Of a stretch of 64,000 nt of DNA, positions 1-64,000 are shown piece by piece (within the stretch, counting starts at the first letter, position 1; each line of letters starts with the position of its first letter). Both the position numbers and the translations under genes were made by a program. The DNA lies in contig MEDY01000018.1 in assembly GCA_001724265.1 (NCBI GenBank), positions 62,001 to 126,000 on the forward strand, in the 5' to 3' direction. A model generated the notes under the pieces. That model saw nothing but the letters and a program-made list of their open reading frames with translations, had not been told where the DNA came from and searched no databases. Source of the stretch: Rhizaria sp. SCN 62-66 (Eukaryota).

Positions 1-1782
1 CGACCTTGGCCATGACGTTCGAGATCACAGCGTCGCACAACTTCTCGCTCACAAGCGTGTTTTCCTCCAGCAACCGGTCCAGCGAGAGGTACCGGATGTA
101 GTACGCAATCGTCGCGGCTTGATCGCCCTTTCCGGTCAGCAGAGCGGCGTTGTAGCGGCTTGACTTTAGGGCAGCCGCAGTCACACCTAGACCCTCTATA
201 GCATGCAAATCAAAATCGACAAAGAATAGTAAAGATGAGAACAAAGTAGAGTTAACGCAGATTTGTTGATACATTCGATGATGTGTTGCAACCACGTACG
301 CGAGTTGACGTCGACGACCTCGTCCGCGAGGCGGCCGACGCTGCCGCGCCTGAGCGCCCCTACCCCGTTGCTCGTTTTGGTCGGACTGAGAAAGTTCTTA
401 TCCGCGCTCGCACTCGCGCTGGCAGCGGAAGCAGCAGCGGCAGCGCCCTTCTTGTTGGGAGGTGACATCGGCGTCGCAGCTCCAGCGGCGGCCGCCGCCG
501 CTGCGGATCCGCTAGGCGTTGCGCTGATCTGCATGGCGTCCTTGGTCTGGCGGTGCAGCGTGAGCCTGCGCTCGAAGATCTCGAGCCAGAACTGCGAGAT
601 GGCGCCGTGCAGCCGACACACCTCGGCCTTGTCCATGGGGAGCTTGTTCTTAATCTCGATTGCGAGGTTCTGGGTGAAGTCACGCTTGACGTCTTCGCAC
701 ACCTGCTGCTCAGGGTTAATGCTGAACGTGCGGTCAATCAGCAGGTGCATTTGCGGCGAGGACGAGGCCCACTGGCGGAACTGGAGCGACGACATGCGCA
801 ACTTCGGCCGCGGGCCAGAGAGCAATGAGCTAACACCCGCGCCAGCCCCGTCGCTCTTCTCATCGCTCTCGGTCGCGGTCTTGCTGTCGCCGTCCTTGCC
901 GCCCTTGCCGCCCTTGCCCTTCGCGCCGTTTTTGTCGTCTTTGCCGTCTTTTGCGCTGCCGTCTTTGCCCTTGGCGCCGGCGCCTGTAGCGGCCTGTTTC
1001 ACAGCGTCAGCCTCTTTGCGCGTGAGTGTGGCGGCGCGTTTCAGCAGCCGCGTCTCAGGGTCGTTGTTGTTGAGCGCGGCGGCGGCGTTCTCGTCGTTGT
1101 CGACGCTGAGCCCGAGTCCGACCGACGAGGACGAGGACGAAAACGACTGCGACTGCGAGACGTCCCCCCCGGCACCGCCGCCGCCGCTGCTGCTGTGGGC
1201 GCCGGCACTGGCGCCGGGCGCGGCAGAGGTGCCAGTGGTGTACACGACCGCGTCACCACTGCCGCCCGACGACGAGGATGACGATGATGACTGTGAGTCA
1301 CGGATAAAGAGAAACGCCTCATCGAGAAACGAGTCGACGTCGGTGGCGAGCTTTCCGCCCTGAGCAAGCGACTTGAAGTGGTCGGGATCCAGGTATTCAG
1401 ACAGCCGCTTGACGGAGCCGATGACTTTTTCGGCAAAACCGCGGAGCTCGTCTTCGTCGACGTAGTTGTCACCGTTGGAGTCGAGGATGCGGAAGAGCGC
1501 GTCAGCCTTCTTGTCCACCGTGCCCTGGGTCAGCAGCAGCACGCCGACCGAGAACTCGTTGAAGTCAATGCTGCCGGAGCCGTCAATGTCGAAGATCTCG
1601 AACAGAGTCTTGCCGAAAAGATCCTTGCTGGCCATCTTGGGAAATTGCTTCTCAATCGCTGACTTGGATAAGGTGCGCTCACCGCTCGAATTCTTGGTGG
1701 CGAGGGAGTCGAAGACCGTCTGCAGGTCCTCGAGGGTCATGTTACCCAGCTTGTCCTCCAGGACGGAGTTGCTCGCACCCAT
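1..1782 (-). CDS. N-myristoylated EF-hand calcium-binding protein (NCS/calcineurin-B-like N-terminus) with a long C-terminal extension; 3' partial. Exons 1782-300 and 195-<1
   Basis: Starts MGASNS (MGxxxS myristoylation motif). EF-hand loops DIDGSGSIDFNEF and DSNGDNYVDEDEL. The intron 299-196 (GTACGT...TAG) rejoins an open frame (QGLGVTAAALKSSRYNAALL...) that runs off the window edge. Confidence 0.8.
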
Positions 1783-2435
1783 GGTCGCTCAGCGTGGGGG
1801 ACTGCTGATGGCAAGCAGTGCGCGCGAAAGGCAGGGGAAGTGGTGGGAGAGAGCGCGCGGGTGTGACGGTGCGTTCAACTTAAAGACGCCAGAAAGTGTC
1901 TTTTGGTGAGGACTACAAAGGTACAAGCAGCAACACACAATAAATAATAGCACAGGTTAGCTAGGAAGTGACATTTTGTGATATGCGACTTGTGCTGGGA
2001 GACATGCAGCGAAGGATACGAAGTGGCAACGGAGGCGGAGTGGGATGGGTTGTTGGGTGCAGGAAATTCGAGATACCGCCACGAAGACCATCACTCTGCA
2101 AGTCAATAAATCAAAGACCGAAATGAAACTACACGTAAAATCTGAACATGCCAGTAACTTCTCCACTAACGTTTGAGAATGCCTTCATTTTGAACGTGCT
2201 AGAGTGCCAGTCTGGACGCGTGGCCGCTTGCTATCGGTTTGTGGTCGGTCTGGACCCCTCACTCGGAACTTCATGCCTCGCTTTGAACGGTCCTAAATAA
2301 TCGATAACCAACGCGGAACGCCTGCTTTCTAGAAACTTCGACAGTCAATACCTTTTAATTTATTTGCATCCCGCTCCAAAGCTGCGTGTATCGTCCTTCC
2401 CGGCCCCCGGTGCTGATAAATCCACGCCCTGCTCA

Positions 2436-3585
2436 ATGGCGACGTCCCTCCCTGCCTCCGCCCCTGCGGCGGGCTCCCCGGCCCCCGCGGCGTCCCCGCA
2501 CGCGCGTTGGGTCGATCTCTCTGCCGTGCCGTCTTCCGCCCGCTCCGCGCTGACCGCAAAGCCCCTGGGTGAGGACATGGTCGTCGTCTCGGAGCTCCGC
2601 AAGGAGTTCAGCCTGCCCGGTCGTGAGGAGCTTGTCCGTGCGCTGCGCGGCGTCAACCTGACCCCTGAGTCGGAGATCTTCCCCATCAAGCAGGGCGAGT
2701 TCGTCATGATCCGCGGCCCCTCCGGCGGCGGCAAGACGACGCTGCTCAACATCCTCGGCACCATTGACGAGCCCACCGGCGGCAAGGTCGAGATCTTCGG
2801 CGAAGAGATCACCAAGGACAGCACCGACGCGTACCTCGCCGACCTGCGTCTGCGCCGCATCGGATTCGTGTTCCAGACGTTTAACCTGCTTGCCACGATG
2901 TCGGCGTTCGAGAACGTCGAGCTCCCCATGGTCGTGCTGGGGAAGTTAAGCCGCGAGCAGGCCCGCCAGCGCGCGCTCGACCTGCTCACGGTCGTGGGGC
3001 TGCAAGACCGTGCACAGCACTTGCCCAGTGAGCTGTCGGGTGGCGAGCAGCAACGCGTGACGATTGCGCGCGCGCTGGCGAACTCGCCGCAGTTGCTGCT
3101 GTTGGATGAGCCCACTGGTGACTTGGATACCAGGAACACGATTGAGATCATGGACCTCCTCCTTAAGTACGTAACACGCTAACTCAAAAGATATATCCCT
3201 TTTACAACCTGCCATGAACTCGATTTTCTCAATATGATGTGACGTATGCTATTTTTCAGTTTTATGCAAAGCTTGAGCCTTCAGCTCTGATACGAACGCC
3301 GTGCTAAACCGTCACCTTCCTTCATCACAATGTGTCGTTGTTTTTGTTGTTTGTGTGTGTGTGCGTGCCCACTGCAGGATCAACCGTGAGCGCGGCACGA
3401 CGTGCATCATGGTGACGCACAACCCCGATCTCGAGTGCTACGCAGACCGCATTCTGTACGTCGAGGACGGCACGTTCAAGAAGCAGGCAATCAATTCGCA
3501 GCAGATGCGGCTTGACTTTGAGGCGTACATGGAACACATCGGTGACTCACACAACCAGACATTTACGCAGAAGTTCACCAACTAA
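2436..3585 (+). CDS. Stand-alone ABC ATPase of the LolD/MacB/FtsE type, ~312 aa. Exons 2436-3166 and 3378-3585
   Basis: Walker A GPSGGGKTT, Q-loop IGFVFQTFNLL, signature LSGGEQQRV, Walker B/D-loop LLLLDEPTGDLD. The H-loop MVTHN lies in exon 2 after a GTACGT...CAG intron. Ends TAA. No transmembrane domain. Confidence 0.9.
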
Positions 3586-4539
3586 GCGCCACAAAGCTCT
3601 CAATCTGACCTTTGAAGCAAGATTTGCTCTGTTATGTCGATCTATGCAGTGCGCAATTTGGTTTCTTGTGTGTTTACGTTCTGGTTCGTTTTTTGAGCTG
3701 CCTCGTCAGCACAATTGTTCTAAGCTGTCGCTTCTAACTCTCAGTCCTCCAGTTAATAAGAGCATTTGCTCTGATTCTGGCTGTTTGAGGAGTTGGCGTT
3801 GCTCTTGTAGCATATTCTTCAAGCACGTGTGGGTGTTTTACTCATGTTCTTTAGTCATATCGTATATCATTTTATTTTCGCAATTCGAAGCTGTGTTATA
3901 TAACAGCTTTGTCAAATACTCCAGTTTTTTTATTAATTCGACATTTTGATCTTAGTTTGTCGAAAGTACTCGTCACTGACTCACCTATAAACTGGGCTAA
4001 ATACAACGCACTGAATGCTCAATGTCGACTTGTATTTTGCCGACTTGTTAAAACGATCGATTTATCAGTATTTCCAATGATGAATTCTTTTGTCCATGTA
4101 CAAACATATTTACTGTGTTTTAATGTCACGCTTCTCTCACGCATTGGCGCTTTTGGCCGAGTTCATTGCCTTTTGCGGGATACAAGCGAACGAGCTGTTG
4201 TGTTATGCAAACTGCCTGCAATCGGAAAATGATATCCCCGCGCTGCACGAGCTCGCACAATCTGCACATTTTTACATCTACGTGTCGGTATTATCAAGTG
4301 AAAGAAGCAACATGTGATTGAGAAAGTGTTTTTAAACTGTAATTGGCCTTGTATCTTTCACGAAGAGACATAGTATACCGGTTTATATAATAATTACGAT
4401 TTTAAATAATCACGACGTGACCAGTGAGTAACAAACATGAAGAAGAAGCAAATCACTGTTGTCCCAACCAACTTTGTTACTCACAACCATTTGCTAATAA
4501 ATCACAGTGGGTTCACACAACTTTGTTCATTGACTAAAC

Positions 4540-7500
4540 TCACTCTTCAATGAGTTCGTAGTAGAGCATGTACGCCTTGGTGACGAGCAGCGGCGACAAA
4601 TCCCTCAGCGGTTGCACTTTGTCGTCGCTCACCATCACCCAGCCGCTGGGCACGGCCTGTGAGTTCGTGTACGGCTGCGGTCCCTCCTGCTCTTCGTTCA
4701 GCACCGCGGCGGCGGCGGCGGCGGCGTCTTTCTCGACGCGCTCCTTGTCGGTACCCGTGGCACTTGTGTTGGCGCGGGCGGACTCGGCGGCGAGTGGGAG
4801 CGCCGCGGCCGAGCTCTTACTCGCCGCCTCATCATTGCTCTTGCTGCTGCCGTCGCCCTCGCCCTCGTCGTCGTTGTTGTTGCTGTTGTTGCCGCTGCTG
4901 TTGCTGATGGCAGCGCTGGCCTTGGCGGCCGCCGCCTTGGCCTTCGCAGCGGACACGGCAGACAGCGACGCGCCGCCGTTAGCGCATCGCCACTGCCACG
5001 CCTCTGCGCACTTGTTAAATTGCGTCAGCGCCGTCGGGCGCGTCAGTCCGCCCGTGGCCTCGGTCACGGCCGTAGCGACCTGGGCTGCCACGCCGGCGCG
5101 CCTCAGACCGCGCTTCGCTGCTGCTGAGTCAGCAGCAGAACCCGCGGTACTCATGGCGCCCGTAATACCCGGGATACCCGGGATACCCGTGGAGTCCTTG
5201 TTGCTGCCCGAGTCCGCGGTCTGGACGTTGTTGGCATCGTGGAGTGCGGAAATGGGCATGGGCTCTGTATCGCGGCCGCGGCCGGCGGTTTCGCCTCCCC
5301 ACGACACGCCGTGGCGGCGGAAGGCGATGTAGTGGCCCTGCGACGCGGAGCCGAAGTGCGAGACGACCGAATGGAGGCGGTAGCGCAGGCCGCGGGGAGG
5401 GGCGGTGACGACGGGCAGCGGAACACCTGACCCGCCGGTACCAACGGCACCGCCGCTGTTTGCGGAGTTATTCAGCGCGACGATGCTGTTGGGCGCATTC
5501 GCGGCGTTGGCGGCCGCCGCCTTGCGCGCGCCGGAGGACACAATCGAGCTCATGTCGGCCTCGAGGGGGAAGTTGACGACGTGCTGCACCTTGGCGCCGC
5601 CGCCGTTGCCGAGCCGGTCGAGGTGAATCGCGAGCAGCGGCGGCAGGTAGACGAGCTCCGACCGGGCCTGGGTTTTTGCGCGGATCAGAAGCGGCATCAC
5701 CGGCGGCTGCGCATGCTCACGGGACGACGAGCTGGCGTCGTGCGACGGGATGCCGAAGTACCCGGGGCTCGCGGAGAGGTTCTCGGGGTTCAGGTCCTCG
5801 GGATCGACGGCGGAGGCGGAGTTGCGGGAAGACGCGGGACCGAAAAATCCGTTGAACCCATCATCTTCATCTTCGTCGTCGTCGTTGTCCTCGTCCTCGT
5901 TGGTGCCATTGCCCTTCTTGTTGACATGAACATAGCCATCGTCATCCTCGCCGTCGTTCCCGTCGTTGGCCTCGGTCGGGATGTCAATTATATCTTTTTT
6001 GCTCAGGGCTTTCGTCTCAGAAAGCGGCATCATCGCATTCTTGTTATCGCTGGTGTTTTTACCGCCGTCCTGCGCCGCATTGAGCGCGTTGAGCTTCTCG
6101 CGCGCCTCCGTCATCTCTCTTGCCGTCAGCAGCCGCATCATGTCCCCCGCCACGCCCGCCAACGCCAGCGCCTTGAGCCCAGCGACGCCGGCCTTCTCGG
6201 CGGCGGCCTGCGCGCGCGCGCTCGCGGCGGCGCCCGCGGCCGCGGCGGCGATCTCCGTCTCGACGTTAGCGGCCGCGTGGTTGCTAGGCTTAATCCCCGC
6301 CGCGGTGTCGGCGCTGATGCGCGCCGCGGCGGCCAGCGCGGCGCGGCGCGTCGCCAGCGCCGCCTCCTTCGCGGCGGCCGCGGCGGCCGCGCGCGCGGCG
6401 GCGGCCGTCAGCGCGCGGCGCAGGTCCTTGGCCTGCGCACGCAGCCGCGCCTCAAGCACGACGGCGCGCGCGAGCTCGGCGGGCAAGCGGCGCAGCAGCG
6501 GCAGGAACGCGCCGAGCGGAGCGCGCGCGATGACCGCGGCGCCGCCGGTGAGCACATTGGCCAGCGCGGGCGCCGACTGCAGCTGCAGCTCGCGGCGCTT
6601 GGCGGTGACCTTCTTGATCGATGCGAGGACCTCGGCGAGCGTGGCGGCGTCGGAACAGACGGCGCAGACGACCCCGTCGATGGTCTCGGTCGCGGCGTAC
6701 GCGGCGAAGCAGTCCGACAGCGTGACGGCCATGTTGGCCGCGAGCGGCGCGGGCGGCGGCGGCGCGGGCTGCCCCGAGGCCGCGGCGGCGGCGGCCAGGG
6801 AGGCCGCGCGGCGGTCCGCGGCCTCGGTCGGGGATGGGATCGGCAGTTTGAGCACGAAGAAGGGCTCCGGCACGGCCGCGTTGGGCGCGTGGCAGCGCTC
6901 GCAGGTGCGTGATGCGGCCTGCAGGCCGGTGAACGGGGACGGCACGGCGGACACGATGGCGGGGCGCTCGGTGGGGAACATGATCGACTTGGCACTGTGA
7001 TACTGCGAGTCATCGTCAGCATCACTCTTGCTCTCATCAGGCTTTTTCGGAACGCTAGCCTTGCCAGTGTTGTGAGAGCTCACGGTCTTGGTGTTGTCGC
7101 TGTTGCAGTACGCGGAGCGGAAGCCGTTGATGCGCTGCGCCGCGACCGCCGACGCCGAAGCCAGCGCGTCGATCAGTCGCCCAATAGCCTCCTCGGAGTC
7201 GTGTTCAGCGCCGTCACCAAAGTCGGGGAAGCATGAGACGAAAGCGCGGTGCGCCGCTTGGGCCTCCGCGACGGGTGGACCCATGGGGGCGGCAGCGGCC
7301 CGGGCGGGGGGTTTGCCGGGCACGCCGGGGCGGCTAGCGGCCGCGATGTTGGCACTAGGAACTGTCATGCGGTCTGCGAGCGCAACGAGAGCGTCGAGGA
7401 GCTAGAGCAGGCGCCACTGCGCGGGGCCGAAGCTCGCGCGCACGGCGGCCGCGGACCGGGGGGTGGCCGCGGAGCGGGAGGCGGAGCCCGTGAGAGAGGA

Positions 7501-8151
7501 GAAGGCGGCGGAGAACAGACCCAGCATCTTCGTGCCCACCGACGCGTTGGCGCTCGCATGCGCAGTGGAGGCGTCGCTTTCGTCATCGCCGTCGCCGCTG
7601 CCGGCGCCGTGGCGGACGGCGCGGGGGACGACGGGGTCCGGGCAGAGTGAATCGAGCCGCAACAGCTCGCGGGTCGCGCGGAGGTAGAGCTCGGCGCGCG
7701 GGAGAGCGAAGAGGCTTTGCAGCGTGCTGTTCCAGTAGCACGTGTTGCCCAGGTTGGGCAGGCCGGAGACGGTAACGGGCGCGCTGGGGGGCACGGCGGG
7801 GGCGGACACCTTCGCGCGGGACGCAGCGGGGGCGGCGAGGGGCTTCTTGGGCCCAGACGCAGAGGCGGAAGAGGCCTTTGCACCGACAGCGGTCTTGTCT
7901 GCGGCGGCAGCTTCAGCAGCAACCTGCGAGGGGATGCCAGTGCCTGCGGTAAGGCCGGTGGTGTGCTGCTTAACCGCAGCGACGAGGCGGCCAATCGCGC
8001 CGCTGTTGTAGAGCAGGACGAGCGCGGCACCCGACGCGAGGGCTGTGGTGCCGAGCACGGCCAAGGGGACGAGGCTCGAGGCGTCGAACGGGCGCTGCCG
8101 GCGGCGGCGGCCGTAGGACGCGGAGGAGTAATGGTCGTAGACGGGCGGCAT
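4540..8151 (-). CDS. Ubiquitin-specific protease (C19/USP) with an N-terminal hydrophobic anchor (USP30/Ubp16-like layout), ~1203 aa; one in-frame TAG at 7404-7402
   Basis: Cys box GLPNLGNTCYWNSTLQSL is in ORF 7402..8151. EHDSEE, CxxC pairs, His box YRLHSVVSHFGSASQGHYIAFRR, WVMVSDDKV and AYMLYYE are in ORF 4540..7368. The two ORFs share a frame and are separated only by TAG plus 11 sense codons. Ends TGA. Confidence 0.88.
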
Positions 8152-9610
8152 GGCGGACCGGCGCGCGCGCGTCTGGGGTTGGCGGCGTAGGACGCGGCAG
8201 AGAACGAGGAAGAGAGTTTAGAGTTGAGATCGGGATTGGGATGGCGGAAGTGTGAGAATTCTCGGTATACCAAACGTTAATAGCGCAGAAACTTTGTGGT
8301 AAAACATAGTAGTACATGATATATATGACCCTACAATAAGGGTCTTGTTGACGTTCGACACAAGGCTGTACAGAGATGCGTCAAGCATAGCTTCGTCGCG
8401 ATCGCACTCGGCCAGGTTCGAGCTCGGACCGAAAAATCCCGACCAGCCGAAGGCAGGCCGAACGGCAACAAACATGGTATCAGCATTTCAAGTTACTTAA
8501 CAAACGATGACAGCGTTAATATTTATTCTCAATAACTAATAATTTGTTTAGTATTGGGAAACATTCTTAATAGTCCAAGGGTCGCCATCACCATGTATAT
8601 AAATGCTGTTTAGTGAGAGAATTTCGATTGCGCTGTCACGATGTTAATGCAAGTGTAAGGAACGATAGCTGAGTAGACTGGCTATCGTCGCTTAATAGAT
8701 TGTGTATTGTTGAGTAAATTCAGTTGAAAATGCGTTTGAGATTATACTGCTGCAATCCGAGCAGGATCTGCTTTGTGGGCATCATGGGTGTGGAATCAGA
8801 GCTGTCAGTCTATAGTGATGCCTGGCAGATGATACCAGGAATGACTAGACAACTTGACTCAGAAATATCATATTGCACAGACACTAATCTGCATTACACT
8901 TAAACTAACATTGAGTTTGCGTTTCTATAACTTGGTGTACTCAAGGCAAATCACAAGAGCCTCTGAGGCGTAACAGACGTCAGTGTTAGTATATCGGAGA
9001 TATAACCAGAATGGAGAGTGTGAGATGAAATATAGCGTCCCAATACTACATATGCAATAGATTACGCGATATCCAAGTTCTAACATGTTTCGCCTGGGCT
9101 TGACCAAGAAATGTAAAGAACTAAAGTAAAATCTTGAGATTGACCACAAACCGTTTTTCTTTCACAATCGGCCCAGCACGCCTTCGGGTCATCAAAATCT
9201 TCAGCAGCATGTCCAATCGTAGAATGCCATTAGTGACTTGATGTCGTGATATAATTTGCCTTTTTCATACTATTGCATGGTTTACATCTTTCTGAAGTTG
9301 CTTTTATAGCGCACTACAAGTCTTCGGGATTCCGTATCATCGCCCTTTCGGTCAGAGATCAACAGTCTTCTTGTTCTTGTAATTTCTGTCCACTAACAAG
9401 TTTCAGTGCGAGCACCACTCACTCCACAACATATTCTCTCTGCTTTAATACTTGCACATGATGCATTTTCCCAGCTTTGTTTTATTCTCGCTGCAGTAAC
9501 GATCCTTGCCGTCTGACCTCTCCCCTCTCCAAACCCACACCTGACAGCAGGCTACTCCTTCTCCAGCCCCAGCCTCTCCGCTGCAGGTGCCCCCTTCTCT
9601 CTCGACCGCC

Positions 9611-10933
9611 ATGTCCTCCGCCCCCGACGCCACGGCGCCCCTGGTCCCGCCCTCTCTGATCGGCGCCGCCCGCCTCGCTTGCGGCGCCGCAGCGGGCGCG
9701 ATCACCAAGACCATTATCGCCCCTCTCGAGCGCATCAAGATCATCCACCAGACGCAGGGTATGCACCTCCACAACAGCTCTGTGGCGGCCTCCGCACACG
9801 GCGCCGCCAAGGCCGGTGTATCTAGTGCCAGTCCGAACCCCCTCGCAAGCGCTGCCCGCGCCGCCACCGCTGCGGCTCATGGTCACGCCGCCGCTGCCGC
9901 CGCCCACGGTCACCACGCTGCCGCCGCCGCCGCCGCGGCTGCTGTGCCGGGCCAGCACTACACAGGCATCTTCCAGACTCTGCGCCACATCTTGGAGAAA
10001 GAGGGCTGGCGCTCGCTGTGGAACGGCAACGGCGCCAACGTCGTCCGCGTCATCCCCAACTACGGGCTCCGGTTCAGCTTTAACGACCGCGCGCGAGAGC
10101 TCGTCGCGTCCTTCAAGAAGAGCAACGCCACCGGCTCCGTCGCGGGCACCGCGGGTTCATCAGCCGCTGTGAGTGTCGCCGCCAACGCCGTGCCGCATCT
10201 GAGCAAGTTCGACCTTTTCCTGGCCGGTTCACTCGCCGGCATCGGCCAGATCACCATCACCTACCCCGCCGAAGTCGTGTTCACGAGGCTCACTATCTCG
10301 GGCTCGGCCGTCGCCGGCGCTAAATACAGCGGCATCTTCGACTGCATCCGCAAGACGGTGCAACACGAAGGCCTGCGCGCGTTTTACAATGGATACAGCG
10401 CTACCTTGCTCTCGGGCGTGCCGTATGTCGCGCTGCAGATGAGCTGCTACGAGATCTTCCAGCGGTCACTCGCCGCGTTCGTCCGCAATAACACGAAGAA
10501 CAACAACAACAGCGCTGCGAGTGCGAGCGCCGCGAACAAGGAGGGCGAGCGCGAGGGCAAGACCGCCGGCGTAGCCAGCAAACACGCCAATGCCAATGCA
10601 ACAGCTAATTCTAACTCTGGCTCCGGCAGCGACCGCTCGGTGGTAGTCAAGCTCACCGCGGGCGCGTTTGCGGGGCTGGTCGCGCAGACGCTGACGTTCC
10701 CGGGCGACGTCATCCGCAAGCGCATGCAAAGCGACGGCATGGGCGGCAAGCCTAAGGTGTATAAGGGGCTCTGGGACGCTTGTGTCAAGATCACGCAACG
10801 TGAAGGGTTTAAGGGGTTCTTTGACGGTGTAAAGGTCAACTCGTGGCGCTGCTTGCCGGAGGGCGCGCTGATGTTTGTGATCTTTGATGGGCTGAAGCAG
10901 GGGCTGAAGATTGACCAGCATGACCAGCACTAA
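9611..10933 (+). CDS. Mitochondrial carrier (SLC25 family; CoA/adenine nucleotide carrier-like, SLC25A16/A42/Leu5 group), ~440 aa
   Basis: Three carrier repeats with Px[DE]xx[KR]-type motifs: APLERIKII, YPAEVVFTRL, FPGDVIRKRMQ. Also EGWRSLWNGNGANVVRVIP and EGLRAFYNG. Ends TAA. Confidence 0.9.
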   Translation: MSSAPDATAPLVPPSLIGAARLACGAAAGAITKTIIAPLERIKIIHQTQGMHLHNSSVAASAHGAAKAGVSSASPNPLASAARAATAAAHGHAAAAAAHGHHAAAAAAAAAVPGQHYTGIFQTLRHILEKEGWRSLWNGNGANVVRVIPNYGLRFSFNDRARELVASFKKSNATGSVAGTAGSSAAVSVAANAVPHLSKFDLFLAGSLAGIGQITITYPAEVVFTRLTISGSAVAGAKYSGIFDCIRKTVQHEGLRAFYNGYSATLLSGVPYVALQMSCYEIFQRSLAAFVRNNTKNNNNSAASASAANKEGEREGKTAGVASKHANANATANSNSGSGSDRSVVVKLTAGAFAGLVAQTLTFPGDVIRKRMQSDGMGGKPKVYKGLWDACVKITQREGFKGFFDGVKVNSWRCLPEGALMFVIFDGLKQGLKIDQHDQH

Positions 10934-11451
10934 GCAATGCACTGCGAACGCACAACTTGGAATGCGTGACTGAGTTGTTAGTGTTCAGAGAAACATATGT
11001 TTGGAGGGTAGATATTAAAGAGATTAACTTATTTAACTAACGGCAGGGTCTGGTGAATAATACATTATATTGCAGTTGTGTCTCTGTTTGCGTTCATCAT
11101 GTCTCGCGTAGCTCTGTTTATATGAAATTTTGCCGTTGCTGCTGCTGCTGTTGCGCGTTCCTCGCGATTCGCGATTCGTGGCTCAGTGGTGCGGCACCTT
11201 GAGGCCATCTTGTGAGGCGAATATCTCTCGATAGACTCGACATTATAGACTTGTACAAACTTAGTAGGTCATCACAGTCATGATAATTACATTTACGATT
11301 TTGATTTTCCTTGTATTGTCTGGCATCCTTGTAGGCACGCACCGGGACAGCGCCCGACTTCTCGTCGCTTCCCGCTCTTTGCATCTCTCAGCAAAAGCGT
11401 CAGCTTTCGTTCCCTCTCTCTCACACGTCTAGCCGGCGCGAGAGCGTGTGA

Positions 11452-14400
11452 ATGCTATCAGCCCTTTTGGGTTTCTGCAAATCACTCCGCCGCGGCGCCT
11501 CGACCGACTCTCTCGGCGACTACGACGCCAACACCATGGACCTCCGTCCCCACCCCAGCGACCTCATTACTCCCTCCTCGGACCGCAACAGCAACAACAG
11601 CAACAACAACAGCGATTATGCGAGCCACAACAGCAACACCGACGGCAGCGACGTGACTCCACGCGCGATTGTGACGTATACGTTTGACTTCTTCGCTCTG
11701 CCGCACCACGCGCAGGTGATCGTCGTGTCTTTCCTTTCCCACCCGCAGCGCGCCCGCCTCGCCCGCTGCTCGCGCGCCGCGCGCCACCTCGTCAACGACG
11801 CGTGGCGCACCGGCGAGAGCTACTTTGCTGCGCGCTTCCGCGAGGCCGTGTTCCCCTTTTACGCGCCCATGCTGCCCGGCGTGACGATCGGAGAGTGGAA
11901 CGAGTCCTTGCGCGACACCATCAGGGCCTCGCGCGCGGGTTGGGATCGCTCACTCACTCTCGCTGCCTCCGCCGCTGCCGCTGCTGCGGCGAACTCCACT
12001 GCGTCTGCAGTGGACGGCGGCTCCGACGCGAATGCGCGGCAGACTGCGCTCGCGGTCGCGGTCGCCGAGAGCAAGTACCGTGGTCGCACCGACGAGGCCG
12101 TCGTGTCTGATCGAGAGGAAGAAGAGGAGGAGCGCATTGCAACCTCGGCCAAGCACTACAAGAGCCTCCGCAAGAAGGCCGTCGCGGCCGTCGCCGGCAA
12201 GAAAGGCGCTGACGGGGATGAGAAGGAAGACGAGGATACCACTGTGGGCCGCCTTGTCTCTGAGAAGAGCCTTGTTGCCATGAGTGACGATGACGCTGCT
12301 CCTACAACAACTCCCACTCCGGTTAACTATGACGTTGTGGCGGGGCCCAATGTCGCCGTCATGACCGAGGCCGAGCGCTTCGTGCTTTGCTACACCTCTG
12401 ATAGCGAAGGATCGTCCTCCGACCTTAGCACCTCTGACGACGAAGACGATAGTCACAACGACGACGCTACTAAGAGTAAAAACAAAGCTGCCCCGACTAA
12501 CAAGTCCACCTTTAATGCTGGAGCTGTTAACGTCCAGGCCTTGAAGCCCGCTGCCGCCGCTGCTGCTGCTAAGGGTGCGCCTGGCAAGACCACGACGCCC
12601 GACACGGCGACGGCGACTGCAACTGCCAAGTCCAAGCCCGTTAAGACCGGGCCTTCCCGCCGGCTCACTCTCGCGCTCCAGGCCGTCGCGGCGGGCACGG
12701 CGACGGAGACGCAGCTGCGGCGCGCGCTGCGGCGCGAGTGGGGGCAGCTCGTCAACGACTTCGACGACAACCCTCGGCTGGACTGGGCGAAGAAGGAGCT
12801 GCTGCCGAACGACGGTCACGGACGGGTGTGGGGCGCCGTGTTCAAGTACCACGACCAGGCGCGGGTGCAGGCGAAGCTGCGGAAATACCTCGCCAAGCAG
12901 GAGCAGAAGCAAAAGGACGCCCTCGCCGCTGCCGCTGCCGCTGCTGCGGTTTCTGCAACTGACAAGAAGGCCGACGTTGGTGACAGTGCGAATGCAGAGT
13001 CCTCGAGTCTCAGCTCTACAGCTACCGCGACTGCGACCGGTGTTGCTGCCACAGAGTCTGACTCGTCGAATCCTAACTCCCCTTCCGTCGCCCTCATCAA
13101 GGATACAAGCACACCTCCTGCTACTGACGAGTCCAAGGACTCCAAAGACACCGCAGCAACAGACTCTGCCACGAAGGACTCAGCAAAGACGGAGGTTGCG
13201 GTGCAGGACCCGGTGGGCCGCCGCCGCCGCTCGCGCCGCCGCGCCCAGGCCCCCGTGGCGCGCGTCATCCAGCGCGACCCCATCTGGGCGGCGCCGGAGG
13301 CGTTCTTGACCGTGGCCGCGGCCGAGACCGCGGCGGCCTCCCCGCTGTCGGCGCCTCCGGCCGCGCTCGACACGAGCTTAGTCTCGCTGTCCTCGCAGGG
13401 CGCGGCGCTGTCCTTTCTGACCGACGCAGTGGTGATCGCGGGCACGGACGGCAGCTTGCTGTCGTACCGGCTCGAGAGTCAGCGCGAGTCGATCCAGGTG
13501 ATGATCGACCAGTACCGCGAGCACATCGCGCGGCAGCCGCCCTTCCAGCACATTGCGCAGTGGCTCGCTGCGACGCCTTTCGCCGACGCCATCCCGACCC
13601 TCATCGACGCGTCGGCCGCGCAGCTGCTCACGCAACACCTGCCGCCCGACGGCGTGATGCCGATGGTCGCCCACGGCGGCGGCACGCTGTCCTCCTGCCG
13701 CCCCACGTGCCTCACGGTCTGCGACGACCTGGTGTTCGTGGCGGGGCGCATGCTCACAGTCGCCGAGGGGGCGGACCCCCACCCGCACCCTGAGACGGCG
13801 CCGCAGGGCCAGCTCTACAGCTTCGACGCCGCGCCCAAGACTGCGATGCCCTTCGCGGCCTCCCGCACCCTCAACTCGGCGCTACTGACCATCCTCGCGC
13901 GCGCGGAGGAGAGGCTCGGGGTGCGGTTCCCTGCCGAGCCGTGCTCGTTGCGGTCGACGCGCACCCGCAATCGCCGCGGCCCGCTCGCTGCTGAGTCAGC
14001 AAAGCGCGGCGCGTGCGCGCGGTGCGGGGACGCGGCGCGGACTCCTGACTCAGCAAGCTCAGCTACTGAGTTAGCGATTACTGAGTCAGCAAATGCGGGA
14101 GTGCGGTGCGCGGCGTGCGTGTGCCGGAAGAAGGAGGACGAAGAGGAAGAGAAAGAGGCCGCCTTGGCGAAGGCCGAGGTCGAGGCGATGGCCAAGATCC
14201 ACGGTATTGCCTGGGAGCCGGCGTTCAAGGGCGCCGGTGACGAGGAAGAAGAGGAAGACGATGAGAGTGATCTCAATAACTCCGACGAAGACAACGAGCA
14301 CAGTGTACGTCTCCCTAAAAGGAACAAAGAACTACAATGTGCGCACATTGTAGTTCTTTCTGTATTATCAGAACTTAAAGCTTGAATGTAGAGTTATGCT

Positions 14401-17400
14401 CTTAAATATTAATTATTGTATAATATGGATATCCGCTAAGTTATAATTTGAAGTGATTTCATCTTGTGGATATATCCCCCATTTCAATAGCCCCCATTTC
14501 TCACCCAAATCCTCTCTCTCACACTGCCTTATCGTGATACTCCATCCACAGGGCGTGCGCCCCGTGCCCGCCCTCTGGGCGCACCCGACGCTGCCCACGG
14601 TCGAAGTCTCCCCCGAGACGGGCGCCGAGGCGCTCGCGCTGCGCCTGACCCGCGCCGCCGCCCGCCGCCGGGCCAAGTGGCACACCGCCGAGGACCGCGC
14701 CAAGGTGCCCCTGCCGCAGCCCCGCGACTGGCCGCTGGACTTCGACCTGGGACTGTCGCCCTAGCAGGCGCGCGAGCTGTTTGCGTGGCGCAAGTGCGAG
14801 CACACGGACCCGCGGTCGGATCTGGAGAGCTGTGTGTATCATATGTGCAATCCCAACGCACACGCCAACATGGTCACCGCGATCACCGGGTGTACGTCAG
14901 AGATGAAAACTAGTAATACTCGATTTGATTATTGATATCAAGCGTTATGAACACGAAACTAAGTGATTAAATTCAACTCTAGTTCTACTAAATCAAACCA
15001 TTGCTTTTAATGGATAACGTTCTCACTTTTTCGATATATCTCTACGATTGTTTTGATTACGACAGGGCGTGAGGACTTCAGGAACGACGCTTACGACGTC
15101 CAGGAGACTGCCCCCTTGCCCAAGCCTGGCACCGCTGCCGCCAAGGCTGCCGCCGCCGCGAAGACGATGTCCGCGGCCAAGTCCGAGCACCCGTACGGGC
15201 GCATCGTGACCGGCGCCAACGACGGCGTGGCCGCTGTGTGGTCCGTCTGCTGCGGCGACCGGCTGACTGCGTGGCGCGCGCACGACGGCGCTGTGACAGC
15301 GCTTGTAACGATGCCGAACTCGGACGTGGTGTCGGCGGGCACGGACGGGAAGATCCGCTGCTGGGCGATGATCGAGGACGAGAACACGCGTGAGATCAAC
15401 TCCAAGATCCTTAAGGCCGCGGTGGACAAGGGCGAGAAGAAGGCCAAGGACCGCGCCGCGCGCCGCAAGCGCCGCGAGGGCCGCGAGCGCCGCCGCCGTG
15501 CGCGCGACAGGCGTGTGGCGGCGCGGCAGCGGAAGCTCGGCGAGGTGATCGAGCAGGAGCTCACTGCGATCGCCACCACACGCTCACTCAGCGACCTCAG
15601 CGGCGACCTCGGCGACAGCGGCTCGAATCGCACGACCAGCGCCAACATGACCGACGCTGGCGAGAGCGATACTATTGGTGCGAGTGCGAGTAATGGGAGC
15701 GGTGCGAGTAATGGGAGCGCGGTCGAGCGGCTGAAGCGCGATTATTACCCGTTGGGCGTGCCCCAGTCGGTGCTGTACCAGTTCGCTCGCCTTCCGGTGC
15801 CGCAGTCGGTCACTGAGAAGGAGCAGGAGGCCGAGGCTTTGATCGCTGCGGTGGCGCTGACCGAAGCTGCGAACAGGGTCAACACTGAGGCCGCCGCCAA
15901 AAAGGACAAGAAGTCAAGCCGCGGCCGGAAGACCCGCCGCAGTCGCCGCGGTGCCAGCGCAGCGAATGATAGGCAGGAAGGTTCTGACGAGTTTGGCGAG
16001 CCGATGCTGCCTGGTGAGCGCGGCTCTGTCATGATGGCGAGCTCGAGCTCCAGCGACAGCGACAGCGACGACGACAACGCTGATGATGACAACAACGGTG
16101 ACAGTGACAGCGGTGACAGTGACAACGAAGACAACGACAACAACACTGCTGTCGCTCTCCCTTCGACGTCCACCGAGGTACTTTTTCATATCAACAACTT
16201 AAACAAAACATATCTCACTTAATTTCGAACTTGCTTTCCTAATTTTCGGTCTCGTGGTTTAAACTATTGTTTTATATCTGCACTCTCGCTTTTACTTTAT
16301 ATTTTCTATTTTGACACTTCACTTCCAGGCCCAGAACACTGCCGCGCTGCTGACCCTGTTTGAGCGCTCCCAGTCCGTCGCCAAGACAGCCCGCAAGCTC
16401 CGTACGCTGGCCGACGAGGACCCCGAAGTTTCCCCGGATACGGACACACCGCGGTCTCGCCGCAAGGCCGCCGCCGCGCTCGCCGCCGCTGCCGCCGCCG
16501 CTGCTGCCGCTGCCGCCGCGGCAGGCACCTCGGACCCCAACGACACTGCCGCAGCGCCCGCCGCTGGCTCTAATAGCAGCAGCAGTGCGGAGGCCGAGGC
16601 GGCGCGGCTCGACGCCGAGCGGCAGCGTCTGCTGTCCGGTGACCGCCGCAGCATGCTTGAGGAGCTGCTGATGCTCGACCGCAAGCACACCAACGACGAC
16701 GGTAAGGATAGCTCGAGCTCGAGCGAGGGCGACGGCGACGGCGACGACGCCGAGGCCGTGACCGGCGTGTGGGCGCCGAAGCAGAACCTCGCGCAGCCGC
16801 CCAGCGCGCTGGTTCGCAAAAATGCCAAGTCTGCGGCGGACGCGGCCAAGGAGCTGCCGCGGTCGCTGGCGCAGCTGAGGAAGAACCGCAACCGCGGCAC
16901 GGGCTCCAAGGACGTGGTGCTGTACAACTACTTCGCGTACGCCACGGACTGGTACCCGGGCAAGAAGAAAGCCAAGTCGACGCGCACGCTGCGGCTGATT
17001 GCCAAAGGGAGCGAGAGGCGCAAGGCCAAGACGGCCGCGGCGAAGAAGCTCAAGGATAGCAAGACCGCCTCCCCGACCGTCGCTGCCGCTGCTGCCGCTG
17101 TTGATGTTGCAGTGACGGCGACCGAGGGCGCGGAGGCGAACAAGGACGCCGGCAAGGCAATGACTGACAGCGACAACGCTAGGATGAGCACGGTCGCCAA
17201 CAAGGTCTGTCCCTGCGCCTGTGGCTCCTGCCACTTAAATAAGCCTGGGACCGCCGCCTCTGCCGACTCGACTGCGATCCTGCCTCTGTCGTCGACGCCC
17301 TTTAAGTCCAAGGACTCCTCTTCAGTCAAGTCTGCTGCTGGTGCTGCTGACTCAGCGAAGCCCGAGATCACCCCTCTGGCCGAGGCGGCCGCGCGCGCCG

Positions 17401-20400
17401 CGGCGTACCCCATGTTGCGGACGCGCTTCCCGCTGCGCCTGATGCGGGTCACTCCGCGCGACGCGATTGACCACGTACTGCGCCTGTACTCGCTGCAGAC
17501 TGCCGCGCGGCTGGGGCTCGAGCGCGTCGCCGACCTGGACATGTACACCGATGTAACTACCTCGGCGCTCGGCGTGACCGTGACGACGACGGGCGTGACC
17601 CCGGCCGTGGTGTCCAAGGCGCGCGCTGCTTACGAGCAGCACTGCGCCGAGACGGGCGTCCCCGTCACGGGGCTCGTGCTGCCCCCGCTCACCGCCGCGA
17701 CCGTGGGCGGCACGGGTTCCGCCGTCACGGGTACGGGCGGCGCTGCAGGAACCGTGAGTACCCCCGGCAGTCCCGTGGTGTCGCCAGCGCGCAGCCCGGC
17801 GTCCCCGCTGCTCTCCCCTCTCTCGCCTGGCTCTAGCGCCAACTCTAACTCGGGCTCTAGCTCTATCGTGAGTGCGAGTTCGAGTTCGAAGCAGCGTGAG
17901 GCGCAGCGGCAGCGCAAGCAGCAGTCTCTGCAGCGCCGCGCGGAGCAGTTCGCCAAAGACACCGCGGCGGCCGAGTCCGCGATTCACGCCGCGCGCGCGC
18001 AGCAGCAGCCGCTGGCGCGTGCGCCACGCTCGTTGCCGCCGCGGCCCGTCGCCGTCGCGGATCTCAGTCAGGCCGCGTCGCCGATCGCGCACGGCGCCGT
18101 GGCGGAGCGGCTGGGCAAGATCAAGGCCGAGCGGCTGCGGCGCGCAGTCAACGCGTTCAAGCGGCGGCACCCGCGCAAGCCGCTGCCGAGCAACACCGAA
18201 GAGCTGGTCAAGTCGTGGGGGAAAATGACGGTCGCGGCGGCGGCAGCGGCGAATGAGACGGTGCGTGTCGAGGTCGAGGAGCGGGTCCGGCTCGAAGAGA
18301 GCTGGGAGTGGCGGCTGATCGAGGCACAATGGGTCGACCTAAACCTAGCGTTCGGCACGGACGGGAACACCAAGAACGACGGCGATGATGACGAGGACGA
18401 GGACGAGGAGGACGCGGAGGACGGCGCCAGTAGCGGCGATAAGAAGGAGAAGAAGAAGGATGCTAAAAAGGAGGGTGACGACAAGAAGGGCAAGAAGATG
18501 ACCGACAATGAAGAAGAGGAAGAAGAGGACGGTGTCATCTCAGTCACGACCGCCGCCGCTGCTGCTGCTGCCTCTAAGAAGGAAGAAGTTAAGCCGTTCA
18601 AGGCTTGCACCTGCGTCTGCAGTAATGGCCACCACATTGACGGTGCCGATAACAACAAGAACAAGGACTCCAATGCTACTCCTGCCTCTAGCTCTAGCTC
18701 TAGCTCTCTCTCTGTCCCGAATAAGGATGTTGCTCTTTCTGCCAACGATGGCATCACGGCAAGTGCATGTGACGCCGCTGACGCCGCCGCCGCCGCCGCC
18801 GCCGCCGCCGCTGCCGCTGCCGCTGCTGCTGTTGCTGTTATGGCTGATGACAACAAGCCCGACTCTGACTCTATCTCTGCTGCTGCATCTGCGTCTGCTC
18901 CGTCTGCGAAGGGCGAGGACGAGGATTGGGAGCTTGCGCTCCAGGGCCACGACGCCGACGGCGAAGACGCCGAAGAGGACGCCGCCGCCGAGGCCGCGCT
19001 GATCGCCGCCCGCCGCGCCAAGCTGTTGCGCCAACTCACCCCGGCGGGCCACCACTTCGTGTACCCCGTAGTAGACCTGGTCTCGGAGCTGGCGCTGCCG
19101 CGGGGCTTCGGCGCCGTGCGATGCCTGGCGCGGCAGGGCGCGCTGCTGTTCGCGGGCGGCCAGGGCGGCGTCGCCGTGCTGGACCTCCGCACCGGCCGCG
19201 TCGTGCAACACCTGCTTGCTGGCCGCGCGTTCCGCGGGGCGAGTCAGGTCGTGTCGCTGGTGGTGAGTGGAGACGTGCTTGTCGTCGGGCTCGTGGCGCG
19301 GGGCCCCGGCCGCCGAATTGGCGGCAAGCTCGACGCGAGCTTCCCGCTTAAGGCGCGCTCCAACGTCAACCCGAACGCCGTCAACAACAACAACAACCAC
19401 GACGGTGATGACGCTGCTGCTGAGAATGATGGGCATGCTGAGCACGGCGACGAGGAGCAGCGCGGGCGCCGCACCCGCCGCAGCCGCCGTCGCCAGAGTG
19501 ACCGCCCCGCCGCCGGTGGTGGTGGCGATATCGACGAGGATAATGATGAAGACGCGCTCGACGACGAGGACGAGGAGGACAACTGGGGCAACAGCGATTA
19601 CGAGGACGAAGACTAGGACGAGGACGAGCAAGTTGACGATCTCGGCGACGACCTGGAGGAGGCCGAGGGCAAGTTCACGTCTGATGAGGAAGAGGAAGAC
19701 GCCGAATCAGACGCCAACAACAACAACAGCGACGACACGGGCGACGACGACGGCATTTCGGCGATGATGCGCTCGTTCTTGCCCGGCTACAGCACCAGCA
19801 CTGTCCCCAACCTTGACTCCTCCGCTGCCGACGACACCAACGCCAAGGGTGCTAATGCTAAGAGCGAGAACAAGAAGAAAAAGAAGGAGCCCGTGGTGGT
19901 GTACGACGACAGCATTGCGACCGCTGTGGCGGCCATGGGCGACGTCTCCCTGGGCCCGCTCTCGAGCAGTCTGTCGCCCGCCGCCGTGCAGCGTCTCAGC
20001 GCGCCCCTCGCCGACTCGGGCCTTGTCCGCGCGCCCGCTCACAACGACTGCGGCGGCAAGGTGAAGAAGGCGAACGCTGCGATGACCGACAACGACGACA
20101 AGGACAATAACGACGAGGCCAGCGACAACGCTGAGAGCAGCAGCAGCGCCGCGGCATCCAAGCCCAAGTCTGCGAAGCGCGGCGGCAAGAGCGGCGCGCG
20201 CGTGCGGCTCCACGGCGGCGGCCGCATCGAGGTCTTCGACTGGGTCCGCAACGAGCGTCTCTACACGCTGTACGCGGGGCCCATGCGTCCCACGAGTCTC
20301 GCGCTGCGGCTGCCGACGATCATGGACCACCCCGACATCGCGGCCCCGCGCCGGTTTGCGTTCGGCGACCACGACGAGCACGGCGACGGCGACGGCTCCA

Positions 20401-21035
20401 ACACCGCCGCCAAGGCCAAGGCGGCAGCGGCGGTGGACACTGCGGCGAAGCAGAAGGCGCGTAACGCCGAGGAGGCCGCGCGCGCAAAGCGGCGGCGCGC
20501 GATCGAGCTGGGCGGCGTGGTGGCGCGTGACGCGCGCGTGGCCGGCGAGAACAACACTGCGTGGCTCGACGACATCGAGCACGTGCGCGCGCTCAACCGC
20601 GCCAAGCTGGAGGAGCGCGTGCAGCGGTACGTCATGGTGGCGGCGACCTTCGACGACCCCACGGCGGACGCTAAGATGGGCGTGTGGAAGTGGCCCGTGA
20701 GCCAGACGGGCGCGCCGCTGGGCCGCTCGCAGGCGCAGCAGGACGCGGAGGTCGGGGTCCGCGCGCTCGTGCCCGCGGACGCGCCCGGCGCAGCGGCGGC
20801 GCGGAAGCTCAAGCTGAGCCAGATCGCGCTGTCTGAGGGCGGACGCTACCGGCCGCAGCCGCTGACTCCCGAGACACTTGCGGCGCCGTACAACAACCCC
20901 AACGCGGGGTTCAAGCTGCAGGGCCGCGTGCTTAAGGCGATCATGCAGCCTGAGCTGAACAAGCTCAGCGCGGCGAGCACCGGGCTGCCGAGAATGATGC
21001 AGGGCCTGCTGGACCGCCTGCTTGGTAACCAGTAA
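11452..21035 (+). CDS. Giant F-box / WD40-repeat protein, ~3003 aa. Exons 11452-14304, 14552-14891, 15066-16177, 16329-21035; in-frame TAG at 14762-14764 and 19614-19616
   Basis: F-box-like FFALPHHAQVIVVSFLSHPQRARLARCSRAARHLVND. WD40 repeats AHANMVTAITGW...IVTGANDGVAAVW and AHDGAVTALVTMPNSDVVSAGTDGKIRCW; later beta-propeller-like strands (LLFAGGQGGVAVLDLRTGRVVQHL). Three phase-compatible GT-AG introns. Ends TAA. Confidence 0.75.
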
Positions 21036-21394
21036 TTGCGCAAGATAGCCATTGCGATGATACAGCTGCAAATTGCGAAATGTAATGTTTTTCAAGATAT
21101 ATGTTTAGTTTTTTTATGTGAATCCAATAAAATATCATGATTATTTCTCGCATCAAATCGCTAAACGCTTCCGCTGTGATTGAAGTGTGCAGCTACAGAT
21201 GTCGAACAAAAGCAACGTAAGTTAGAAGGATAATAGAGCGACTTAAAATGTATTACTACACTAAACAACAGGAACTCGTTGAGCAAAGCCAACAGGCACT
21301 CTCTCTTTGTAGATAATTTTGACGCAAAGTGAGAAGAGAGAGAAAAATAGTGGTCAAAGCACAAGACAAGACTGAAACAGAAAGGGCGAGCTGC

Positions 21395-22465
21395 TTACGC
21401 GGAGTAGTCACGCAGAGTCTGCATGTCGATGACGAAGCGGTACTTGACGTCGCTCTTGAGCATGCGCTCGTAAGCCTCGTTGACCTTGGTGATGGGGATC
21501 ATCTCGGTGTCGGGAAGGATGTTGTGCTTGGCGCAGAAGTCGAGCATCTCCTGGGTCTCAGCAATGCCGCCGATGAGCGAGCCGGACATCGACTTGCGGC
21601 CGAAGATGAGCGCGAAGGTGGGCACCTGCAGAGGCTTCTCGGGCGCGCCCACGAAGGTCATGTGGCCGTCGGTCTTGAGGAGGCTGAGCAGCGCGACGAC
21701 GTCGTGGTCGGCCGACACGCAGTCGAGGATGAAGTCGAGGGAGCCCGCCGCGGCCGCCATCGACGCGGGGTCGCGGGACAGGATGGCGTGCGCGGCGCCA
21801 AGGCGCTTGGCGTCGCCGACCTTGGACTCGGAGGTAGTGATGATGGTCACCTCGGCGCCCATCGCCGCGGCGAGCTTGATGCCCATGTGGCCGAGGCCGC
21901 CGAGGCCGACGACGCCGACCTTGGAGCCGGGGCCAATGTTCTTGTGGCGCAGCGGCGAGTAGGTCGTGATGCCCGCGCAGAGCAGCGGCGCCGCGGCCTT
22001 GATGTCGAGCGACTCAGGGATGCGGAGCACAAACTCCTCGGTGACGACGATCGTGGTGGAGTAGCCGCCGTAGGTGTGCTGGCCGGGGATGTGCTTGTCG
22101 TCGCTGTTGTACGTGCCGACCATGCCCTTCTGGCAGAACTGCTCAAGCCCGGCCTTGCAGGAGTCGCACTCGCGGCACGAGTCAACCATGCAGCCCACAC
22201 CGACGGTGTCGCCGACCTTGAACTTTGTCACGGCGGAGCCGGCCTCAACGACCTTGCCGATGATCTCGTGCCCGGGGCAGCAGTTGTACTTGGTGCCCGC
22301 CCAGTCGCCCTTGATGGTGTGGTAGTCGGAGTGGCAGATGCCGCAGTATGCGACCTCGATGGTCACATCGGTGGGGCCGACGACGCGGCGGGGGATCATG
22401 AGGAGATCCAGAGGGGCGGTCTTGTTGGGGGCGCCCCAGGCCTTGACTTCGTACGTGTTGCTCAT
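21395..22465 (-). CDS. Zn-dependent NADP(+) alcohol dehydrogenase, cinnamyl-alcohol dehydrogenase family (YahK/AdhC-like), 356 aa, intronless
   Basis: CGICHSD, PGHEIIG, structural Zn motif CRECDSCKAGLEQFC, APLLCAGITTYSPL, GLGGLGHMG, C-terminal DVKYRFVID. Ends TAA. Confidence 0.95.
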   Translation of the reverse strand: MSNTYEVKAWGAPNKTAPLDLLMIPRRVVGPTDVTIEVAYCGICHSDYHTIKGDWAGTKYNCCPGHEIIGKVVEAGSAVTKFKVGDTVGVGCMVDSCRECDSCKAGLEQFCQKGMVGTYNSDDKHIPGQHTYGGYSTTIVVTEEFVLRIPESLDIKAAAPLLCAGITTYSPLRHKNIGPGSKVGVVGLGGLGHMGIKLAAAMGAEVTIITTSESKVGDAKRLGAAHAILSRDPASMAAAAGSLDFILDCVSADHDVVALLSLLKTDGHMTFVGAPEKPLQVPTFALIFGRKSMSGSLIGGIAETQEMLDFCAKHNILPDTEMIPITKVNEAYERMLKSDVKYRFVIDMQTLRDYSA

Positions 22466-23399
22466 GGTGAGTGTAGTCGCTGCAAATCAAAGTGTGTGGG
22501 TGTGCGTAGTTGGAGATGGGTGTGGTTGATTGCGGTGGGAAGTGAGTGCGGTGGTTTGTTGTGTTGTTTCAAGGCAGTAGTCGTGCATGAAAGGAAACTT
22601 ATAAACAACTGCAACGAGCCGGAAACGCGCTCGGTTGGTGGATATATGTGTGTCAAATCGTCCCAGTATAGAGCTGTCAATAAGTGTTATGTAGTCCGGT
22701 CAGTACGAAATCGCAGAAACGCTGTCAGATACTTCGTGGCACGCTGGTAGAAGCCTTGATCTACATCTCTCGGCGCTTTGAGAGTCATCGTTAGGGCCGA
22801 GAGAAAGGAATGTGTAGTTCGCGCTAACACAGTGGTTGAAATCAGATATTGCAAATAGACATGTCAATTCCCGTTGTGATCTCACTAAATCACGGCATTT
22901 TACTATGTTCACATGTCGGCTTTGGTGTTTTTTACATCTTCCGGTTAAACGCTCCTCGCTCCTCCCGGTCCTCGTTCGGGAACTTTGCTTCGTCGCTGCC
23001 TCCGCTCGAGGACTGTGACTGAGTGCCCCTTCTCCGCAGGCTTCGAATTGTGCCGACACATACTGTGTCGTTACATCCATGACGCTATTTTCACGCGCCT
23101 CTGTGACTTTAGTTACCAGACTGTCTATTGGCGCTTTTTTCCAACTTGAAGATGCTCGAGGTTTGCACACCGCTACTTTTGACTGTCCATATGGTGTGGT
23201 TGTGGTGTGGTGGCCAGTCCAGCCTGTCTGTCAGCTCATATGAGCTATGTTGAGGAGTATTATCTCAGTCGTTCTAACATCAGTACGAATGGTGACCGGG
23301 GATTCGAATCTTCCCGCGTGTTAGCTGATAACTCATTGACATTGTACTCCGAAACATACTTTTTGTGCATCTCTCTTGGCAATCTTCATAGACTTGCAG

Positions 23400-26300
23400 A
23401 TGGGGGTCAAACACCTCTTGAAGTTGATGCGAGACTAGGTCACCAGGAAGACTTCAGTCGACTTTACGAAAGCAGCACTTGACGTTGCTCTTATGCATCT
23501 TTTGATCGACATTGTTGGTCGCAAACATGGTATCCGTAACGCTACTTTGAGCTCTAAAGGAGTCCGGTCCGCCTCCTCGTCCTCGCTTGAGTCGCTTGTT
23601 GATCAGCTCAAACGTCTTGAGATCGTCATCGATGCGGCTGGCATTAATGCCGCGCTCTCTGACGAGGTTGACGCGTATGGCATGTTTGCGGGCCCTCCCG
23701 CGGAGCTGTTTGGCCGCGTCATGGACAAGCTCGGCCCTCTCCTCGCGCCCGCATATCTCGTTCGCACCACCGCGACCAAGCGCACGACGACGACGACCAC
23801 CACCACCACCACAGTCGTTGTCAACCCTGACGACTCTGATGGCAACGCCGCCGCCCTCGCGCCTCGGACAACGGTCTCCGCGCCCGTTCTTGTCCGCCCC
23901 GCCTTTGGGCCCGCATACGCAGAGACAACCATCACGACGCGCCGCCGCCTCGCTGACTCCGCACTCGAGTCCGTGACGGTGACCGTGGTGCGCGACAGCC
24001 TGCGCACGCGCTACGTGACGGTACCCGTGGTGCGCTTGCACGCATCGTGGGACGGCGGTGCGGAGCCGCTCAAGGCGAGCACCATGGTCTAGCGCAGGGC
24101 GGAGTCTGCGCGGAAGGCTGCGCAGATACGCCAACTAACGCGCAACCACGCGCTGGCGGCGCGCTATGCGGACTCGATCGCCGCCGCAGCTGCGGACGCA
24201 GTTAGCGCGGCACGGAATAGCAGCAGCAGTAGCGCTAATTTGGACGCAGAGAATGAGAATAACGAGGCTGAGACTCCTGCGGCTCCGATAGTTGCAATCC
24301 GTCCTCAGAGTCTTCCGCCAGCAGGTGCGTCACAGCGCCTGCCGCTCGAGAGCGGGCTCAACACCGAGATTAAGACGGGTCGCGTTAAGGCGTTTAACCG
24401 CGCGGCGCTGGAGCTGGTCCACGCAAGCGGCGGGCGCAACTACCGCGCCGACACCGAGGGCGACGTGCATGCGCTGTATCTCGCGCAAAAGCTTAACGCC
24501 TTCGCCATTATCGTCGACGACTCGGACTTCTTCCTCTGCCCCGACCTGGGGACGACGTTCATCACGAGTCTGTTTGATCTCACTGCAAGCCCTGCGCAGA
24601 GCTCCAGCGGCAATGTGCAGACGTGCATTCTCTCGCCGCCTGAGGGCCATATCGCAGCGAGTGTGCGCGCCGCGGGCTGGCGCAACAACACAACGAGCCG
24701 TGAAGACTGGTCAGACCCTGCTCCTGAGCATGCCGATGTCTCGGTGGTTCTGCGCAACGCCGCTGCCTCGATGGCCACTGCTGGCGCCGACAGTCACGTC
24801 ATCGGACTCATCTGTAATTCCGTCATCGGACAAACACTCAATCGGCAGTTCAAGGATTCTGCGCTGACAACTGACGCTGCAGCAGCAGCGTTTGACGCGA
24901 CTGCGCGCGCTGATACAGCCACGGTTGCCGCCGCGTCTGCTGTGGCGGCTGCCGCCAGCGCGGGCGCCAATGACGCTGAAACGGCGGCTGTGGTTGCTTC
25001 GTTTTCTTTGAAGATTGAGAGCTTTTCTAGCTACGATACGGTTTACCGCGACGATTTCGACGCTTGCGAAAGCAATCCGTCTCCTTTGTATCTTGCTTCC
25101 GGCTTTTCCCGCATTGCGAACAAGCTCAAGAGCGCGAACGGCGGCAGCCCGAGTGGTCCCTGCATCAGTGAGGCTGATGTCTCCGCCTCAGCGGCAGTAT
25201 CCGCAGCCGAGGCGGCGCTGCGTGTCGCTGAGCAATGCTACAGCCTTAAGCGACTCGAACCAGCTGTGTCGCATTCTGAGCAAGCAGCCGCGAACGCGCA
25301 GCGCAGGCCGTACGTGTGCGTGTTAAGCGCGACTGAGTGGGTCGGACACTACACAGCGCATTACACTGCGGCGGCGCAGTCCGCCACGCAGCCATCGGAG
25401 ACGCAGTCAGCCGCTGAGTGGGAGGACTGCAGCCTCGAGGGTGTCGTGACGCGCCCGGCGACCCGGGCCACGCTCGCGGAGGAGGCCAAGCGCGTGCGCG
25501 GTCTGTCGCGCGAGTGGCGCGCCGGCGCAGGCTGCCTCCCCGCACTGGCGCGGTTTCACACCGCAAGCGCTCCGCTAGTGACCGCGCCGAGCTTTAGCTT
25601 CGATACGATGCGCGCGTTCGCGCAGAAAGAGCTCGAGGCGACGCTGATGCAATGCCATCTGCCGATGATTGGCGTCATTTGCGGCAATGACATGATTCGC
25701 AGCAAGGCGCTTCGCTCTTTGATGTGGCGATATAACACATTCCGTTCTGACATGTACGTCGTAAAATCGGGCCCGTCTTTCTCTTTCTTGTCCTTATTTG
25801 CCTGATTTCGTATTAATGAATCTTGTATTTTCGCTTAGCCTCACGTCTCTGTTTGCTTAATATGCTTGTGTTGTATTAACAGTGAGAAGAAAAACAAGCT
25901 TGCCAAGGGTCTCAAGATTGCGCTGCAGTTCAACATTGCGATGCAACCTCCTCCTGAAGTCGAAGAGGAATATGATCCTTCTAAAGACATCAAAGTTACG
26001 ATGAAGCTGTTATCGCAATTGTACACCAGTCTTGAAAGCATCCACAATGCTCGTCATAGCTCTAACTCGACTGCGTCTCAGCCCTCACAGCCCGCGCCCG
26101 TATGCCGTTTCGCACTGCAGTCAGCCGACCTGCGCTCCGCCGCGCAGCTTGCCAGCGCGACTGCGCAGCTGCCGCGCGAGGCCGTGATGGCGCTGATGCT
26201 CGTGACGGAGATGTTCACGCATGTTGTCGCCGGCGGCAGCTGCGAGTCTGTGCTCGACGGCTGCCGCGCCGCGCCCGCCGCCTGGACCGACCCGTGGAAG

Positions 26301-29300
26301 GCGCAGTGCCCCGCAGACTACGCTGACGGCAAGACCACCAAGAAGAAGAGGAGCAAGCGAAAGAACGTCGACTACATCCACCTGGACGCCGTTACGCTGC
26401 TCGAGGGCTCGCCAGTCGACACGTTGATCCAGGCGCTGCAGGCACTTAACGCGCGCACGCTGGACTACGCGACCGTGCGCGCGCAGCTCGCGCCGCAGGA
26501 CCGCTTCCGGTTCCTGACCACGCAGTGCGACTACCTGCTCGCGGGTGCGTTTCCCGCGCCGACTGCAGCCAACAACAATCACAACGACGCTGCTGCGGAT
26601 TCTGAGGCTGACGACGACGCGGATGGTAAGACTAACGCCAACGCCGTCTCCGTGCGCCTGTCGCAGGCGCCTGAGTGGGAACGTCCTGACTTGAGCGAGC
26701 ACGCAGCGGCTATTTCGCGCCTGATGCGGCTTGATGCTCTGCAATTTCTCTACGCAGCTGTGGGGCGCGAGAGTTGGGACACGTTCACGGACAAGCCTCT
26801 TGCTCTCACGCTGCCGACGGCGGAAACTGCTGCCACTGAGCTTGTAGCTGCTGCTGATACTACAAACGCAACGGCCCAGACTGCGACTGAGTTTAAGCCC
26901 GCGACTGCAACTGAGCCTCTGCCTGAGACGGCAACTGCGGCGCCCGAAACTGAGCCCGCGATGGTGTCCACAACTGGGGCTATGCCTCCAGTTGAGCCGG
27001 TTAGTGCGTCGACGGTGTCCGACGCCGAAGCGCGCGCTGCGCCCCTGCAGGCCATAGTCGTACCGTTGCTGCAGCTGCCTTACACGTCCGCGCAACACGA
27101 CGTGCTCATGACGCACCCCGTCGTGCTGCAGCGCGAGCGGGCTACGCCGTCGAGCGTTGCCACCGCGGCCGCAGCGCACGCTGACGGCCAACGGGGCGGT
27201 CACTGCCGCGCGCTTGCCACGGCCGCCCTGGGCGCGCCCGCCGCGCCGGCCACTGCGGCGGAGACGCTCGACGGCGCCGCAGCGGCGTGGGGCGCGGGCG
27301 ACGCCGTGCGGCAGTGGGCGCCCGTTGCGGCCCCGCTATACCCGCGTCTGCTGGACGATATCATGATGCGCGCGGTGTGGCAGGGAACGATCATGTCGGA
27401 CAATCAGGCGGCAAACTACGCATGCCCGCGTCTGCCTGCGCTCTATTTTGACTGCGCGCTTGATGTTATCACAGTCTGCAAGGTCGCCGCTGTTAAGAAG
27501 GGCGCAGCGGGAGACGCGGCACGCCTAAGTGCTCCTGCCTCCGCAGCTGCTAACGCTGCCCCTTCCGCTGGCACTGCTTCAAGTCCTGCTCTTGAGCGGA
27601 CCGCGTTTCTCAAGTCGCGTCTGTGCAAGTCCCCTGGCATCACGATCTACCACAACTACAACAACGGCCTCAACTGGATGTGCAACGTCTTCTGGCACGG
27701 CGTCGAGCCTCGCTACCGCCACAATCCCGCCGCCCCCACCTCTGCGTCAAGGCTGCTTCTGCGTGCTTTCCCGGACTCTGATGCCTCGCTGCCGCTGTCC
27801 CCAGCGCTGCCGTGGGCGGCCGCCTCAGCAGACACGGGCGCGTTTGAGCTGTCGAATTACGGCCGCACGATGTTCGCGCCCGTGGTTGCGTCGCAGCAGC
27901 TTGGGCCGCGGCTGGGGCGCTCCGATGTGACGACGGCGGCCCCGCCGCGCGCGTGCGGCCACTTCACGCACGACGCAGTCACCATCACAAGCACGCGCCA
28001 GGCCGCGCGACGCGTGCTGCCGCTGCCGCCGGCGCTCAGGGCCGCGCTTGTGGAACTTGAAAGCAGGGAAGCCGCGCTCGCTGTTGCCGAGCGCGCGGCT
28101 GAAGGCGGCCGCTCTTGCGCTGGTGTCGTGTTCCGCTCTGTTGAGTCCGCGGCAGCGGCCAAGGCGATCAGCGAAGACAATGCTGCGGGCAACAACGCCA
28201 GTGCGTTGACTCACTTTGACGCCTTAGTGCTGAAGCTGATGCTTGACTTGCAAGCCAAGTACTCGCTTCCCGTCAGCTTCACTAACAGTTCCGTTTCTTG
28301 CACCGCGGCCACGAGCTCGCTGTCACATGGCGGCGGTGCGTCAACGCATTCTGCGCTGGAATATGCGCATCAATCCAGTGTTCGCCTTCTGCGCCGCACT
28401 GGCATGTCGCTCACGCTGCTGCTCGCTGAGGGCGCTTTCGCGGCTGACGACAGCTCCGCTGACGAGGATGACGGTGATGCCTTCGCTGCCATGGTCGCGC
28501 TCGATGCACCCGACGCCGCCGCGTACCCGTGGCTGCCGCGCTGGGCCCGCCTCACGCCCGCGGCGCCGCTCTTGGGCTGCGCCGCCGTGCCGCACCTGTC
28601 GCTGGCGCGCGAGCCCTTTTGGCTGCCGCACCTCTCCGCGCTGCGCCGGCTCTATCGCGGCGCCCTGGAGCGCGCCACGTTCGCCGTCGACGAGGGCCAC
28701 CGCGTCACTGCTCTAATGGCTGACGCGTACACCGAGATCGAAGACGGCGCTTCACCCACTGGCGTCTTAGTCGCTTGCACTGTCCCGGCGCGCGCGAGGC
28801 TGGCGGCGCTGTTTGACGCAATGCTGCTCAATACGGTTCTCGCAGTCCGCGTCGCTCAGGCCGCCGCTGGCACTCTCCGTCTGCGCTACCGCAGTCGCGT
28901 CACTGCACCTGACGCAGGGTTGAAGAGCGCATGCTGTTGCACTGGACTCACGTTCTGCCCCGCGGCGCTGGTGACGCACACGCTGGCCGAAGGGGCTTTG
29001 ACTAGCCTCGCCGCGACTGCGCCCACGCCGTTTGGCTGCCGCGCCGCTGCTTCTGCGCATGGCTCTGGTCCCGCGCCGTGGGTCACTGACGCGCTCTTCT
29101 CGCTCTTAGCCCCGCACGATACCAGCGCTGGCGGTGACAGCTGTGACAGCGGCGATCTGACGACTGATGACAAGCCCGCGCGTCTCGCCGCGATTTCTGC
29201 CGCTGCGGCACAGATGCTTAAGGCAGAGCACGAGTACCCTGAATGGATGCCTGGGATGGCGCCTCAGCTTCCCGCTGCTCCTCCCATCATTCCCAGTAGC

Positions 29301-30554
29301 AACAACAAAGTTAACGACGGCAGTGACGACGACGCCAACGACGAATATGATGATTTCTACGACTGCATCCCTAAGGACACCCCGGCTGTCCCTGAGCCCG
29401 GTCCCAGTGACGCTACACCGGTGTCTCTCGCCTCCGCAGCCTCGTCGGTCTGGGTCGACCCTCTGACCGCGCTGAACTCTGCCCAGTGCGCGACGCTGAA
29501 GTGGAGCGACACGCTGCGCTCGATGCTCGTCATGCCGCCGCTTGCCACTGCCAAAGTGTGCGGAGTTGCGTCGACGGACTCGGCCTCAATCGAGGACCCC
29601 TGGACTGAGGGGCTCGGACTGCAGCTCAGCACTGTGGCGGGCACCGGCGCTGGCGACGTGGGTTCGGTTCACATTGCCGCGGGTCTGTTTGGCGGCGAGG
29701 TCCCCACTGGCGACGCGACCCCAATGATGATGCTGCCGACGCCAGAGAGCCTGTTTGCGCAAGTCACTGCGATGCACGCGCGCACGTCCGCCGCTCTCGG
29801 TTCGACACTCTGCAGCGACGATGGCTACGATACTGTGATCTCGCTGACGGATCTGCTGGTGGACGTGTGGCACACATTCGGCGAGCTCCGCCTGCTTTGG
29901 CAGAGTGGGCTCGTGTACCCGCGCGACGGGGATGAGACGCTGCGCGGCTTCCCGCTCCCGCCTGAAACGGAGAAACACGTCGCTGAGGACAAAATGAATA
30001 ACAATAGCGATGCCAATCCCAGTCAATTCTCTGAGTTTGAGTTTGTGGCCTCGAACGCCGTGTTCAGGAGCAGGGAGGCGGCTCTGGCAGTGCACGTGCC
30101 CATCGTGTTCTCGACCTGCTCCAAAAAGAGCGTTCAGGTCGCCAAGGAAGTGCGTCAATCTGCCAACAAAGACCTCCCCGCGTTCGAGCTTAGGATGGCC
30201 CCCGTAGCAAGCCCTACTGTCTTCGCCGATGCTGATGCTGATGGTGACTCGGACGGCACAGGGATGGCGGACGTGGACGCACTGCCGGACGCATCGCTGG
30301 CGGTCGGGTCTGAAGGGTGCGACTGCGCCGCGCCCGTCGTAGTGTGGCGCAACACGGTCGAGCTGCAGCGCTTCCTGCAGTCCGCGACGGAGGAGGTCAA
30401 GGCGGACGGGGCGCAGACCAGCGGGTCCGGGTCTGTGGCGGCCAAGTGGAAGTGGACGACGGTGCTGCAGCTGCAGGGCGCGCCCCCAAAGTTCAAGCAG
30501 GAGGTCGTCGACTTCATCACGTTTATGAATGATACTTACACCGGCACTAGATGA
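23400..30554 (+). CDS. Asteroid/FAM120-like XPG/FEN1-type PIN-domain protein, ~2341 aa. Exons 23400-25753 and 25883-30554; in-frame TAG at 23436-23438 and 24090-24092
   Basis: Family-typical start MGVKHLLKLMRD, then IVIDAAG, WDGGAEPLKASTMVxRR, TEGDVHALYLAQKLNAFAIIVDDSDFFL and LPMIGVICGNDMI in the expected order. GTACGT...CAG intron. Ends TGA. Confidence 0.8.
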
Positions 30555-30655
30555 GAAGTGAGCTTAAGTGTCATTCGTGTGTTTTTATATCAAAGCTAGA
30601 AGAATGATAGGAGGAGGTTCACAATGGTCTGTGTGTGTATGTTTGAGTTTAAACT

Positions 30656-30696
30656 GCAGGTGTAGAAGACTAGGATTTCTAGTCTTCTACATCTGC
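30656..30696. repeat. 18-bp inverted repeat (hairpin) with a 5-nt loop
   Basis: GCAGGTGTAGAAGACTAG-GATTT-CTAGTCTTCTACATCTGC: 17 of 18 pairs are Watson-Crick and one is G:T. It lies between two convergent genes. Confidence 0.9.
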
Positions 30697-30966
30697 TGCG
30701 AAGAAATCATCATTTGTGTTTAGAATATAGAAACAACGTTATCTCTGAAACAAGAGCGTGTATTTGATGATTATTATGATGAATCAAAAAAAATAGATAC
30801 GTATGAACACACCATATATGGCCCGCATACATTCACATTTAATCCCACAGCTGCAGCCACATGCGCGTCGCGTCACTTCACTCGCTTTCAACGCACTTTT
30901 CACAGCATCACTCACGTCTGTCAGAGTGATTGCCGGTTGTTAGGATAAGGAGGCCCAGCGCCGACT

Positions 30967-31743
30967 TCAATCGTCTTTGAGGAGGTCGACGCGCGCCTTG
31001 CCGGTGCTGGTGTCGGGCTTGTCGTCGGGCAGACGGCGGTAACAAGCAGGCCACTTGGAGCCGTGGTTGCGGGTCACCTTCTGACCCTCGCCGGTGCCGC
31101 CGTGGATGGCCTCAAAGCAGGGGTCCGCGTCCTGGAGCTCGGCGTCGGGAATGCGCTCGAAGAGCGGGTGCTCGTCGAGGTGCTGCTTCATCCAAACGTG
31201 CAGGTCCTCGACGTCGGTGATGGTGTAGAGGATGCCGCCCTCCTTAAGCGAGTATGCGTAGAAGTCCAGGAACGAGGGGTTGATAACGCGGAGACGGTAC
31301 TTAGAGCGCTTGAAGTGCGGGTCGGGGAAAAGGAAGAACATCTTGTCGAGCTGGCCCTTGTTGAAGTAGTTGGGGCAGAACTTCATGATGTTGGAACGAA
31401 TGCACGAGATGTTGTTGAACTTGGCGATCTCGCCCTCGCCAAGCTTGTCCGCGGCGTGCTTGGCGCGCGCAACCTCGATAGAATGGTTGACAATGTCAGC
31501 GACGCGGTCGCGGATCTCGATTCCCACGATCAGCTCGTTGGGGTAGAGGGGAGCGAGGGTGTGGAGCAGACCGCCGAAACCGCAGCCGATGTCGGCGAAA
31601 GTGACCTGCTTGGTGCTCTCATCGGTGATCCAGCCGGGGAAAGCGGCCGCCCAGTCGTAGGAATCAGGGGTAGCGGGAGGGAAGATGTCGCTCGTCGCGA
31701 GAGGGTTGGCGTGGGCGCGAATGCGCTTCTTGCTGCTGCTCAT
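30967..31743 (-). CDS. METTL1: tRNA (guanine-N7)-methyltransferase catalytic subunit (Trm8/METTL1), 258 aa
   Basis: RAHANPL, FADIGCGFGGLL, GIEIR, NIMKFCPNYFNKGQLDKMFFLFPDPHFKR, YTITDVEDLHVWM, TGEGQKVTRN. Ends TGA. Confidence 0.95.
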   Translation of the reverse strand: MSSSKKRIRAHANPLATSDIFPPATPDSYDWAAAFPGWITDESTKQVTFADIGCGFGGLLHTLAPLYPNELIVGIEIRDRVADIVNHSIEVARAKHAADKLGEGEIAKFNNISCIRSNIMKFCPNYFNKGQLDKMFFLFPDPHFKRSKYRLRVINPSFLDFYAYSLKEGGILYTITDVEDLHVWMKQHLDEHPLFERIPDAELQDADPCFEAIHGGTGEGQKVTRNHGSKWPACYRRLPDDKPDTSTGKARVDLLKDD

Positions 31744-32267
31744 CGAAAGAGGAACAGGGCCTAAGAATGCGTGGGGTCATACAGAACCATGTGATTAAAT
31801 TGGTGAGCTTAAACAAAATTGAATAGGTACATGCGTACTGCTAATCTTTAATGAAACCTGTTGCATTTCCAAATGACGGATTCCAAAGATAGGACTTCTC
31901 CTCGCATTCTTGCCTCTCGCGACAACTCCGCTCGCACGACTGTGCGGCAAAATTGCCCCAGCCAGCCTCGCCCACAGCACAATGACAGCAACTGCTTGTG
32001 AACAAGTCGTTTGGAACATGTAGTACAATATATTCTTTGATCTCTGCCGTATTAACTTAAAAATGAGTTTAAATTAACGTGGTCTATTTACAAACTGTAT
32101 TATTTTTTTCGTAGGCTAACATCTTTAAACAACGTATTGTGCTTTTGTTCTGGTGCAGTGCAATCTTTCAACGGTTAAGTACCTCTCACAAACCATCACC
32201 TAGCTCTCTGTAGCACGCTAGCGTCAACTGCAAATAGTAATATACAGCTTTTTTAAGTGTTTTCAAC

Positions 32268-35200
32268 ATGAGTCACCACTCTAAAGGTGACTCACCTGCT
32301 GAAAAGGGCGCCCAGCATGAGACGGAGTTACAGAGCTCTCTTCACGCTACCATGGCCACCAGCACTGCAGGCCAATCAGCCCTAGCAGCCGAGCTTGTCC
32401 CAAGGCAACACAGCGCCAACATTGCAGCTACCCAAAATCTTGCTGTTTAGAGCGGCGCAGTGGCCGCGCCCGAAGCCAACACTGGTGACGACAGCAAGCC
32501 GTCGCTTTCTCCTCTCTCGCCAGTCCCGGTCACTGCTACCGTCACAACGCGCAGCAACAACAGTAGCAACGTGATTGCAACCACAAGCAACTGCAACAGT
32601 CCGTACAATAGCCGGTCAGGGGGCCTCCGCGTTGACCTGAGCGACTTTGGATTTCACACTAGTCGTGACAGTGCGACTGCAGCTGCTGCTGTTGCTGCAG
32701 GCGCTGGCGCTGATGCCCGTGCGAACGATGGCACTGCTGTTGGTGTAGCGAGCAGCAGCACGAGTAGCGTGGTTGTGGCGACAATGGCGCAGGCTCCGTC
32801 AACATGCATCCTTGCGCCCCCTCCTGAGCCTGGCCGCTTTACTGACACTGAGAGTGCCAGAGATACTACGACTAACATTGCAAACAGCAGTGGCGCCGCG
32901 GCAGACGGCAACGACGTAAGCAGCAATACGCGTGACAGTCTTGCTCGCAACCTTGGCGGGACAGACGTGGACATCGGTTTTTTTAACCATGGTGATCGTC
33001 TCACAGTCGCTCCAAGCCACGGCTACAGACCAAATGACGGTCTCCGTGGCAACAACAACAACATCGCAAGTAGTGTTGCAAGCGGCAGTGACGTATCAAG
33101 CGTCGCCCCCGCCCCGATTGTTCTGCACACGCGGTCTGTCCCCGTAACAATGACTATGGGCGGAAGCAGTAGTCATGGGAACAGCGGCAGCAGCAGGGGC
33201 AACGGTGCTGGAGGCACTATCGGTAGCGCATTTGCTGGAAGCAACTCCGGGACAAGTTTGGCTGGCACAAGGACTCTGTTCACCCGACCGCTCCCGGCAA
33301 CTCCAGCACCATCGCTATCGATGTCACAGTCATTGCGCTTGGCACAACTTCCCGAGGAATGCGACTTTGCTGCGGATGTCATCAATGGCTTCCAAGCGAT
33401 GCAAATGTGCAACGATAACAGCTATATCACGACTGCTCTCGGCGACGATACCCTCACGCGCGCACTCAACGCCACAAATAACAGTAGCCGTGATCCGACT
33501 AATTCCGTGGGCGTCAGCATCATCGCTGATTCAGCTGGGCTCTTCAACCAACAGAGTCAAGCAAACGCGAACCCCCACACTCTTGCGAACGCATATGCTC
33601 CAAGTGCAAGTGTGGCAAGAAACACCCTTGCTACACATAACAGTGGCGGCGAAAGTGAGAAAAAACAAGCGCAAAACAACGACGCCCGTGTCGACGAGCT
33701 TGATAGCAGTGGAAGTGAGAGCAGCACAAACACAAAGACTCGTGATACTAGGATCATCTCGGGCATCATTACTTCAGACCTACACAATCCGCAAACTAGC
33801 AGTAACGCTAATACGACAGCGCACAATGATATTGTGTTGCAAGAGCAAAAGCAGCAACAACAAGAGTATGCACTGCTGCAGCGTCAGATTGCTCTAACTC
33901 AGCTAAACAGAAGGCCAACGCAGTTGTTCAACACCTCGCACAACAGCAGCACCCAGTCACAATCGGCAGTGCCAACGCCAACCTTGCCACGCGCACGCGC
34001 ACTCTCCAACGCACACGGCATTGTCTCGGGCGCAAACAACACCAATACCAACGGCTGCGTTTACATCGACAACAATACTGCAAACGGCTCAACATCTAGC
34101 AGTGGTGCGAATAACAGCGCTAATAGTACAAAATGTGGCAGCAGAGTAAGGTGGGGCCGCTCTGTGACTGCAGCGCCAACTCCGGTCGACACCCCGACAG
34201 CTCTAACACCAACTGTAATCACCCCGCATCTTCTCAACCAGTACTACAACACACCTGACGTGTCCACAGCTGCTGAGCATTTGCCTGCGACTGGTAGAAT
34301 TCCCGCAGTCATTACTGTTGTTCCGAGCGCTCACTCACCTGCTGCCATAAGTCAGTTCCAGCTTCCGCCGCCACCTCAGTCGCCCTCAGTACACGCAAAG
34401 TCTTCCGCAACATCTTAGAACAACTTGCGTGTTACGAGTGAAAGCGGTGCAAACACTGAAACTGGCAACAGAAGCTCTACCAGCACAAGTAGCAGTTTGA
34501 ACAACGATTGCATCGGCAGTGACAGCGGTAATTGTGTCGCCAGCGGTTTCAATGCTGCTAACAACAGCTCGAAAAGGGTGACAACTGTGACTGCAGAGCC
34601 AGTCTTAGCTGATGTTGCTTCAGTGCCCGATGCAGCGGTTGTACCAGCCATTGTAAAGCTAAAGCACACACGCTATAGCTTTGGTATTGCTGACAGCTCA
34701 AACAGTGATGGTGGCAACAGCAACATGAGTGCGTCGACCTTTAACAATGCCAACACCAAGAACGATCCAAAGCCGAGTAAGAAGCTGATGCCGTTCTTTC
34801 GTCGCGTGAATGTTGACCCAAGCAGCAATGTGACCGCAGCAGCAGCAACCACTGATGAACCAACGTCTGGTGCTACTGCACCTGAAGTTGCCTGTATTAA
34901 GTCTAACGAAAGCAGCAGTCTGTCACATCTCTTCGGCAACAACCAAAGCGGCGCTGAAGATGTGTCTGAGGTTGCAGATAAGGTTAGCACAAGAGCTATT
35001 TGTCGGGCTATGGCTAATAGCGCTGATAACTGCTGCAGCTCAGATACACAGTCAGTAAGCTTAGTCCAGGCAGGACTCTTGCGTATTCGCACTGCCGCTG
35101 CTACCACGCTTGCAACACTCACAAACAACACGGCCACTGCCGCAAGCAAATCGCTAAGGGTCACTGTCGGCGAACAAAATGATGCAAATTATGCTAGCGG

Positions 35201-38200
35201 CATAAGCAGCAAGCGCACTAACGCCCGCGTAAACAACGGCATTGTTGAGTTTCCGTCCCCACCCGCACTTACTCACACTCGCAGTGCAACAGGTCGCGGC
35301 AACGCTTACATAGCTGCAACAACAGCGCATTTGCCTCTTAATGTCTGTCGTGCGACGAGCACGAGCAGAGCTACTGGTACCGCAAATGAATCAACTTCGG
35401 CCGCGGATGCAAGAAGCAGTGTGTGGTGGTGGCCGCTACGCTGGATTGGCATTGGGTTAGAGCGTTCTAGTGAAGGCTATTACTATTAGCAGCAGCACAA
35501 TCACGACGACGACGATCCCACCGACACCAGCGCCCATGGGAACAACGCGCGCACTGTTGGCGCCGAGCGGCAGTTTCTCTCGCCAATGTCACCACTACCG
35601 CCGCCTGCAGAAATGCCAAACATTAACTCCGCTGCGCACAGACATTACATGCAACAGCAAGAACAAATCCGACACGCTTCTGTTGATGATGTTAACAATG
35701 CGACAGGCGTCAACGGCAGCAGCAGTTTAGGGATTGGTCTGACTGGAAATCTAACAGGGCTTTCAACAAATGGCAGTGGTCGGTCTTTGATAGCGTCCTC
35801 TGCAGCCGCGGCAGAGCCTGAAATCGCTCGCGGCAGTGCTAACGATGGACGTATATTTGCAGTTATACGCTCATCGGGTGACGCAAGTGCAAGCACCCCA
35901 TTGACTCCATCTCCGCTAACGCTGTTTACGCTTACTATTGCTGTTATCAGCGTAGTCACTCTATGCGTACATCTGTACACATCCGTGGCGTTTGCTATCA
36001 ATGGCAGCAATAGCGATGCCGGCAACAATGGTTACGGCAATGATCTGTGGTGGTACGGAGTGACTGAGAGCTTGCCCTTAGATCCACGGCCACCGGGCAC
36101 GTACAACGAGAACGGCGAGCTCGTTTCTGTTCTGAGTAAAGTTGAGTCCGACATTGCGGACGGCAAATCTATTGGCGGCGTGGCGTTTGCGTGGCAGCAA
36201 CGCGATCGCAAACCTTATTATCCGTACCTTACGCGAATTCATGCTGATAATATGGTTAGCGACGAAACTGTAGGACCGCGATCTCACGTTGTAACAACTC
36301 TCCACGCCAACGTTGACACGGCTACAAGCACCAATACCGCCAGGGCTAGCTCCGGTAACAGCAACACTAATGCTGAAACTGACGATAGCGACTCCCTTGT
36401 TGCAGTCTCGCGTGTGTCACTGCCTCGCTCGATCGGGCATAACGAAGGTGACTTTGGCTATGTTCCTTTCATCTCAGCACTAACTTCGACATCAGGGCTG
36501 CAGTACTACGTCCCAAGGCACCATACAGCGCGCGTATGCGCACGCAATAATCCAACAGCCGCGTCCTCAACTGCATCGGCAGCAGCAGCGCGGCTGCGGC
36601 GGTGGTCGCGGCTCCACAATCACACTCACGGTCGGTATGGCACGGATACGAGTGATCGCGGAGATCGCGACCGCAGTAGCACTAGCAACGCTAGTGATAA
36701 GGACGACGATAGTTGGGCAGCTGCTGCGTGTGCGCCGAAGAGTGATGTCAGCAAGGACTTATATTACGACCGCTACATCGACGACGGCTTAACTTTGGAA
36801 GAATCCGTTTACTCTGATGACGACGATGAGAGCGACACAGTTGCTGGTGTCACCAATCTAAATAGCAACATAACTTCTCGGAGCAACAACGATGCAAACA
36901 CAAACGCTACGACAATCTCGGGGAGTCACAAGCCTGAAGAAAACGCAAGCGCTGCTCGTGTGACTGCGACAGTAAGTGCCAGTGTTAATGGTAGCAACCC
37001 GGCCGAGACAAGGACGACAGGTCCCTTTGCTGGCGATCTTACCAGCAACACGGCTGATGCAAGCCGTGCAAGCGCCGGTGCTGCCCCTACTGAGACAGCA
37101 ACAACCGTAACAACCACCGTCACCGAATCGAACACTGTAGCGAATGCCACGGACGCAAATAATAGCACAGCTACAACAACTACGACGACAACAACAGCAA
37201 CAGAAGTTGCTCGCAGGCGCGCGCGATTTGTTGCGCCAACCTTTGAAGTGCCCACAGTTAGTGTGGCAAGTCTCGAGCACTGGGCTCACATCCCATCTCT
37301 GAAGCCACGTGCTGATGTAACCGAAGTTCCCGTACGTTTTGAAAACGAAAGAAATCAAACTTCAATGTTCATATTGTCTACAAACCGGTTGCAACAATGA
37401 AAAGACTGTTTTCACTTGAAATGACGATATCACCTTCGTACTTTGACCGTGAACTCATTTTACATTTCTTTTCAACGAGTGCTCATTCCAGATCTTGGGC
37501 GACTGGGGAGCTGTAACTCCTGCGCAAGCTCGTGTTGCAGCACAAATGCGCGCATACTTTGCATCTCGTCACGTCCCTTTCGTGGTCTCAACTGGAGACA
37601 ACATCTACTCGACGGGACTTGCTGAGGGTGGCGGCTTGATTTCAAAGCACGCGCCGCAGCGGCGTGCTGTGAGGCAGAAGGCGCGCAAGAAGCGAGAGAA
37701 CAAAGAGTTTGCGAGTGTGATTGCAAACGGCAAGCGCGACCGCGGGCGCTTAGTCAATGTTTTAGAATCATCGCGTGATAACATTGTTACAAGTGATTTG
37801 ATTCATACGACTGCGCCGAGCCATCGAGCTGCAGGTGAATCTGCAGCCTCAACGACAGCCACAAGCGCAACACTCACAACAGATAATGAGCACACTCTTG
37901 ACGTTAATAACCGTGCAAGTGATTATAGTCGTGAGCGTATTGAGACTAAGCGTGAACGTGATATCGCAGAAGATAACGGCGACTTGATTGATGGTATTTT
38001 TGAGGATCCGTACATTGACACTGCTCCAAACGTTCCTTGGCACTTAACCATGGGTAACCACGATTGCTATGGTGATGTTGACGCGATGATTGAGTACACA
38101 AATGCGATCGACCCTGCGACTAAACTTCCGTACACGCGACTTAATTTCCCAGCGCGATATTACGAAGTCGATTTGCCCATACCTGCTGCAAAGAGAACAA

Positions 38201-39552
38201 CAACGCCAGCAACAGGTTCTGCAGCCGCCAGTTCTACTGACAATTACGGCAACAATACGGCCACTTCCGGGGGCACCAGCACAACCAACGCCGGCTTTGT
38301 TCGTTTTCTGTTGCTAGATACATGCTCTCTTGTCTGTGCTGACCCTAACCACGCTGTCAACATGTACGAGTACTTACAGTGCAAACACATGCGTCACAAC
38401 GCATTAACTGCAACGCGCGTTGCGCAATCCAAATGGCTTAAGTCTCGCATCATCAGCGCTGAAACGACAGAAAGCATTCGCGGTGTCGTGCTTGTTGGTC
38501 ACCACCCTGCGTTCTCAGTTGGTCCCCATGGAACAAACCTCGCGCTCTTGTCATTCCTAGGCTCCGCAGTGCGTGGCCGCAAGACGCTGATGTACGTAAG
38601 TGGGCACGATCATACGCTGCAACACTTTGAGATTCCGCGCGATAAGTGGGTTGGCGCTTACGGCTTCGTCGAAAATCCGATTAAGCGCTACTCTTTCATG
38701 AAACAGCGCAACAGCAGCAATGCTCAAGGCAATAACGATGACTTGCCACCGTTTCATCAAGTTGTTTCCGGTGCAGGTGCTGTTCGCGCTCACGGCCAGT
38801 CCTACCACGGTCCGTTTCCTCCCATGCTGTTCCCGTACTCATCACGCGCCCCGGGGCTTAAGCGCTGTTTTGAACACTGGGGAAGAACGCAGGCTGTTGT
38901 GCGCGGCCGTGAACGCACGTCCGCTCGTGACCGTATTCGTGACCGTGATCTTGATAAAGAGTGCGGGCAGCCTGGTTCTGGTGTCATGGAAGCAGCTGTT
39001 TCCGCAGCGTTACGCATTCCCACTGATAGGCGCATTTACGACGCAAGCGATGACTCCGCTGATGGCGGTAACTCAACCAATGCTAGCCCTGAGGCTCTTG
39101 CACGTAATCAATGCAGTGACCCTCGCGGCGACTGCGGTCCCACCTTCGCGCCATTTACTGACCCCAAGCGCGACTACACAACCGTAAACAACAGAGCCAC
39201 CGCCAGCCCCGGCCCTCGCTCGCGCTCTCGCCATGGTGGTGCTGACTCGAGCCGTGACCGTGAGCACACAGCGAAAGAAGGAGACCGCTGGTTTGTGCCT
39301 CGATTAGAGCGTTTTCCGCATCCTAACCCATTTCTCGCCCCTGAAGCCACGCTTTATAGATATCCGCACTACTTAGCAGGGCTGCCGCAGTGGTTCGAGA
39401 GTTATCAAAACGCGTTGCCGGTACCGGCGGCGCAGATGTTTGGTGCGACTACTGGCTTTGTGACTCTGCGCGTTTCGCGCTATGGCGTGAAATGTGTGTT
39501 TATAGACGCGGAGGGAAGAGTTATTCACCAGTTTGCGCAGTTGTACGCCTGA
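32268..39552 (+). CDS. Membrane-anchored purple/tartrate-resistant acid phosphatase-like metallophosphoesterase with a very long low-complexity N-terminus, ~2374 aa. Exons 32268-37331 and 37492-39552; in-frame TAG at 32448, 34416 and 35487
   Basis: Metal-ligand motifs ILGDWG, STGDNIY, GNHD, VGHHP and YVSGHDH, plus VVSGAG. TM helix LFTLTIAVISVVTLCVHLYTSVAFAI. The four upstream ORFs (32268, 32460, 34425, 35586) share one frame and are separated only by TAG. Ends TGA. The start position is less certain than the catalytic domain. Confidence 0.78.
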
Positions 39553-39933
39553 ATCAAGGCGACATCGCTCAACCGTGATTAAAACAAACAACACTTTCTC
39601 CTTTTGACCAATGGCATGTTACTCACCATGGTCACGTCGAACAATGTTGATTCACAAAGATAATATCGGATATGACATTTACATGTACATTTTTATTATA
39701 CTCAAGTACGAGCAGTTCAGTCTAATACTACCTATCGGTATTATCAGACTCATTGTAGGACGAAACCAAGCTAAAGGAACAGTGAAATTAAACACACAAT
39801 AAACTCAACAGCTCCCCTGACCCGAACTAACACTAAGTCACCCCAGCTAGCAACGCCAGCAAAGCATGTAATCTCAAGAAAATAAGCTCTCTTGCTTGAC
39901 CATCGTCTCATACGACACCGAGCCTCATGTGCT

Positions 39934-42900
39934 TCACAGCAAGTCACCAGCGGCAGCAGTAGTCGCAGCCGCGGGGGCAGGGGCAGGAGCAGTGGTACCG
40001 TTGGCCTTGGCCTCGTCCCACGCGTGCTTGGCGATGCTGTAGGCCACCTTGTCCGTCGTCGCGGCGTCGACGGCCTTGATTTCGCTGATCGCACGGTTGA
40101 CGTACGCACGCCACGCCTCGCCATCCTGCGGCGCGCTCGCGGCGACCGCCGAAGGGGCCACCAGCCTGCGCTGCACGCGCGGCGACATGATGAGCGACGA
40201 CGACGGTGACAGCACCGCAGGCGCAACAGTCGCGTTGACGCTGCTGCTGCTCTCTGAGGTGCTGCTCTCGGCAGCGGTCACCACAGGCGCCCCCGCAATT
40301 ACTGTCGCGCCGCCCGCACTAGCGGCGTTGGCGGCGTTGACGGCGGCCGTAATGCTCGCGGCGGACGTCAGTGTGAGCGTGTTGCGCTTGGCCCGGATGA
40401 TCGAGGGCCGGTTGAGCGCGGCCTTGGGGTCCGCGCTGGGATCGCGCTGATGGCTATCCCACTTGGCCTCGGGGTCGTGCTTGATGACGTCGGCCACGAG
40501 CGCGGAGATCACGCGCGCGCGCACATCGGCGTCGTCGAGCGTCGACGCGTCGAACGACTCACCGATGTCGCTATCATCATCATCCTCAGCAGCAGCGGCC
40601 GCGGCGGCCTTGGCGAGGGCGGCGGCGCGCTTGGGCTTGAGACCGGTCGCAGTCGAGCCTGCGGCGGACTCGGGGCCGACCTCAGAGCCAGAGCCAGACG
40701 CAGCAGCGGCGGCAGTGGCAGCGGCAGCGGGGGGCTTGCCGCCGCTGCCGCGAGCAGGCGGCAGAGTGACAGCGGGGGCGGCGGCGGCGGGGCCGGCGGC
40801 GGCGACGTCGGCCTTGGCGGCGGCCATGACAGCGGGGTTCGAGGCAATGGCCTGCTCTTGCTTATCGCCCACTGCCTTGCGCTCGGCGCGGCGCGCGACC
40901 TTGCGCATGCGGGCCTGAGGGATGGGATGCAAATGAAAGGAAACCAGAGTGATGAAGATGTGAGATAAAAGGCATAAATGTAGATAAATCGGCAGTAAAG
41001 TATAAATTAAGTTAAAAACACCTAAATACATTCTAGAACATAATACTACGGCATATTGCAGGGGAATCATAGAGATATATGCGCACCTCCTCCTGGCGGC
41101 GCTGAACCTCCTCGGGCGACAGCGAGCTCTGCTTCTTCTTGGTCTCCTCCTCCTCCTCCGCAGCCAGCGCGGCGGCGGCGTCGGTGCAGCCGGCCTCGGC
41201 GGCGGCGGCGCGCGCAAGCTTGGCCAGGCGGCGCTGCTCGAACAGCTCCTGCGCCTTCTGCTCGGCCTTGATGCGGCGACGCTCCGTCAGCATCTGTGGC
41301 GAAAGCAAAACATCATAGAAGACAACATAGATTTGATGTAGCACAAGATATGAGAGAATTGAAAAAAAACGCGGATTCTACACAAATAATGTAGAAGCAG
41401 AGCTTGAATTATCATAATATTGTAATTTGGTTTTTTTGAGTGAGATAGATGCGAATAAGCGTACCTCCTGCGTGGCCGCGGTGGGGCCGACGAGCTCCTG
41501 GAAGCACGACACAAGATACTCCTTCTGCCTGCACAGATAGTACTCGTAAATGTACCCGCCAACCTCGCGACGCATCTTGTACTTGTTGTCGCGCATCTCG
41601 GTCCACCCGGCGGCGCGCGCCGACTCGGGTGTCATGGTCTCGAAGTAGCAGCACGTGGCCACGGCCATCGAGAACTCGGGCGAGCAGCCCACGAAGAAGG
41701 AGCCGCGCTCTTTGATGAACACCTGCCCGTCCTGTGTTAGAGTGTGCGCAAAATCAAAATTAAAACATAAAGTTGAATGAATATAAGTTAGATTGATGTC
41801 AGATTGATGTCATGCGAATTCGTTGGAAAAAAAAAAATGGCAAATCATGGTGTTTTGTTCATGATAACTAGGCGTACCTGGTCCCAGCGGAACTTGATGC
41901 ACACAAAGGGCGCGCCAATCTTGGACAGTGAGTTCTTCTGGTACTTAGTGCCCAGGAAGTCGACCAGCTGCTCGAGCTCGTCGATGTAGAACTTCATCCA
42001 GTTGTGGTAGCCCAGCACGTTGCCGACCTTCTCTCCGTCGGGAATCGAGATCTCGCCCATGAACACGTGCTCAAAGCCGCTGCAGTAGCGCACAATCACG
42101 CGCTGACGCGTGAAACCCTCGGGGAGCGCCTCGCCGTCCTCGCCGTCGTTCGCGGCCTTAGCCTCAGTGCTGCTGTGGCCGCTGTTAGCGTTGGCCTCGT
42201 CGTTGCTCTTGGCCTCGGCCTGGGCTACGGCGAGCGCGGCCTGCGCCTCTTCGAGCTTGGTCTTGGCCTCCGCCAGCCGCGCAGTGAACTCCTCCACCAG
42301 CCTTTCGTCGCCCTTGGCCTCGGCCTTGGCGATGCGCTCGTTCTCGGCCTCGACATCGCGCTGCGCGGCCTCGAGCTCGCGCAGGCACTGGGTGACGCGG
42401 GGTGCCACGACCTCGTCAACCGTGAGCGTGTGGAGCTCAAACCACATACGGAACATCTTCTTCTTGAACTGCGCGGGTGTGAACTCGAACTTAAGCACCT
42501 GCGTTATGTAGATGTACGCCGCCTGCATGGCCGGGGTGATGAGGATGGCGGTGAGGAAGTCGTCGATTTCGTCGAGCTCGCCGTCGTTAAGGTACTCGAT
42601 GTTGTTCACCCAGGCGTCGTAGTTGTCCATCAGCGCCAGGAACGTCTTGTACGTGGGACCCGACATCGCGGCCGTCTTAACCGTGTGGAACAGCGGGTTG
42701 GGCGCCGCGTCGTCGAGCGAGTCGGCAGAGCCGGGCGCGCGGGACTGCTTGTCGAGCAGGATATCGGCGTTGGGATCGACCCAGGTGCCGTCGTCGTCGC
42801 GGTCAGAGACAGAGCAGCGGTTCACGTCGGCGTCCCAGATCGTGTCGAGGATCGTTTGCGGAGTGAGGGCTGAGGCGTCGGGCAGCTTGACCGAAGCCAT

Positions 42901-43074
42901 GCGCAGCGCGAGCTCCTGGATCGGCGTCGGCTGGTTCATCAAGTGCACGGCCGAGGCAAGCGCCGTGGTCGTCATCGTCGTGCCCTGGCGCAGCAGCTCC
43001 TCAGTCGCTGCGAGCACTTCGGGCGAGGGGATGTGGTCCAGAACGAGCGCGGACGTCGGTGAGGATGACGCCAT
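39934..43074 (-). CDS. EndoU/XendoU-family uridylate-specific endoribonuclease with a coiled-coil insertion and C-terminal extension, ~883 aa. Exons 43074-41878, 41731-41465, 41293-41087, 40914-39934
   Basis: IWDADVNR, PTYKTFLALMDNY, CSGFEHVFMGE, GYHNWMKFY, and IKERGSFFVGCSPEF (His-His-Lys triad). Three phase-0 GT-AG introns. Ends TGA. Confidence 0.87.
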
Positions 43075-43782
43075 TGTCCTGCGGTACAGGAAAAATATTG
43101 ACACGTGTGGAAACAAAAATGATACGATATTATACGAAATAATGTGTACACGCAATATTCGTCGGTTCTGTGCTCTCAAGCGGATATCCTGGCACGTAGT
43201 GCATGCATGAACGGAGGACCACGCCGGTTTGAGGAGTGTGCACTCGAATGAATCTTGAAGTTCGGAGAAGGAGCGCCTCGACATGCATACCGCACGCTGC
43301 ACGCACACAAAAATAGAATCTATAATAAAACAACATGTAATATCCTGGAAAGCCGCTTAAACGCGATTGAACGATCAAGAAGTGTCACCTGAGCTACTTA
43401 TTTGGACACTGGACGACCGTTCAGCCTACCAACACAGCCGACCAACTCGGTCGGTTCGCAAAAAGTCGGAAAAGTAATACTCGGTCGGGAGCGATGCCGA
43501 AAGACAAAGAAGACGTGCAGCGGCATGCAAACTCCGTGTATAGACCTCTTGCTAATTTTATTGTATTAACACTTATGCATAATACCCACTCATTCTCTAT
43601 CATTTCCGTTGACCTTTGACAACCCTTGTTCCGCGCGCAGGTTAGCAACCCCTACTCTGAGAGCGTTGAACTACCGCCTCGCCCCACCTTTCCGTTCCCT
43701 TTACAGCCCCCGTCTGTAAACTTCCTCGCTACTGGTCGTGTCCCAAACGCTGTTCCCCGCGTTTTCCTTCCTTCGTTGCGAA

Positions 43783-44561
43783 ATGCTTTCCTCGATCCGC
43801 TGCACCGGCTTCGGCGTGCTCTCCAAGTCGGGCATGTCCCTTCTCTCCGCGTCCACTTCCTTCACCGCGGGCTCTTCCCTCTCCTCGCCTGCCGCGTTCC
43901 CGGCCACGCTGGACCTTGTCCGCACGGCCACCAAGAAGGCCGGTGGTGTCGTCGTCAACAAGTCCGACTCCGCCGGTCGCCACCTCGGTGTCAAGCGCTT
44001 CGGCGACGAGGAGGTGACTGTGAGCAACATCATCGTCCGCCAGCGTGGTACCAAGTACCACCCCGGCCTCAACGTCTACATGGGCAAGGACCACACGCTG
44101 CACGCCGGCGTTGACGGCAGTGTCAAGTTCTCCCGCGCCTACATTGCCGGCCGCAAGCGCGTGCGCAAGTGGCGCACCTACGTCAGCGTCATCCCCGCCG
44201 GCCAGACCGACCAGGTTCGTTTCTCTTTCCTCACCTCTTCTCAAATCTCTCAGTTTCGCTGTGATATATTCGCTATGTTGGATGGTACTCTGCTCAAGCT
44301 GTAGTTCTATATGTGTTGGCTGTTTTTGTGTCATACTCTGACTCTCTATCGTCTTTTGTTTCGAATCTCACTTTCTCTCTACCCCGTCCCTTGCTTTGCC
44401 ACTTGCTGTGCTTGTATGACGTATAGTGCGTTGTCGACTTCACCGCGACGCAGCAGTACCGCCTGCTCGACGACCCTATCTACCGCCAGATGCAGAAGGA
44501 GCGCCACGTCAAGAACGCCTTCCTCAACGAAGACTTCGCCCCCAACAGCCGCTATGATTAA
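43783..44561 (+). CDS. MRPL27: Mitochondrial ribosomal protein bL27m, ~188 aa. Exons 43783-44214 and 44427-44561
   Basis: Presequence-like N-terminus, then ATKKAGG...[13 protein letters not shown]...[33 protein letters not shown]...TAG intron. Ends TAA. Confidence 0.92.
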
Positions 44562-45159
44562 GCCTACAATCTGTAAGCGCAGGCACTCTAACTACGTGGC
44601 TACACGACATGTGGCGCGCACGACACCACTGCGCGATGCTGCCTCAACACGGAAACATTGCTGCGTCAAACGCGCTGCTCGTGCAACGCTGATAACGCAG
44701 AGAACACGAGGGTACTACAAACTTGTGCCTTTGCGTCGCTTTGTCATCTCGCTGGCGGAGGCTTTGCGATCAGACCGTTAGCGTTTCTTTGCTGAACTGA
44801 GGACTGTTACTGAGACGTACTTTCAGAATGTAAAGCTAGTCTTCTCTGTTTGAGCCCCTTGCAATCCGCAGTCGTTGTGTGTTTGGTCGTTATGTGCCAG
44901 GTCGGTCGGAATCAACAACATAATTTAAGATGAAGATGTATCATTATTCGGAAAACTAAGAAAAAACAACAACATTATAATCAATCTCAGTTTATATATT
45001 CTACTCATATTCTATTCTCAGATACATGTATGCAAAATACAAAACATATCTCTAAACAACTGCGTAGAACATACTCACAACCACTCTTTATTCGATTATC
45101 AATCCCTGCCTGTACATATAATGTATATCCACTGTTGCCACAGAGTATGTGCCAACCTC

Positions 45160-47636
45160 TTAGATCTCCTCGCCCGCGATGCGGTCTAAGTACGCCTGCC
45201 ACGCCTCATCACGGTACCGGGCCGCCGCCGCCGCGACAGCATCCTTGCCCCACTCGCCCTCGCTCCCAACCACCTCGCCTTCCGCCGCCGCCACGGCCGC
45301 CGCCCCCGTTGTGGCTGCCGCATCCGTGGCGGTTGAAGACGAGGCGTCAGTCCTATCTGTTCCACTGCCAGCGTTGGTGTTCGGCACATCAGCTGCAGTG
45401 GCGGTAGCTGGGGTGTCCTTAGATGGCTTGGGGCGGTGTAAGTATTTGATGATGCCACGCCCGACGATGATGACGTCCGCGTTGCGGGCCATGACGGCGC
45501 TGCGCACAGTCACATACTGCTGCCCAAGCTTGTCACCGCTCACGCCACTCGGCGTCGGAGCGCCAGAGCCTGTGGTGGCTGCTGACTCTGCAGCGGGGAC
45601 CTTAGGCTGAGCCGGTGTGTTGATGTCGGGCATGCTGACGCCCGGGGTCATCATCACGAGTTCCAACGCCCGAGCCTGTCCGCCGCCGGGTGTGGTTACT
45701 GCAGGGCTAGCGCTGTAACTGCTGCCAGTTGAGTTGAGAAGCGGTGCGCGCGACATCATCTCAGTGCCTTGTCCGATCAGGCCGCAAACCACACTCCCCC
45801 GGTATGCTGCAGTGTTCTTGCTCTTGTTTGCAGCGTTGTTGTTGTCAGCGATCATGGCGATGGCACTGTCGGTGTATTGCTAAGTCAGTAAGTTGCCCTT
45901 GCTCGACATGTGCGCGAGCAGCAGCACACCGCGCGTGCCGTGACTCGGCTCACGCAGCGCAGACACAATGGCGCTGGCAGCAGCGCCGTGACCGGAGCCA
46001 GCCGTGCTGCTGCTTGTGGTGTTCAGGTTGCCCGCGTCAGATCTAGCGCTGTTTTTGCTAAGCTCGGTAATTGCCTCGCTAACGCCGGTAAGCAAGCCAG
46101 GACCTGGAAGCGCATGTGCCGTGATCATGTGAGCCCACTATAGGGGCTTGAAGACGCCACCGCTGCACTGCAGCATTGCCGTGTGACCGATGTCACTAAG
46201 CTTACGATCCTCGAACAAGAGGAATCTACAACGACAAAGGTAAACATGTAAGTCTTAAAATAATAAACATTTGAATGACATTGAATCTCAATCGAAGGAG
46301 CAAACTCAGCGTTAATTGATGGAAGTAGAAAGATAACGTACCCATGCTTGATTGCGAGCCCACTCAGCGCTTCGGTAACTTGTGAAGTGAAATCGCTAAG
46401 GATGTCGACATGCGTCTTTAACACCGCGATATAAGGCCCCGCAGCGTCTGCAACTGCAAGCAAGTCTTCCGTTGTCGTGACATCGGCAGACAGGCAGAGG
46501 TTGCTCTTCTTAGCGCACATCAGCTCAAACAGGGACTGTGTGACAGGGTGACAATGCAGCGCATGGCGCGCCGGGAAGTTAAGTCGTGAGCTCACAGTTA
46601 CTGCGCGCGGTCCCGAAGTTACACCGCCGTGGTTACCAGTTGTCGCAGCATCAACAGAAGCAGCAACAGCAGGAACATGAGCAGCAGAAGCAGCAGGACC
46701 AGCAGCAGGACCAGCAGCGCCACTGCTCATGCTGCCGACAGTCGAGACAGCAGCAGGCGGTGACGCGGTGACCGCACTGGGGCTTATCTTTGCGCCTGCG
46801 CCAGTGCCTGTGCTAGCGCCAACCTGGTTGTTTTTGATGAAGTCGAACACACGGTCAATGACGTCCTGCTCCAGGAGACTCTCCTTCTTCAGCACCTGCA
46901 TCATCGTCGTGATCGTGAGCACCGCGTGCAACCGGATCCCGTTGCGCCGCAGCACCGCCGCGCCGCCCTGCTCGCGGTCAATCAGCACCACCACGTCCGT
47001 GACGGCGATTCCGCTGTCGTTTGCCGTGAGAGGCGCGACGGTCTCGAGAACCGATGCGGCACTCGTGACCAGGTCTTCCACAACAAGGCAGTTGTCGCCG
47101 GGCTTCCAGGAACCCTCGATAAGCTTGCCCGTGCCGTAGGACTTAACCTCCTTGCGGCGCATTACCATGGGGACGTTGTGCGCCAGAGACATCACAGTCG
47201 CGATTGGCAACGCAGTATAGGGCACGCCACAAAGCAACTGGTAACGGGTGTTGCTGCTCTTTGTCTCCGCATTCTCGCCCTCACTCTGCGCTAGCGCAAC
47301 ACCACCGTTTGCTGCGTTTTCGGTACTAGCAGAGGACGTAAGCGTGGTGCCCGCGCCGTCGCTGTGCGTGTTACCTGGCGCAGTGAACGTGTTGGCCTCG
47401 TCCCACATCAACCGCGCAGTCTCTTGCAGCAGCTCCGGGTGCGACACCAGCTCGCGCAGGTCGATGTAGATCGGGGACTCGAGCCCGCTCTTAAGCGTAA
47501 ACGTGCCAAATTTAACCGCGCCAATACGGTGCAGCGCGAGCACGAGCGCGTTGATCGCGTCAGCCTTGCGGACCGCAGGCGCTTTGGGGGCGGGCGCTGG
47601 GACGGCAGCGGAGGCACTCTTCTTGCGCGGTGGCAT
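45160..47636 (-). CDS. UMPS: Bifunctional UMP synthase (OPRT + OMP decarboxylase), ~786 aa. Exons 47636-46342 and 46225-45160; in-frame TAG at 46140-46138 and 45882-45880
   Basis: OPRT motifs: FGTFTLKSGLESPIYIDLR, CGVPYTALP, RRKEVKSYGT, VVEDLVTSAAS. ODC motifs: NLCLSADV, LKTHVD, FEDRKLSDIGHT, LLLAHMSSKG, MTPGV, GDKLGQQY, DVIIVGRGI, YRDEAWQAYL. Ends TAA. Confidence 0.95.
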
Positions 47637-48007
47637 GCCTGGGATCATCAAATGTGAAGAGAAATAGAAAGTTAAGATTATGAGAAGCAAACCTAAAGAC
47701 GGAACAATAATACAAGTGCTTTCGCCTTTGCCGTGTAAGTCGAGACGATATTTTGTTGTTGCTTAAGATGGCAACAAAGCGACGAGTGAAAGTAGATTTG
47801 TATGGATATAGTGCATTGAAACAGCGCTTGATTTGCAATTTGGTACTAAATATATGCTTAAATATAAATTAATTTTCATTATGAATGAAATATTCGAGAG
47901 ATTGTCATGTACTTCAAGTCACTATGGAGCTTGTTCAAGTCGGCCAACGACGATCGACTGAGGGCACTTCTTTGCGCGCACAGTCGTTTGCTGAGAAACC
48001 GTCCATC

Positions 48008-51000
48008 TTATTGCTGAGATTGCGAGACAACACGCGGCTGCTTCCACGGCCCAGTCCAGTTGTCGAGAACACTGTTGTCGACGATGACATCGCCGTCGGC
48101 GCTGTTGGTCAGGGGCAACTGCAGCAAGCGCTCGTACGCGTCGATTTGCTCGCGGTCGCCGACGTACGCGACGATGTCGAGGGCGCCGGTCATCTGCCAG
48201 CGCTGTTGCGAGTCCTTCAACTGAGAGACGGCGTTCGCGTCAGTACTCGCGCTCGGAGGCTGCGGCACCATAGAGAGCATCGCAATCACACGCGCCAACT
48301 CCACGGCCTCCGCGGCGGTGTCGCACACCACGATGACGCCGTCGCTGAACCACAGCGCGTTGTTGACCCGTACGGCCTTCTCCGCCTCGGTGCGAATACC
48401 AAGCTCACGGTCCAAGACGCTCTGCGGCAGCCCCACGCCGTCCTTGTACACGCTCACGCGCTCAGCCCCGCCACTTACATCGGCGCCCGAGGCACTTAGA
48501 CCGACATTGTGGAAGTGCCGGAAGCACTGCTCGAGCTCGGCACGGCTGCATACCGCGGTGTTGCGGTCGTACGCCGCCACGCGCGCCGCCCTCCGGACCG
48601 TCTCGATGTCCTTAGGCAGGTCGGCCGCGGGCGCCTGCTCGGTGATGTACGTTACCAGCACCGGAAGCGACGTCAACGCGCCGCGCGGGCCCGCGGCGGC
48701 CGCGGCGGCGAGCTGGTCCGCGGTCGCGGTGTCGTACGTGGCCGCGGCGGCGAAGGGAACCGCGGAAGGCTGGGAAAAGGGGCGGGAGCGCGCGTCGGTG
48801 ATGTGGGACAACAGAGAGGCCCAGTTGCCGAGATTCGAGAAGGCCACCTGGCGGTCGGAAGCTAAGCCGCGTGGGAGGACAAACTCGGGATTCGCAATTT
48901 CAGCATCGGCGTAGTCTGAGTCCGAGCCAACGTTATTGCTCTCGCCGTCGTTATCGTCAATCAGCTCTTCATTCGCGCTGACACTGTTCTTATTCGAGAA
49001 GAAGCCGGAGACCGCGCGCGCAAGAGAGCTGAAGAAGCCACCCTTAGACGCGGTGTCCTGAGAGGGACTTAGATCCTCGCCCTGGGCCGCAGCGTCATCC
49101 CTGGGAGTGTTGTCGTCCACAAAAGAAGGGTTTATGGGAATACCGCTCGAATCAACGCTGGCGAGATCAGTGCACACCGTCTCACTCACAAACACGCGCA
49201 TTTGCCCACTCACGCGGACACGGCTGAAGTCGCACTTGCTCGTGACATTGCCCACGCTAGTGTCGGTGTTGACGTTGTGACTGTGGGCCGCGATCGCGTT
49301 CGCGACCTCCAAGTGCTGCCACGAGAACCAGTCGAACAGCGCGCGCGACTTGCACAGTACCGCTGACTCAGCAAACCGCGTCGCAGCGGACTCGGCGCGG
49401 AAGCGAGCGCCCACCGCCGCGAAGCACCGGAGAGCGTTCAGTGAGGAGGCGGCCGCTGAGTCAGCAGTCGCATCCGCAGCCTCGGCGGAAGAAACGGCGG
49501 TGGTGGCGGCGGCAGCGGCGGCAGGCACCGTGATCAGCCGCGACGGCGCAGCGGCCGTCTCCTCCGCCACGGCGGCCACGAGCTGGGTCACAGTGACCGT
49601 GGGCACGCGCGCTGGCAGGAACTTCACGGGGTCACTAGCGGCGGCGGGCGGCTTCGCGCCGTGCGCGTCGCGCAAGCCCACGCCCACACTGCTCAAACCG
49701 GGAGTCGCGGTGGTGCTGGCCAAGTTTGTGAACGCGGCGGGCACCGGCGGCGGCGGCGGGCGTCCCTCCTTGGCGGCGTCTGCGGTCGCCATGAAGCTGC
49801 GCATGTGGTTCAGCTGCCGCTGTCGCTCAACCTCCTTTTGCTCAGAAGTTAGGCCGCCGTTGCTGCCAGCCGCAGCGGCGCTGCTGCTGCCGTTGGTGAG
49901 GGGCAGCGCGTCGTCGATAGTGGTGTAAGTGTCGACCTCGAGCCCGGCGATGGTGAGCAGTGGCGTGAGATTGTTGTTGCTCGAGTCTGTGTGCGCGTGC
50001 TGAGGCTTCACCGTTGTGGTGATGCGGGAGAGAACGCGTGCGCCGTCGATCTGGGCCAGAGTATTCAGCACGAGAGCAGTGTAGAACTGGTTGCTGGTCA
50101 CGATACCAGCGTTGGCACTGCTGTCGTAGCGCGCGATGGCGGTGCTAGCATCTTCGTTGTTGGTGCCGGTGGACGCGGTGCGCGTGCTTGCCTGAGTTGC
50201 AGCGCCGTTGTCGCTGCTGCTGCTGCTGTTGTTGTCCGCGGTCAAGAGGCCGCGGTACAGAGCACGCGGCGCACAGTCAAACTGCACGCGCTCGTCGTAG
50301 TTGGGCCAGACCGTGTTGACGAGCTTGTACAAGTAGCTCTCATCGCCAATATGACTTGTTCCAACATCATCAGCAGCACCAGCGTCATCGTCTGTAGCGT
50401 TAGCGGCAACATTGCTCGAACTACCACTCACCACAACCTTGGTAAGATGGAGCGAGCCGAGATCGCGAGACAGAGAGGAGTCCTCCAACTCGGCCAGCGC
50501 GGACTCGATCCACTCCATGTCGCTCTGCGGAGTCAGCACCAGCTCGCCAGTGCTCGCGACAGCAGCGCCAGCATCAGCGCTAGCAGTGGCAGAGCTCTCG
50601 GTGTCAGCGGCCGCAGCGGCAGCGGCAGTGGCCGTATGCGCGCGGATGACCTGCAGCGCGCGCTGTGCGAGCCCGATGAGTTCTTCGGCGTCGCTGGAGT
50701 AACCCTCGTGCAGAGCAGCGTACAGGTACGCGGCGAGCTGTGCCGCAACCTTCTTGCTATCGCTATTCCAGACAGCGTTCACGTCCGGAATCGCACTGAT
50801 GTCACCCATGCCCGCAGCCAACCCACGGTTCCCAGTGACGACGGTGACGGTGTGGTCGCAGAGCGTCATCGCCTCGACCATCATCGCCCAGCCAGCCAGA
50901 CACCACGCCGTGTGCGCCAGCGTGTCGTCTTGCGCCTGCCCCACCTGCGTGGCGAGCGACGCGGCCTGGCCCAACAGCTCCTGGGCCTCGGCGCCTACCT

Positions 51001-54000
51001 GCACAGCGGGGGTGTCGCGGCCCAGCGCGCCCGTGAGCGTACGCGTCAGCGGGCTCGCCGCGCCCGGGTAAGGATACTTAGACGCAGGAGTACTTAGATC
51101 CAGCTCCGCGGTGGGGGCCACGCTGTTGAAGTCGTGTTTCGCGAGCCCAAGCTGGTCGAGCGCAGCGACGCGAGCCGCGTGCTCGTTCATGCGGATATCA
51201 TTAGCAGTAGTTGCGGTCGCGTTCGCGGTCTGATCACGAAGATCGGGGTTAATTTCGTGCATCTTGGCCTTGATGGCGGCCTCTTGTTGCAAAATAGCCT
51301 CGACCTGAGCGGCGTACGCGTCGGTCGCGTTGCCGCCGCGCGTGAATGCATCACCCGCCTTGACGACGCCGTCCGTGTGGCTTGCATTAGCACGCGCGCC
51401 ACTCTTAGCGTTGCCGTCGCTAGTCAGCAGAGAGAGGTTGCTGCTGTACGATAGCAGTGCCGTTTCGGCGAGGGCGTCCGCAGCCCGCCTGTGCGTGACG
51501 GGGACTAGGGTCTCGATCGACGTGCCGTTGACGATTTCAGCGGCGATAACGCTCCGCATAAGCGAGTCGCGGCCGAAGACGAACTAAGCAACACAAATGA
51601 AAACAAAGAAAGACAATACGAGATAACAAAAAGCAATTTGATTAGTAAAATACAATAGCCAAGTCGGATAATGAATAATACAATAGATTGAGCCAAATCC
51701 CGCGTCGTTTTTAGTTATTAGGCGTGATCCGTGACTTGAGACGTACAACAGACTGGCCGAGCGGGACGGCCGCGGTGGCTTCCCACATCTCGTGCCGCGC
51801 CACGTTGCCACTCACCGCCTGCACGCGCGTGTCGCAACGGGCGAGCTGGTCCTGGAGCGCGACGATCTGCGTCAAGGCGACCCGCAGGCGCTTCGTCATC
51901 CGCGCGTTATTGCGCGGCACGGAGAAGAAAAGCGCGCCGAACTGTGCGGCGGTGGCGTAAAAATGTTGCAACGCCCGGAACATCTGCGCCGACGCGGGCG
52001 AAAGCTCGATCCCCGGCTGCAAATGGTGCATCTCGAGCGTCTCCGTGACCAGAGCCTCTGGGTAGCTGAGCGTGTGTGCGACGTGGTGGCGCATCGTCGC
52101 CACGCTCTCGGCACACTCCGCAGTCAGCCGAACGCCCGCCCCCAGCGAGGACTCCACCAGCAGCGCCGCGCGCTGGCTCGCGTCCCTGCACAGCCGCTGC
52201 GCGCTCTGCACCGCGTCCGCCAGCTCAGCTCCGCGCAGCACTGAAACATCCTGCGGCGACGCGAGCTTGTGGTCAAGCGCGGTCCGCAGCGCGGCGGCCA
52301 GCGCGGCGGGCTCCCTCGCGCGCGCGAGGGCCAGGTCCGCGGCCTGCCGCGCGGTGCTCAGGTGCGCGTGGACGGGCGCACCGGTCGCGGGGTCGCGCGC
52401 GACGGCGGCGGCGGGCGCGTTGGCCCCCGGGACAACCATCGGGCTGTGCTTGGGGTGGTGCACAGTCAGGGCCAGCATGCGGCGGCGGAAGCGGGAGGCC
52501 GCGACCGAGAACGCCAGCACGCGTGGGATCTCCTCGGACCGTCCGCTGAGGAGGCCGCGAAGGAGGGAGCGCGGGGCCCGCTCGTCCGACAGATCTTGCT
52601 GCCACGTCGCAGGGAGGCGGCCGGCGACCGGGCTGGCAGCGCTGAGGGGAGTCTCGTTCACAGCAGTCGAAGCATTCGCGGTCGGCGCGGTCGCATTCGC
52701 ATTCGCGGCCGCAGTCGCAGGATCAGTGGCCGCGGCTGCGGCCGTGCGGCCGTGCAAGGAAGCTAGCTGCCGCGGTGCGTGCCGGTGACGGTAGTACGCG
52801 GGCGGGAATGTGGGGTTAAAGCCGCGGCTGCGCGCGAAGGCGTCGAATCCGCTGAGGTCTGCGCCCCGCGGCAGGGCCGAGAGCGCGGGGACGGAGTAGG
52901 TCTCGCCGTTGTACGCGCGGGAAATCACCTCGCCAGTGCTCGTGCCGTGGGGAGACGCCGTCTGGGAGGAATGATCGGAGTGGGTGAACGCGCCCGCGCT
53001 GTTGTTGGATCCGGAGAACCACTTGTTGATGAGGTTGATGTTGTCGTTGTGGACAGACTCAAGCACTGCGCTGCCCACAAGAGGGTCAACGTCGCTGTTA
53101 CCAGTGCCGCTGCTGCTGCCGTTATTGTTGGGATGAGCATGTCCGCGGCTGCTGTAAAGCGCATTGGTGGGGACAAAGCCTGACTCAACCGGCTTCCCAC
53201 TCGCGCGTCCGATCGCAGCAGACTCCTGCGTCGTGGTAGCTTCACTCACCGGAGTGGTACTGTTCGCCTGGGTTGCGCTGACAGGGCTAATGACGTTCGA
53301 CTTGCGGTTGTACTTCTTGGCGGCGTGCAACGGCTCCGCCAGCGCGTGGCCCGCATGCATCCTGCCGCCCCACACAGAGGGGTCCACCCACCACGCCACG
53401 TCGTCCTCCTCGCCCCACGCTTTTTTCGGTCCAAGCCACGTCCCGCGGACGCCCACAGCGGCGGGCGACAGCAGTTCCGTGGGCATCGCAGCCGCGGCCG
53501 CCCGCTGCCGCACGGGCGCGCCCGCCGAGAGCCAGCGGCCGTAGCCGTCTGCGCGCGGGGTGAGCCCGGTCACCGCGGCGGCCGAGGGCGGCTCGGAGAA
53601 GAAGGACTGGGGGTCGTAGCTGCCGATCGAAGGCAGCGTGAGCGAACGGTTCAGGGAGAGAATAGGGGCCAGTTTGCGGTCGTAAAGCGAGATATTGGAG
53701 TTGAATAAGTCAGGTCGCTGGAGCAGCACAGACGGGATGGAGCCGAAAGAGCGGGTAAGGGGGTTGAAGGTACTTACATCGCGGCGCCAGTCGCCATTGA
53801 CCTCGTGCTCACTGCGCAACGACGTGAACACATCGCTCAAACACTGTCCGTCAGAGACGTTGGGCTTAGCATATGCGGCAGCGTGAGTGGTATTGCGAGC
53901 GAGGGACGCAAGCGCAGGCGTGATGATGGTGTCGATGGTAGCCTGCGGCAAAGCTGGACCGACATCTGACATCACCACGGTGCCCAGCGCTAAAGCCTTT

Positions 54001-57000
54001 GACGACGGTGGCAACGACGAGGACAGCGGGGCAGTAAAAGCGGTCGGCTGGGGACTAAACGCAAACGCGGCGGTGGCGGTGCTGCTGCTCATCGAGTCAG
54101 GCAGAGACGTGACAGCGGCAAACACATTGTCACCGTTCTCTGACTTCACAGCACTGTTAGAGCTATTGCCACTGGTTTGGTTTTCAACGATATCACTGTG
54201 GCCAATCATCGCAAGCACATCGCTCGCCTTGTGACCACTGCTTGCAGCAAAGTCAGCCTCACGCTTGATCCCCGCAGCAACAGCGCTTAGCACCGCCGCC
54301 GCGGCCGCCCTGTCAAAGCTCTTGACGTGTCCCTGCGCGGCGCCCGAGACGCCCGTGCTGAGCAGCGGCACTTCCCCCACTCCGCCGGTTGCCGCGGTGA
54401 CGGCGCTGGCGCTGCTGCTGGCACTGTTGCGCGCCGCGGACGACGCCGCCGCGGCGAATCTGTTGAGATTCGCGAGCTGTTGCTTGATCGCCGCGGGGTC
54501 GGCGTACCGCGCAGGCGCGAGCAGCGGGTCTCTCTCGCGGATCATGTTGTCGGCGTACTTGAGCGCGAAGGTGCGGGCGTCGGCGTTGGTCAGGACGTCG
54601 TACTCCTCGTCCTCGCGGCGGTCGGGCTTCGCACGGCTGTTGTAAATATCCAGGTTAGTCTTCACAAAGTCGCCGCCGTTCGCGCTCGCACTCGCCGTCG
54701 CCGTCTTGCTGCCACTCGTACTCGCAGTATTGACAGTCGAGTTGTTATTGTGACTCGCGGTCTGAGCGTTCTTACCGAAGGGGTCGTGCGGCGCGTGGGG
54801 GTAGTACGGCACGCCCAACACTAGCATCGGCGTCCCGTCCGGCCGCAGGTTCGCGTCGGCGTTGCGCCACTGCGCACGGGCCTCGACCAGCGCGGCCTCG
54901 GCGTCCTGCTGCTTCTGCTGCTGCTGGTGCAGCTTGGAGACGGCGGTGGCGCCGTGACCGCCCGGGAAGTACACGCCTCCGCTCTGCAACGGCGAGGGCA
55001 CCTGCGACTGGGACTGTAACTGCGACAACGACGGGACCTGAGACGGCGAGTACGCCGATGTCTGTGGTGGCGATTGCTCTGACTGCGAGGGCGCGTACTG
55101 CAAGGGCCCTGCGGCGACGGCCCTGTTCATGGCCGCCGTGAGCACGGCTTGTTCGATCACCGCCGTGGCCGAGGAGTTGGCCGCTGGGTCCATCAAGATG
55201 GCGTGTGCGCGCGCCTCGCGGGCCCACGCCTCGTGGGGCGCCATCACGCGCGGCGAGCGCCGGTGGTGGCGGGCCAGCGACTGGGCGAGCAGGTGCGCGT
55301 GCTGCGTGGCTAAGTGGGCCGCCTCCGCGCTGGGGTACTTAAACTCCAACGGCGGCGGGAGGCTGCCGCTGCGGCGCGGGGAGGCCGCGGTGTGCATGTA
55401 AGGGTGCTGAGAGAAAGCACCGCCGAGAACAGCCGAAGTCACGCTTGAATCATTGCTGTTACAGTTGTTGTTGTTGCTGCTACCCAGACGCTTGCTCCGG
55501 TAGTAGTGGTACTTAGACGCCTCGCTGAGGTCAATCGGCGTCAGCACGCTGTAAGTACCCCGTAGACCCATCCGCGCAGCCTGCCTCTTGAGCGCCGCCC
55601 GGTGGGTCAGCCGCGGGTGCAGGCTGTAGTGGCTATGAGCTGCAGTCAGCGGCGCAGGGAATCGCTGGCCGGCGCCGCCAGGCGCGGCTTGATTTAAAGG
55701 CAAGCCGCCCCCCAAGTGCGACAGCGACGACGAAGATGACGACGAAGACGCGCTGTCACCCGCCTGCGCGTTGCCGGCGCCGGCGCTACCGTTGCCATGG
55801 CGGTGACCGTTCGCGCTCAGGTTCGTGGTCGCGTGTGTCGGCGTGTGCATCAGCGTGTGCGCCCGCGGGAGGTCGACGGGGATCGCGAGGGACGGCGCTG
55901 CCACCGTGTGCGCGGCCACGACCTGCAGTGTGGCCGCAGCGGCGTCGTCGTACACCGCGATCGGGACCTGCGCCCGGGCGAACACCAGCGCGGACGTGAG
56001 TGCCGTGATCTCGCTCAGTGAGAGCAGGCAGTCCGCGAGGTCAAGTCCAAGCGCAGCCAGCGCCGAGGGCTCGGGGGCCAGCTCGCCCGCGAAGCTGTGT
56101 GTGACGGCGACCGGCGCCGCGCAGAAAGGATTACTCCCCCCGCCGCTGTGGCTGCCGTCAGCAGAAGCAGCAGCAGCAGGGAACCCGTCGGCTCCTGATG
56201 CGGTGCCAGGGGCAGTATAAGGATTACTCCAGGGGTCGGGCGTCAGTGCGGTCTCTGCAAGTGCCAGCTCGGGCGCGGGCGCGGCCGTCACAGCGCACAC
56301 AGCGTCGTAGCGCTCGGCAACCCAGTCGCGCACGGTCCCCCTGCCCAGCGAGAGCGAGTGCGAGGGCGGGGACAGCGCGGTGGGGTTGCGGAAAAGCCGG
56401 TGCGCGCGCGCCGCGGCGGTGAGCGTGGCGAGGAAGGGCGGGTAGGGGGCCGAGGCGGAGTCGAGACCGGGGGTCGCGTGGTGGTACTGGCCCTGCGCAA
56501 ACGTGTACGCACTCGCATTCGCGCTATCAGGGCTCGCGCTCGAGATAAATCCACTCGATGCGCTGTTGTTGTTGTTGTTGTCGTTGCCGGTGAGACCGTT
56601 GCTGTTGGTGGTGCTGAGGGTGGGAGTCGACGGCAGGTAGTACGAGTGGCCGTTCAGAGCCATGACTTCGCGGGCGGCGGCAAGGACGAGGTTGAGGCAC
56701 GTAAGCCACTCGTGCTTGTCGACAGGGACGCCGTTGATGCTGATGCGGCCGCGCAGCGAGCCTGGAGTGAAACAAAAGCAAGGAGTGACACATTAAAAAG
56801 TGAGAGGATATCACAACAACTAAAGGTAGATCAGCAATACAAAGCTCCATAAATCAATATCAGTGAAATATTTTTGTGTTCGTTTGTTCATGTTGACGCA
56901 CCTGAGGCCGGGTTGTTTGTGACGACGCCCACACTGTGCCCATACAGCAGCCGGAGCCCCGTCGCCAGCTTGGTCTGGATCTCGGTCGCGCCCAGATCTC

Positions 57001-57985
57001 CGGTCACCGTGAACGCGATCGGCGCGGTCAGCGAGCCTACCACAGTGCCGTTGCCACTGCTCGTCGCAGTGCTTGCGCCCGCGCTCAGAGGGCTACTGAG
57101 GGCATTGGGGAGGCGTTTGTGTGACAGTGGGGGCGGGATGTCGCCGCGCGCCTCTAAGTACCTCCGAACGTAAGCCGCACCTAGAAGCGAGGCGTCGCAG
57201 GGCCGCACAGCGTTGACGCGGGAGAGGTACTCGACGGCGTTAGCGTACGCGGCGTCGGCGTCGTAGGACGCCGGCAGCGCGACGGCGGAGCTGTCGCTTT
57301 GCGCAGGAGAATTCGACATCGCAGTAGACGCTGGCACAGTCGTGTGGCTACTGTCGGACTGAGCAGGGCTCTCGCTAGATGCTGCGGTGTCGGCGACAGG
57401 CGCGGCGCCAGTCTCCGCACTGCTGCTAGCCTCAGTCGCAGCAGACTCGGCCACAGCAGACTCGGCCACAGCAGCAGCAGTAGAAGCGGATGCAGATGCA
57501 ATGGGAAGTGGTGTAGCTAGGCAAGGGTACGTCTCAGGCCCCTGTGCACTCGCACCCTCGTCAATACTACCGCCTTCGTCCTAAGACTGCGCGTGCGAGC
57601 GCCCAAAGAACAACGTGGCCTTCGCCTGCGCAGCAGCGGCCGCAGCAGCAGCGGCAGCGTTGGCGGCGGCGATGGCGTTGGCGGCGGCGGTCGGTGTGAA
57701 GGACAAGGGGACGCCGAAGTGGCGGTGCGCGGAGGCAAGCGGAAGCAGGCGCGGGGACACAGGCTCCTTGGCCCACACGGCGCCAACATAAGTGCTGGTG
57801 TGGGAGTTGGAGGCCTGAGTGACTGGGTTTGCAACAGAATCTGCGGCGGTATCGCTGGCGGGCGTTGCAGAGGTGGTGGCCGCGGCGGCGGCGGCTGAGA
57901 GAGCGCGCTGGACGACACATTGCGCAGTAGCGGAGGCGCGGAGTGCGGTGTGCCGGGCGGTGCGCCGGGCGTGCGCGGTGAGCAT
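48008..57985 (-). CDS. Giant, probably mitochondrial, degenerate FolC/folylpolyglutamate-synthase (Mur-ligase fold)-like protein, ~3224 aa. Exons 57985-56902, 56761-51747, 51583-48008; in-frame TAG at 57583-57581
   Basis: Arg-rich, acid-free presequence. Two phase-compatible introns join the ORFs. Collinear FolC-like segments such as FTVTGDLGATE...SLRGRISINGVPV, EITALTSALVFARAQVPIAVYD and DTLAHTAWCLAG. Ends TAA. The gene model is firmer than the family assignment, which is by eye. Confidence 0.65.
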
Positions 57986-58974
57986 GTGGGTTGCGCTGTG
58001 GCTGAGTGAAGGGCGAGCGCGTGGGGTTAAGGCCGAGCCAGCAGCACGTGAGGTGAGGTCCGTGCAGTCGGGAAACTGCGACGAGGCTGCAGAAGGAGTT
58101 TTACGTCGACCAGAAAAGAATATTAAACAGAAAATAAAATTTTAGTAAGTCATTCACTGCAAATCACTGCGTATATCACTAAACACGGATGTTCTGAGAC
58201 CTGGGACTGATTGCAAGTTGATGGCTTGGTGAGAGCGGAGTCGCCGAACAGATCGGCTTGGTCACGCGGCAGATTCACACAATTCCTCCAGATACTGACA
58301 ATGTTTGCTGCCTCCAATGTAGATATCTCAGTACACTATGTCTTGATAAATTTTCCCATTCATATTGGCTGTATATTCTTATCTGATATCTATTGCTGCA
58401 ACATATACGCTCAAACACAGATCTACCACAGCTGGTAATGGCAGCACATTCTATGGGATAAATGCAACAAGATTGAAGCTCAATTGGACACACGCATATT
58501 ATAGAGTCCGGGATACAGTTGCATATCTTTGACATCAGTAGTAATGCATATAACCCTGATTAGACTTCGCCTGCATCGCTAAAGTGACGAATCACAACAA
58601 GGTCACTTCTCAGACTAGGTGGACAGAAGAGATCCGTGCAGCATCGAAATAAACTTCTAAGTTTATGTCATTTTGATAAAATACAGTAATCTGTATATTA
58701 CACTCATAAATTCTACCTGTGCGATAGCAGACTTTGCTTTTAAAGCCAAATACTATATTTACTAAAGGCAAGCCCACAACAAACGGACGACCTGTGAGTG
58801 ATAACCAATCACTCCACTTCAAACACGTCGATCTCGCTCATGCGTCCGTCCATAGCGACAAGCACACGTTTCTGTAATATCATATTGGCTCGCCTTATAG
58901 AATTCCTTATTATACTTTCTACAAATTTGATCTTGTCACGCAGAGCCGTCCAGGAGGTAGCCCGCTGTCACCCG

Positions 58975-59975
58975 ATGCTTCGCCGCTCCGTCACCAAGCT
59001 CAGCGGCGCCTTCGCCCCCACCCTTGGCGCGATCAAAGTCAAGGCCGTGGCAACAGTGACGCCTCTTGTTGTGGTAGCAGCCCCGCAACGCGACTTCATC
59101 AAGGGCTTCCTTAAGAAGCTCCGGTACGAGGCTACCGGCGTCGAGAAGGTCCGTCTCTGCCCCTCCCCACCACTGTCCCTCTCTGTACATATCTCCCTCA
59201 TAACACGCTCAATATCACGTACCTTTTATTTTCTTGTGAGTCGCTACTATAGGTTGGCAAGGACGAGTTCGGCAATGAGTACGAGTTGTATTCGTTCAAG
59301 GGCGAGGCCAAGCCGCGTCGCCAAGTCAACTACGCCAGCACTGTCCCGGATCCGTCAACCCTGCCGCCGCTCTGGTCCGCCTGGCTGCGCAACCTGCGGC
59401 CGTATCCACCCACTGAGGCCGAGATCACGCAGTACAAGGCGCGGCAGGCGGCGCTGGCGCAGCGCGTGCGCGCGCTCGAGCGGGAGGACGCGCTGATGAA
59501 GGAGCAGGAGATGGAGCTCAAGCTGCAGCGTACGTTTGATAGAAACAACTATTTACCCACGAAGATGTTGATATTTTACTATAAGACTTCAATAAGATTT
59601 TAGTTATTGTATTATCTCATTGGCATACTCTTTTGTCCTATCTGTGTTTGTTTCGTTCTTATATATGCAGACTTCCGCGAAGGCATGCCGACGATCGGAC
59701 AGGCCTACACCAACAACAACAACAACAACAACAACAACGCGTCGCGCGCAGACTACACTGGCTACAGCCCCGCCAAGGGCAAGGGCATGGAGCCCATGAC
59801 GCCCGAGGACATCCTCGCCCGCGTCAACGCCGCGCGGCAGGCGGAGGCGGAGGCGGAGGCCGCGGCTAAGGCAGCGCGTACTAGTTCTACTCCAGCTCCT
59901 GCTAGTGCTGCTGCGAATACTACCGCTGGCGCTGGTGCTGGCGCTGACGGCCAGTCTGGTGAGCGTAAAGAGTGA
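58975..59975 (+). CDS. NDUFA12/NDUFAF2-family complex I subunit or assembly factor, ~251 aa. Exons 58975-59148, 59253-59529, 59671-59975
   Basis: Presequence MLRRSVTKLS, then VGKDEFGNEY...RRQVNY...LPPLWSAWLRNLRPYPPTEAE followed by a charged helix, which is NDUFAF2-like. Ends TGA. Confidence 0.85.
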
Positions 59976-60731
59976 GTTCCAAGCGTTACACTATTGATGT
60001 GAGCTCTCTTGTGGCGACTTTTAACGAGCTGATCACTAAAACAAAGAGTTTGAGTCGCAGGTGACTTGAAGGAAACGAATTGAAAAGTTCAACTTAAAGA
60101 ACCTAAATCTTCTCTCCGTATTATATTGTTCGATGGCCACGGATTTTGCGTAATACAAAGTAACATAGCTGCAACTTTCTAAAAACCTATTCCTCTGTTT
60201 TCTGCTTGGCGACTGTGAGCATCGAGCTCTTTGCGTCTGCCACGGTGGCAACAACAAACTCCTTGGACACGAAAATAAAACCACAGAATTCTTTAACAAA
60301 GAAATCGTCAACTGATTTTTTGTCGGGTGCAAATTTTATCCGAAATAAGTATCTTGCGGACTATATTGGTTATATCTTCATCACACAGTATCCTGAAGTG
60401 ATTCAAGTCGTTGAAGTTTGGATACCACAACAGCAAATTCCGGTAAAACTTCAAGTCGCAACTTGCTCTAATCCGACTAGATTAACGGCGGCAGTTTGTT
60501 ATGCAATACCAGACTTACTCATATGCAAAATGCCACTGTTTTACACGCATCGCCCCACAGACAAGTCCTCAACAAGTCCCTGCAACTTCGTCTCTTCGAA
60601 GTGCACCCTTCCACAGACCGCATCAGCTCTGTGTATCTCGCTTACTCGCGGCAAACCAATAAATCTACGCTACACGCAGTAGCCTGTAGGTTTGTCCTTG
60701 GTTTCTGCGTGCGTTTTCTCTGTACCCGTGC

Positions 60732-61688
60732 ATGTTTGGCCGCATCTGCTGCCTTCCCCGCCTCGTCTACCGCACCATCGTTCTGCTCATCGCCGTCATC
60801 ATCATTCTCGTCGTCCTCGCGCACTTCAGGATCGTCAACTTAGGCAAGCTTACCCCGTCTAGTGGCACTACCGCGGCTGTTATCGGCGTTATTGAGGACA
60901 TTCCTGTTATCGGCAACTTGATCTCGACGACTGGCGACAGCAGCAAAGACAACTCAACCAGCAGTAGCAACGCTAGCTCCGCGACTGAGAACAGCAGCAG
61001 CAGCAGCAGCGGCAGCGGCAGCAGTATCAACAGCAGTAGCAGCAGCAACAGCGGCAATAACGCAAGCGGCAGTAGCGGCAATACCACTAACTCAAACTCT
61101 AACCTTGTTGCGTTAATCAACTCACTGCTTGCACCGGGCGCGACTAGTAGCGCAGCTTCAGCAGCAACAACACCTGCCGACAGTAACGCGAGCTCTAGTA
61201 CTACCACAAGTAGCGGCAGCAGCAGCGCAGCAGCACCCCCTGTCACAGCACCTGAATTGACGTCTCTGTTTCCGCTGCCGTCCCTGTTACCGACCGTCAC
61301 TGTCCCAAGCAGCACGAGCTCAAGCACGAGCTCGAGCAGTAACACAGAGGCTCCGAGTGCTCCACCTTCGACAAGTAGCACAAGCCCAAACGCTGGCTCT
61401 AGCTCCGGCTCCAGTAGCAGTACAAGCTCAAGCTTAAGCGGTACTGTGCTGCCTAGCTTGCCCGTCCCGCGCCTCCCGTTTCTTCCCTTTGGCGTCAGCT
61501 CGACTCCCGCCTGCAGGAGCAGTAGCGCGCAGTTCTGTCACAGCGGGCTCGGTAGCTTTGGCGCTCGCGCTCATATCTTTAGCGCAGTCAGCACGCTTAG
61601 CTACGTCGACTTGAGAATTCTTGCTCGGGACTCTGAGGAGGCGCTAACAAAAGCAGAGCGCGTGCAATCACTCTTCATTGCGGCGTAA
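60732..61688 (+). CDS. Hypothetical Ser/Thr/Asn-rich membrane-anchored or secreted protein; 3' end uncertain
   Basis: 318-aa ORF with an N-terminal hydrophobic helix (IVLLIAVIIILVVLAHF) followed by mucin-like low-complexity sequence. Confidence 0.55.
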   Translation: MFGRICCLPRLVYRTIVLLIAVIIILVVLAHFRIVNLGKLTPSSGTTAAVIGVIEDIPVIGNLISTTGDSSKDNSTSSSNASSATENSSSSSSGSGSSINSSSSSNSGNNASGSSGNTTNSNSNLVALINSLLAPGATSSAASAATTPADSNASSSTTTSSGSSSAAAPPVTAPELTSLFPLPSLLPTVTVPSSTSSSTSSSSNTEAPSAPPSTSSTSPNAGSSSGSSSSTSSSLSGTVLPSLPVPRLPFLPFGVSSTPACRSSSAQFCHSGLGSFGARAHIFSAVSTLSYVDLRILARDSEEALTKAERVQSLFIAA

Positions 61689-61729
61689 GCGTCTCGCTCT
61701 AAGTGTCAACTCAGTTGAGAATCGTAACG

Positions 61730-63849
61730 ATGAGCCAGAACTCCAGTAACAAGTCCAACAAAGGCACTAATACTGGTAACGTCGCAAATACCAGCGCAGG
61801 CGCGCGGGGTAGCTCGAACAACAGCGGCGATGGCAGCGCTGTCAATGGCACTAGTCGGAACACTGGTGATGAACAGCAAGTGAAGCTGTGTGAGAACCTT
61901 GCTCACAGTCACGCTGCCCACTGTCACTCAGGCAACGACGGCGGCCAGAGTCAAGGAGGGCCAAAGTTGCCACCGCCGTTACCGCCGCAGTACTTACAGG
62001 CTATGAGTAGCACTGAAGTTAAGCCGCGTGCCTTCTGCTTTCCCAGCACTTTGGCCGCGCAAGGGAACAGCAGCCAGAACAGCGCCGACGCAAGCGTGAA
62101 TGGTCTCGGCGCTGCGTCTGCTGGCGCTGCTGCAGCAACGTCACCGCCAGTTAGCAGTCTGACCATTGCGGCCAATACCGGCGCTGGTAACGCAAGCCGG
62201 CAAGTGAACGTACACGCAACTCCTGCAGTCAGGTTCCGTCCGGCTAACGCCAAGAACGGGACTAGTTCGAACGGCAACGCTGCCAATGGCTCAACAACAG
62301 CAGCACCTGTAACAGACAGCGGCGCCAACGGTGTGTTGCACTCTGGTTTTGTTCCCTTGCTTGCTGAAGCAACAATCTACGGTCCGTCGACGAGCTTTCC
62401 GCCGCTGGCACAGACCGCGAGTGCTGTGTCGATGACGCAGAGCAGCGCGGTTGCACCACTAGCTATGGGAACTGAGAAGCTCATTGGTCCGTACCCCTTA
62501 GTCGCCGAGGTACTTACGCGGTCTAAGTGGGAACACGCGAGCAACGCTGGCAACGACAAAAACAGTGAGCAAATGACTGTAAGCAGTCGTGACAGCGGCA
62601 ACCTTCATCATGTAACAAGCACAGCTTCGAGCAGTGCGAGTTTAAGTGTCAGTGTTGGAGGCAGCACTAATGTAGGCGCTGGCGTTATTACCGCTGCGGA
62701 GTGTGCGTGCTTTGAGCGGTCCGGCGCTGCCTCCATGTCCGTGGCGTTGGCCCTTATTAACAACCTCAACGTCAACGATGCCATCTTGAACAGCGTGGGC
62801 ACACAGGGCAACGCTGAGAGTGGGCCGAGTGTGAGCGCGGCGACAAGGCTTGCGACACAAGGCTACGATGGGTTTCAAGCTGCAGCGTTATCATTGGCCC
62901 CACAGCTTAACTTCGTGAACGCACCTCTTGCACAACAGCAAGCGTTTGTGATGCAACAGCAGCGCAACTTGACTGTTAACACGCCAACTGCTTGGCAATT
63001 TGTCGCGCCACAAGCAGGTTCTACAGTATATCCGACGGACTATGCTGCTCGGTACGCCGGCCTTTTACACCCTATTCATGTACTGTACTTCAAATTAAAC
63101 TCGCTTAATGAAGAAACAATGCCAGCGCGCTTGAAACTTTAGCTCACAACTGGTATCATGCTTTTGTACATTTTTGCAGATACTATGGGTACTCTGCAAT
63201 CCCGTCTTTAGCGCCCACTGCGTTTGCTCCGATACACTTGAGTGTTTACAATCCGGCCCGGTACAACGCGCTTGTGACGTACTTGCACCACGCGCGTCAC
63301 GCACACATACGGGGACATAAGGGCGGCTACACGCTAACGCATCCTAACTTTAGCAACGGCAACGACGGCAGCCTGTTCTCAAGTGCGTCTGCCACAAGCC
63401 ACAGCGCAGGCAACAGCAGCCAAGCATATGCTAGTAAAGTTGTTATGAGTGATAGCAGCGATCTTGACAATGCAGCGCGCGGCCACCAGAAAGTAGTGCA
63501 GAACAAGAAGCAGCAACTCCGCGGCGATCCAAGCGCAAGTTCTATTGGCAATCTCAAGCTCGCACGTGTTCGTAATACTGCTGGCTCCAATGGGCAAGAC
63601 TACAAAGAGGCGCTCTACGACAGCCATTGCAGCGCAGCTGTAATCAACCGCAAGCACGGAGCAGTTGCTTCAGCCAGTTCAACGGCAGCGACCTGTGCAG
63701 CAACTGAGAATAGTGCCTGCGACCTAGCGCCGCTGCTAAAGAGCAGTATTGCCGAAGCTGTTGCTGACGCTGTTGCCCCGTTGGCTATTCCAGTCGCTCC
63801 TGAGCTTGACCTGTTTACGCTGCTCGACTATCTCTACGATGGTCCACAG
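61730..63849 (+). CDS. Hypothetical low-complexity protein, possibly with a BTB-like segment; 3' partial. Exons 61730-63051 and 63180-63849, then an intron
   Basis: Long ORF joined in phase by a GTACGC...CAG intron (63052-63179). The exon ends LFTLLDYLYDGPQ|GTATGT, which resembles the BTB motif F..LL.YLY.G. The start is uncertain. Confidence 0.55.
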
Positions 63850-64000
63850 GTATGTGAGAAATTGACTGAGTTTTATTGATATATCACCAATTGACTCTTT
63901 AAATTGTGTGCTTTTTGATTCCATAAGAGAATCTGGCTTTATTTTGCAAGATGTACGGACGTACACTTTAAAAAACTCTCATGCGTACTCTGGACTTTTG

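Follow-up and report, generated by a model that had tools for sequence, protein, structure and literature searches.

Probable sense decoding of UAG, with UAA and UGA retained as stop codons, in a 64-kb stretch of eukaryotic DNA

In the 64-kb window, that is, the whole stretch of DNA that was analysed, UAG is translated while UAA and UGA terminate translation, a reading to which we assign a probability of about 85%. This had been proposed in the original prediction and was upheld by TAGs lying inside catalytic domains, by 15 gene ends none of which is TAG, by identical TAGs in independent samples, by one TAG found unedited in an RNA-library contig, and by a coding signal that ceased past TAA and TGA and not past TAG. 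TAGs in conserved regions, no TAG terminators and no in-frame TAA or TGA together point to a reassignment of UAG alone. Findings named beforehand as contrary to it were absent: CAG replaced TAG at none of the five sites compared in contigs, and neither a TAG terminator nor an in-frame TAA or TGA was seen in the 64 kb.

Inspection of codons and their context placed all 11 predicted TAGs within the frames of long ORFs, at 14762, 19614, 23436, 24090, 32448, 34416 and 35487 on the plus strand and at 7402, 45880, 46138 and 57581 on the minus strand. Twelve gene models with 15,369 codons contained these 11 TAGs, in six of the genes, and no in-frame TAA, TGA or frameshift, as had been claimed; the models treat TAA and TGA as stops, so the zero for these two codons is partly built in. 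TAG usage in the modelled genes of the window was 0.72 per 1,000 codons. For a settled sense codon this is very rare. The six TAG-bearing genes comprise 12,932 codons and the six TAG-free genes 2,437, in which a uniform rate would give 1.7 expected TAGs (probability of none about 0.17), so that TAG behaves as a rare codon spread according to length. Homology supported both flanks at only four of the 11 TAGs (7402, 24090, 45880 and 46138), and the other seven lie in lineage-specific or low-complexity sequence with no homologues.

The 12 models end in TAA (seven) or TGA (five). With the ends of three more genes (NDUFA12, TGA; a Ser-rich ORF, TAA; the last gene, TGA) the 15 placed ends, from 64 kb of one organism, are TAA in eight cases, TGA in seven and TAG in none, reproducing and extending the seven TAA and six TGA ends counted before. 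TAG makes up 0.225 of stop triplets in non-coding DNA, which gives a probability of about 0.02 for 15 ends without it; TAA is the commonest terminator (8/15) despite a GC3 of 0.75. An unbiased control on the model-dependent absence of TAA and TGA was provided by a continuation test, which took ORF ends with coding-like sequence upstream and asked whether the sequence downstream was coding-like and stayed open over 60 codons or more. At a threshold of 0.15 continuation past the end was seen for 0/10 TAA, 0/13 TGA and 6/13 TAG, and at 0.25 for 0/7, 0/7 and 4/9, respectively. Four of the six continuing TAGs were predicted sites; the other two that passed (41378 and 59601) are intronic, in introns whose lengths are multiples of three.

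Two TAGs are found in the gene for UMPS, an OPRT-OMPDC fusion on the minus strand (45160..47636; exons 47636-46342 and 46225-45160) that ends with TAA at 45160. Its intron (46341-46226, GTACGT..TAG) was placed by a splice model that regains the conserved KHGFLLFEDRK junction. Both TAGs lie in the OMP-decarboxylase domain, one at 45880..45882 (MSSKGNLLTxQYT) and one at 46138..46140 (GGVFKPLxWAH), where it adjoins an invariant Trp, and both fall within aligned OMPDC blocks in comparison with solved UMPS structures and with 119 and 114 homologues. The catalytic motifs FEDRK..DIG, MSS and VGRGI are intact in the translation, and alternative splicing around the TAGs would lose them. A catalytic domain is likewise interrupted in the single-exon USP/UCH gene (4540..8151, minus strand, ending in TGA), where the TAG at 7402..7404 is codon 250. 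One UCH domain match covers ORF residues 151-967 and the TAG is ORF residue 272; the Cys box lies upstream and the His-box motif GHYIAF downstream, therefore a stop at this point would split the catalytic domain.

The 23400 gene (23400..30554, plus strand; exons 23400-25753 and 25883-30554, with the splice acceptor inferred) has 2,341 codons and ends in TGA. Its TAG at 23436..23438 is codon 13 and is matched by V in the relative P0123, in a region of low conservation; the gene start lies upstream of it because the N-terminus MGVKHLLKLM is kept in the relatives P0123 and P0125. The second TAG (24090..24092) is codon 231, in the conserved block VPVVRLHASWDG..KASTMVxRRA. P0123 (754 aa; 29% identity by BLASTP, 35% by phmmer) aligns over both TAGs and has E at the position of TAG 24090, where P0125, read by eye, has Q. 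A public ORF, P0122, stops exactly at TAG 24090 and is recorded on six contigs, and the public ORFs bounded by TAGs of this set recur on 3-6 contigs. The names Asteroid-like for this gene and FolC-like for the large gene at 48008-58141 found no support in Pfam.

The remaining TAGs are distributed over three genes. The F-box/WD40 gene (11452..21035, plus strand) has four exons and 3,003 codons and ends in TAA; its WD40 match scored 27.7 bits and its F-box match 19.6 bits, just below the Pfam cut-off of 20.5. Its TAG at 14762..14764 is in exon 2 (14552-14891), which is delimited by a GTACGT donor and CAG acceptors, and the frame is open with GC3 of 0.95 upstream and 0.90 downstream. The TAG at 19614..19616 is in exon 4, in the acidic run EDEDxDEDE, with an open frame of 1,117 codons before it and 472 after it (coding scores 0.41 and 0.72). 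The phosphatase gene (32268..39552, plus strand; exons 32268-37331 and 37492-39552, intron 37332-37491) ends in TGA and carries its Metallophos domain in exon 2. Its TAGs are at 32448..32450 (codon 61, counted from a putative start), 34416..34418 (in the low-complexity N-terminal part) and 35487..35489 (YYYxQQH); over the 1,688 codons of exon 1 the coding frame has these three TAGs and no TAA or TGA, and each of the five other frames has 31-97 TAA and TGA and 9-41 TAG. The large gene (48008..58141, minus strand) has about 3,225 codons in three exons (modelled introns 56901-56762 and 51746-51584), a putative start and a TAA end, and its TAG at 57581..57583 is in exon 1, with coding scores of 0.36 upstream and 0.23 downstream. 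TAG 32448 is 60 codons and TAG 57581 about 134 codons past a putative start codon, and both could precede the true starts.

Improbable, although the best surviving of the alternatives, is that UAG is still a stop or unassigned and is efficiently read through by near-cognate decoding with no dedicated tRNA(CUA), owing to a weakened eRF1 or favourable contexts, with full-length protein made at a lower level. The rarity of TAG (11/15,369 codons) is as expected if such readthrough is costly, and no tRNA(CUA) was seen within the window, where ARAGORN and Rfam both returned zero tRNA genes, a result of little weight at 64 kb. The base following TAG is C at five of the 11 sites, three of these being CAG or CAA, and CAR-type contexts 3' of a stop resemble known readthrough contexts. 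However, the 3' contexts share no common motif, the lack of TAG at all 15 gene ends is unexpected for a working stop, and UMPS, a housekeeping enzyme, would have to be read through twice inside its catalytic domain.

TAGs that resemble gene ends were also found in the 64-kb window, but all of these proved intronic and there was no TAG terminator. Introns of this DNA have a GTACGT-type donor and a length of 116-247 nt, and the known ones are low-GC, T-rich islands. The intron of the mitochondrial L27 gene (44215..44426, plus strand; GT..AG, 212 nt) was seen in a spliced cDNA contig (X5 record 20, joint 44212 to 44425); it contains TAG 44302, which would look like a terminator if unspliced, and the spliced CDS ends with TAA at 44559. 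The intronic placement of this terminator-like TAG was thus observed directly in cDNA. In all, five further seemingly in-frame TAGs (41033, 41378, 44302, 51583 and 59601) are intronic or part of a splice acceptor. Such cases, together with the position of 32448 and 57581 near putative starts, lend something to the very unlikely explanation that the code is standard and the 11 TAGs lie in unrecognised introns or upstream of true starts. Yet the 11 TAGs all fall outside such low-GC, T-rich islands, although 23436 has one to either side, the local GC3 before and after the TAGs is 0.45-1.0, the residues flanking 45880, 46138 and 24090 align with homologues, and at most two of the 11 sites could be accounted for in this way.

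All five TAGs in the compared stretch were letter-identical in DNA contigs that came from sequencing runs of two further studies. TAG 32448 was bridged by X3 record 1 and X4 record 11, TAG 35487 by X3 record 2 and TAG 46138 by X3 record 7 and X4 record 16, all with no differences; TAG 34416 was bridged by X3 record 2 and X4 record 12, with a sole difference (in record 12) at 34356. TAG 45880 was bridged without differences by X4 record 16 and also by X7 record 31, a contig from a polyA metatranscriptome library. RNA support consists of one contig at one site, with no RNA contig listed for the other 10 TAGs, and the library may contain DNA; carry-over is possible for this contig because it sits inside a single exon. 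This evidence bears on mRNA editing, by which TAGs would be corrected through A-to-I (UAG to UIG, read as Trp) or U-to-C (CAG) changes. A-to-I editing of premature stops occurs in some filamentous fungi, the restriction to TAG, sparing TAA and TGA, would suit an enzyme with a preferred context, and the RNA cover is thin. We nevertheless consider editing a slim prospect: the polyA-library contig retains TAG at 45880, the informative columns give Trp a score of -16.8 bits and none of 233 homologues has it at 46138, and editing leaves the absence of TAG terminators unexplained. Least credible is that the TAGs are true nonsense mutations, or mistakes of assembly or sequencing, in gene copies that are decaying or confined to a strain, for although an excess of TAG is partly expected, because at GC3 0.75 most single-step nonsense paths yield it (0.63-0.65), the probability of 11 out of 11 is still 0.007-0.008, 15,369 codons are free of frameshifts, TAA and TGA, the contigs of other studies and the recurrent TAG-bounded public ORFs (on 3-6 contigs) carry the same TAGs, and catalytic motifs are intact.

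Taking UAG as a sense codon, we scored which amino acid it might specify. Pooled log-odds over the three informative sites (46138, 45880 and 24090) were, in bits, +4.66 for E, +2.38 for D, -0.49 for Q, -2.47 for S, -4.26 for K, -12.8 for L, -15.7 for Y and -16.8 for W, favouring Glu over Gln by about 5 bits. The column at 46138 contains D in 150, E in 60, S in 11 and N in 6 of 233 homologues. At 45880, G occupies the aligned position in 100 of 114 eukaryotic UMPS sequences, a pattern that, judged from this alignment, matches no plausible assignment. The contexts EDEDxDEDE and AQSxDEGG around TAGs suit an acidic residue. From these three sites UAG most likely stands for glutamate, tentatively and at somewhat better than even odds; glutamine ranks second, ahead of Asp, Lys, Ser and Leu. 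Pyrrolysine-type decoding is not suggested by the sites, which are spread across unrelated genes, and the Asp/Glu predominance at 46138 (210/233) hints at no special residue.

We take the window to be nuclear DNA of an uncultured GC-rich eukaryote present in wastewater or bioreactor metagenomes, in which UAG is probably a rare sense codon that has lost its role in termination, all genes ending in UAA or UGA. Decoding would be performed by a tRNA with anticodon CUA, and eRF1, which is not encoded in the window, would have lost recognition of UAG and kept that of UAA and UGA. Reassignment of both UAA and UAG (of the NCBI table 6 type) was rejected, given that in the 64 kb TAA is never in frame and ends eight genes, as were ambiguous codes with no dedicated stop, of the Condylostoma or Blastocrithidia type, given that only TAG occurs in frame and that it never terminates in the window. 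The organism would join the few others known to have reassigned UAG alone, a rare kind of code change, and if UAG specifies Glu the code variant would be new. In a tree of UMPS, the protein encoded in the window and P0131, a relative of it, were outside the green-plant clade (28 rows; SH-aLRT 100), a single-gene result that places them relative to that clade only and fixes no position of their own.

The cases named in the original prediction agree with these sources (PMC5304391, PMC11687900), but Scotinosphaera (UAG = Ser) and Protocruzia had been left out. In the fornicate Iotanema spirale UAG encodes Gln and UAA and UGA are stops (Panek et al. 2017, PMC5304391). As in the present DNA, UAG alone is reassigned and the UAA terminator kept in a protist that is not a ciliate, whereas the three sites scored here favour Glu over Gln by about 5 bits. 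The genome here also differs in being GC-rich and in encoding complex I and mitochondrial ribosome proteins (NDUFA12, mL27), which suggests an aerobe, while Iotanema is an anaerobe. The rhizarian exLh (Sainouroidea), with UAG = Leu (PMC5304391), is likewise an uncultured non-ciliate with a UAG-only change, known from meta-omic data; the scores of the present sites speak strongly against Leu (-12.8 bits). In the green alga Scotinosphaera UAG encodes Ser and UAA is a stop (cited in PMC11687900), again a UAG-only reassignment, to a residue that scored -2.5 bits here against +4.7 for Glu.

Among ciliates, UAG is Leu in a TARA lineage of phyllopharyngeans and Gln in Hartmannula and Trochilia (McGowan et al. 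2024, PMC11687900), and it is Gln in Protocruzia (PMC11687900). These share with the present DNA a sense UAG and a preference for UAA as stop, but the residue probably differs and TAG is much rarer here. The window, with its GC content of 59%, its introns of 116-247 nt and its GTACGT donors, looks unlike ciliate DNA as generally known. Glutamate at UAR-box codons has precedents. Peritrich ciliates and Blastocrithidia nonstop decode UAR as Glu (PMC11687900; PMC12153298), so a suppressor derived from tRNA-Glu would be feasible in eukaryotes; in these organisms both UAA and UAG are reassigned, in contrast to the 0 in-frame TAA among 15,369 codons here. The code of an uncultured oligohymenophorean ciliate, in which UAA stands for Lys and UAG for Glu (McGowan et al. 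2023, PMC10553269; PMC11687900), is, as far as the list in PMC11687900 goes, the only nuclear one in which UAG alone specifies Glu. In that ciliate only UGA remains as a stop, whereas here UAA ends eight genes and is never found in frame.

We built gene models independently of the original prediction, which had read UAG as a sense codon and UAA and UGA as stops on account of 11 in-frame TAGs in six genes. All 11 TAGs were in frame in our models: 7402 (-) in the USP gene, 14762 and 19614 (+) in the F-box/WD40 gene, 23436 and 24090 (+) in the gene starting at 23400, 32448, 34416 and 35487 (+) in the phosphatase gene, 45880 and 46138 (-) in the UMP synthase (UMPS) gene, and 57581 (-) in the gene at 48008-58141. 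The reported absence of internal TAA and TGA held as well, with 11 TAG, 0 TAA and 0 TGA among the 15,369 codons of 12 models and no frameshifts. UAG thus occurs at about 0.7 per 1,000 codons of the modelled genes. The observation is confirmed and its interpretation supported: we put the probability that UAG is a sense codon, with UAA and UGA as stops, at roughly 0.85, and those defining genomic features of a UAG-only reassignment that 64 kb can reveal were all found. Such a code would presumably be read by a tRNA with anticodon CUA, with an eRF1 that is blind to UAG.

The window (64 kb, G+C 59%, no N) is densely filled with eukaryotic genes, which lie on either strand. Pfam matches comprised an EF-hand protein, an ABC ATPase, a UCH-type ubiquitin hydrolase, a mitochondrial carrier, an F-box/WD40 protein and a zinc alcohol dehydrogenase, as well as a Trm8-type tRNA methyltransferase, a calcineurin-like phosphoesterase, XendoU, mitochondrial ribosomal protein L27, UMP synthase and NDUFA12. 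Spacers and introns are T-rich, their G+C lying below 0.42, and the encoded proteins are long and rich in Ala, Ser, Asn and Thr runs. Four genes (11452-21035, 23400-30554, 32268-39552 and 48008-58141) encode proteins of about 2,300-3,200 residues, consisting mainly of such low-complexity runs round small domains (F-box/WD40, Metallophos). The 64-kb window yielded no tRNA genes or RNA families.

The 12 models terminate in TAA (7) or TGA (5), and with three further gene ends (NDUFA12, TGA; a Ser-rich ORF, TAA; the last gene, TGA) TAG terminates 0 of 15, which has a probability of about 0.02 if ends are drawn from the non-coding stop-triplet make-up (TAG 0.225). We looked for terminal TAGs among TAG-ended ORFs with coding-like sequence upstream, and every case was intronic or an antisense shadow frame, in agreement with the prediction. 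TAG 44302 lies inside the L27 intron and is removed in a cDNA contig, the spliced CDS ending in TAA; TAGs 41033 and 41378 are both within introns of XendoU, whose four-exon model is open throughout and terminates in TGA; TAG 59601 is within an NDUFA12 intron, TAG 51583 is a splice acceptor, and TAGs 18345, 19787 and 48497 belong to antisense shadow frames. Efficient readthrough without a dedicated tRNA is inseparable from true reassignment on the window data, but it leaves the absence of TAG gene ends unexplained and we regard it as improbable. Genes end most often in TAA (8 of 15) despite third codon positions of 75% G+C (GC3 = 0.75 in coding regions) and only 8% A.

As the gene models assume that TAA and TGA stop, we added a control that makes no distinction between the three stop codons. 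Standard ORF ends preceded by 60 or more open codons of coding-like usage were scored for whether the next 60 codons were also open and coding-like. Coding continuation was found at 0/10 TAA, 0/13 TGA and 6/13 TAG ends at a threshold of 0.15, and at 0/7, 0/7 and 4/9, respectively, at a threshold of 0.25. Four of the six continuing TAGs were predicted sense sites (7402, 19614, 45880 and 57581); the other two (41378 and 59601) lie in frame-keeping introns of 171 and 141 nt, so the control is not perfectly specific. Sites 23436 and 46138 are missing from the continuation set on account of a short upstream ORF, and the three phosphatase sites, 24090 and 14762 on account of weaker codon bias in the gene. 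In the phosphatase exon (1,688 codons) the coding frame holds 0 TAA, 0 TGA and 3 TAG, and the five other frames hold 31-97 TAA plus TGA and 9-41 TAG each. The phosphatase region (32000-40000) has a G+C of 0.52 and weaker codon bias, with neighbours at 0.60-0.67. The coding-continuation test replaced one based on the total length of all ORFs reaching 300 aa (20,713 under the standard code; 27,165, 39,742 and 24,833 with TAG, TGA or TAA read through), which was uninformative because shadow frames swamp it in GC-rich DNA.

Both UMPS TAGs fall within aligned blocks of the OMP-decarboxylase domain, compared with the solved human and other UMPS structures and with 119 and 114 homologues, and TAG 46138 immediately precedes an invariant Trp. 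In the USP gene one UCH match covers ORF residues 151-967. The TAG, at ORF residue 272, stands after the Cys box and before the GHYIAF His box, a position that may correspond to the QQDAxEFLxxLLD helix. Low-complexity words overwhelmed a homologue search, which gave no match, and phmmer against the PDB aligned the Cys box alone, so TAG 7402 is uninformative on the amino acid. An exhaustive HMMER search with the product of the 23400 gene returned five proteins at E ≤0.001, two of them public ORF fragments of the same locus that end exactly at the TAGs; two or three were relatives. The public protein P0122 corresponds to residues 32-230 of the product, exactly between the two TAGs, and P0123 (754 aa) is a true relative aligned across both TAG sites. 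The name 'Asteroid-like' was not borne out by any Pfam match, either for the window protein or for its relatives P0123-P0125, nor was 'FolC-like' for the protein of the 48008-58141 gene. By eye, a P-loop-like stretch in the N-terminal region of the latter (56888-58141 and 51711-56792, -) reads TGDLGAT, which departs from a canonical GTNGKGS-type motif; if related to FolC, this protein would be degenerate. Seven other TAGs lie in lineage-specific, often low-complexity sequence, where the support consists of frame openness and codon bias. TAGs 32448 and 57581 are near predicted starts and might be non-coding; hidden introns or wrong starts could explain two sites at most and are a most unlikely account of the whole set.

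Introns in the window measure 116-247 nt and are T-rich, with a G+C of 0.32-0.43 compared with about 0.6 in exons. Their donor sites vary unusually little: 9 of 14 placed introns begin with GTACGT and 12 with GTACG, the variants being GTACGC, GTACTT, GTTCGT and GTGCG. On the plus strand introns were placed at 3167-3377, in the F-box/WD40 gene (14305-14551, 14892-15065 and 16178-16328), in the 23400 gene (25754-25882), in the phosphatase gene (37332-37491) and in the L27 gene (44215-44426), the last with a spliced contig in a cDNA run (joint 44212 to 44425, GT..AG, 212 nt). On the minus strand they were placed in the UMPS gene (46341-46226), where splicing restores the conserved junction KHGFLLFEDRK, at 41877-41732, 41464-41294 and 41086-40915, and in the 48008-58141 gene (51746-51584 and 56901-56762). 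The GTACGT-type donor could help to identify the lineage and to find its metagenome contigs.

The source DNA turns up again in metagenomes of bioreactors, wastewater and activated sludge from several studies (13 runs listed, 11 with part of the stretch and 4 with at least half). Comparison with reads and contigs covered 28000-47999 and thereby 5 of the 11 TAG sites. CAG in place of TAG, an outcome that would have spoken against the prediction, was not seen, as DNA contigs of two other studies (runs X3 and X4) bridge all five sites with no difference at the TAG: 32448 (X3 record 1, X4 record 11, each record being one contig), 34416 (X3 record 2, X4 record 12), 35487 (X3 record 2), 45880 (X4 record 16) and 46138 (X3 record 7, X4 record 16). 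TAG 45880 also stands unedited, with 0 differences, in a contig of the polyA metatranscriptome X7 (record 31, 45677-46040). As this contig spans no splice junction and could stem from DNA in the library, it is one modest piece of RNA evidence. Among the runs listed there were no RNA contigs over the other four TAGs of 28000-47999. Editing of the TAGs in mRNA to Trp or Gln is at odds with this unedited contig and with the aligned columns (Trp in 0 of 233 homologues at 46138), and is hardly to be expected. TAG 24090 has indirect support, in that an ORF ending at the site is recorded on six contigs; the contigs that carry public ORFs of this locus are up to 209 kb long. Public gene calls of this locus (P0001, P0121, P0122 and P0129) are broken at TAGs and at introns, which leaves the organism's proteome fragmented in databases; standard-code annotation or binning of the lineage would truncate about half of the longer genes. 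Nonsense mutations are scarcely credible: at this codon usage TAG is the outcome of 63-65% of single-step nonsense paths, so that a TAG excess alone is weak evidence, but 11 of 11 TAG would still have a probability of 0.007-0.008, frameshifts are absent, catalytic motifs are intact and the same TAGs recur across samples.

A single close relative came out of the UMPS search: P0131 (NCBI contig, 7.9 kb), with 62% identity over 304 columns. Its ORF end ...KHGYV results from running on into a GTACGT donor, and the intron sits where it does in the window gene. In a quick UMPS tree the two proteins pair with full support and belong neither to the green-plant clade (28 rows, SH-aLRT 100) nor to the animal groups, which leaves the lineage unplaced; an Atlas search with Trm8 gave 'eukaryote' only. 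G+C, intron size and donor motif look to us unlike ciliate DNA, and the case is probably a non-ciliate one. P0131 and P0123 (JGI contig, 15.7 kb) represent two lineage relatives in public metagenome assemblies. The exon-2 ORF of P0131 was absent among matches of 193-615 aa; it could be broken by TAGs too, or the contig could simply end. When metagenomes were scanned with UMPS exon 1, 80 loci matched; the source contig and close relatives were not among them, and metagenome locus L056 (69% in one segment) was rejected as an intron-rich unrelated eukaryote. Scans of genome contigs (two) and viral contigs (one) found no further DNA of the organism or its relatives. Runs X4 and X7 contain a contig about 90% identical at the L27 locus (43941-44186), with 18 of 25 listed differences at third codon positions; it probably derives from a co-occurring sister strain or species, whose codons at the positions of the TAGs would tell which residue UAG encodes.

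Three sites were informative on the residue encoded. The column at 46138 contains D150, E60, S11, N6, L2, A2, Q1 and K1 (233 homologues), and at 24090 P0123 has E and the more distant P0125 has Q, as read by eye. The column at 45880 was variable in a first homologue set (A34, P21, E19, K12 ...) and is G in 100 of 114 eukaryotic UMPS, the window protein being off consensus at adjacent positions too. Pooled log-odds over the three sites were, in bits, E +4.66, D +2.38, Q -0.49, S -2.47, K -4.26, L -12.8, Y -15.7 and W -16.8, and the contexts EDEDxDEDE and AQSxDEGG (x, the TAG-encoded residue) are compatible with an acidic residue. Glu-decoding suppressors occur in eukaryotes with UAR = Glu codes, and we know of no stop codon reassigned to Asp. 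Glutamate is favoured on the strength of these log-odds and suppressors, with slightly better than even odds, and should be seen as a lead rather than a result. The fuller picture, with UAG = Glu and both UAA and UGA as stops in a GC-rich, intron-poor wastewater eukaryote lineage without described relatives, early in codon capture, is tentative and would fall a little short of an even chance.

A full-text search, with most subscription journals outside it, found no report of UAG = Glu with UAA as stop and none of a UAG-only code in a wastewater or activated-sludge eukaryote. The former combination is also absent from the cases in the discussion of McGowan 2024 (PMC11687900). UAG = Glu, if true, would make a new code table. 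Codes that split UAG from UAA are few, and such cases test the idea of mechanistic coupling between both codons. Another case, with UAG used so rarely, would offer a natural view of early stop-codon capture and could show how eRF1 and the suppressor tRNA change first. According to that same discussion UAG and UAA differ in meaning in a rhizarian, Iotanema, Scotinosphaera, Protocruzia, some phyllopharyngean ciliates and one oligohymenophorean ciliate (PMC11687900). UAG encodes Leu in the rhizarian exLh and Gln in Iotanema (PMC5304391); as discussed in PMC11687900, it encodes Ser in Scotinosphaera, Gln in Protocruzia and two phyllopharyngean ciliates, and Leu in a TARA phyllopharyngean lineage, and in one ciliate UAA is read as Lys and UAG as Glu. 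UAA is described there as the preferred stop of UAG-reassigned ciliates, just as TAA is the commonest gene end in the window. UAG-only reassignment is therefore a small class already known, to which the organism studied here would add a case.

Follow-up and report, generated by a model that had tools for sequence, protein, structure and literature searches.

Probable use of UAG as a sense codon in UMP synthase and other genes of a GC-rich wastewater eukaryote

In the nuclear DNA of a GC-rich, uncultured eukaryote from wastewater and bioreactors, UAG very probably serves as a sense codon, with UAA and UGA as the terminators. The organism is represented here by a 64-kb stretch of DNA, analysed as a whole and referred to below as the window. 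Recoding of TAG, as proposed in an earlier sequence-only reading, was the best-supported explanation of the data: conserved context was kept around the codons, the other interrupted genes were interrupted by TAG only, and 0 of 17 gene ends were TAG. The case is most likely a further UAG-only nuclear reassignment, a kind that is known but rare.

The UMP synthase gene and its two TAG codons

The gene for UMP synthase (UMPS, OPRT-OMPDC) lies on the minus strand in two exons, with an ATG start codon at 47636, and comprises 786 codons ending in TAA. Its features are as follows.

46342..47636, minus strand: UMPS exon 1, the OPRT domain and the start of the OMP decarboxylase domain (431 codons plus 2 nt)
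46226..46341, minus strand: inferred spliceosomal intron of UMPS, 116 nt, with borders GTACGT...TTGTAG
45163..46225, minus strand: UMPS exon 2, the remaining OMP decarboxylase barrel and lineage-specific low-complexity inserts
46138..46140, minus strand: TAG no. 1, UMPS codon 461, directly before a Trp that is invariant in 58/58 homologues
45880..45882, minus strand: TAG no. 2, UMPS codon 547; it falls in the loop that follows M-S-S-K-G-N-L, two codons ahead of a conserved Tyr
45160..45162, minus strand: UMPS terminator TAA, following the C-terminus ...YRDEAWQAYLDRI, which aligned with homologue C-termini

In phmmer searches of the PDB, human 2wns matched the N-terminal OPRT domain (UMPS residues 27-81 and 128-268, E=1.3e-53), and OMPDC chains matched residues 334-428 in the exon 1 part of the decarboxylase. 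The Pfam OMPdecase family (PF00215) was recognized in exon 2 (E=1.5e-21) as well as in exon 1 (E=9.7e-10), and exon 2 matched PDB UMPS/OMPDC chains with E values down to 1.1e-22. Removal of the predicted intron joined ...LAIKHG to FLLFEDRK, in agreement with the homologue consensus; no RNA contig bridging the intron was found among the pieces listed. The domain order and catalytic motifs are common to UMP synthases of human and other eukaryotes (PDB 2wns, 2qcc and others). Unlike these enzymes, the window UMPS has two in-frame TAGs and long low-complexity inserts, and exon 2 is 28-31% identical overall to its best homologues outside the clade.

Exon 1 contained no stop triplet in frame. The two in-frame TAGs that had been noted from the sequence were confirmed at 46138-46140 and 45880-45882; these are the limits of the interval originally marked (45880..46140). 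The peptide strings quoted at that time for exon 2 were the same as the program translation. Under the standard code the reading frame is interrupted at both TAGs and is open only if TAG specifies a residue; the 786 codons otherwise contained no frameshift and no in-frame TAA or TGA. Since codons 461 and 547 are directly flanked by aligned conserved residues, neither TAG is hidden in an intron. TAG no. 2 had been described as lying just before the conserved Y-T, and its position was upheld, but the codon does not adjoin this pair, as one Gln codon intervenes.

TAG no. 1 was aligned to Asp in PDB 8u0z, Ser in the human PDB chain and Asp in the relative P0181, and TAG no. 2 to Gly in the PDB chains, Gln in the relative P0183 and Pro in P0181. 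The column tabulation that the sequence-only reading had suggested gave D26 E10 S8 N4 R4 H2 A1 Q1 T1 K1 at site 1 and G16 E10 A8 S6 D5 K4 P4 R3 Q1 T1 at site 2 across 58 homologues, with Leu or Trp in 0/58. A further 14, more distant homologues from a clade-profile search had S/D/R/T/E at site 1 and R/A/E/G/D/S/P at site 2.

Of the 59 columns with 90% or higher conservation among the 58 homologues, the window UMPS keeps 48. These include FEDRK..DIG, MSS, LGQQY and VGRG, in accordance with the earlier statement that the catalytic motifs around the TAGs are intact. The other 11 columns comprise 8 conservative mismatches and 3 positions in an alignment gap at the cut used. Identity to the two nearest relatives did not drop downstream of the TAGs. 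For P0181 it was 39/84 in the segment between them and 66/147 beyond the second; for P0183 it was 79/157 beyond TAG no. 2. These two proteins, encoded on a 7.9-kb NCBI and a 3.2-kb JGI contig, are either orthologues from related species or paralogues, and a clade-profile protein search found no close UMPS relatives beyond them. A set of 22 pyrF loci, obtained with P0181 against prokaryotic contigs, was set aside as uninformative on TAG recoding; all were bacterial or archaeal, at 26-32% identity. As judged from these alignments, UMPS is most likely a working OPRT-OMPDC gene in which both TAGs would be translated to make the full TIM barrel.

In-frame TAGs and gene ends across the window

Besides those in UMPS, 8 in-frame TAGs were found across five long ORFs, for a total of 10 TAGs in 6 genes.

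7402..7404, minus strand: TAG at codon 250 of the 1203-codon gene for a ubiquitin hydrolase (UCH)
19614..19616, plus strand: TAG in an alternating Glu/Asp run, codon 1072 of 1544 (GAG GAC GAA GAC TAG GAC GAG GAC GAG)
23436-23438, plus strand: TAG at codon 13 of an 801-codon ORF, whose true start may be downstream
24090..24092, plus strand: TAG at codon 231 of the same 801-codon ORF
32448-32450, plus strand: TAG at codon 61 of a 1710-codon ORF, whose true start may be downstream
34416..34418, plus strand: TAG at codon 717 of the same 1710-codon ORF
35487..35489, plus strand: TAG at codon 1074 of the same 1710-codon ORF
57581..57583, minus strand: TAG at codon 135 in an ORF segment of 365 codons

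This survey covered the long genes and ORFs; the roughly 250 small ORFs outside them would be expected to add less than one conserved TAG. TAG interrupted 6 of the 16 genes examined. Only the two TAGs in UMPS, of the 10, fall in alignable conserved columns. Pfam searches at E values up to 1 found no usable domain in two other TAG-bearing ORFs, so the TAGs there cannot be aligned. No common 3' context was found at the 10 TAGs. Other candidates were rejected: the TAG at 44302 lies inside an intron of the mitochondrial L27 gene and is spliced out in an RNA contig (X5), and the two TAGs that end the EF-hand ORF at 184-1788, considered as sense codons or terminators, are acceptor sites of an intron with a GTACGT donor upstream.

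In-frame TAG accounted for 10 of 14,260 codons (0.07%) in 17 coding segments. The absence of TAA and TGA from the same 14,260 codons is a circular result, since each segment was by definition an ORF bounded by TAA or TGA; only a test of which triplets join ORFs is free of this circularity. With a minimum of 200 open codons in the same frame on each side, the stop triplet was TAG in 6 cases, TGA in 1 (antisense) and TAA in 0. When at least 150 open codons on each side were required, the counts were TAG 8, TGA 4 and TAA 0. All 4 TGA cases were antisense to long coding ORFs; the TAG cases comprised 6 in the sense frame, 1 antisense and 1 intronic. No TAA or TGA joined two long sense-frame ORFs anywhere in the window. 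TAG is the rarest stop triplet of the 64-kb window (841, versus 1899 and 964 for the other two), yet it produced the most ORF joins (6 at the 200-codon threshold), which is more than chance would give. The 17 gene or ORF ends examined were TAA in 8 cases, TGA in 9 and TAG in none, in a sample that is small and in which some ends scored as terminators may be exon ends. In practical terms, standard-code gene callers would break about one-third of this organism's genes.

Alternative explanations and the identity of the residue

The source is a metagenome assembly, a point in favor of assembly or sequencing errors at the UMPS TAGs, but this explanation is scarcely credible. The window stretch occurs in runs of 10 studies (wastewater, bioreactor), and contigs from other studies and years carry identical letters: X2 (45672-46692) covers both UMPS TAGs and X4 (45943-46996) covers TAG no. 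1, each with 0 differences. A scan of metagenomes for TRM8, with overly specific patterns, returned only a 2.8-kb JGI contig of the window organism, 100% identical over TRM8. In addition, the organism's UMPS appears in the database as two fragments only (P0001 and P0180); these ORFs, found on 3 contigs, start immediately behind the respective TAG. The TAGs are thus present in the DNA, but they would never reach the ribosome if the mRNA were edited. A-to-I editing of UAG has precedent in fungi; the edited codon would be read as UGG (Trp), and such a process would favor UAG and hence suit a TAG-specific pattern. None of the RNA pieces listed covered TAG no. 1, a further point in favor of editing. 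TAG no. 2, on the other hand, was unchanged in a contig from a polyA RNA library that may contain DNA (X7 record 30, 45677-46040, 0 differences), and no alternative letters at either UMPS TAG were reported in four runs, although contigs can lose rare variants. Trp was also the worst-fitting residue, 10.7 lnL units below Glu and seen in 0/58 homologues at both columns, and we regard editing as highly improbable.

A pseudogene, or a copy under relaxed selection whose TAGs are nonsense mutations while a second copy or pyrimidine salvage is used, would account for the two early stops that the standard code predicts, and also for the long low-complexity inserts and the 8 substitutions at highly conserved columns. 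TAG is moreover the likeliest one-step nonsense codon at this codon usage (0.61); a random nonsense model therefore expects about 61% TAG, and 10/10 TAG gives only p ~0.008. Such decay is nonetheless very unlikely given 786 codons without a frameshift, TAA or TGA, intact catalytic motifs, and conservation after the TAGs equal to that before them. Five other long genes show the same TAG-only pattern. As for a second copy, the 100%-identity matches in protein searches were only fragments of this same gene, followed by matches at 45-54% identity, and a Pfam scan of 52 of the window's 143 ORFs with a length of 150 aa or more turned up no second OMPdecase. Somewhat less improbable, although still unlikely, is that UAG is not fully reassigned and is either read through by a near-cognate tRNA or given two meanings by its context, as sense within genes and as stop at some of their ends. 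Context-dependent codes are known in some ciliates and, for UAA, in Blastocrithidia, according to the available part of PMC11687900. The rarity of TAG (10 in 14,260 codons) and the lack of a tRNA(CUA) in the 64-kb window are compatible with this, and with only 17 gene ends, occasional TAG terminators are possible. Against it, none of these 17 ends was TAG, the 10 TAGs have no common 3' context, and TAG interrupts 6 of 16 genes, one of them for an essential enzyme, so that weak read-through would be costly.

With UAG taken as a reassigned sense codon, the amino acid was evaluated by a two-site likelihood on a fixed tree, which gave Glu 0.41, Asp 0.33, Gln 0.083, Leu 0.001 and Trp ~0. Gln, Ser, Leu and Trp were 1.6, 2.7, 6.0 and 10.7 lnL units below Glu, respectively. 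The earlier expectation that the residue is polar, and not Leu or Trp, was supported, though by these two alignment columns only, and it is on them that the residue assignment rests. Gln occupies site 2 in the closest relative, P0183, and the acidic run around the TAG at 19614-19616 is a context in keeping with Glu. From the sequences we estimate that the residue is polar, with Glu the leading candidate at rather less than an even chance, Gln somewhat less probable than Glu, and Ser, Lys or another residue making up the remainder. Only tentatively do we propose UAG = Glu, with UAA and UGA still stops, for a wastewater eukaryote that is not a ciliate, may be rhizarian and belongs to a diverse environmental clade. 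No nuclear genome with this combination is on record in the available parts of the code-reassignment literature; if UAG = Glu proves true, the organism would have a novel codon table.

The host and comparison with known variant codes

The nearest named match of TRM8 was from an unidentified cercozoan (56% identity), and in the TRM8 tree the window fell on the cercozoan side of the opisthokont split, so this single gene hints at a rhizarian affinity of the organism. A giant-virus or organellar origin was dropped in view of the spliceosomal introns and the nuclear-type genes for mitochondrial proteins. By analogy with other UAG-only codes, as described in the available part of PMC5304391, UAG may be decoded by a dedicated tRNA with anticodon CUA, unable to pair with UAA, and eRF1 probably has a weakened recognition of UAG. 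ARAGORN found no tRNA genes and Rfam gave no matches in the 64-kb window, and eRF1 was absent from the window genes in a Pfam scan. Codes that split UAG from UAA show that the translation machinery is able to tell the two codons apart. Nuclear codes in which the two differ in meaning are rare, with fewer than 10 lineages described in the available literature, and a further independent case adds a data point on the origin of such codes, here in a host that is GC-rich, intron-containing, aerobic and recurrent in wastewater reactors.

The known codes are compared here as they appear in the accessible portions of the papers cited. The meaning UAG = Glu, the top candidate in the window, is shared by an oligohymenophorean ciliate with UAA = Lys (PMC10553269; PMC11687900) and by Blastocrithidia and peritrichs, in which UAR = Glu (PMC12153298; PMC11687900). 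In these known UAG = Glu codes UAA is reassigned too (PMC10553269, PMC12153298, PMC11687900), whereas in the window UAA ends 8 of 17 genes. The window is also not ciliate-like, with a GC content of ~60%, a long source contig and introns of 116-212 nt.

Codes in which UAG is reassigned and UAA is still a stop, as proposed for the window, include those of the green alga Scotinosphaera (UAG = Ser), Protocruzia and two phyllopharyngean ciliates (UAG = Gln) and three phyllopharyngean MAGs (UAG = Leu) (PMC11687900). Ser, the Scotinosphaera meaning, was 2.7 lnL units below Glu in the window two-site test, and no link of the window to the Protocruzia, phyllopharyngean or Scotinosphaera lineages was found. 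In the fornicate Iotanema spirale, UAG = Gln, UAA and UGA are stops, and UAG makes up ~8% of Gln codons (PMC5304391). The window organism resembles it in that UAG alone is sense, UAA is a terminator and UAG is a minor codon, and Gln is one of its two leading candidates, although 1.6 lnL units below Glu. The two differ in that I. spirale is an anaerobic metamonad, whereas in the window the coding DNA is GC-rich and includes genes for a mitochondrial carrier, NDUFA12 and mitochondrial L27. The rhizarian exLh (Sainouroidea) reads UAG as Leu and stops at UAA and UGA, with 384 UAG in 71 genes (PMC5304391). The exLh code and the one proposed for the window are alike in a UAG-only reassignment with UAA and UGA as the only terminators, but Leu was found in 0/58 homologues at both UMPS columns and lay 6.0 lnL units below Glu, and the abundance of UAG in exLh contrasts with its rarity in the window, at 10 in 14,260 codons.

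The UMPS gene and its two in-frame TAGs

The gene for UMP synthase (UMPS), in which an orotate phosphoribosyltransferase (OPRT) domain precedes an OMP decarboxylase (OMPDC) domain, contains two TAGs in frame. As a sequence-only reading had claimed, these lie at the exact ends of the interval 45880..46140.

Features of the UMPS gene
47636 (ATG) to 45160-45162 (TAA), minus strand: UMPS gene, 786 codons in total
47636-46342, minus strand: exon 1, OPRT domain and then the start of the OMPDC domain
46341-46226, minus strand: predicted intron, 116 nt, AT-rich, GTACGT donor and TTGTAG end
46225-45163, minus strand: exon 2, rest of OMPDC
46138-46140, minus strand: TAG no. 1 (site 1), codon 461, in frame in exon 2
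45880-45882, minus strand: TAG no. 2 (site 2), codon 547, in frame in exon 2

Exon 1 matched the human OPRT domain (2wns) with an E value of 1.3e-53, and its final 95 residues aligned to OMPDC chains. Exon 2 matched 41 distinct PDB OMPDC/UMPS sequences (best E value of 1.1e-22) and Pfam PF00215. The 116-nt intron is predicted from homology and splice signals; its excision fuses ...LAIKHG with FLLFEDRK, which is the homologue consensus, and no RNA contig among the matches listed bridges it. A scan of the 786 codons found no frameshift, TAA, or TGA. Of the 59 columns that are at least 90% conserved across 58 homologues, the window UMPS retains 48, while eight are conservatively changed (F>L, A>S, V>A, I>P, L>V, A>I, F>L, and P>V) and three are gaps at the N-terminal cut of the aligned sequence. 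Three large protein searches gave just two relatives nearer than ~40% identity, P0181 (246 amino acids, 45 to 48%) and P0183 (171 amino acids, 53 to 54%). Identity to P0181 was 39/84 between the TAGs and 66/147 past TAG no. 2, and identity to P0183 past TAG no. 2 was 79/157; the level of conservation is thus maintained beyond both TAGs. Together with the conserved columns, this bears out the earlier claim that the UMPS motifs are intact around the TAGs. In one alignment with relatives, P0182, an OMPDC homologue of 483 amino acids with 42% identity, seems to carry the barrel segment twice; mis-assembly or tandem duplication may account for this.

At site 1, the TAG occupies the x of I-A-x-W-A, a variable polar position. 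Of the 58 homologues, 55 have the I, 43 the first A, all 58 the W, and 52 the second A. The column itself (D26 E10 S8 N4 R4 H2 A1 Q1 T1 K1) agrees with the polar motif position proposed for this TAG; the residue is Ser in human UMPS and Asp in both PDB 8u0z and P0181. Site 2 lies between M-S-S-K-G-N-L-L-T and Q-Y-T, with a column of G16 E10 A8 S6 D5 K4 P4 R3 Q1 T1. P0183 has Gln there, with the rest of the G-N-L-L-T-x-Q-Y-T context identical, and P0181 has Pro. Since aligned residues adjoin both TAGs on both sides, neither could be spliced out.

The 3-kb UMPS stretch recurred in metagenomes of bioreactors, wastewater, and activated sludge, with 14 runs (10 studies, 2015 to 2025) containing it. 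Contigs from DNA runs X2 (45672-46692) and X4 (45943-46996), whose studies are distinct from the likely source study, carry the TAGs that they cover with 0 differences. A 364-nt contig from RNA run X7, a polyA metatranscriptome, spans TAG no. 2 (45677-46040), also with 0 differences; TAG no. 1 had no RNA cover among the matches listed. No alternative letters at either site were reported in the four runs compared with the window, a comparison of contigs rather than reads. RNA run X5 contains a spliced contig from the mitochondrial L27 gene adjoining UMPS (44212^44425, GT..AG), and RNA of the window organism is therefore present in that run.

TAG compared with TGA and TAA across the window

The open stretch on either side of every stop triplet was measured in all six frames of the window.

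Stop triplets with open codons on both sides
At least 200 codons: TAG 6, TGA 1, TAA 0
At least 150 codons: TAG 8, TGA 4, TAA 0

TAG is nevertheless the rarest triplet (841, against 964 TAA and 1899 TGA). At the 150-codon threshold, each of the four TGA cases is on the strand opposite a long coding ORF, where GC-rich frames remain free of stops by chance. Among the eight TAG cases, long ORFs carry six in their sense frame and a seventh is antisense; the eighth (44302) was rejected as a sense codon, since it lies within an intron that is missing from a spliced RNA contig. The 17 coding segments examined, 14,260 codons in all and free of TAA and TGA by construction, hold 10 in-frame TAGs over six genes; two of these TAGs (23436 and 32448) are near N termini, where the true start may come after them. 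No downstream motif common to the ten was found. A random-nonsense model using window codon usage predicted TAG for 61% of one-step stops, and the observed 10/10 has a P value of ~0.008, supportive on its own but not overwhelming. The 17 ORF or gene ends comprised eight TAA, nine TGA, and no TAG. Two TAGs ending ORF 184-1788 were rejected as terminators, as they are acceptor sites of an intron starting GTACGT.

For UMPS to be made whole, and likewise five or more further proteins, TAG must be translated; TAA and TGA terminate. The conserved flanks, the TAG-specific ORF joining, and the lack of TAG among the 17 ends support the recoding first proposed from the UMPS TAGs, and TAG is very probably a sense codon in this organism.

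Candidate residues for UAG

Each of the 20 residues was placed at both TAGs, and likelihoods were computed with the tree topology unchanged throughout (LG+G4; 61 sequences, 260 columns).

Conditional probability of the residue at the UMPS TAGs
Glu: 0.41
Asp: 0.33
Gln: 0.083
Asn: 0.036
Pro: 0.030
Ser: 0.028
Lys: 0.026
Leu: 0.001 (lnL 6.0 below Glu)
Trp: ~0 (lnL 10.7 below Glu)

From two sites only, these values accord with the earlier expectation of a polar residue, neither Leu nor Trp. Among residues with a tRNA anticodon one change from CUA, Glu was favored over Gln by ~5 to 1, and another in-frame TAG, within GAG GAC GAA GAC TAG GAC GAG GAC GAG, suggests Glu. Against Glu, reassigned UAG most often means Gln in published codes, by a wide margin, and the closest relative, P0183, has Gln at site 2. 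We regard Glu and Gln as the main candidates and Leu and Trp as improbable; Glu is our tentative first choice, at somewhat under an even chance, and Gln a less probable second.

The organism and known UAG reassignments

The window has coding GC3 of 0.5 to 0.93, AT-rich introns and spacers, long exons, introns of 116 to 212 nt, and Ala/Ser/Asn-rich inserts in proteins. The window also encodes a mitochondrial carrier, NDUFA12, and mitochondrial L27, which suggests that the organism is an aerobic eukaryote.

Features used for placement and splicing
30970-31740, minus strand: TRM8 tRNA methyltransferase
44215-44426, plus strand: mitochondrial L27 intron, GTTCGT...TATAG, spliced in an X5 contig

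TRM8 has environmental relatives at 53 to 77% identity (including P0061-P0067, P0070, and P0075), and its best named match is cercozoan (56%). In a 34-row tree, the window sequence fell inside a clade formed by ten environmental sequences (SH-aLRT 100), suggesting a diverse unsampled lineage. The split that separates 19 opisthokont rows leaves it with the cercozoan, a hint only, from one gene and one named non-opisthokont row.

Several other observations were made. After splicing, the L27 coding sequence runs for 188 codons to a TAA at 44559. Introns at ~190-298 (minus), 46226-46341 (minus), and 44215-44426 (plus) all start GT(A/T)CGT and end TAG, which may be the splice-site consensus of the organism. 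Region 32000-40000 has ~52% GC, and its ORFs 32241-37397, carrying three of the ten in-frame TAGs, and 37453-39549, a metallophosphatase-like protein, have GC3 of ~0.51 versus 0.7 to 0.93 in other window genes. A zinc alcohol dehydrogenase gene (21398-22486, minus) has an extreme GC3 of 0.93 and neither intron nor TAG, and is perhaps a highly expressed gene or a recent acquisition. At 40600-41200, DNA contigs of X4 have numerous loose ends and short-sided joints where GC-rich low-complexity repeats (GCG/GCC runs) occur. These have the look of cross-matches, from repeats or from other organisms, and not of rearrangements.

We propose that the decoder would be a tRNA with anticodon CUA, unable to read UAA (inferred from PMC5304391 and the introduction of PMC11687900), which would explain UAA staying a stop; eRF1 may also be altered. 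No tRNA genes were found within the 64-kb window.

In the open-access papers searched, no UAG-only code was found for a wastewater eukaryote or similar GC-rich non-ciliate. UAG-only reassignments are described in the sainouroid rhizarian exLh (Leu) and Iotanema spirale (Gln) (PMC5304391). PMC11687900 lists UAG as Ser in Scotinosphaera, Gln in Protocruzia, Leu once and Gln twice in phyllopharyngean ciliates, and Glu in one ciliate, together with UAA as Lys. With TAG read as sense, the window organism would add to the recorded UAG-only nuclear reassignments, and if UAG encodes Glu with UAA kept as a stop, it would represent a new variant of such codes.
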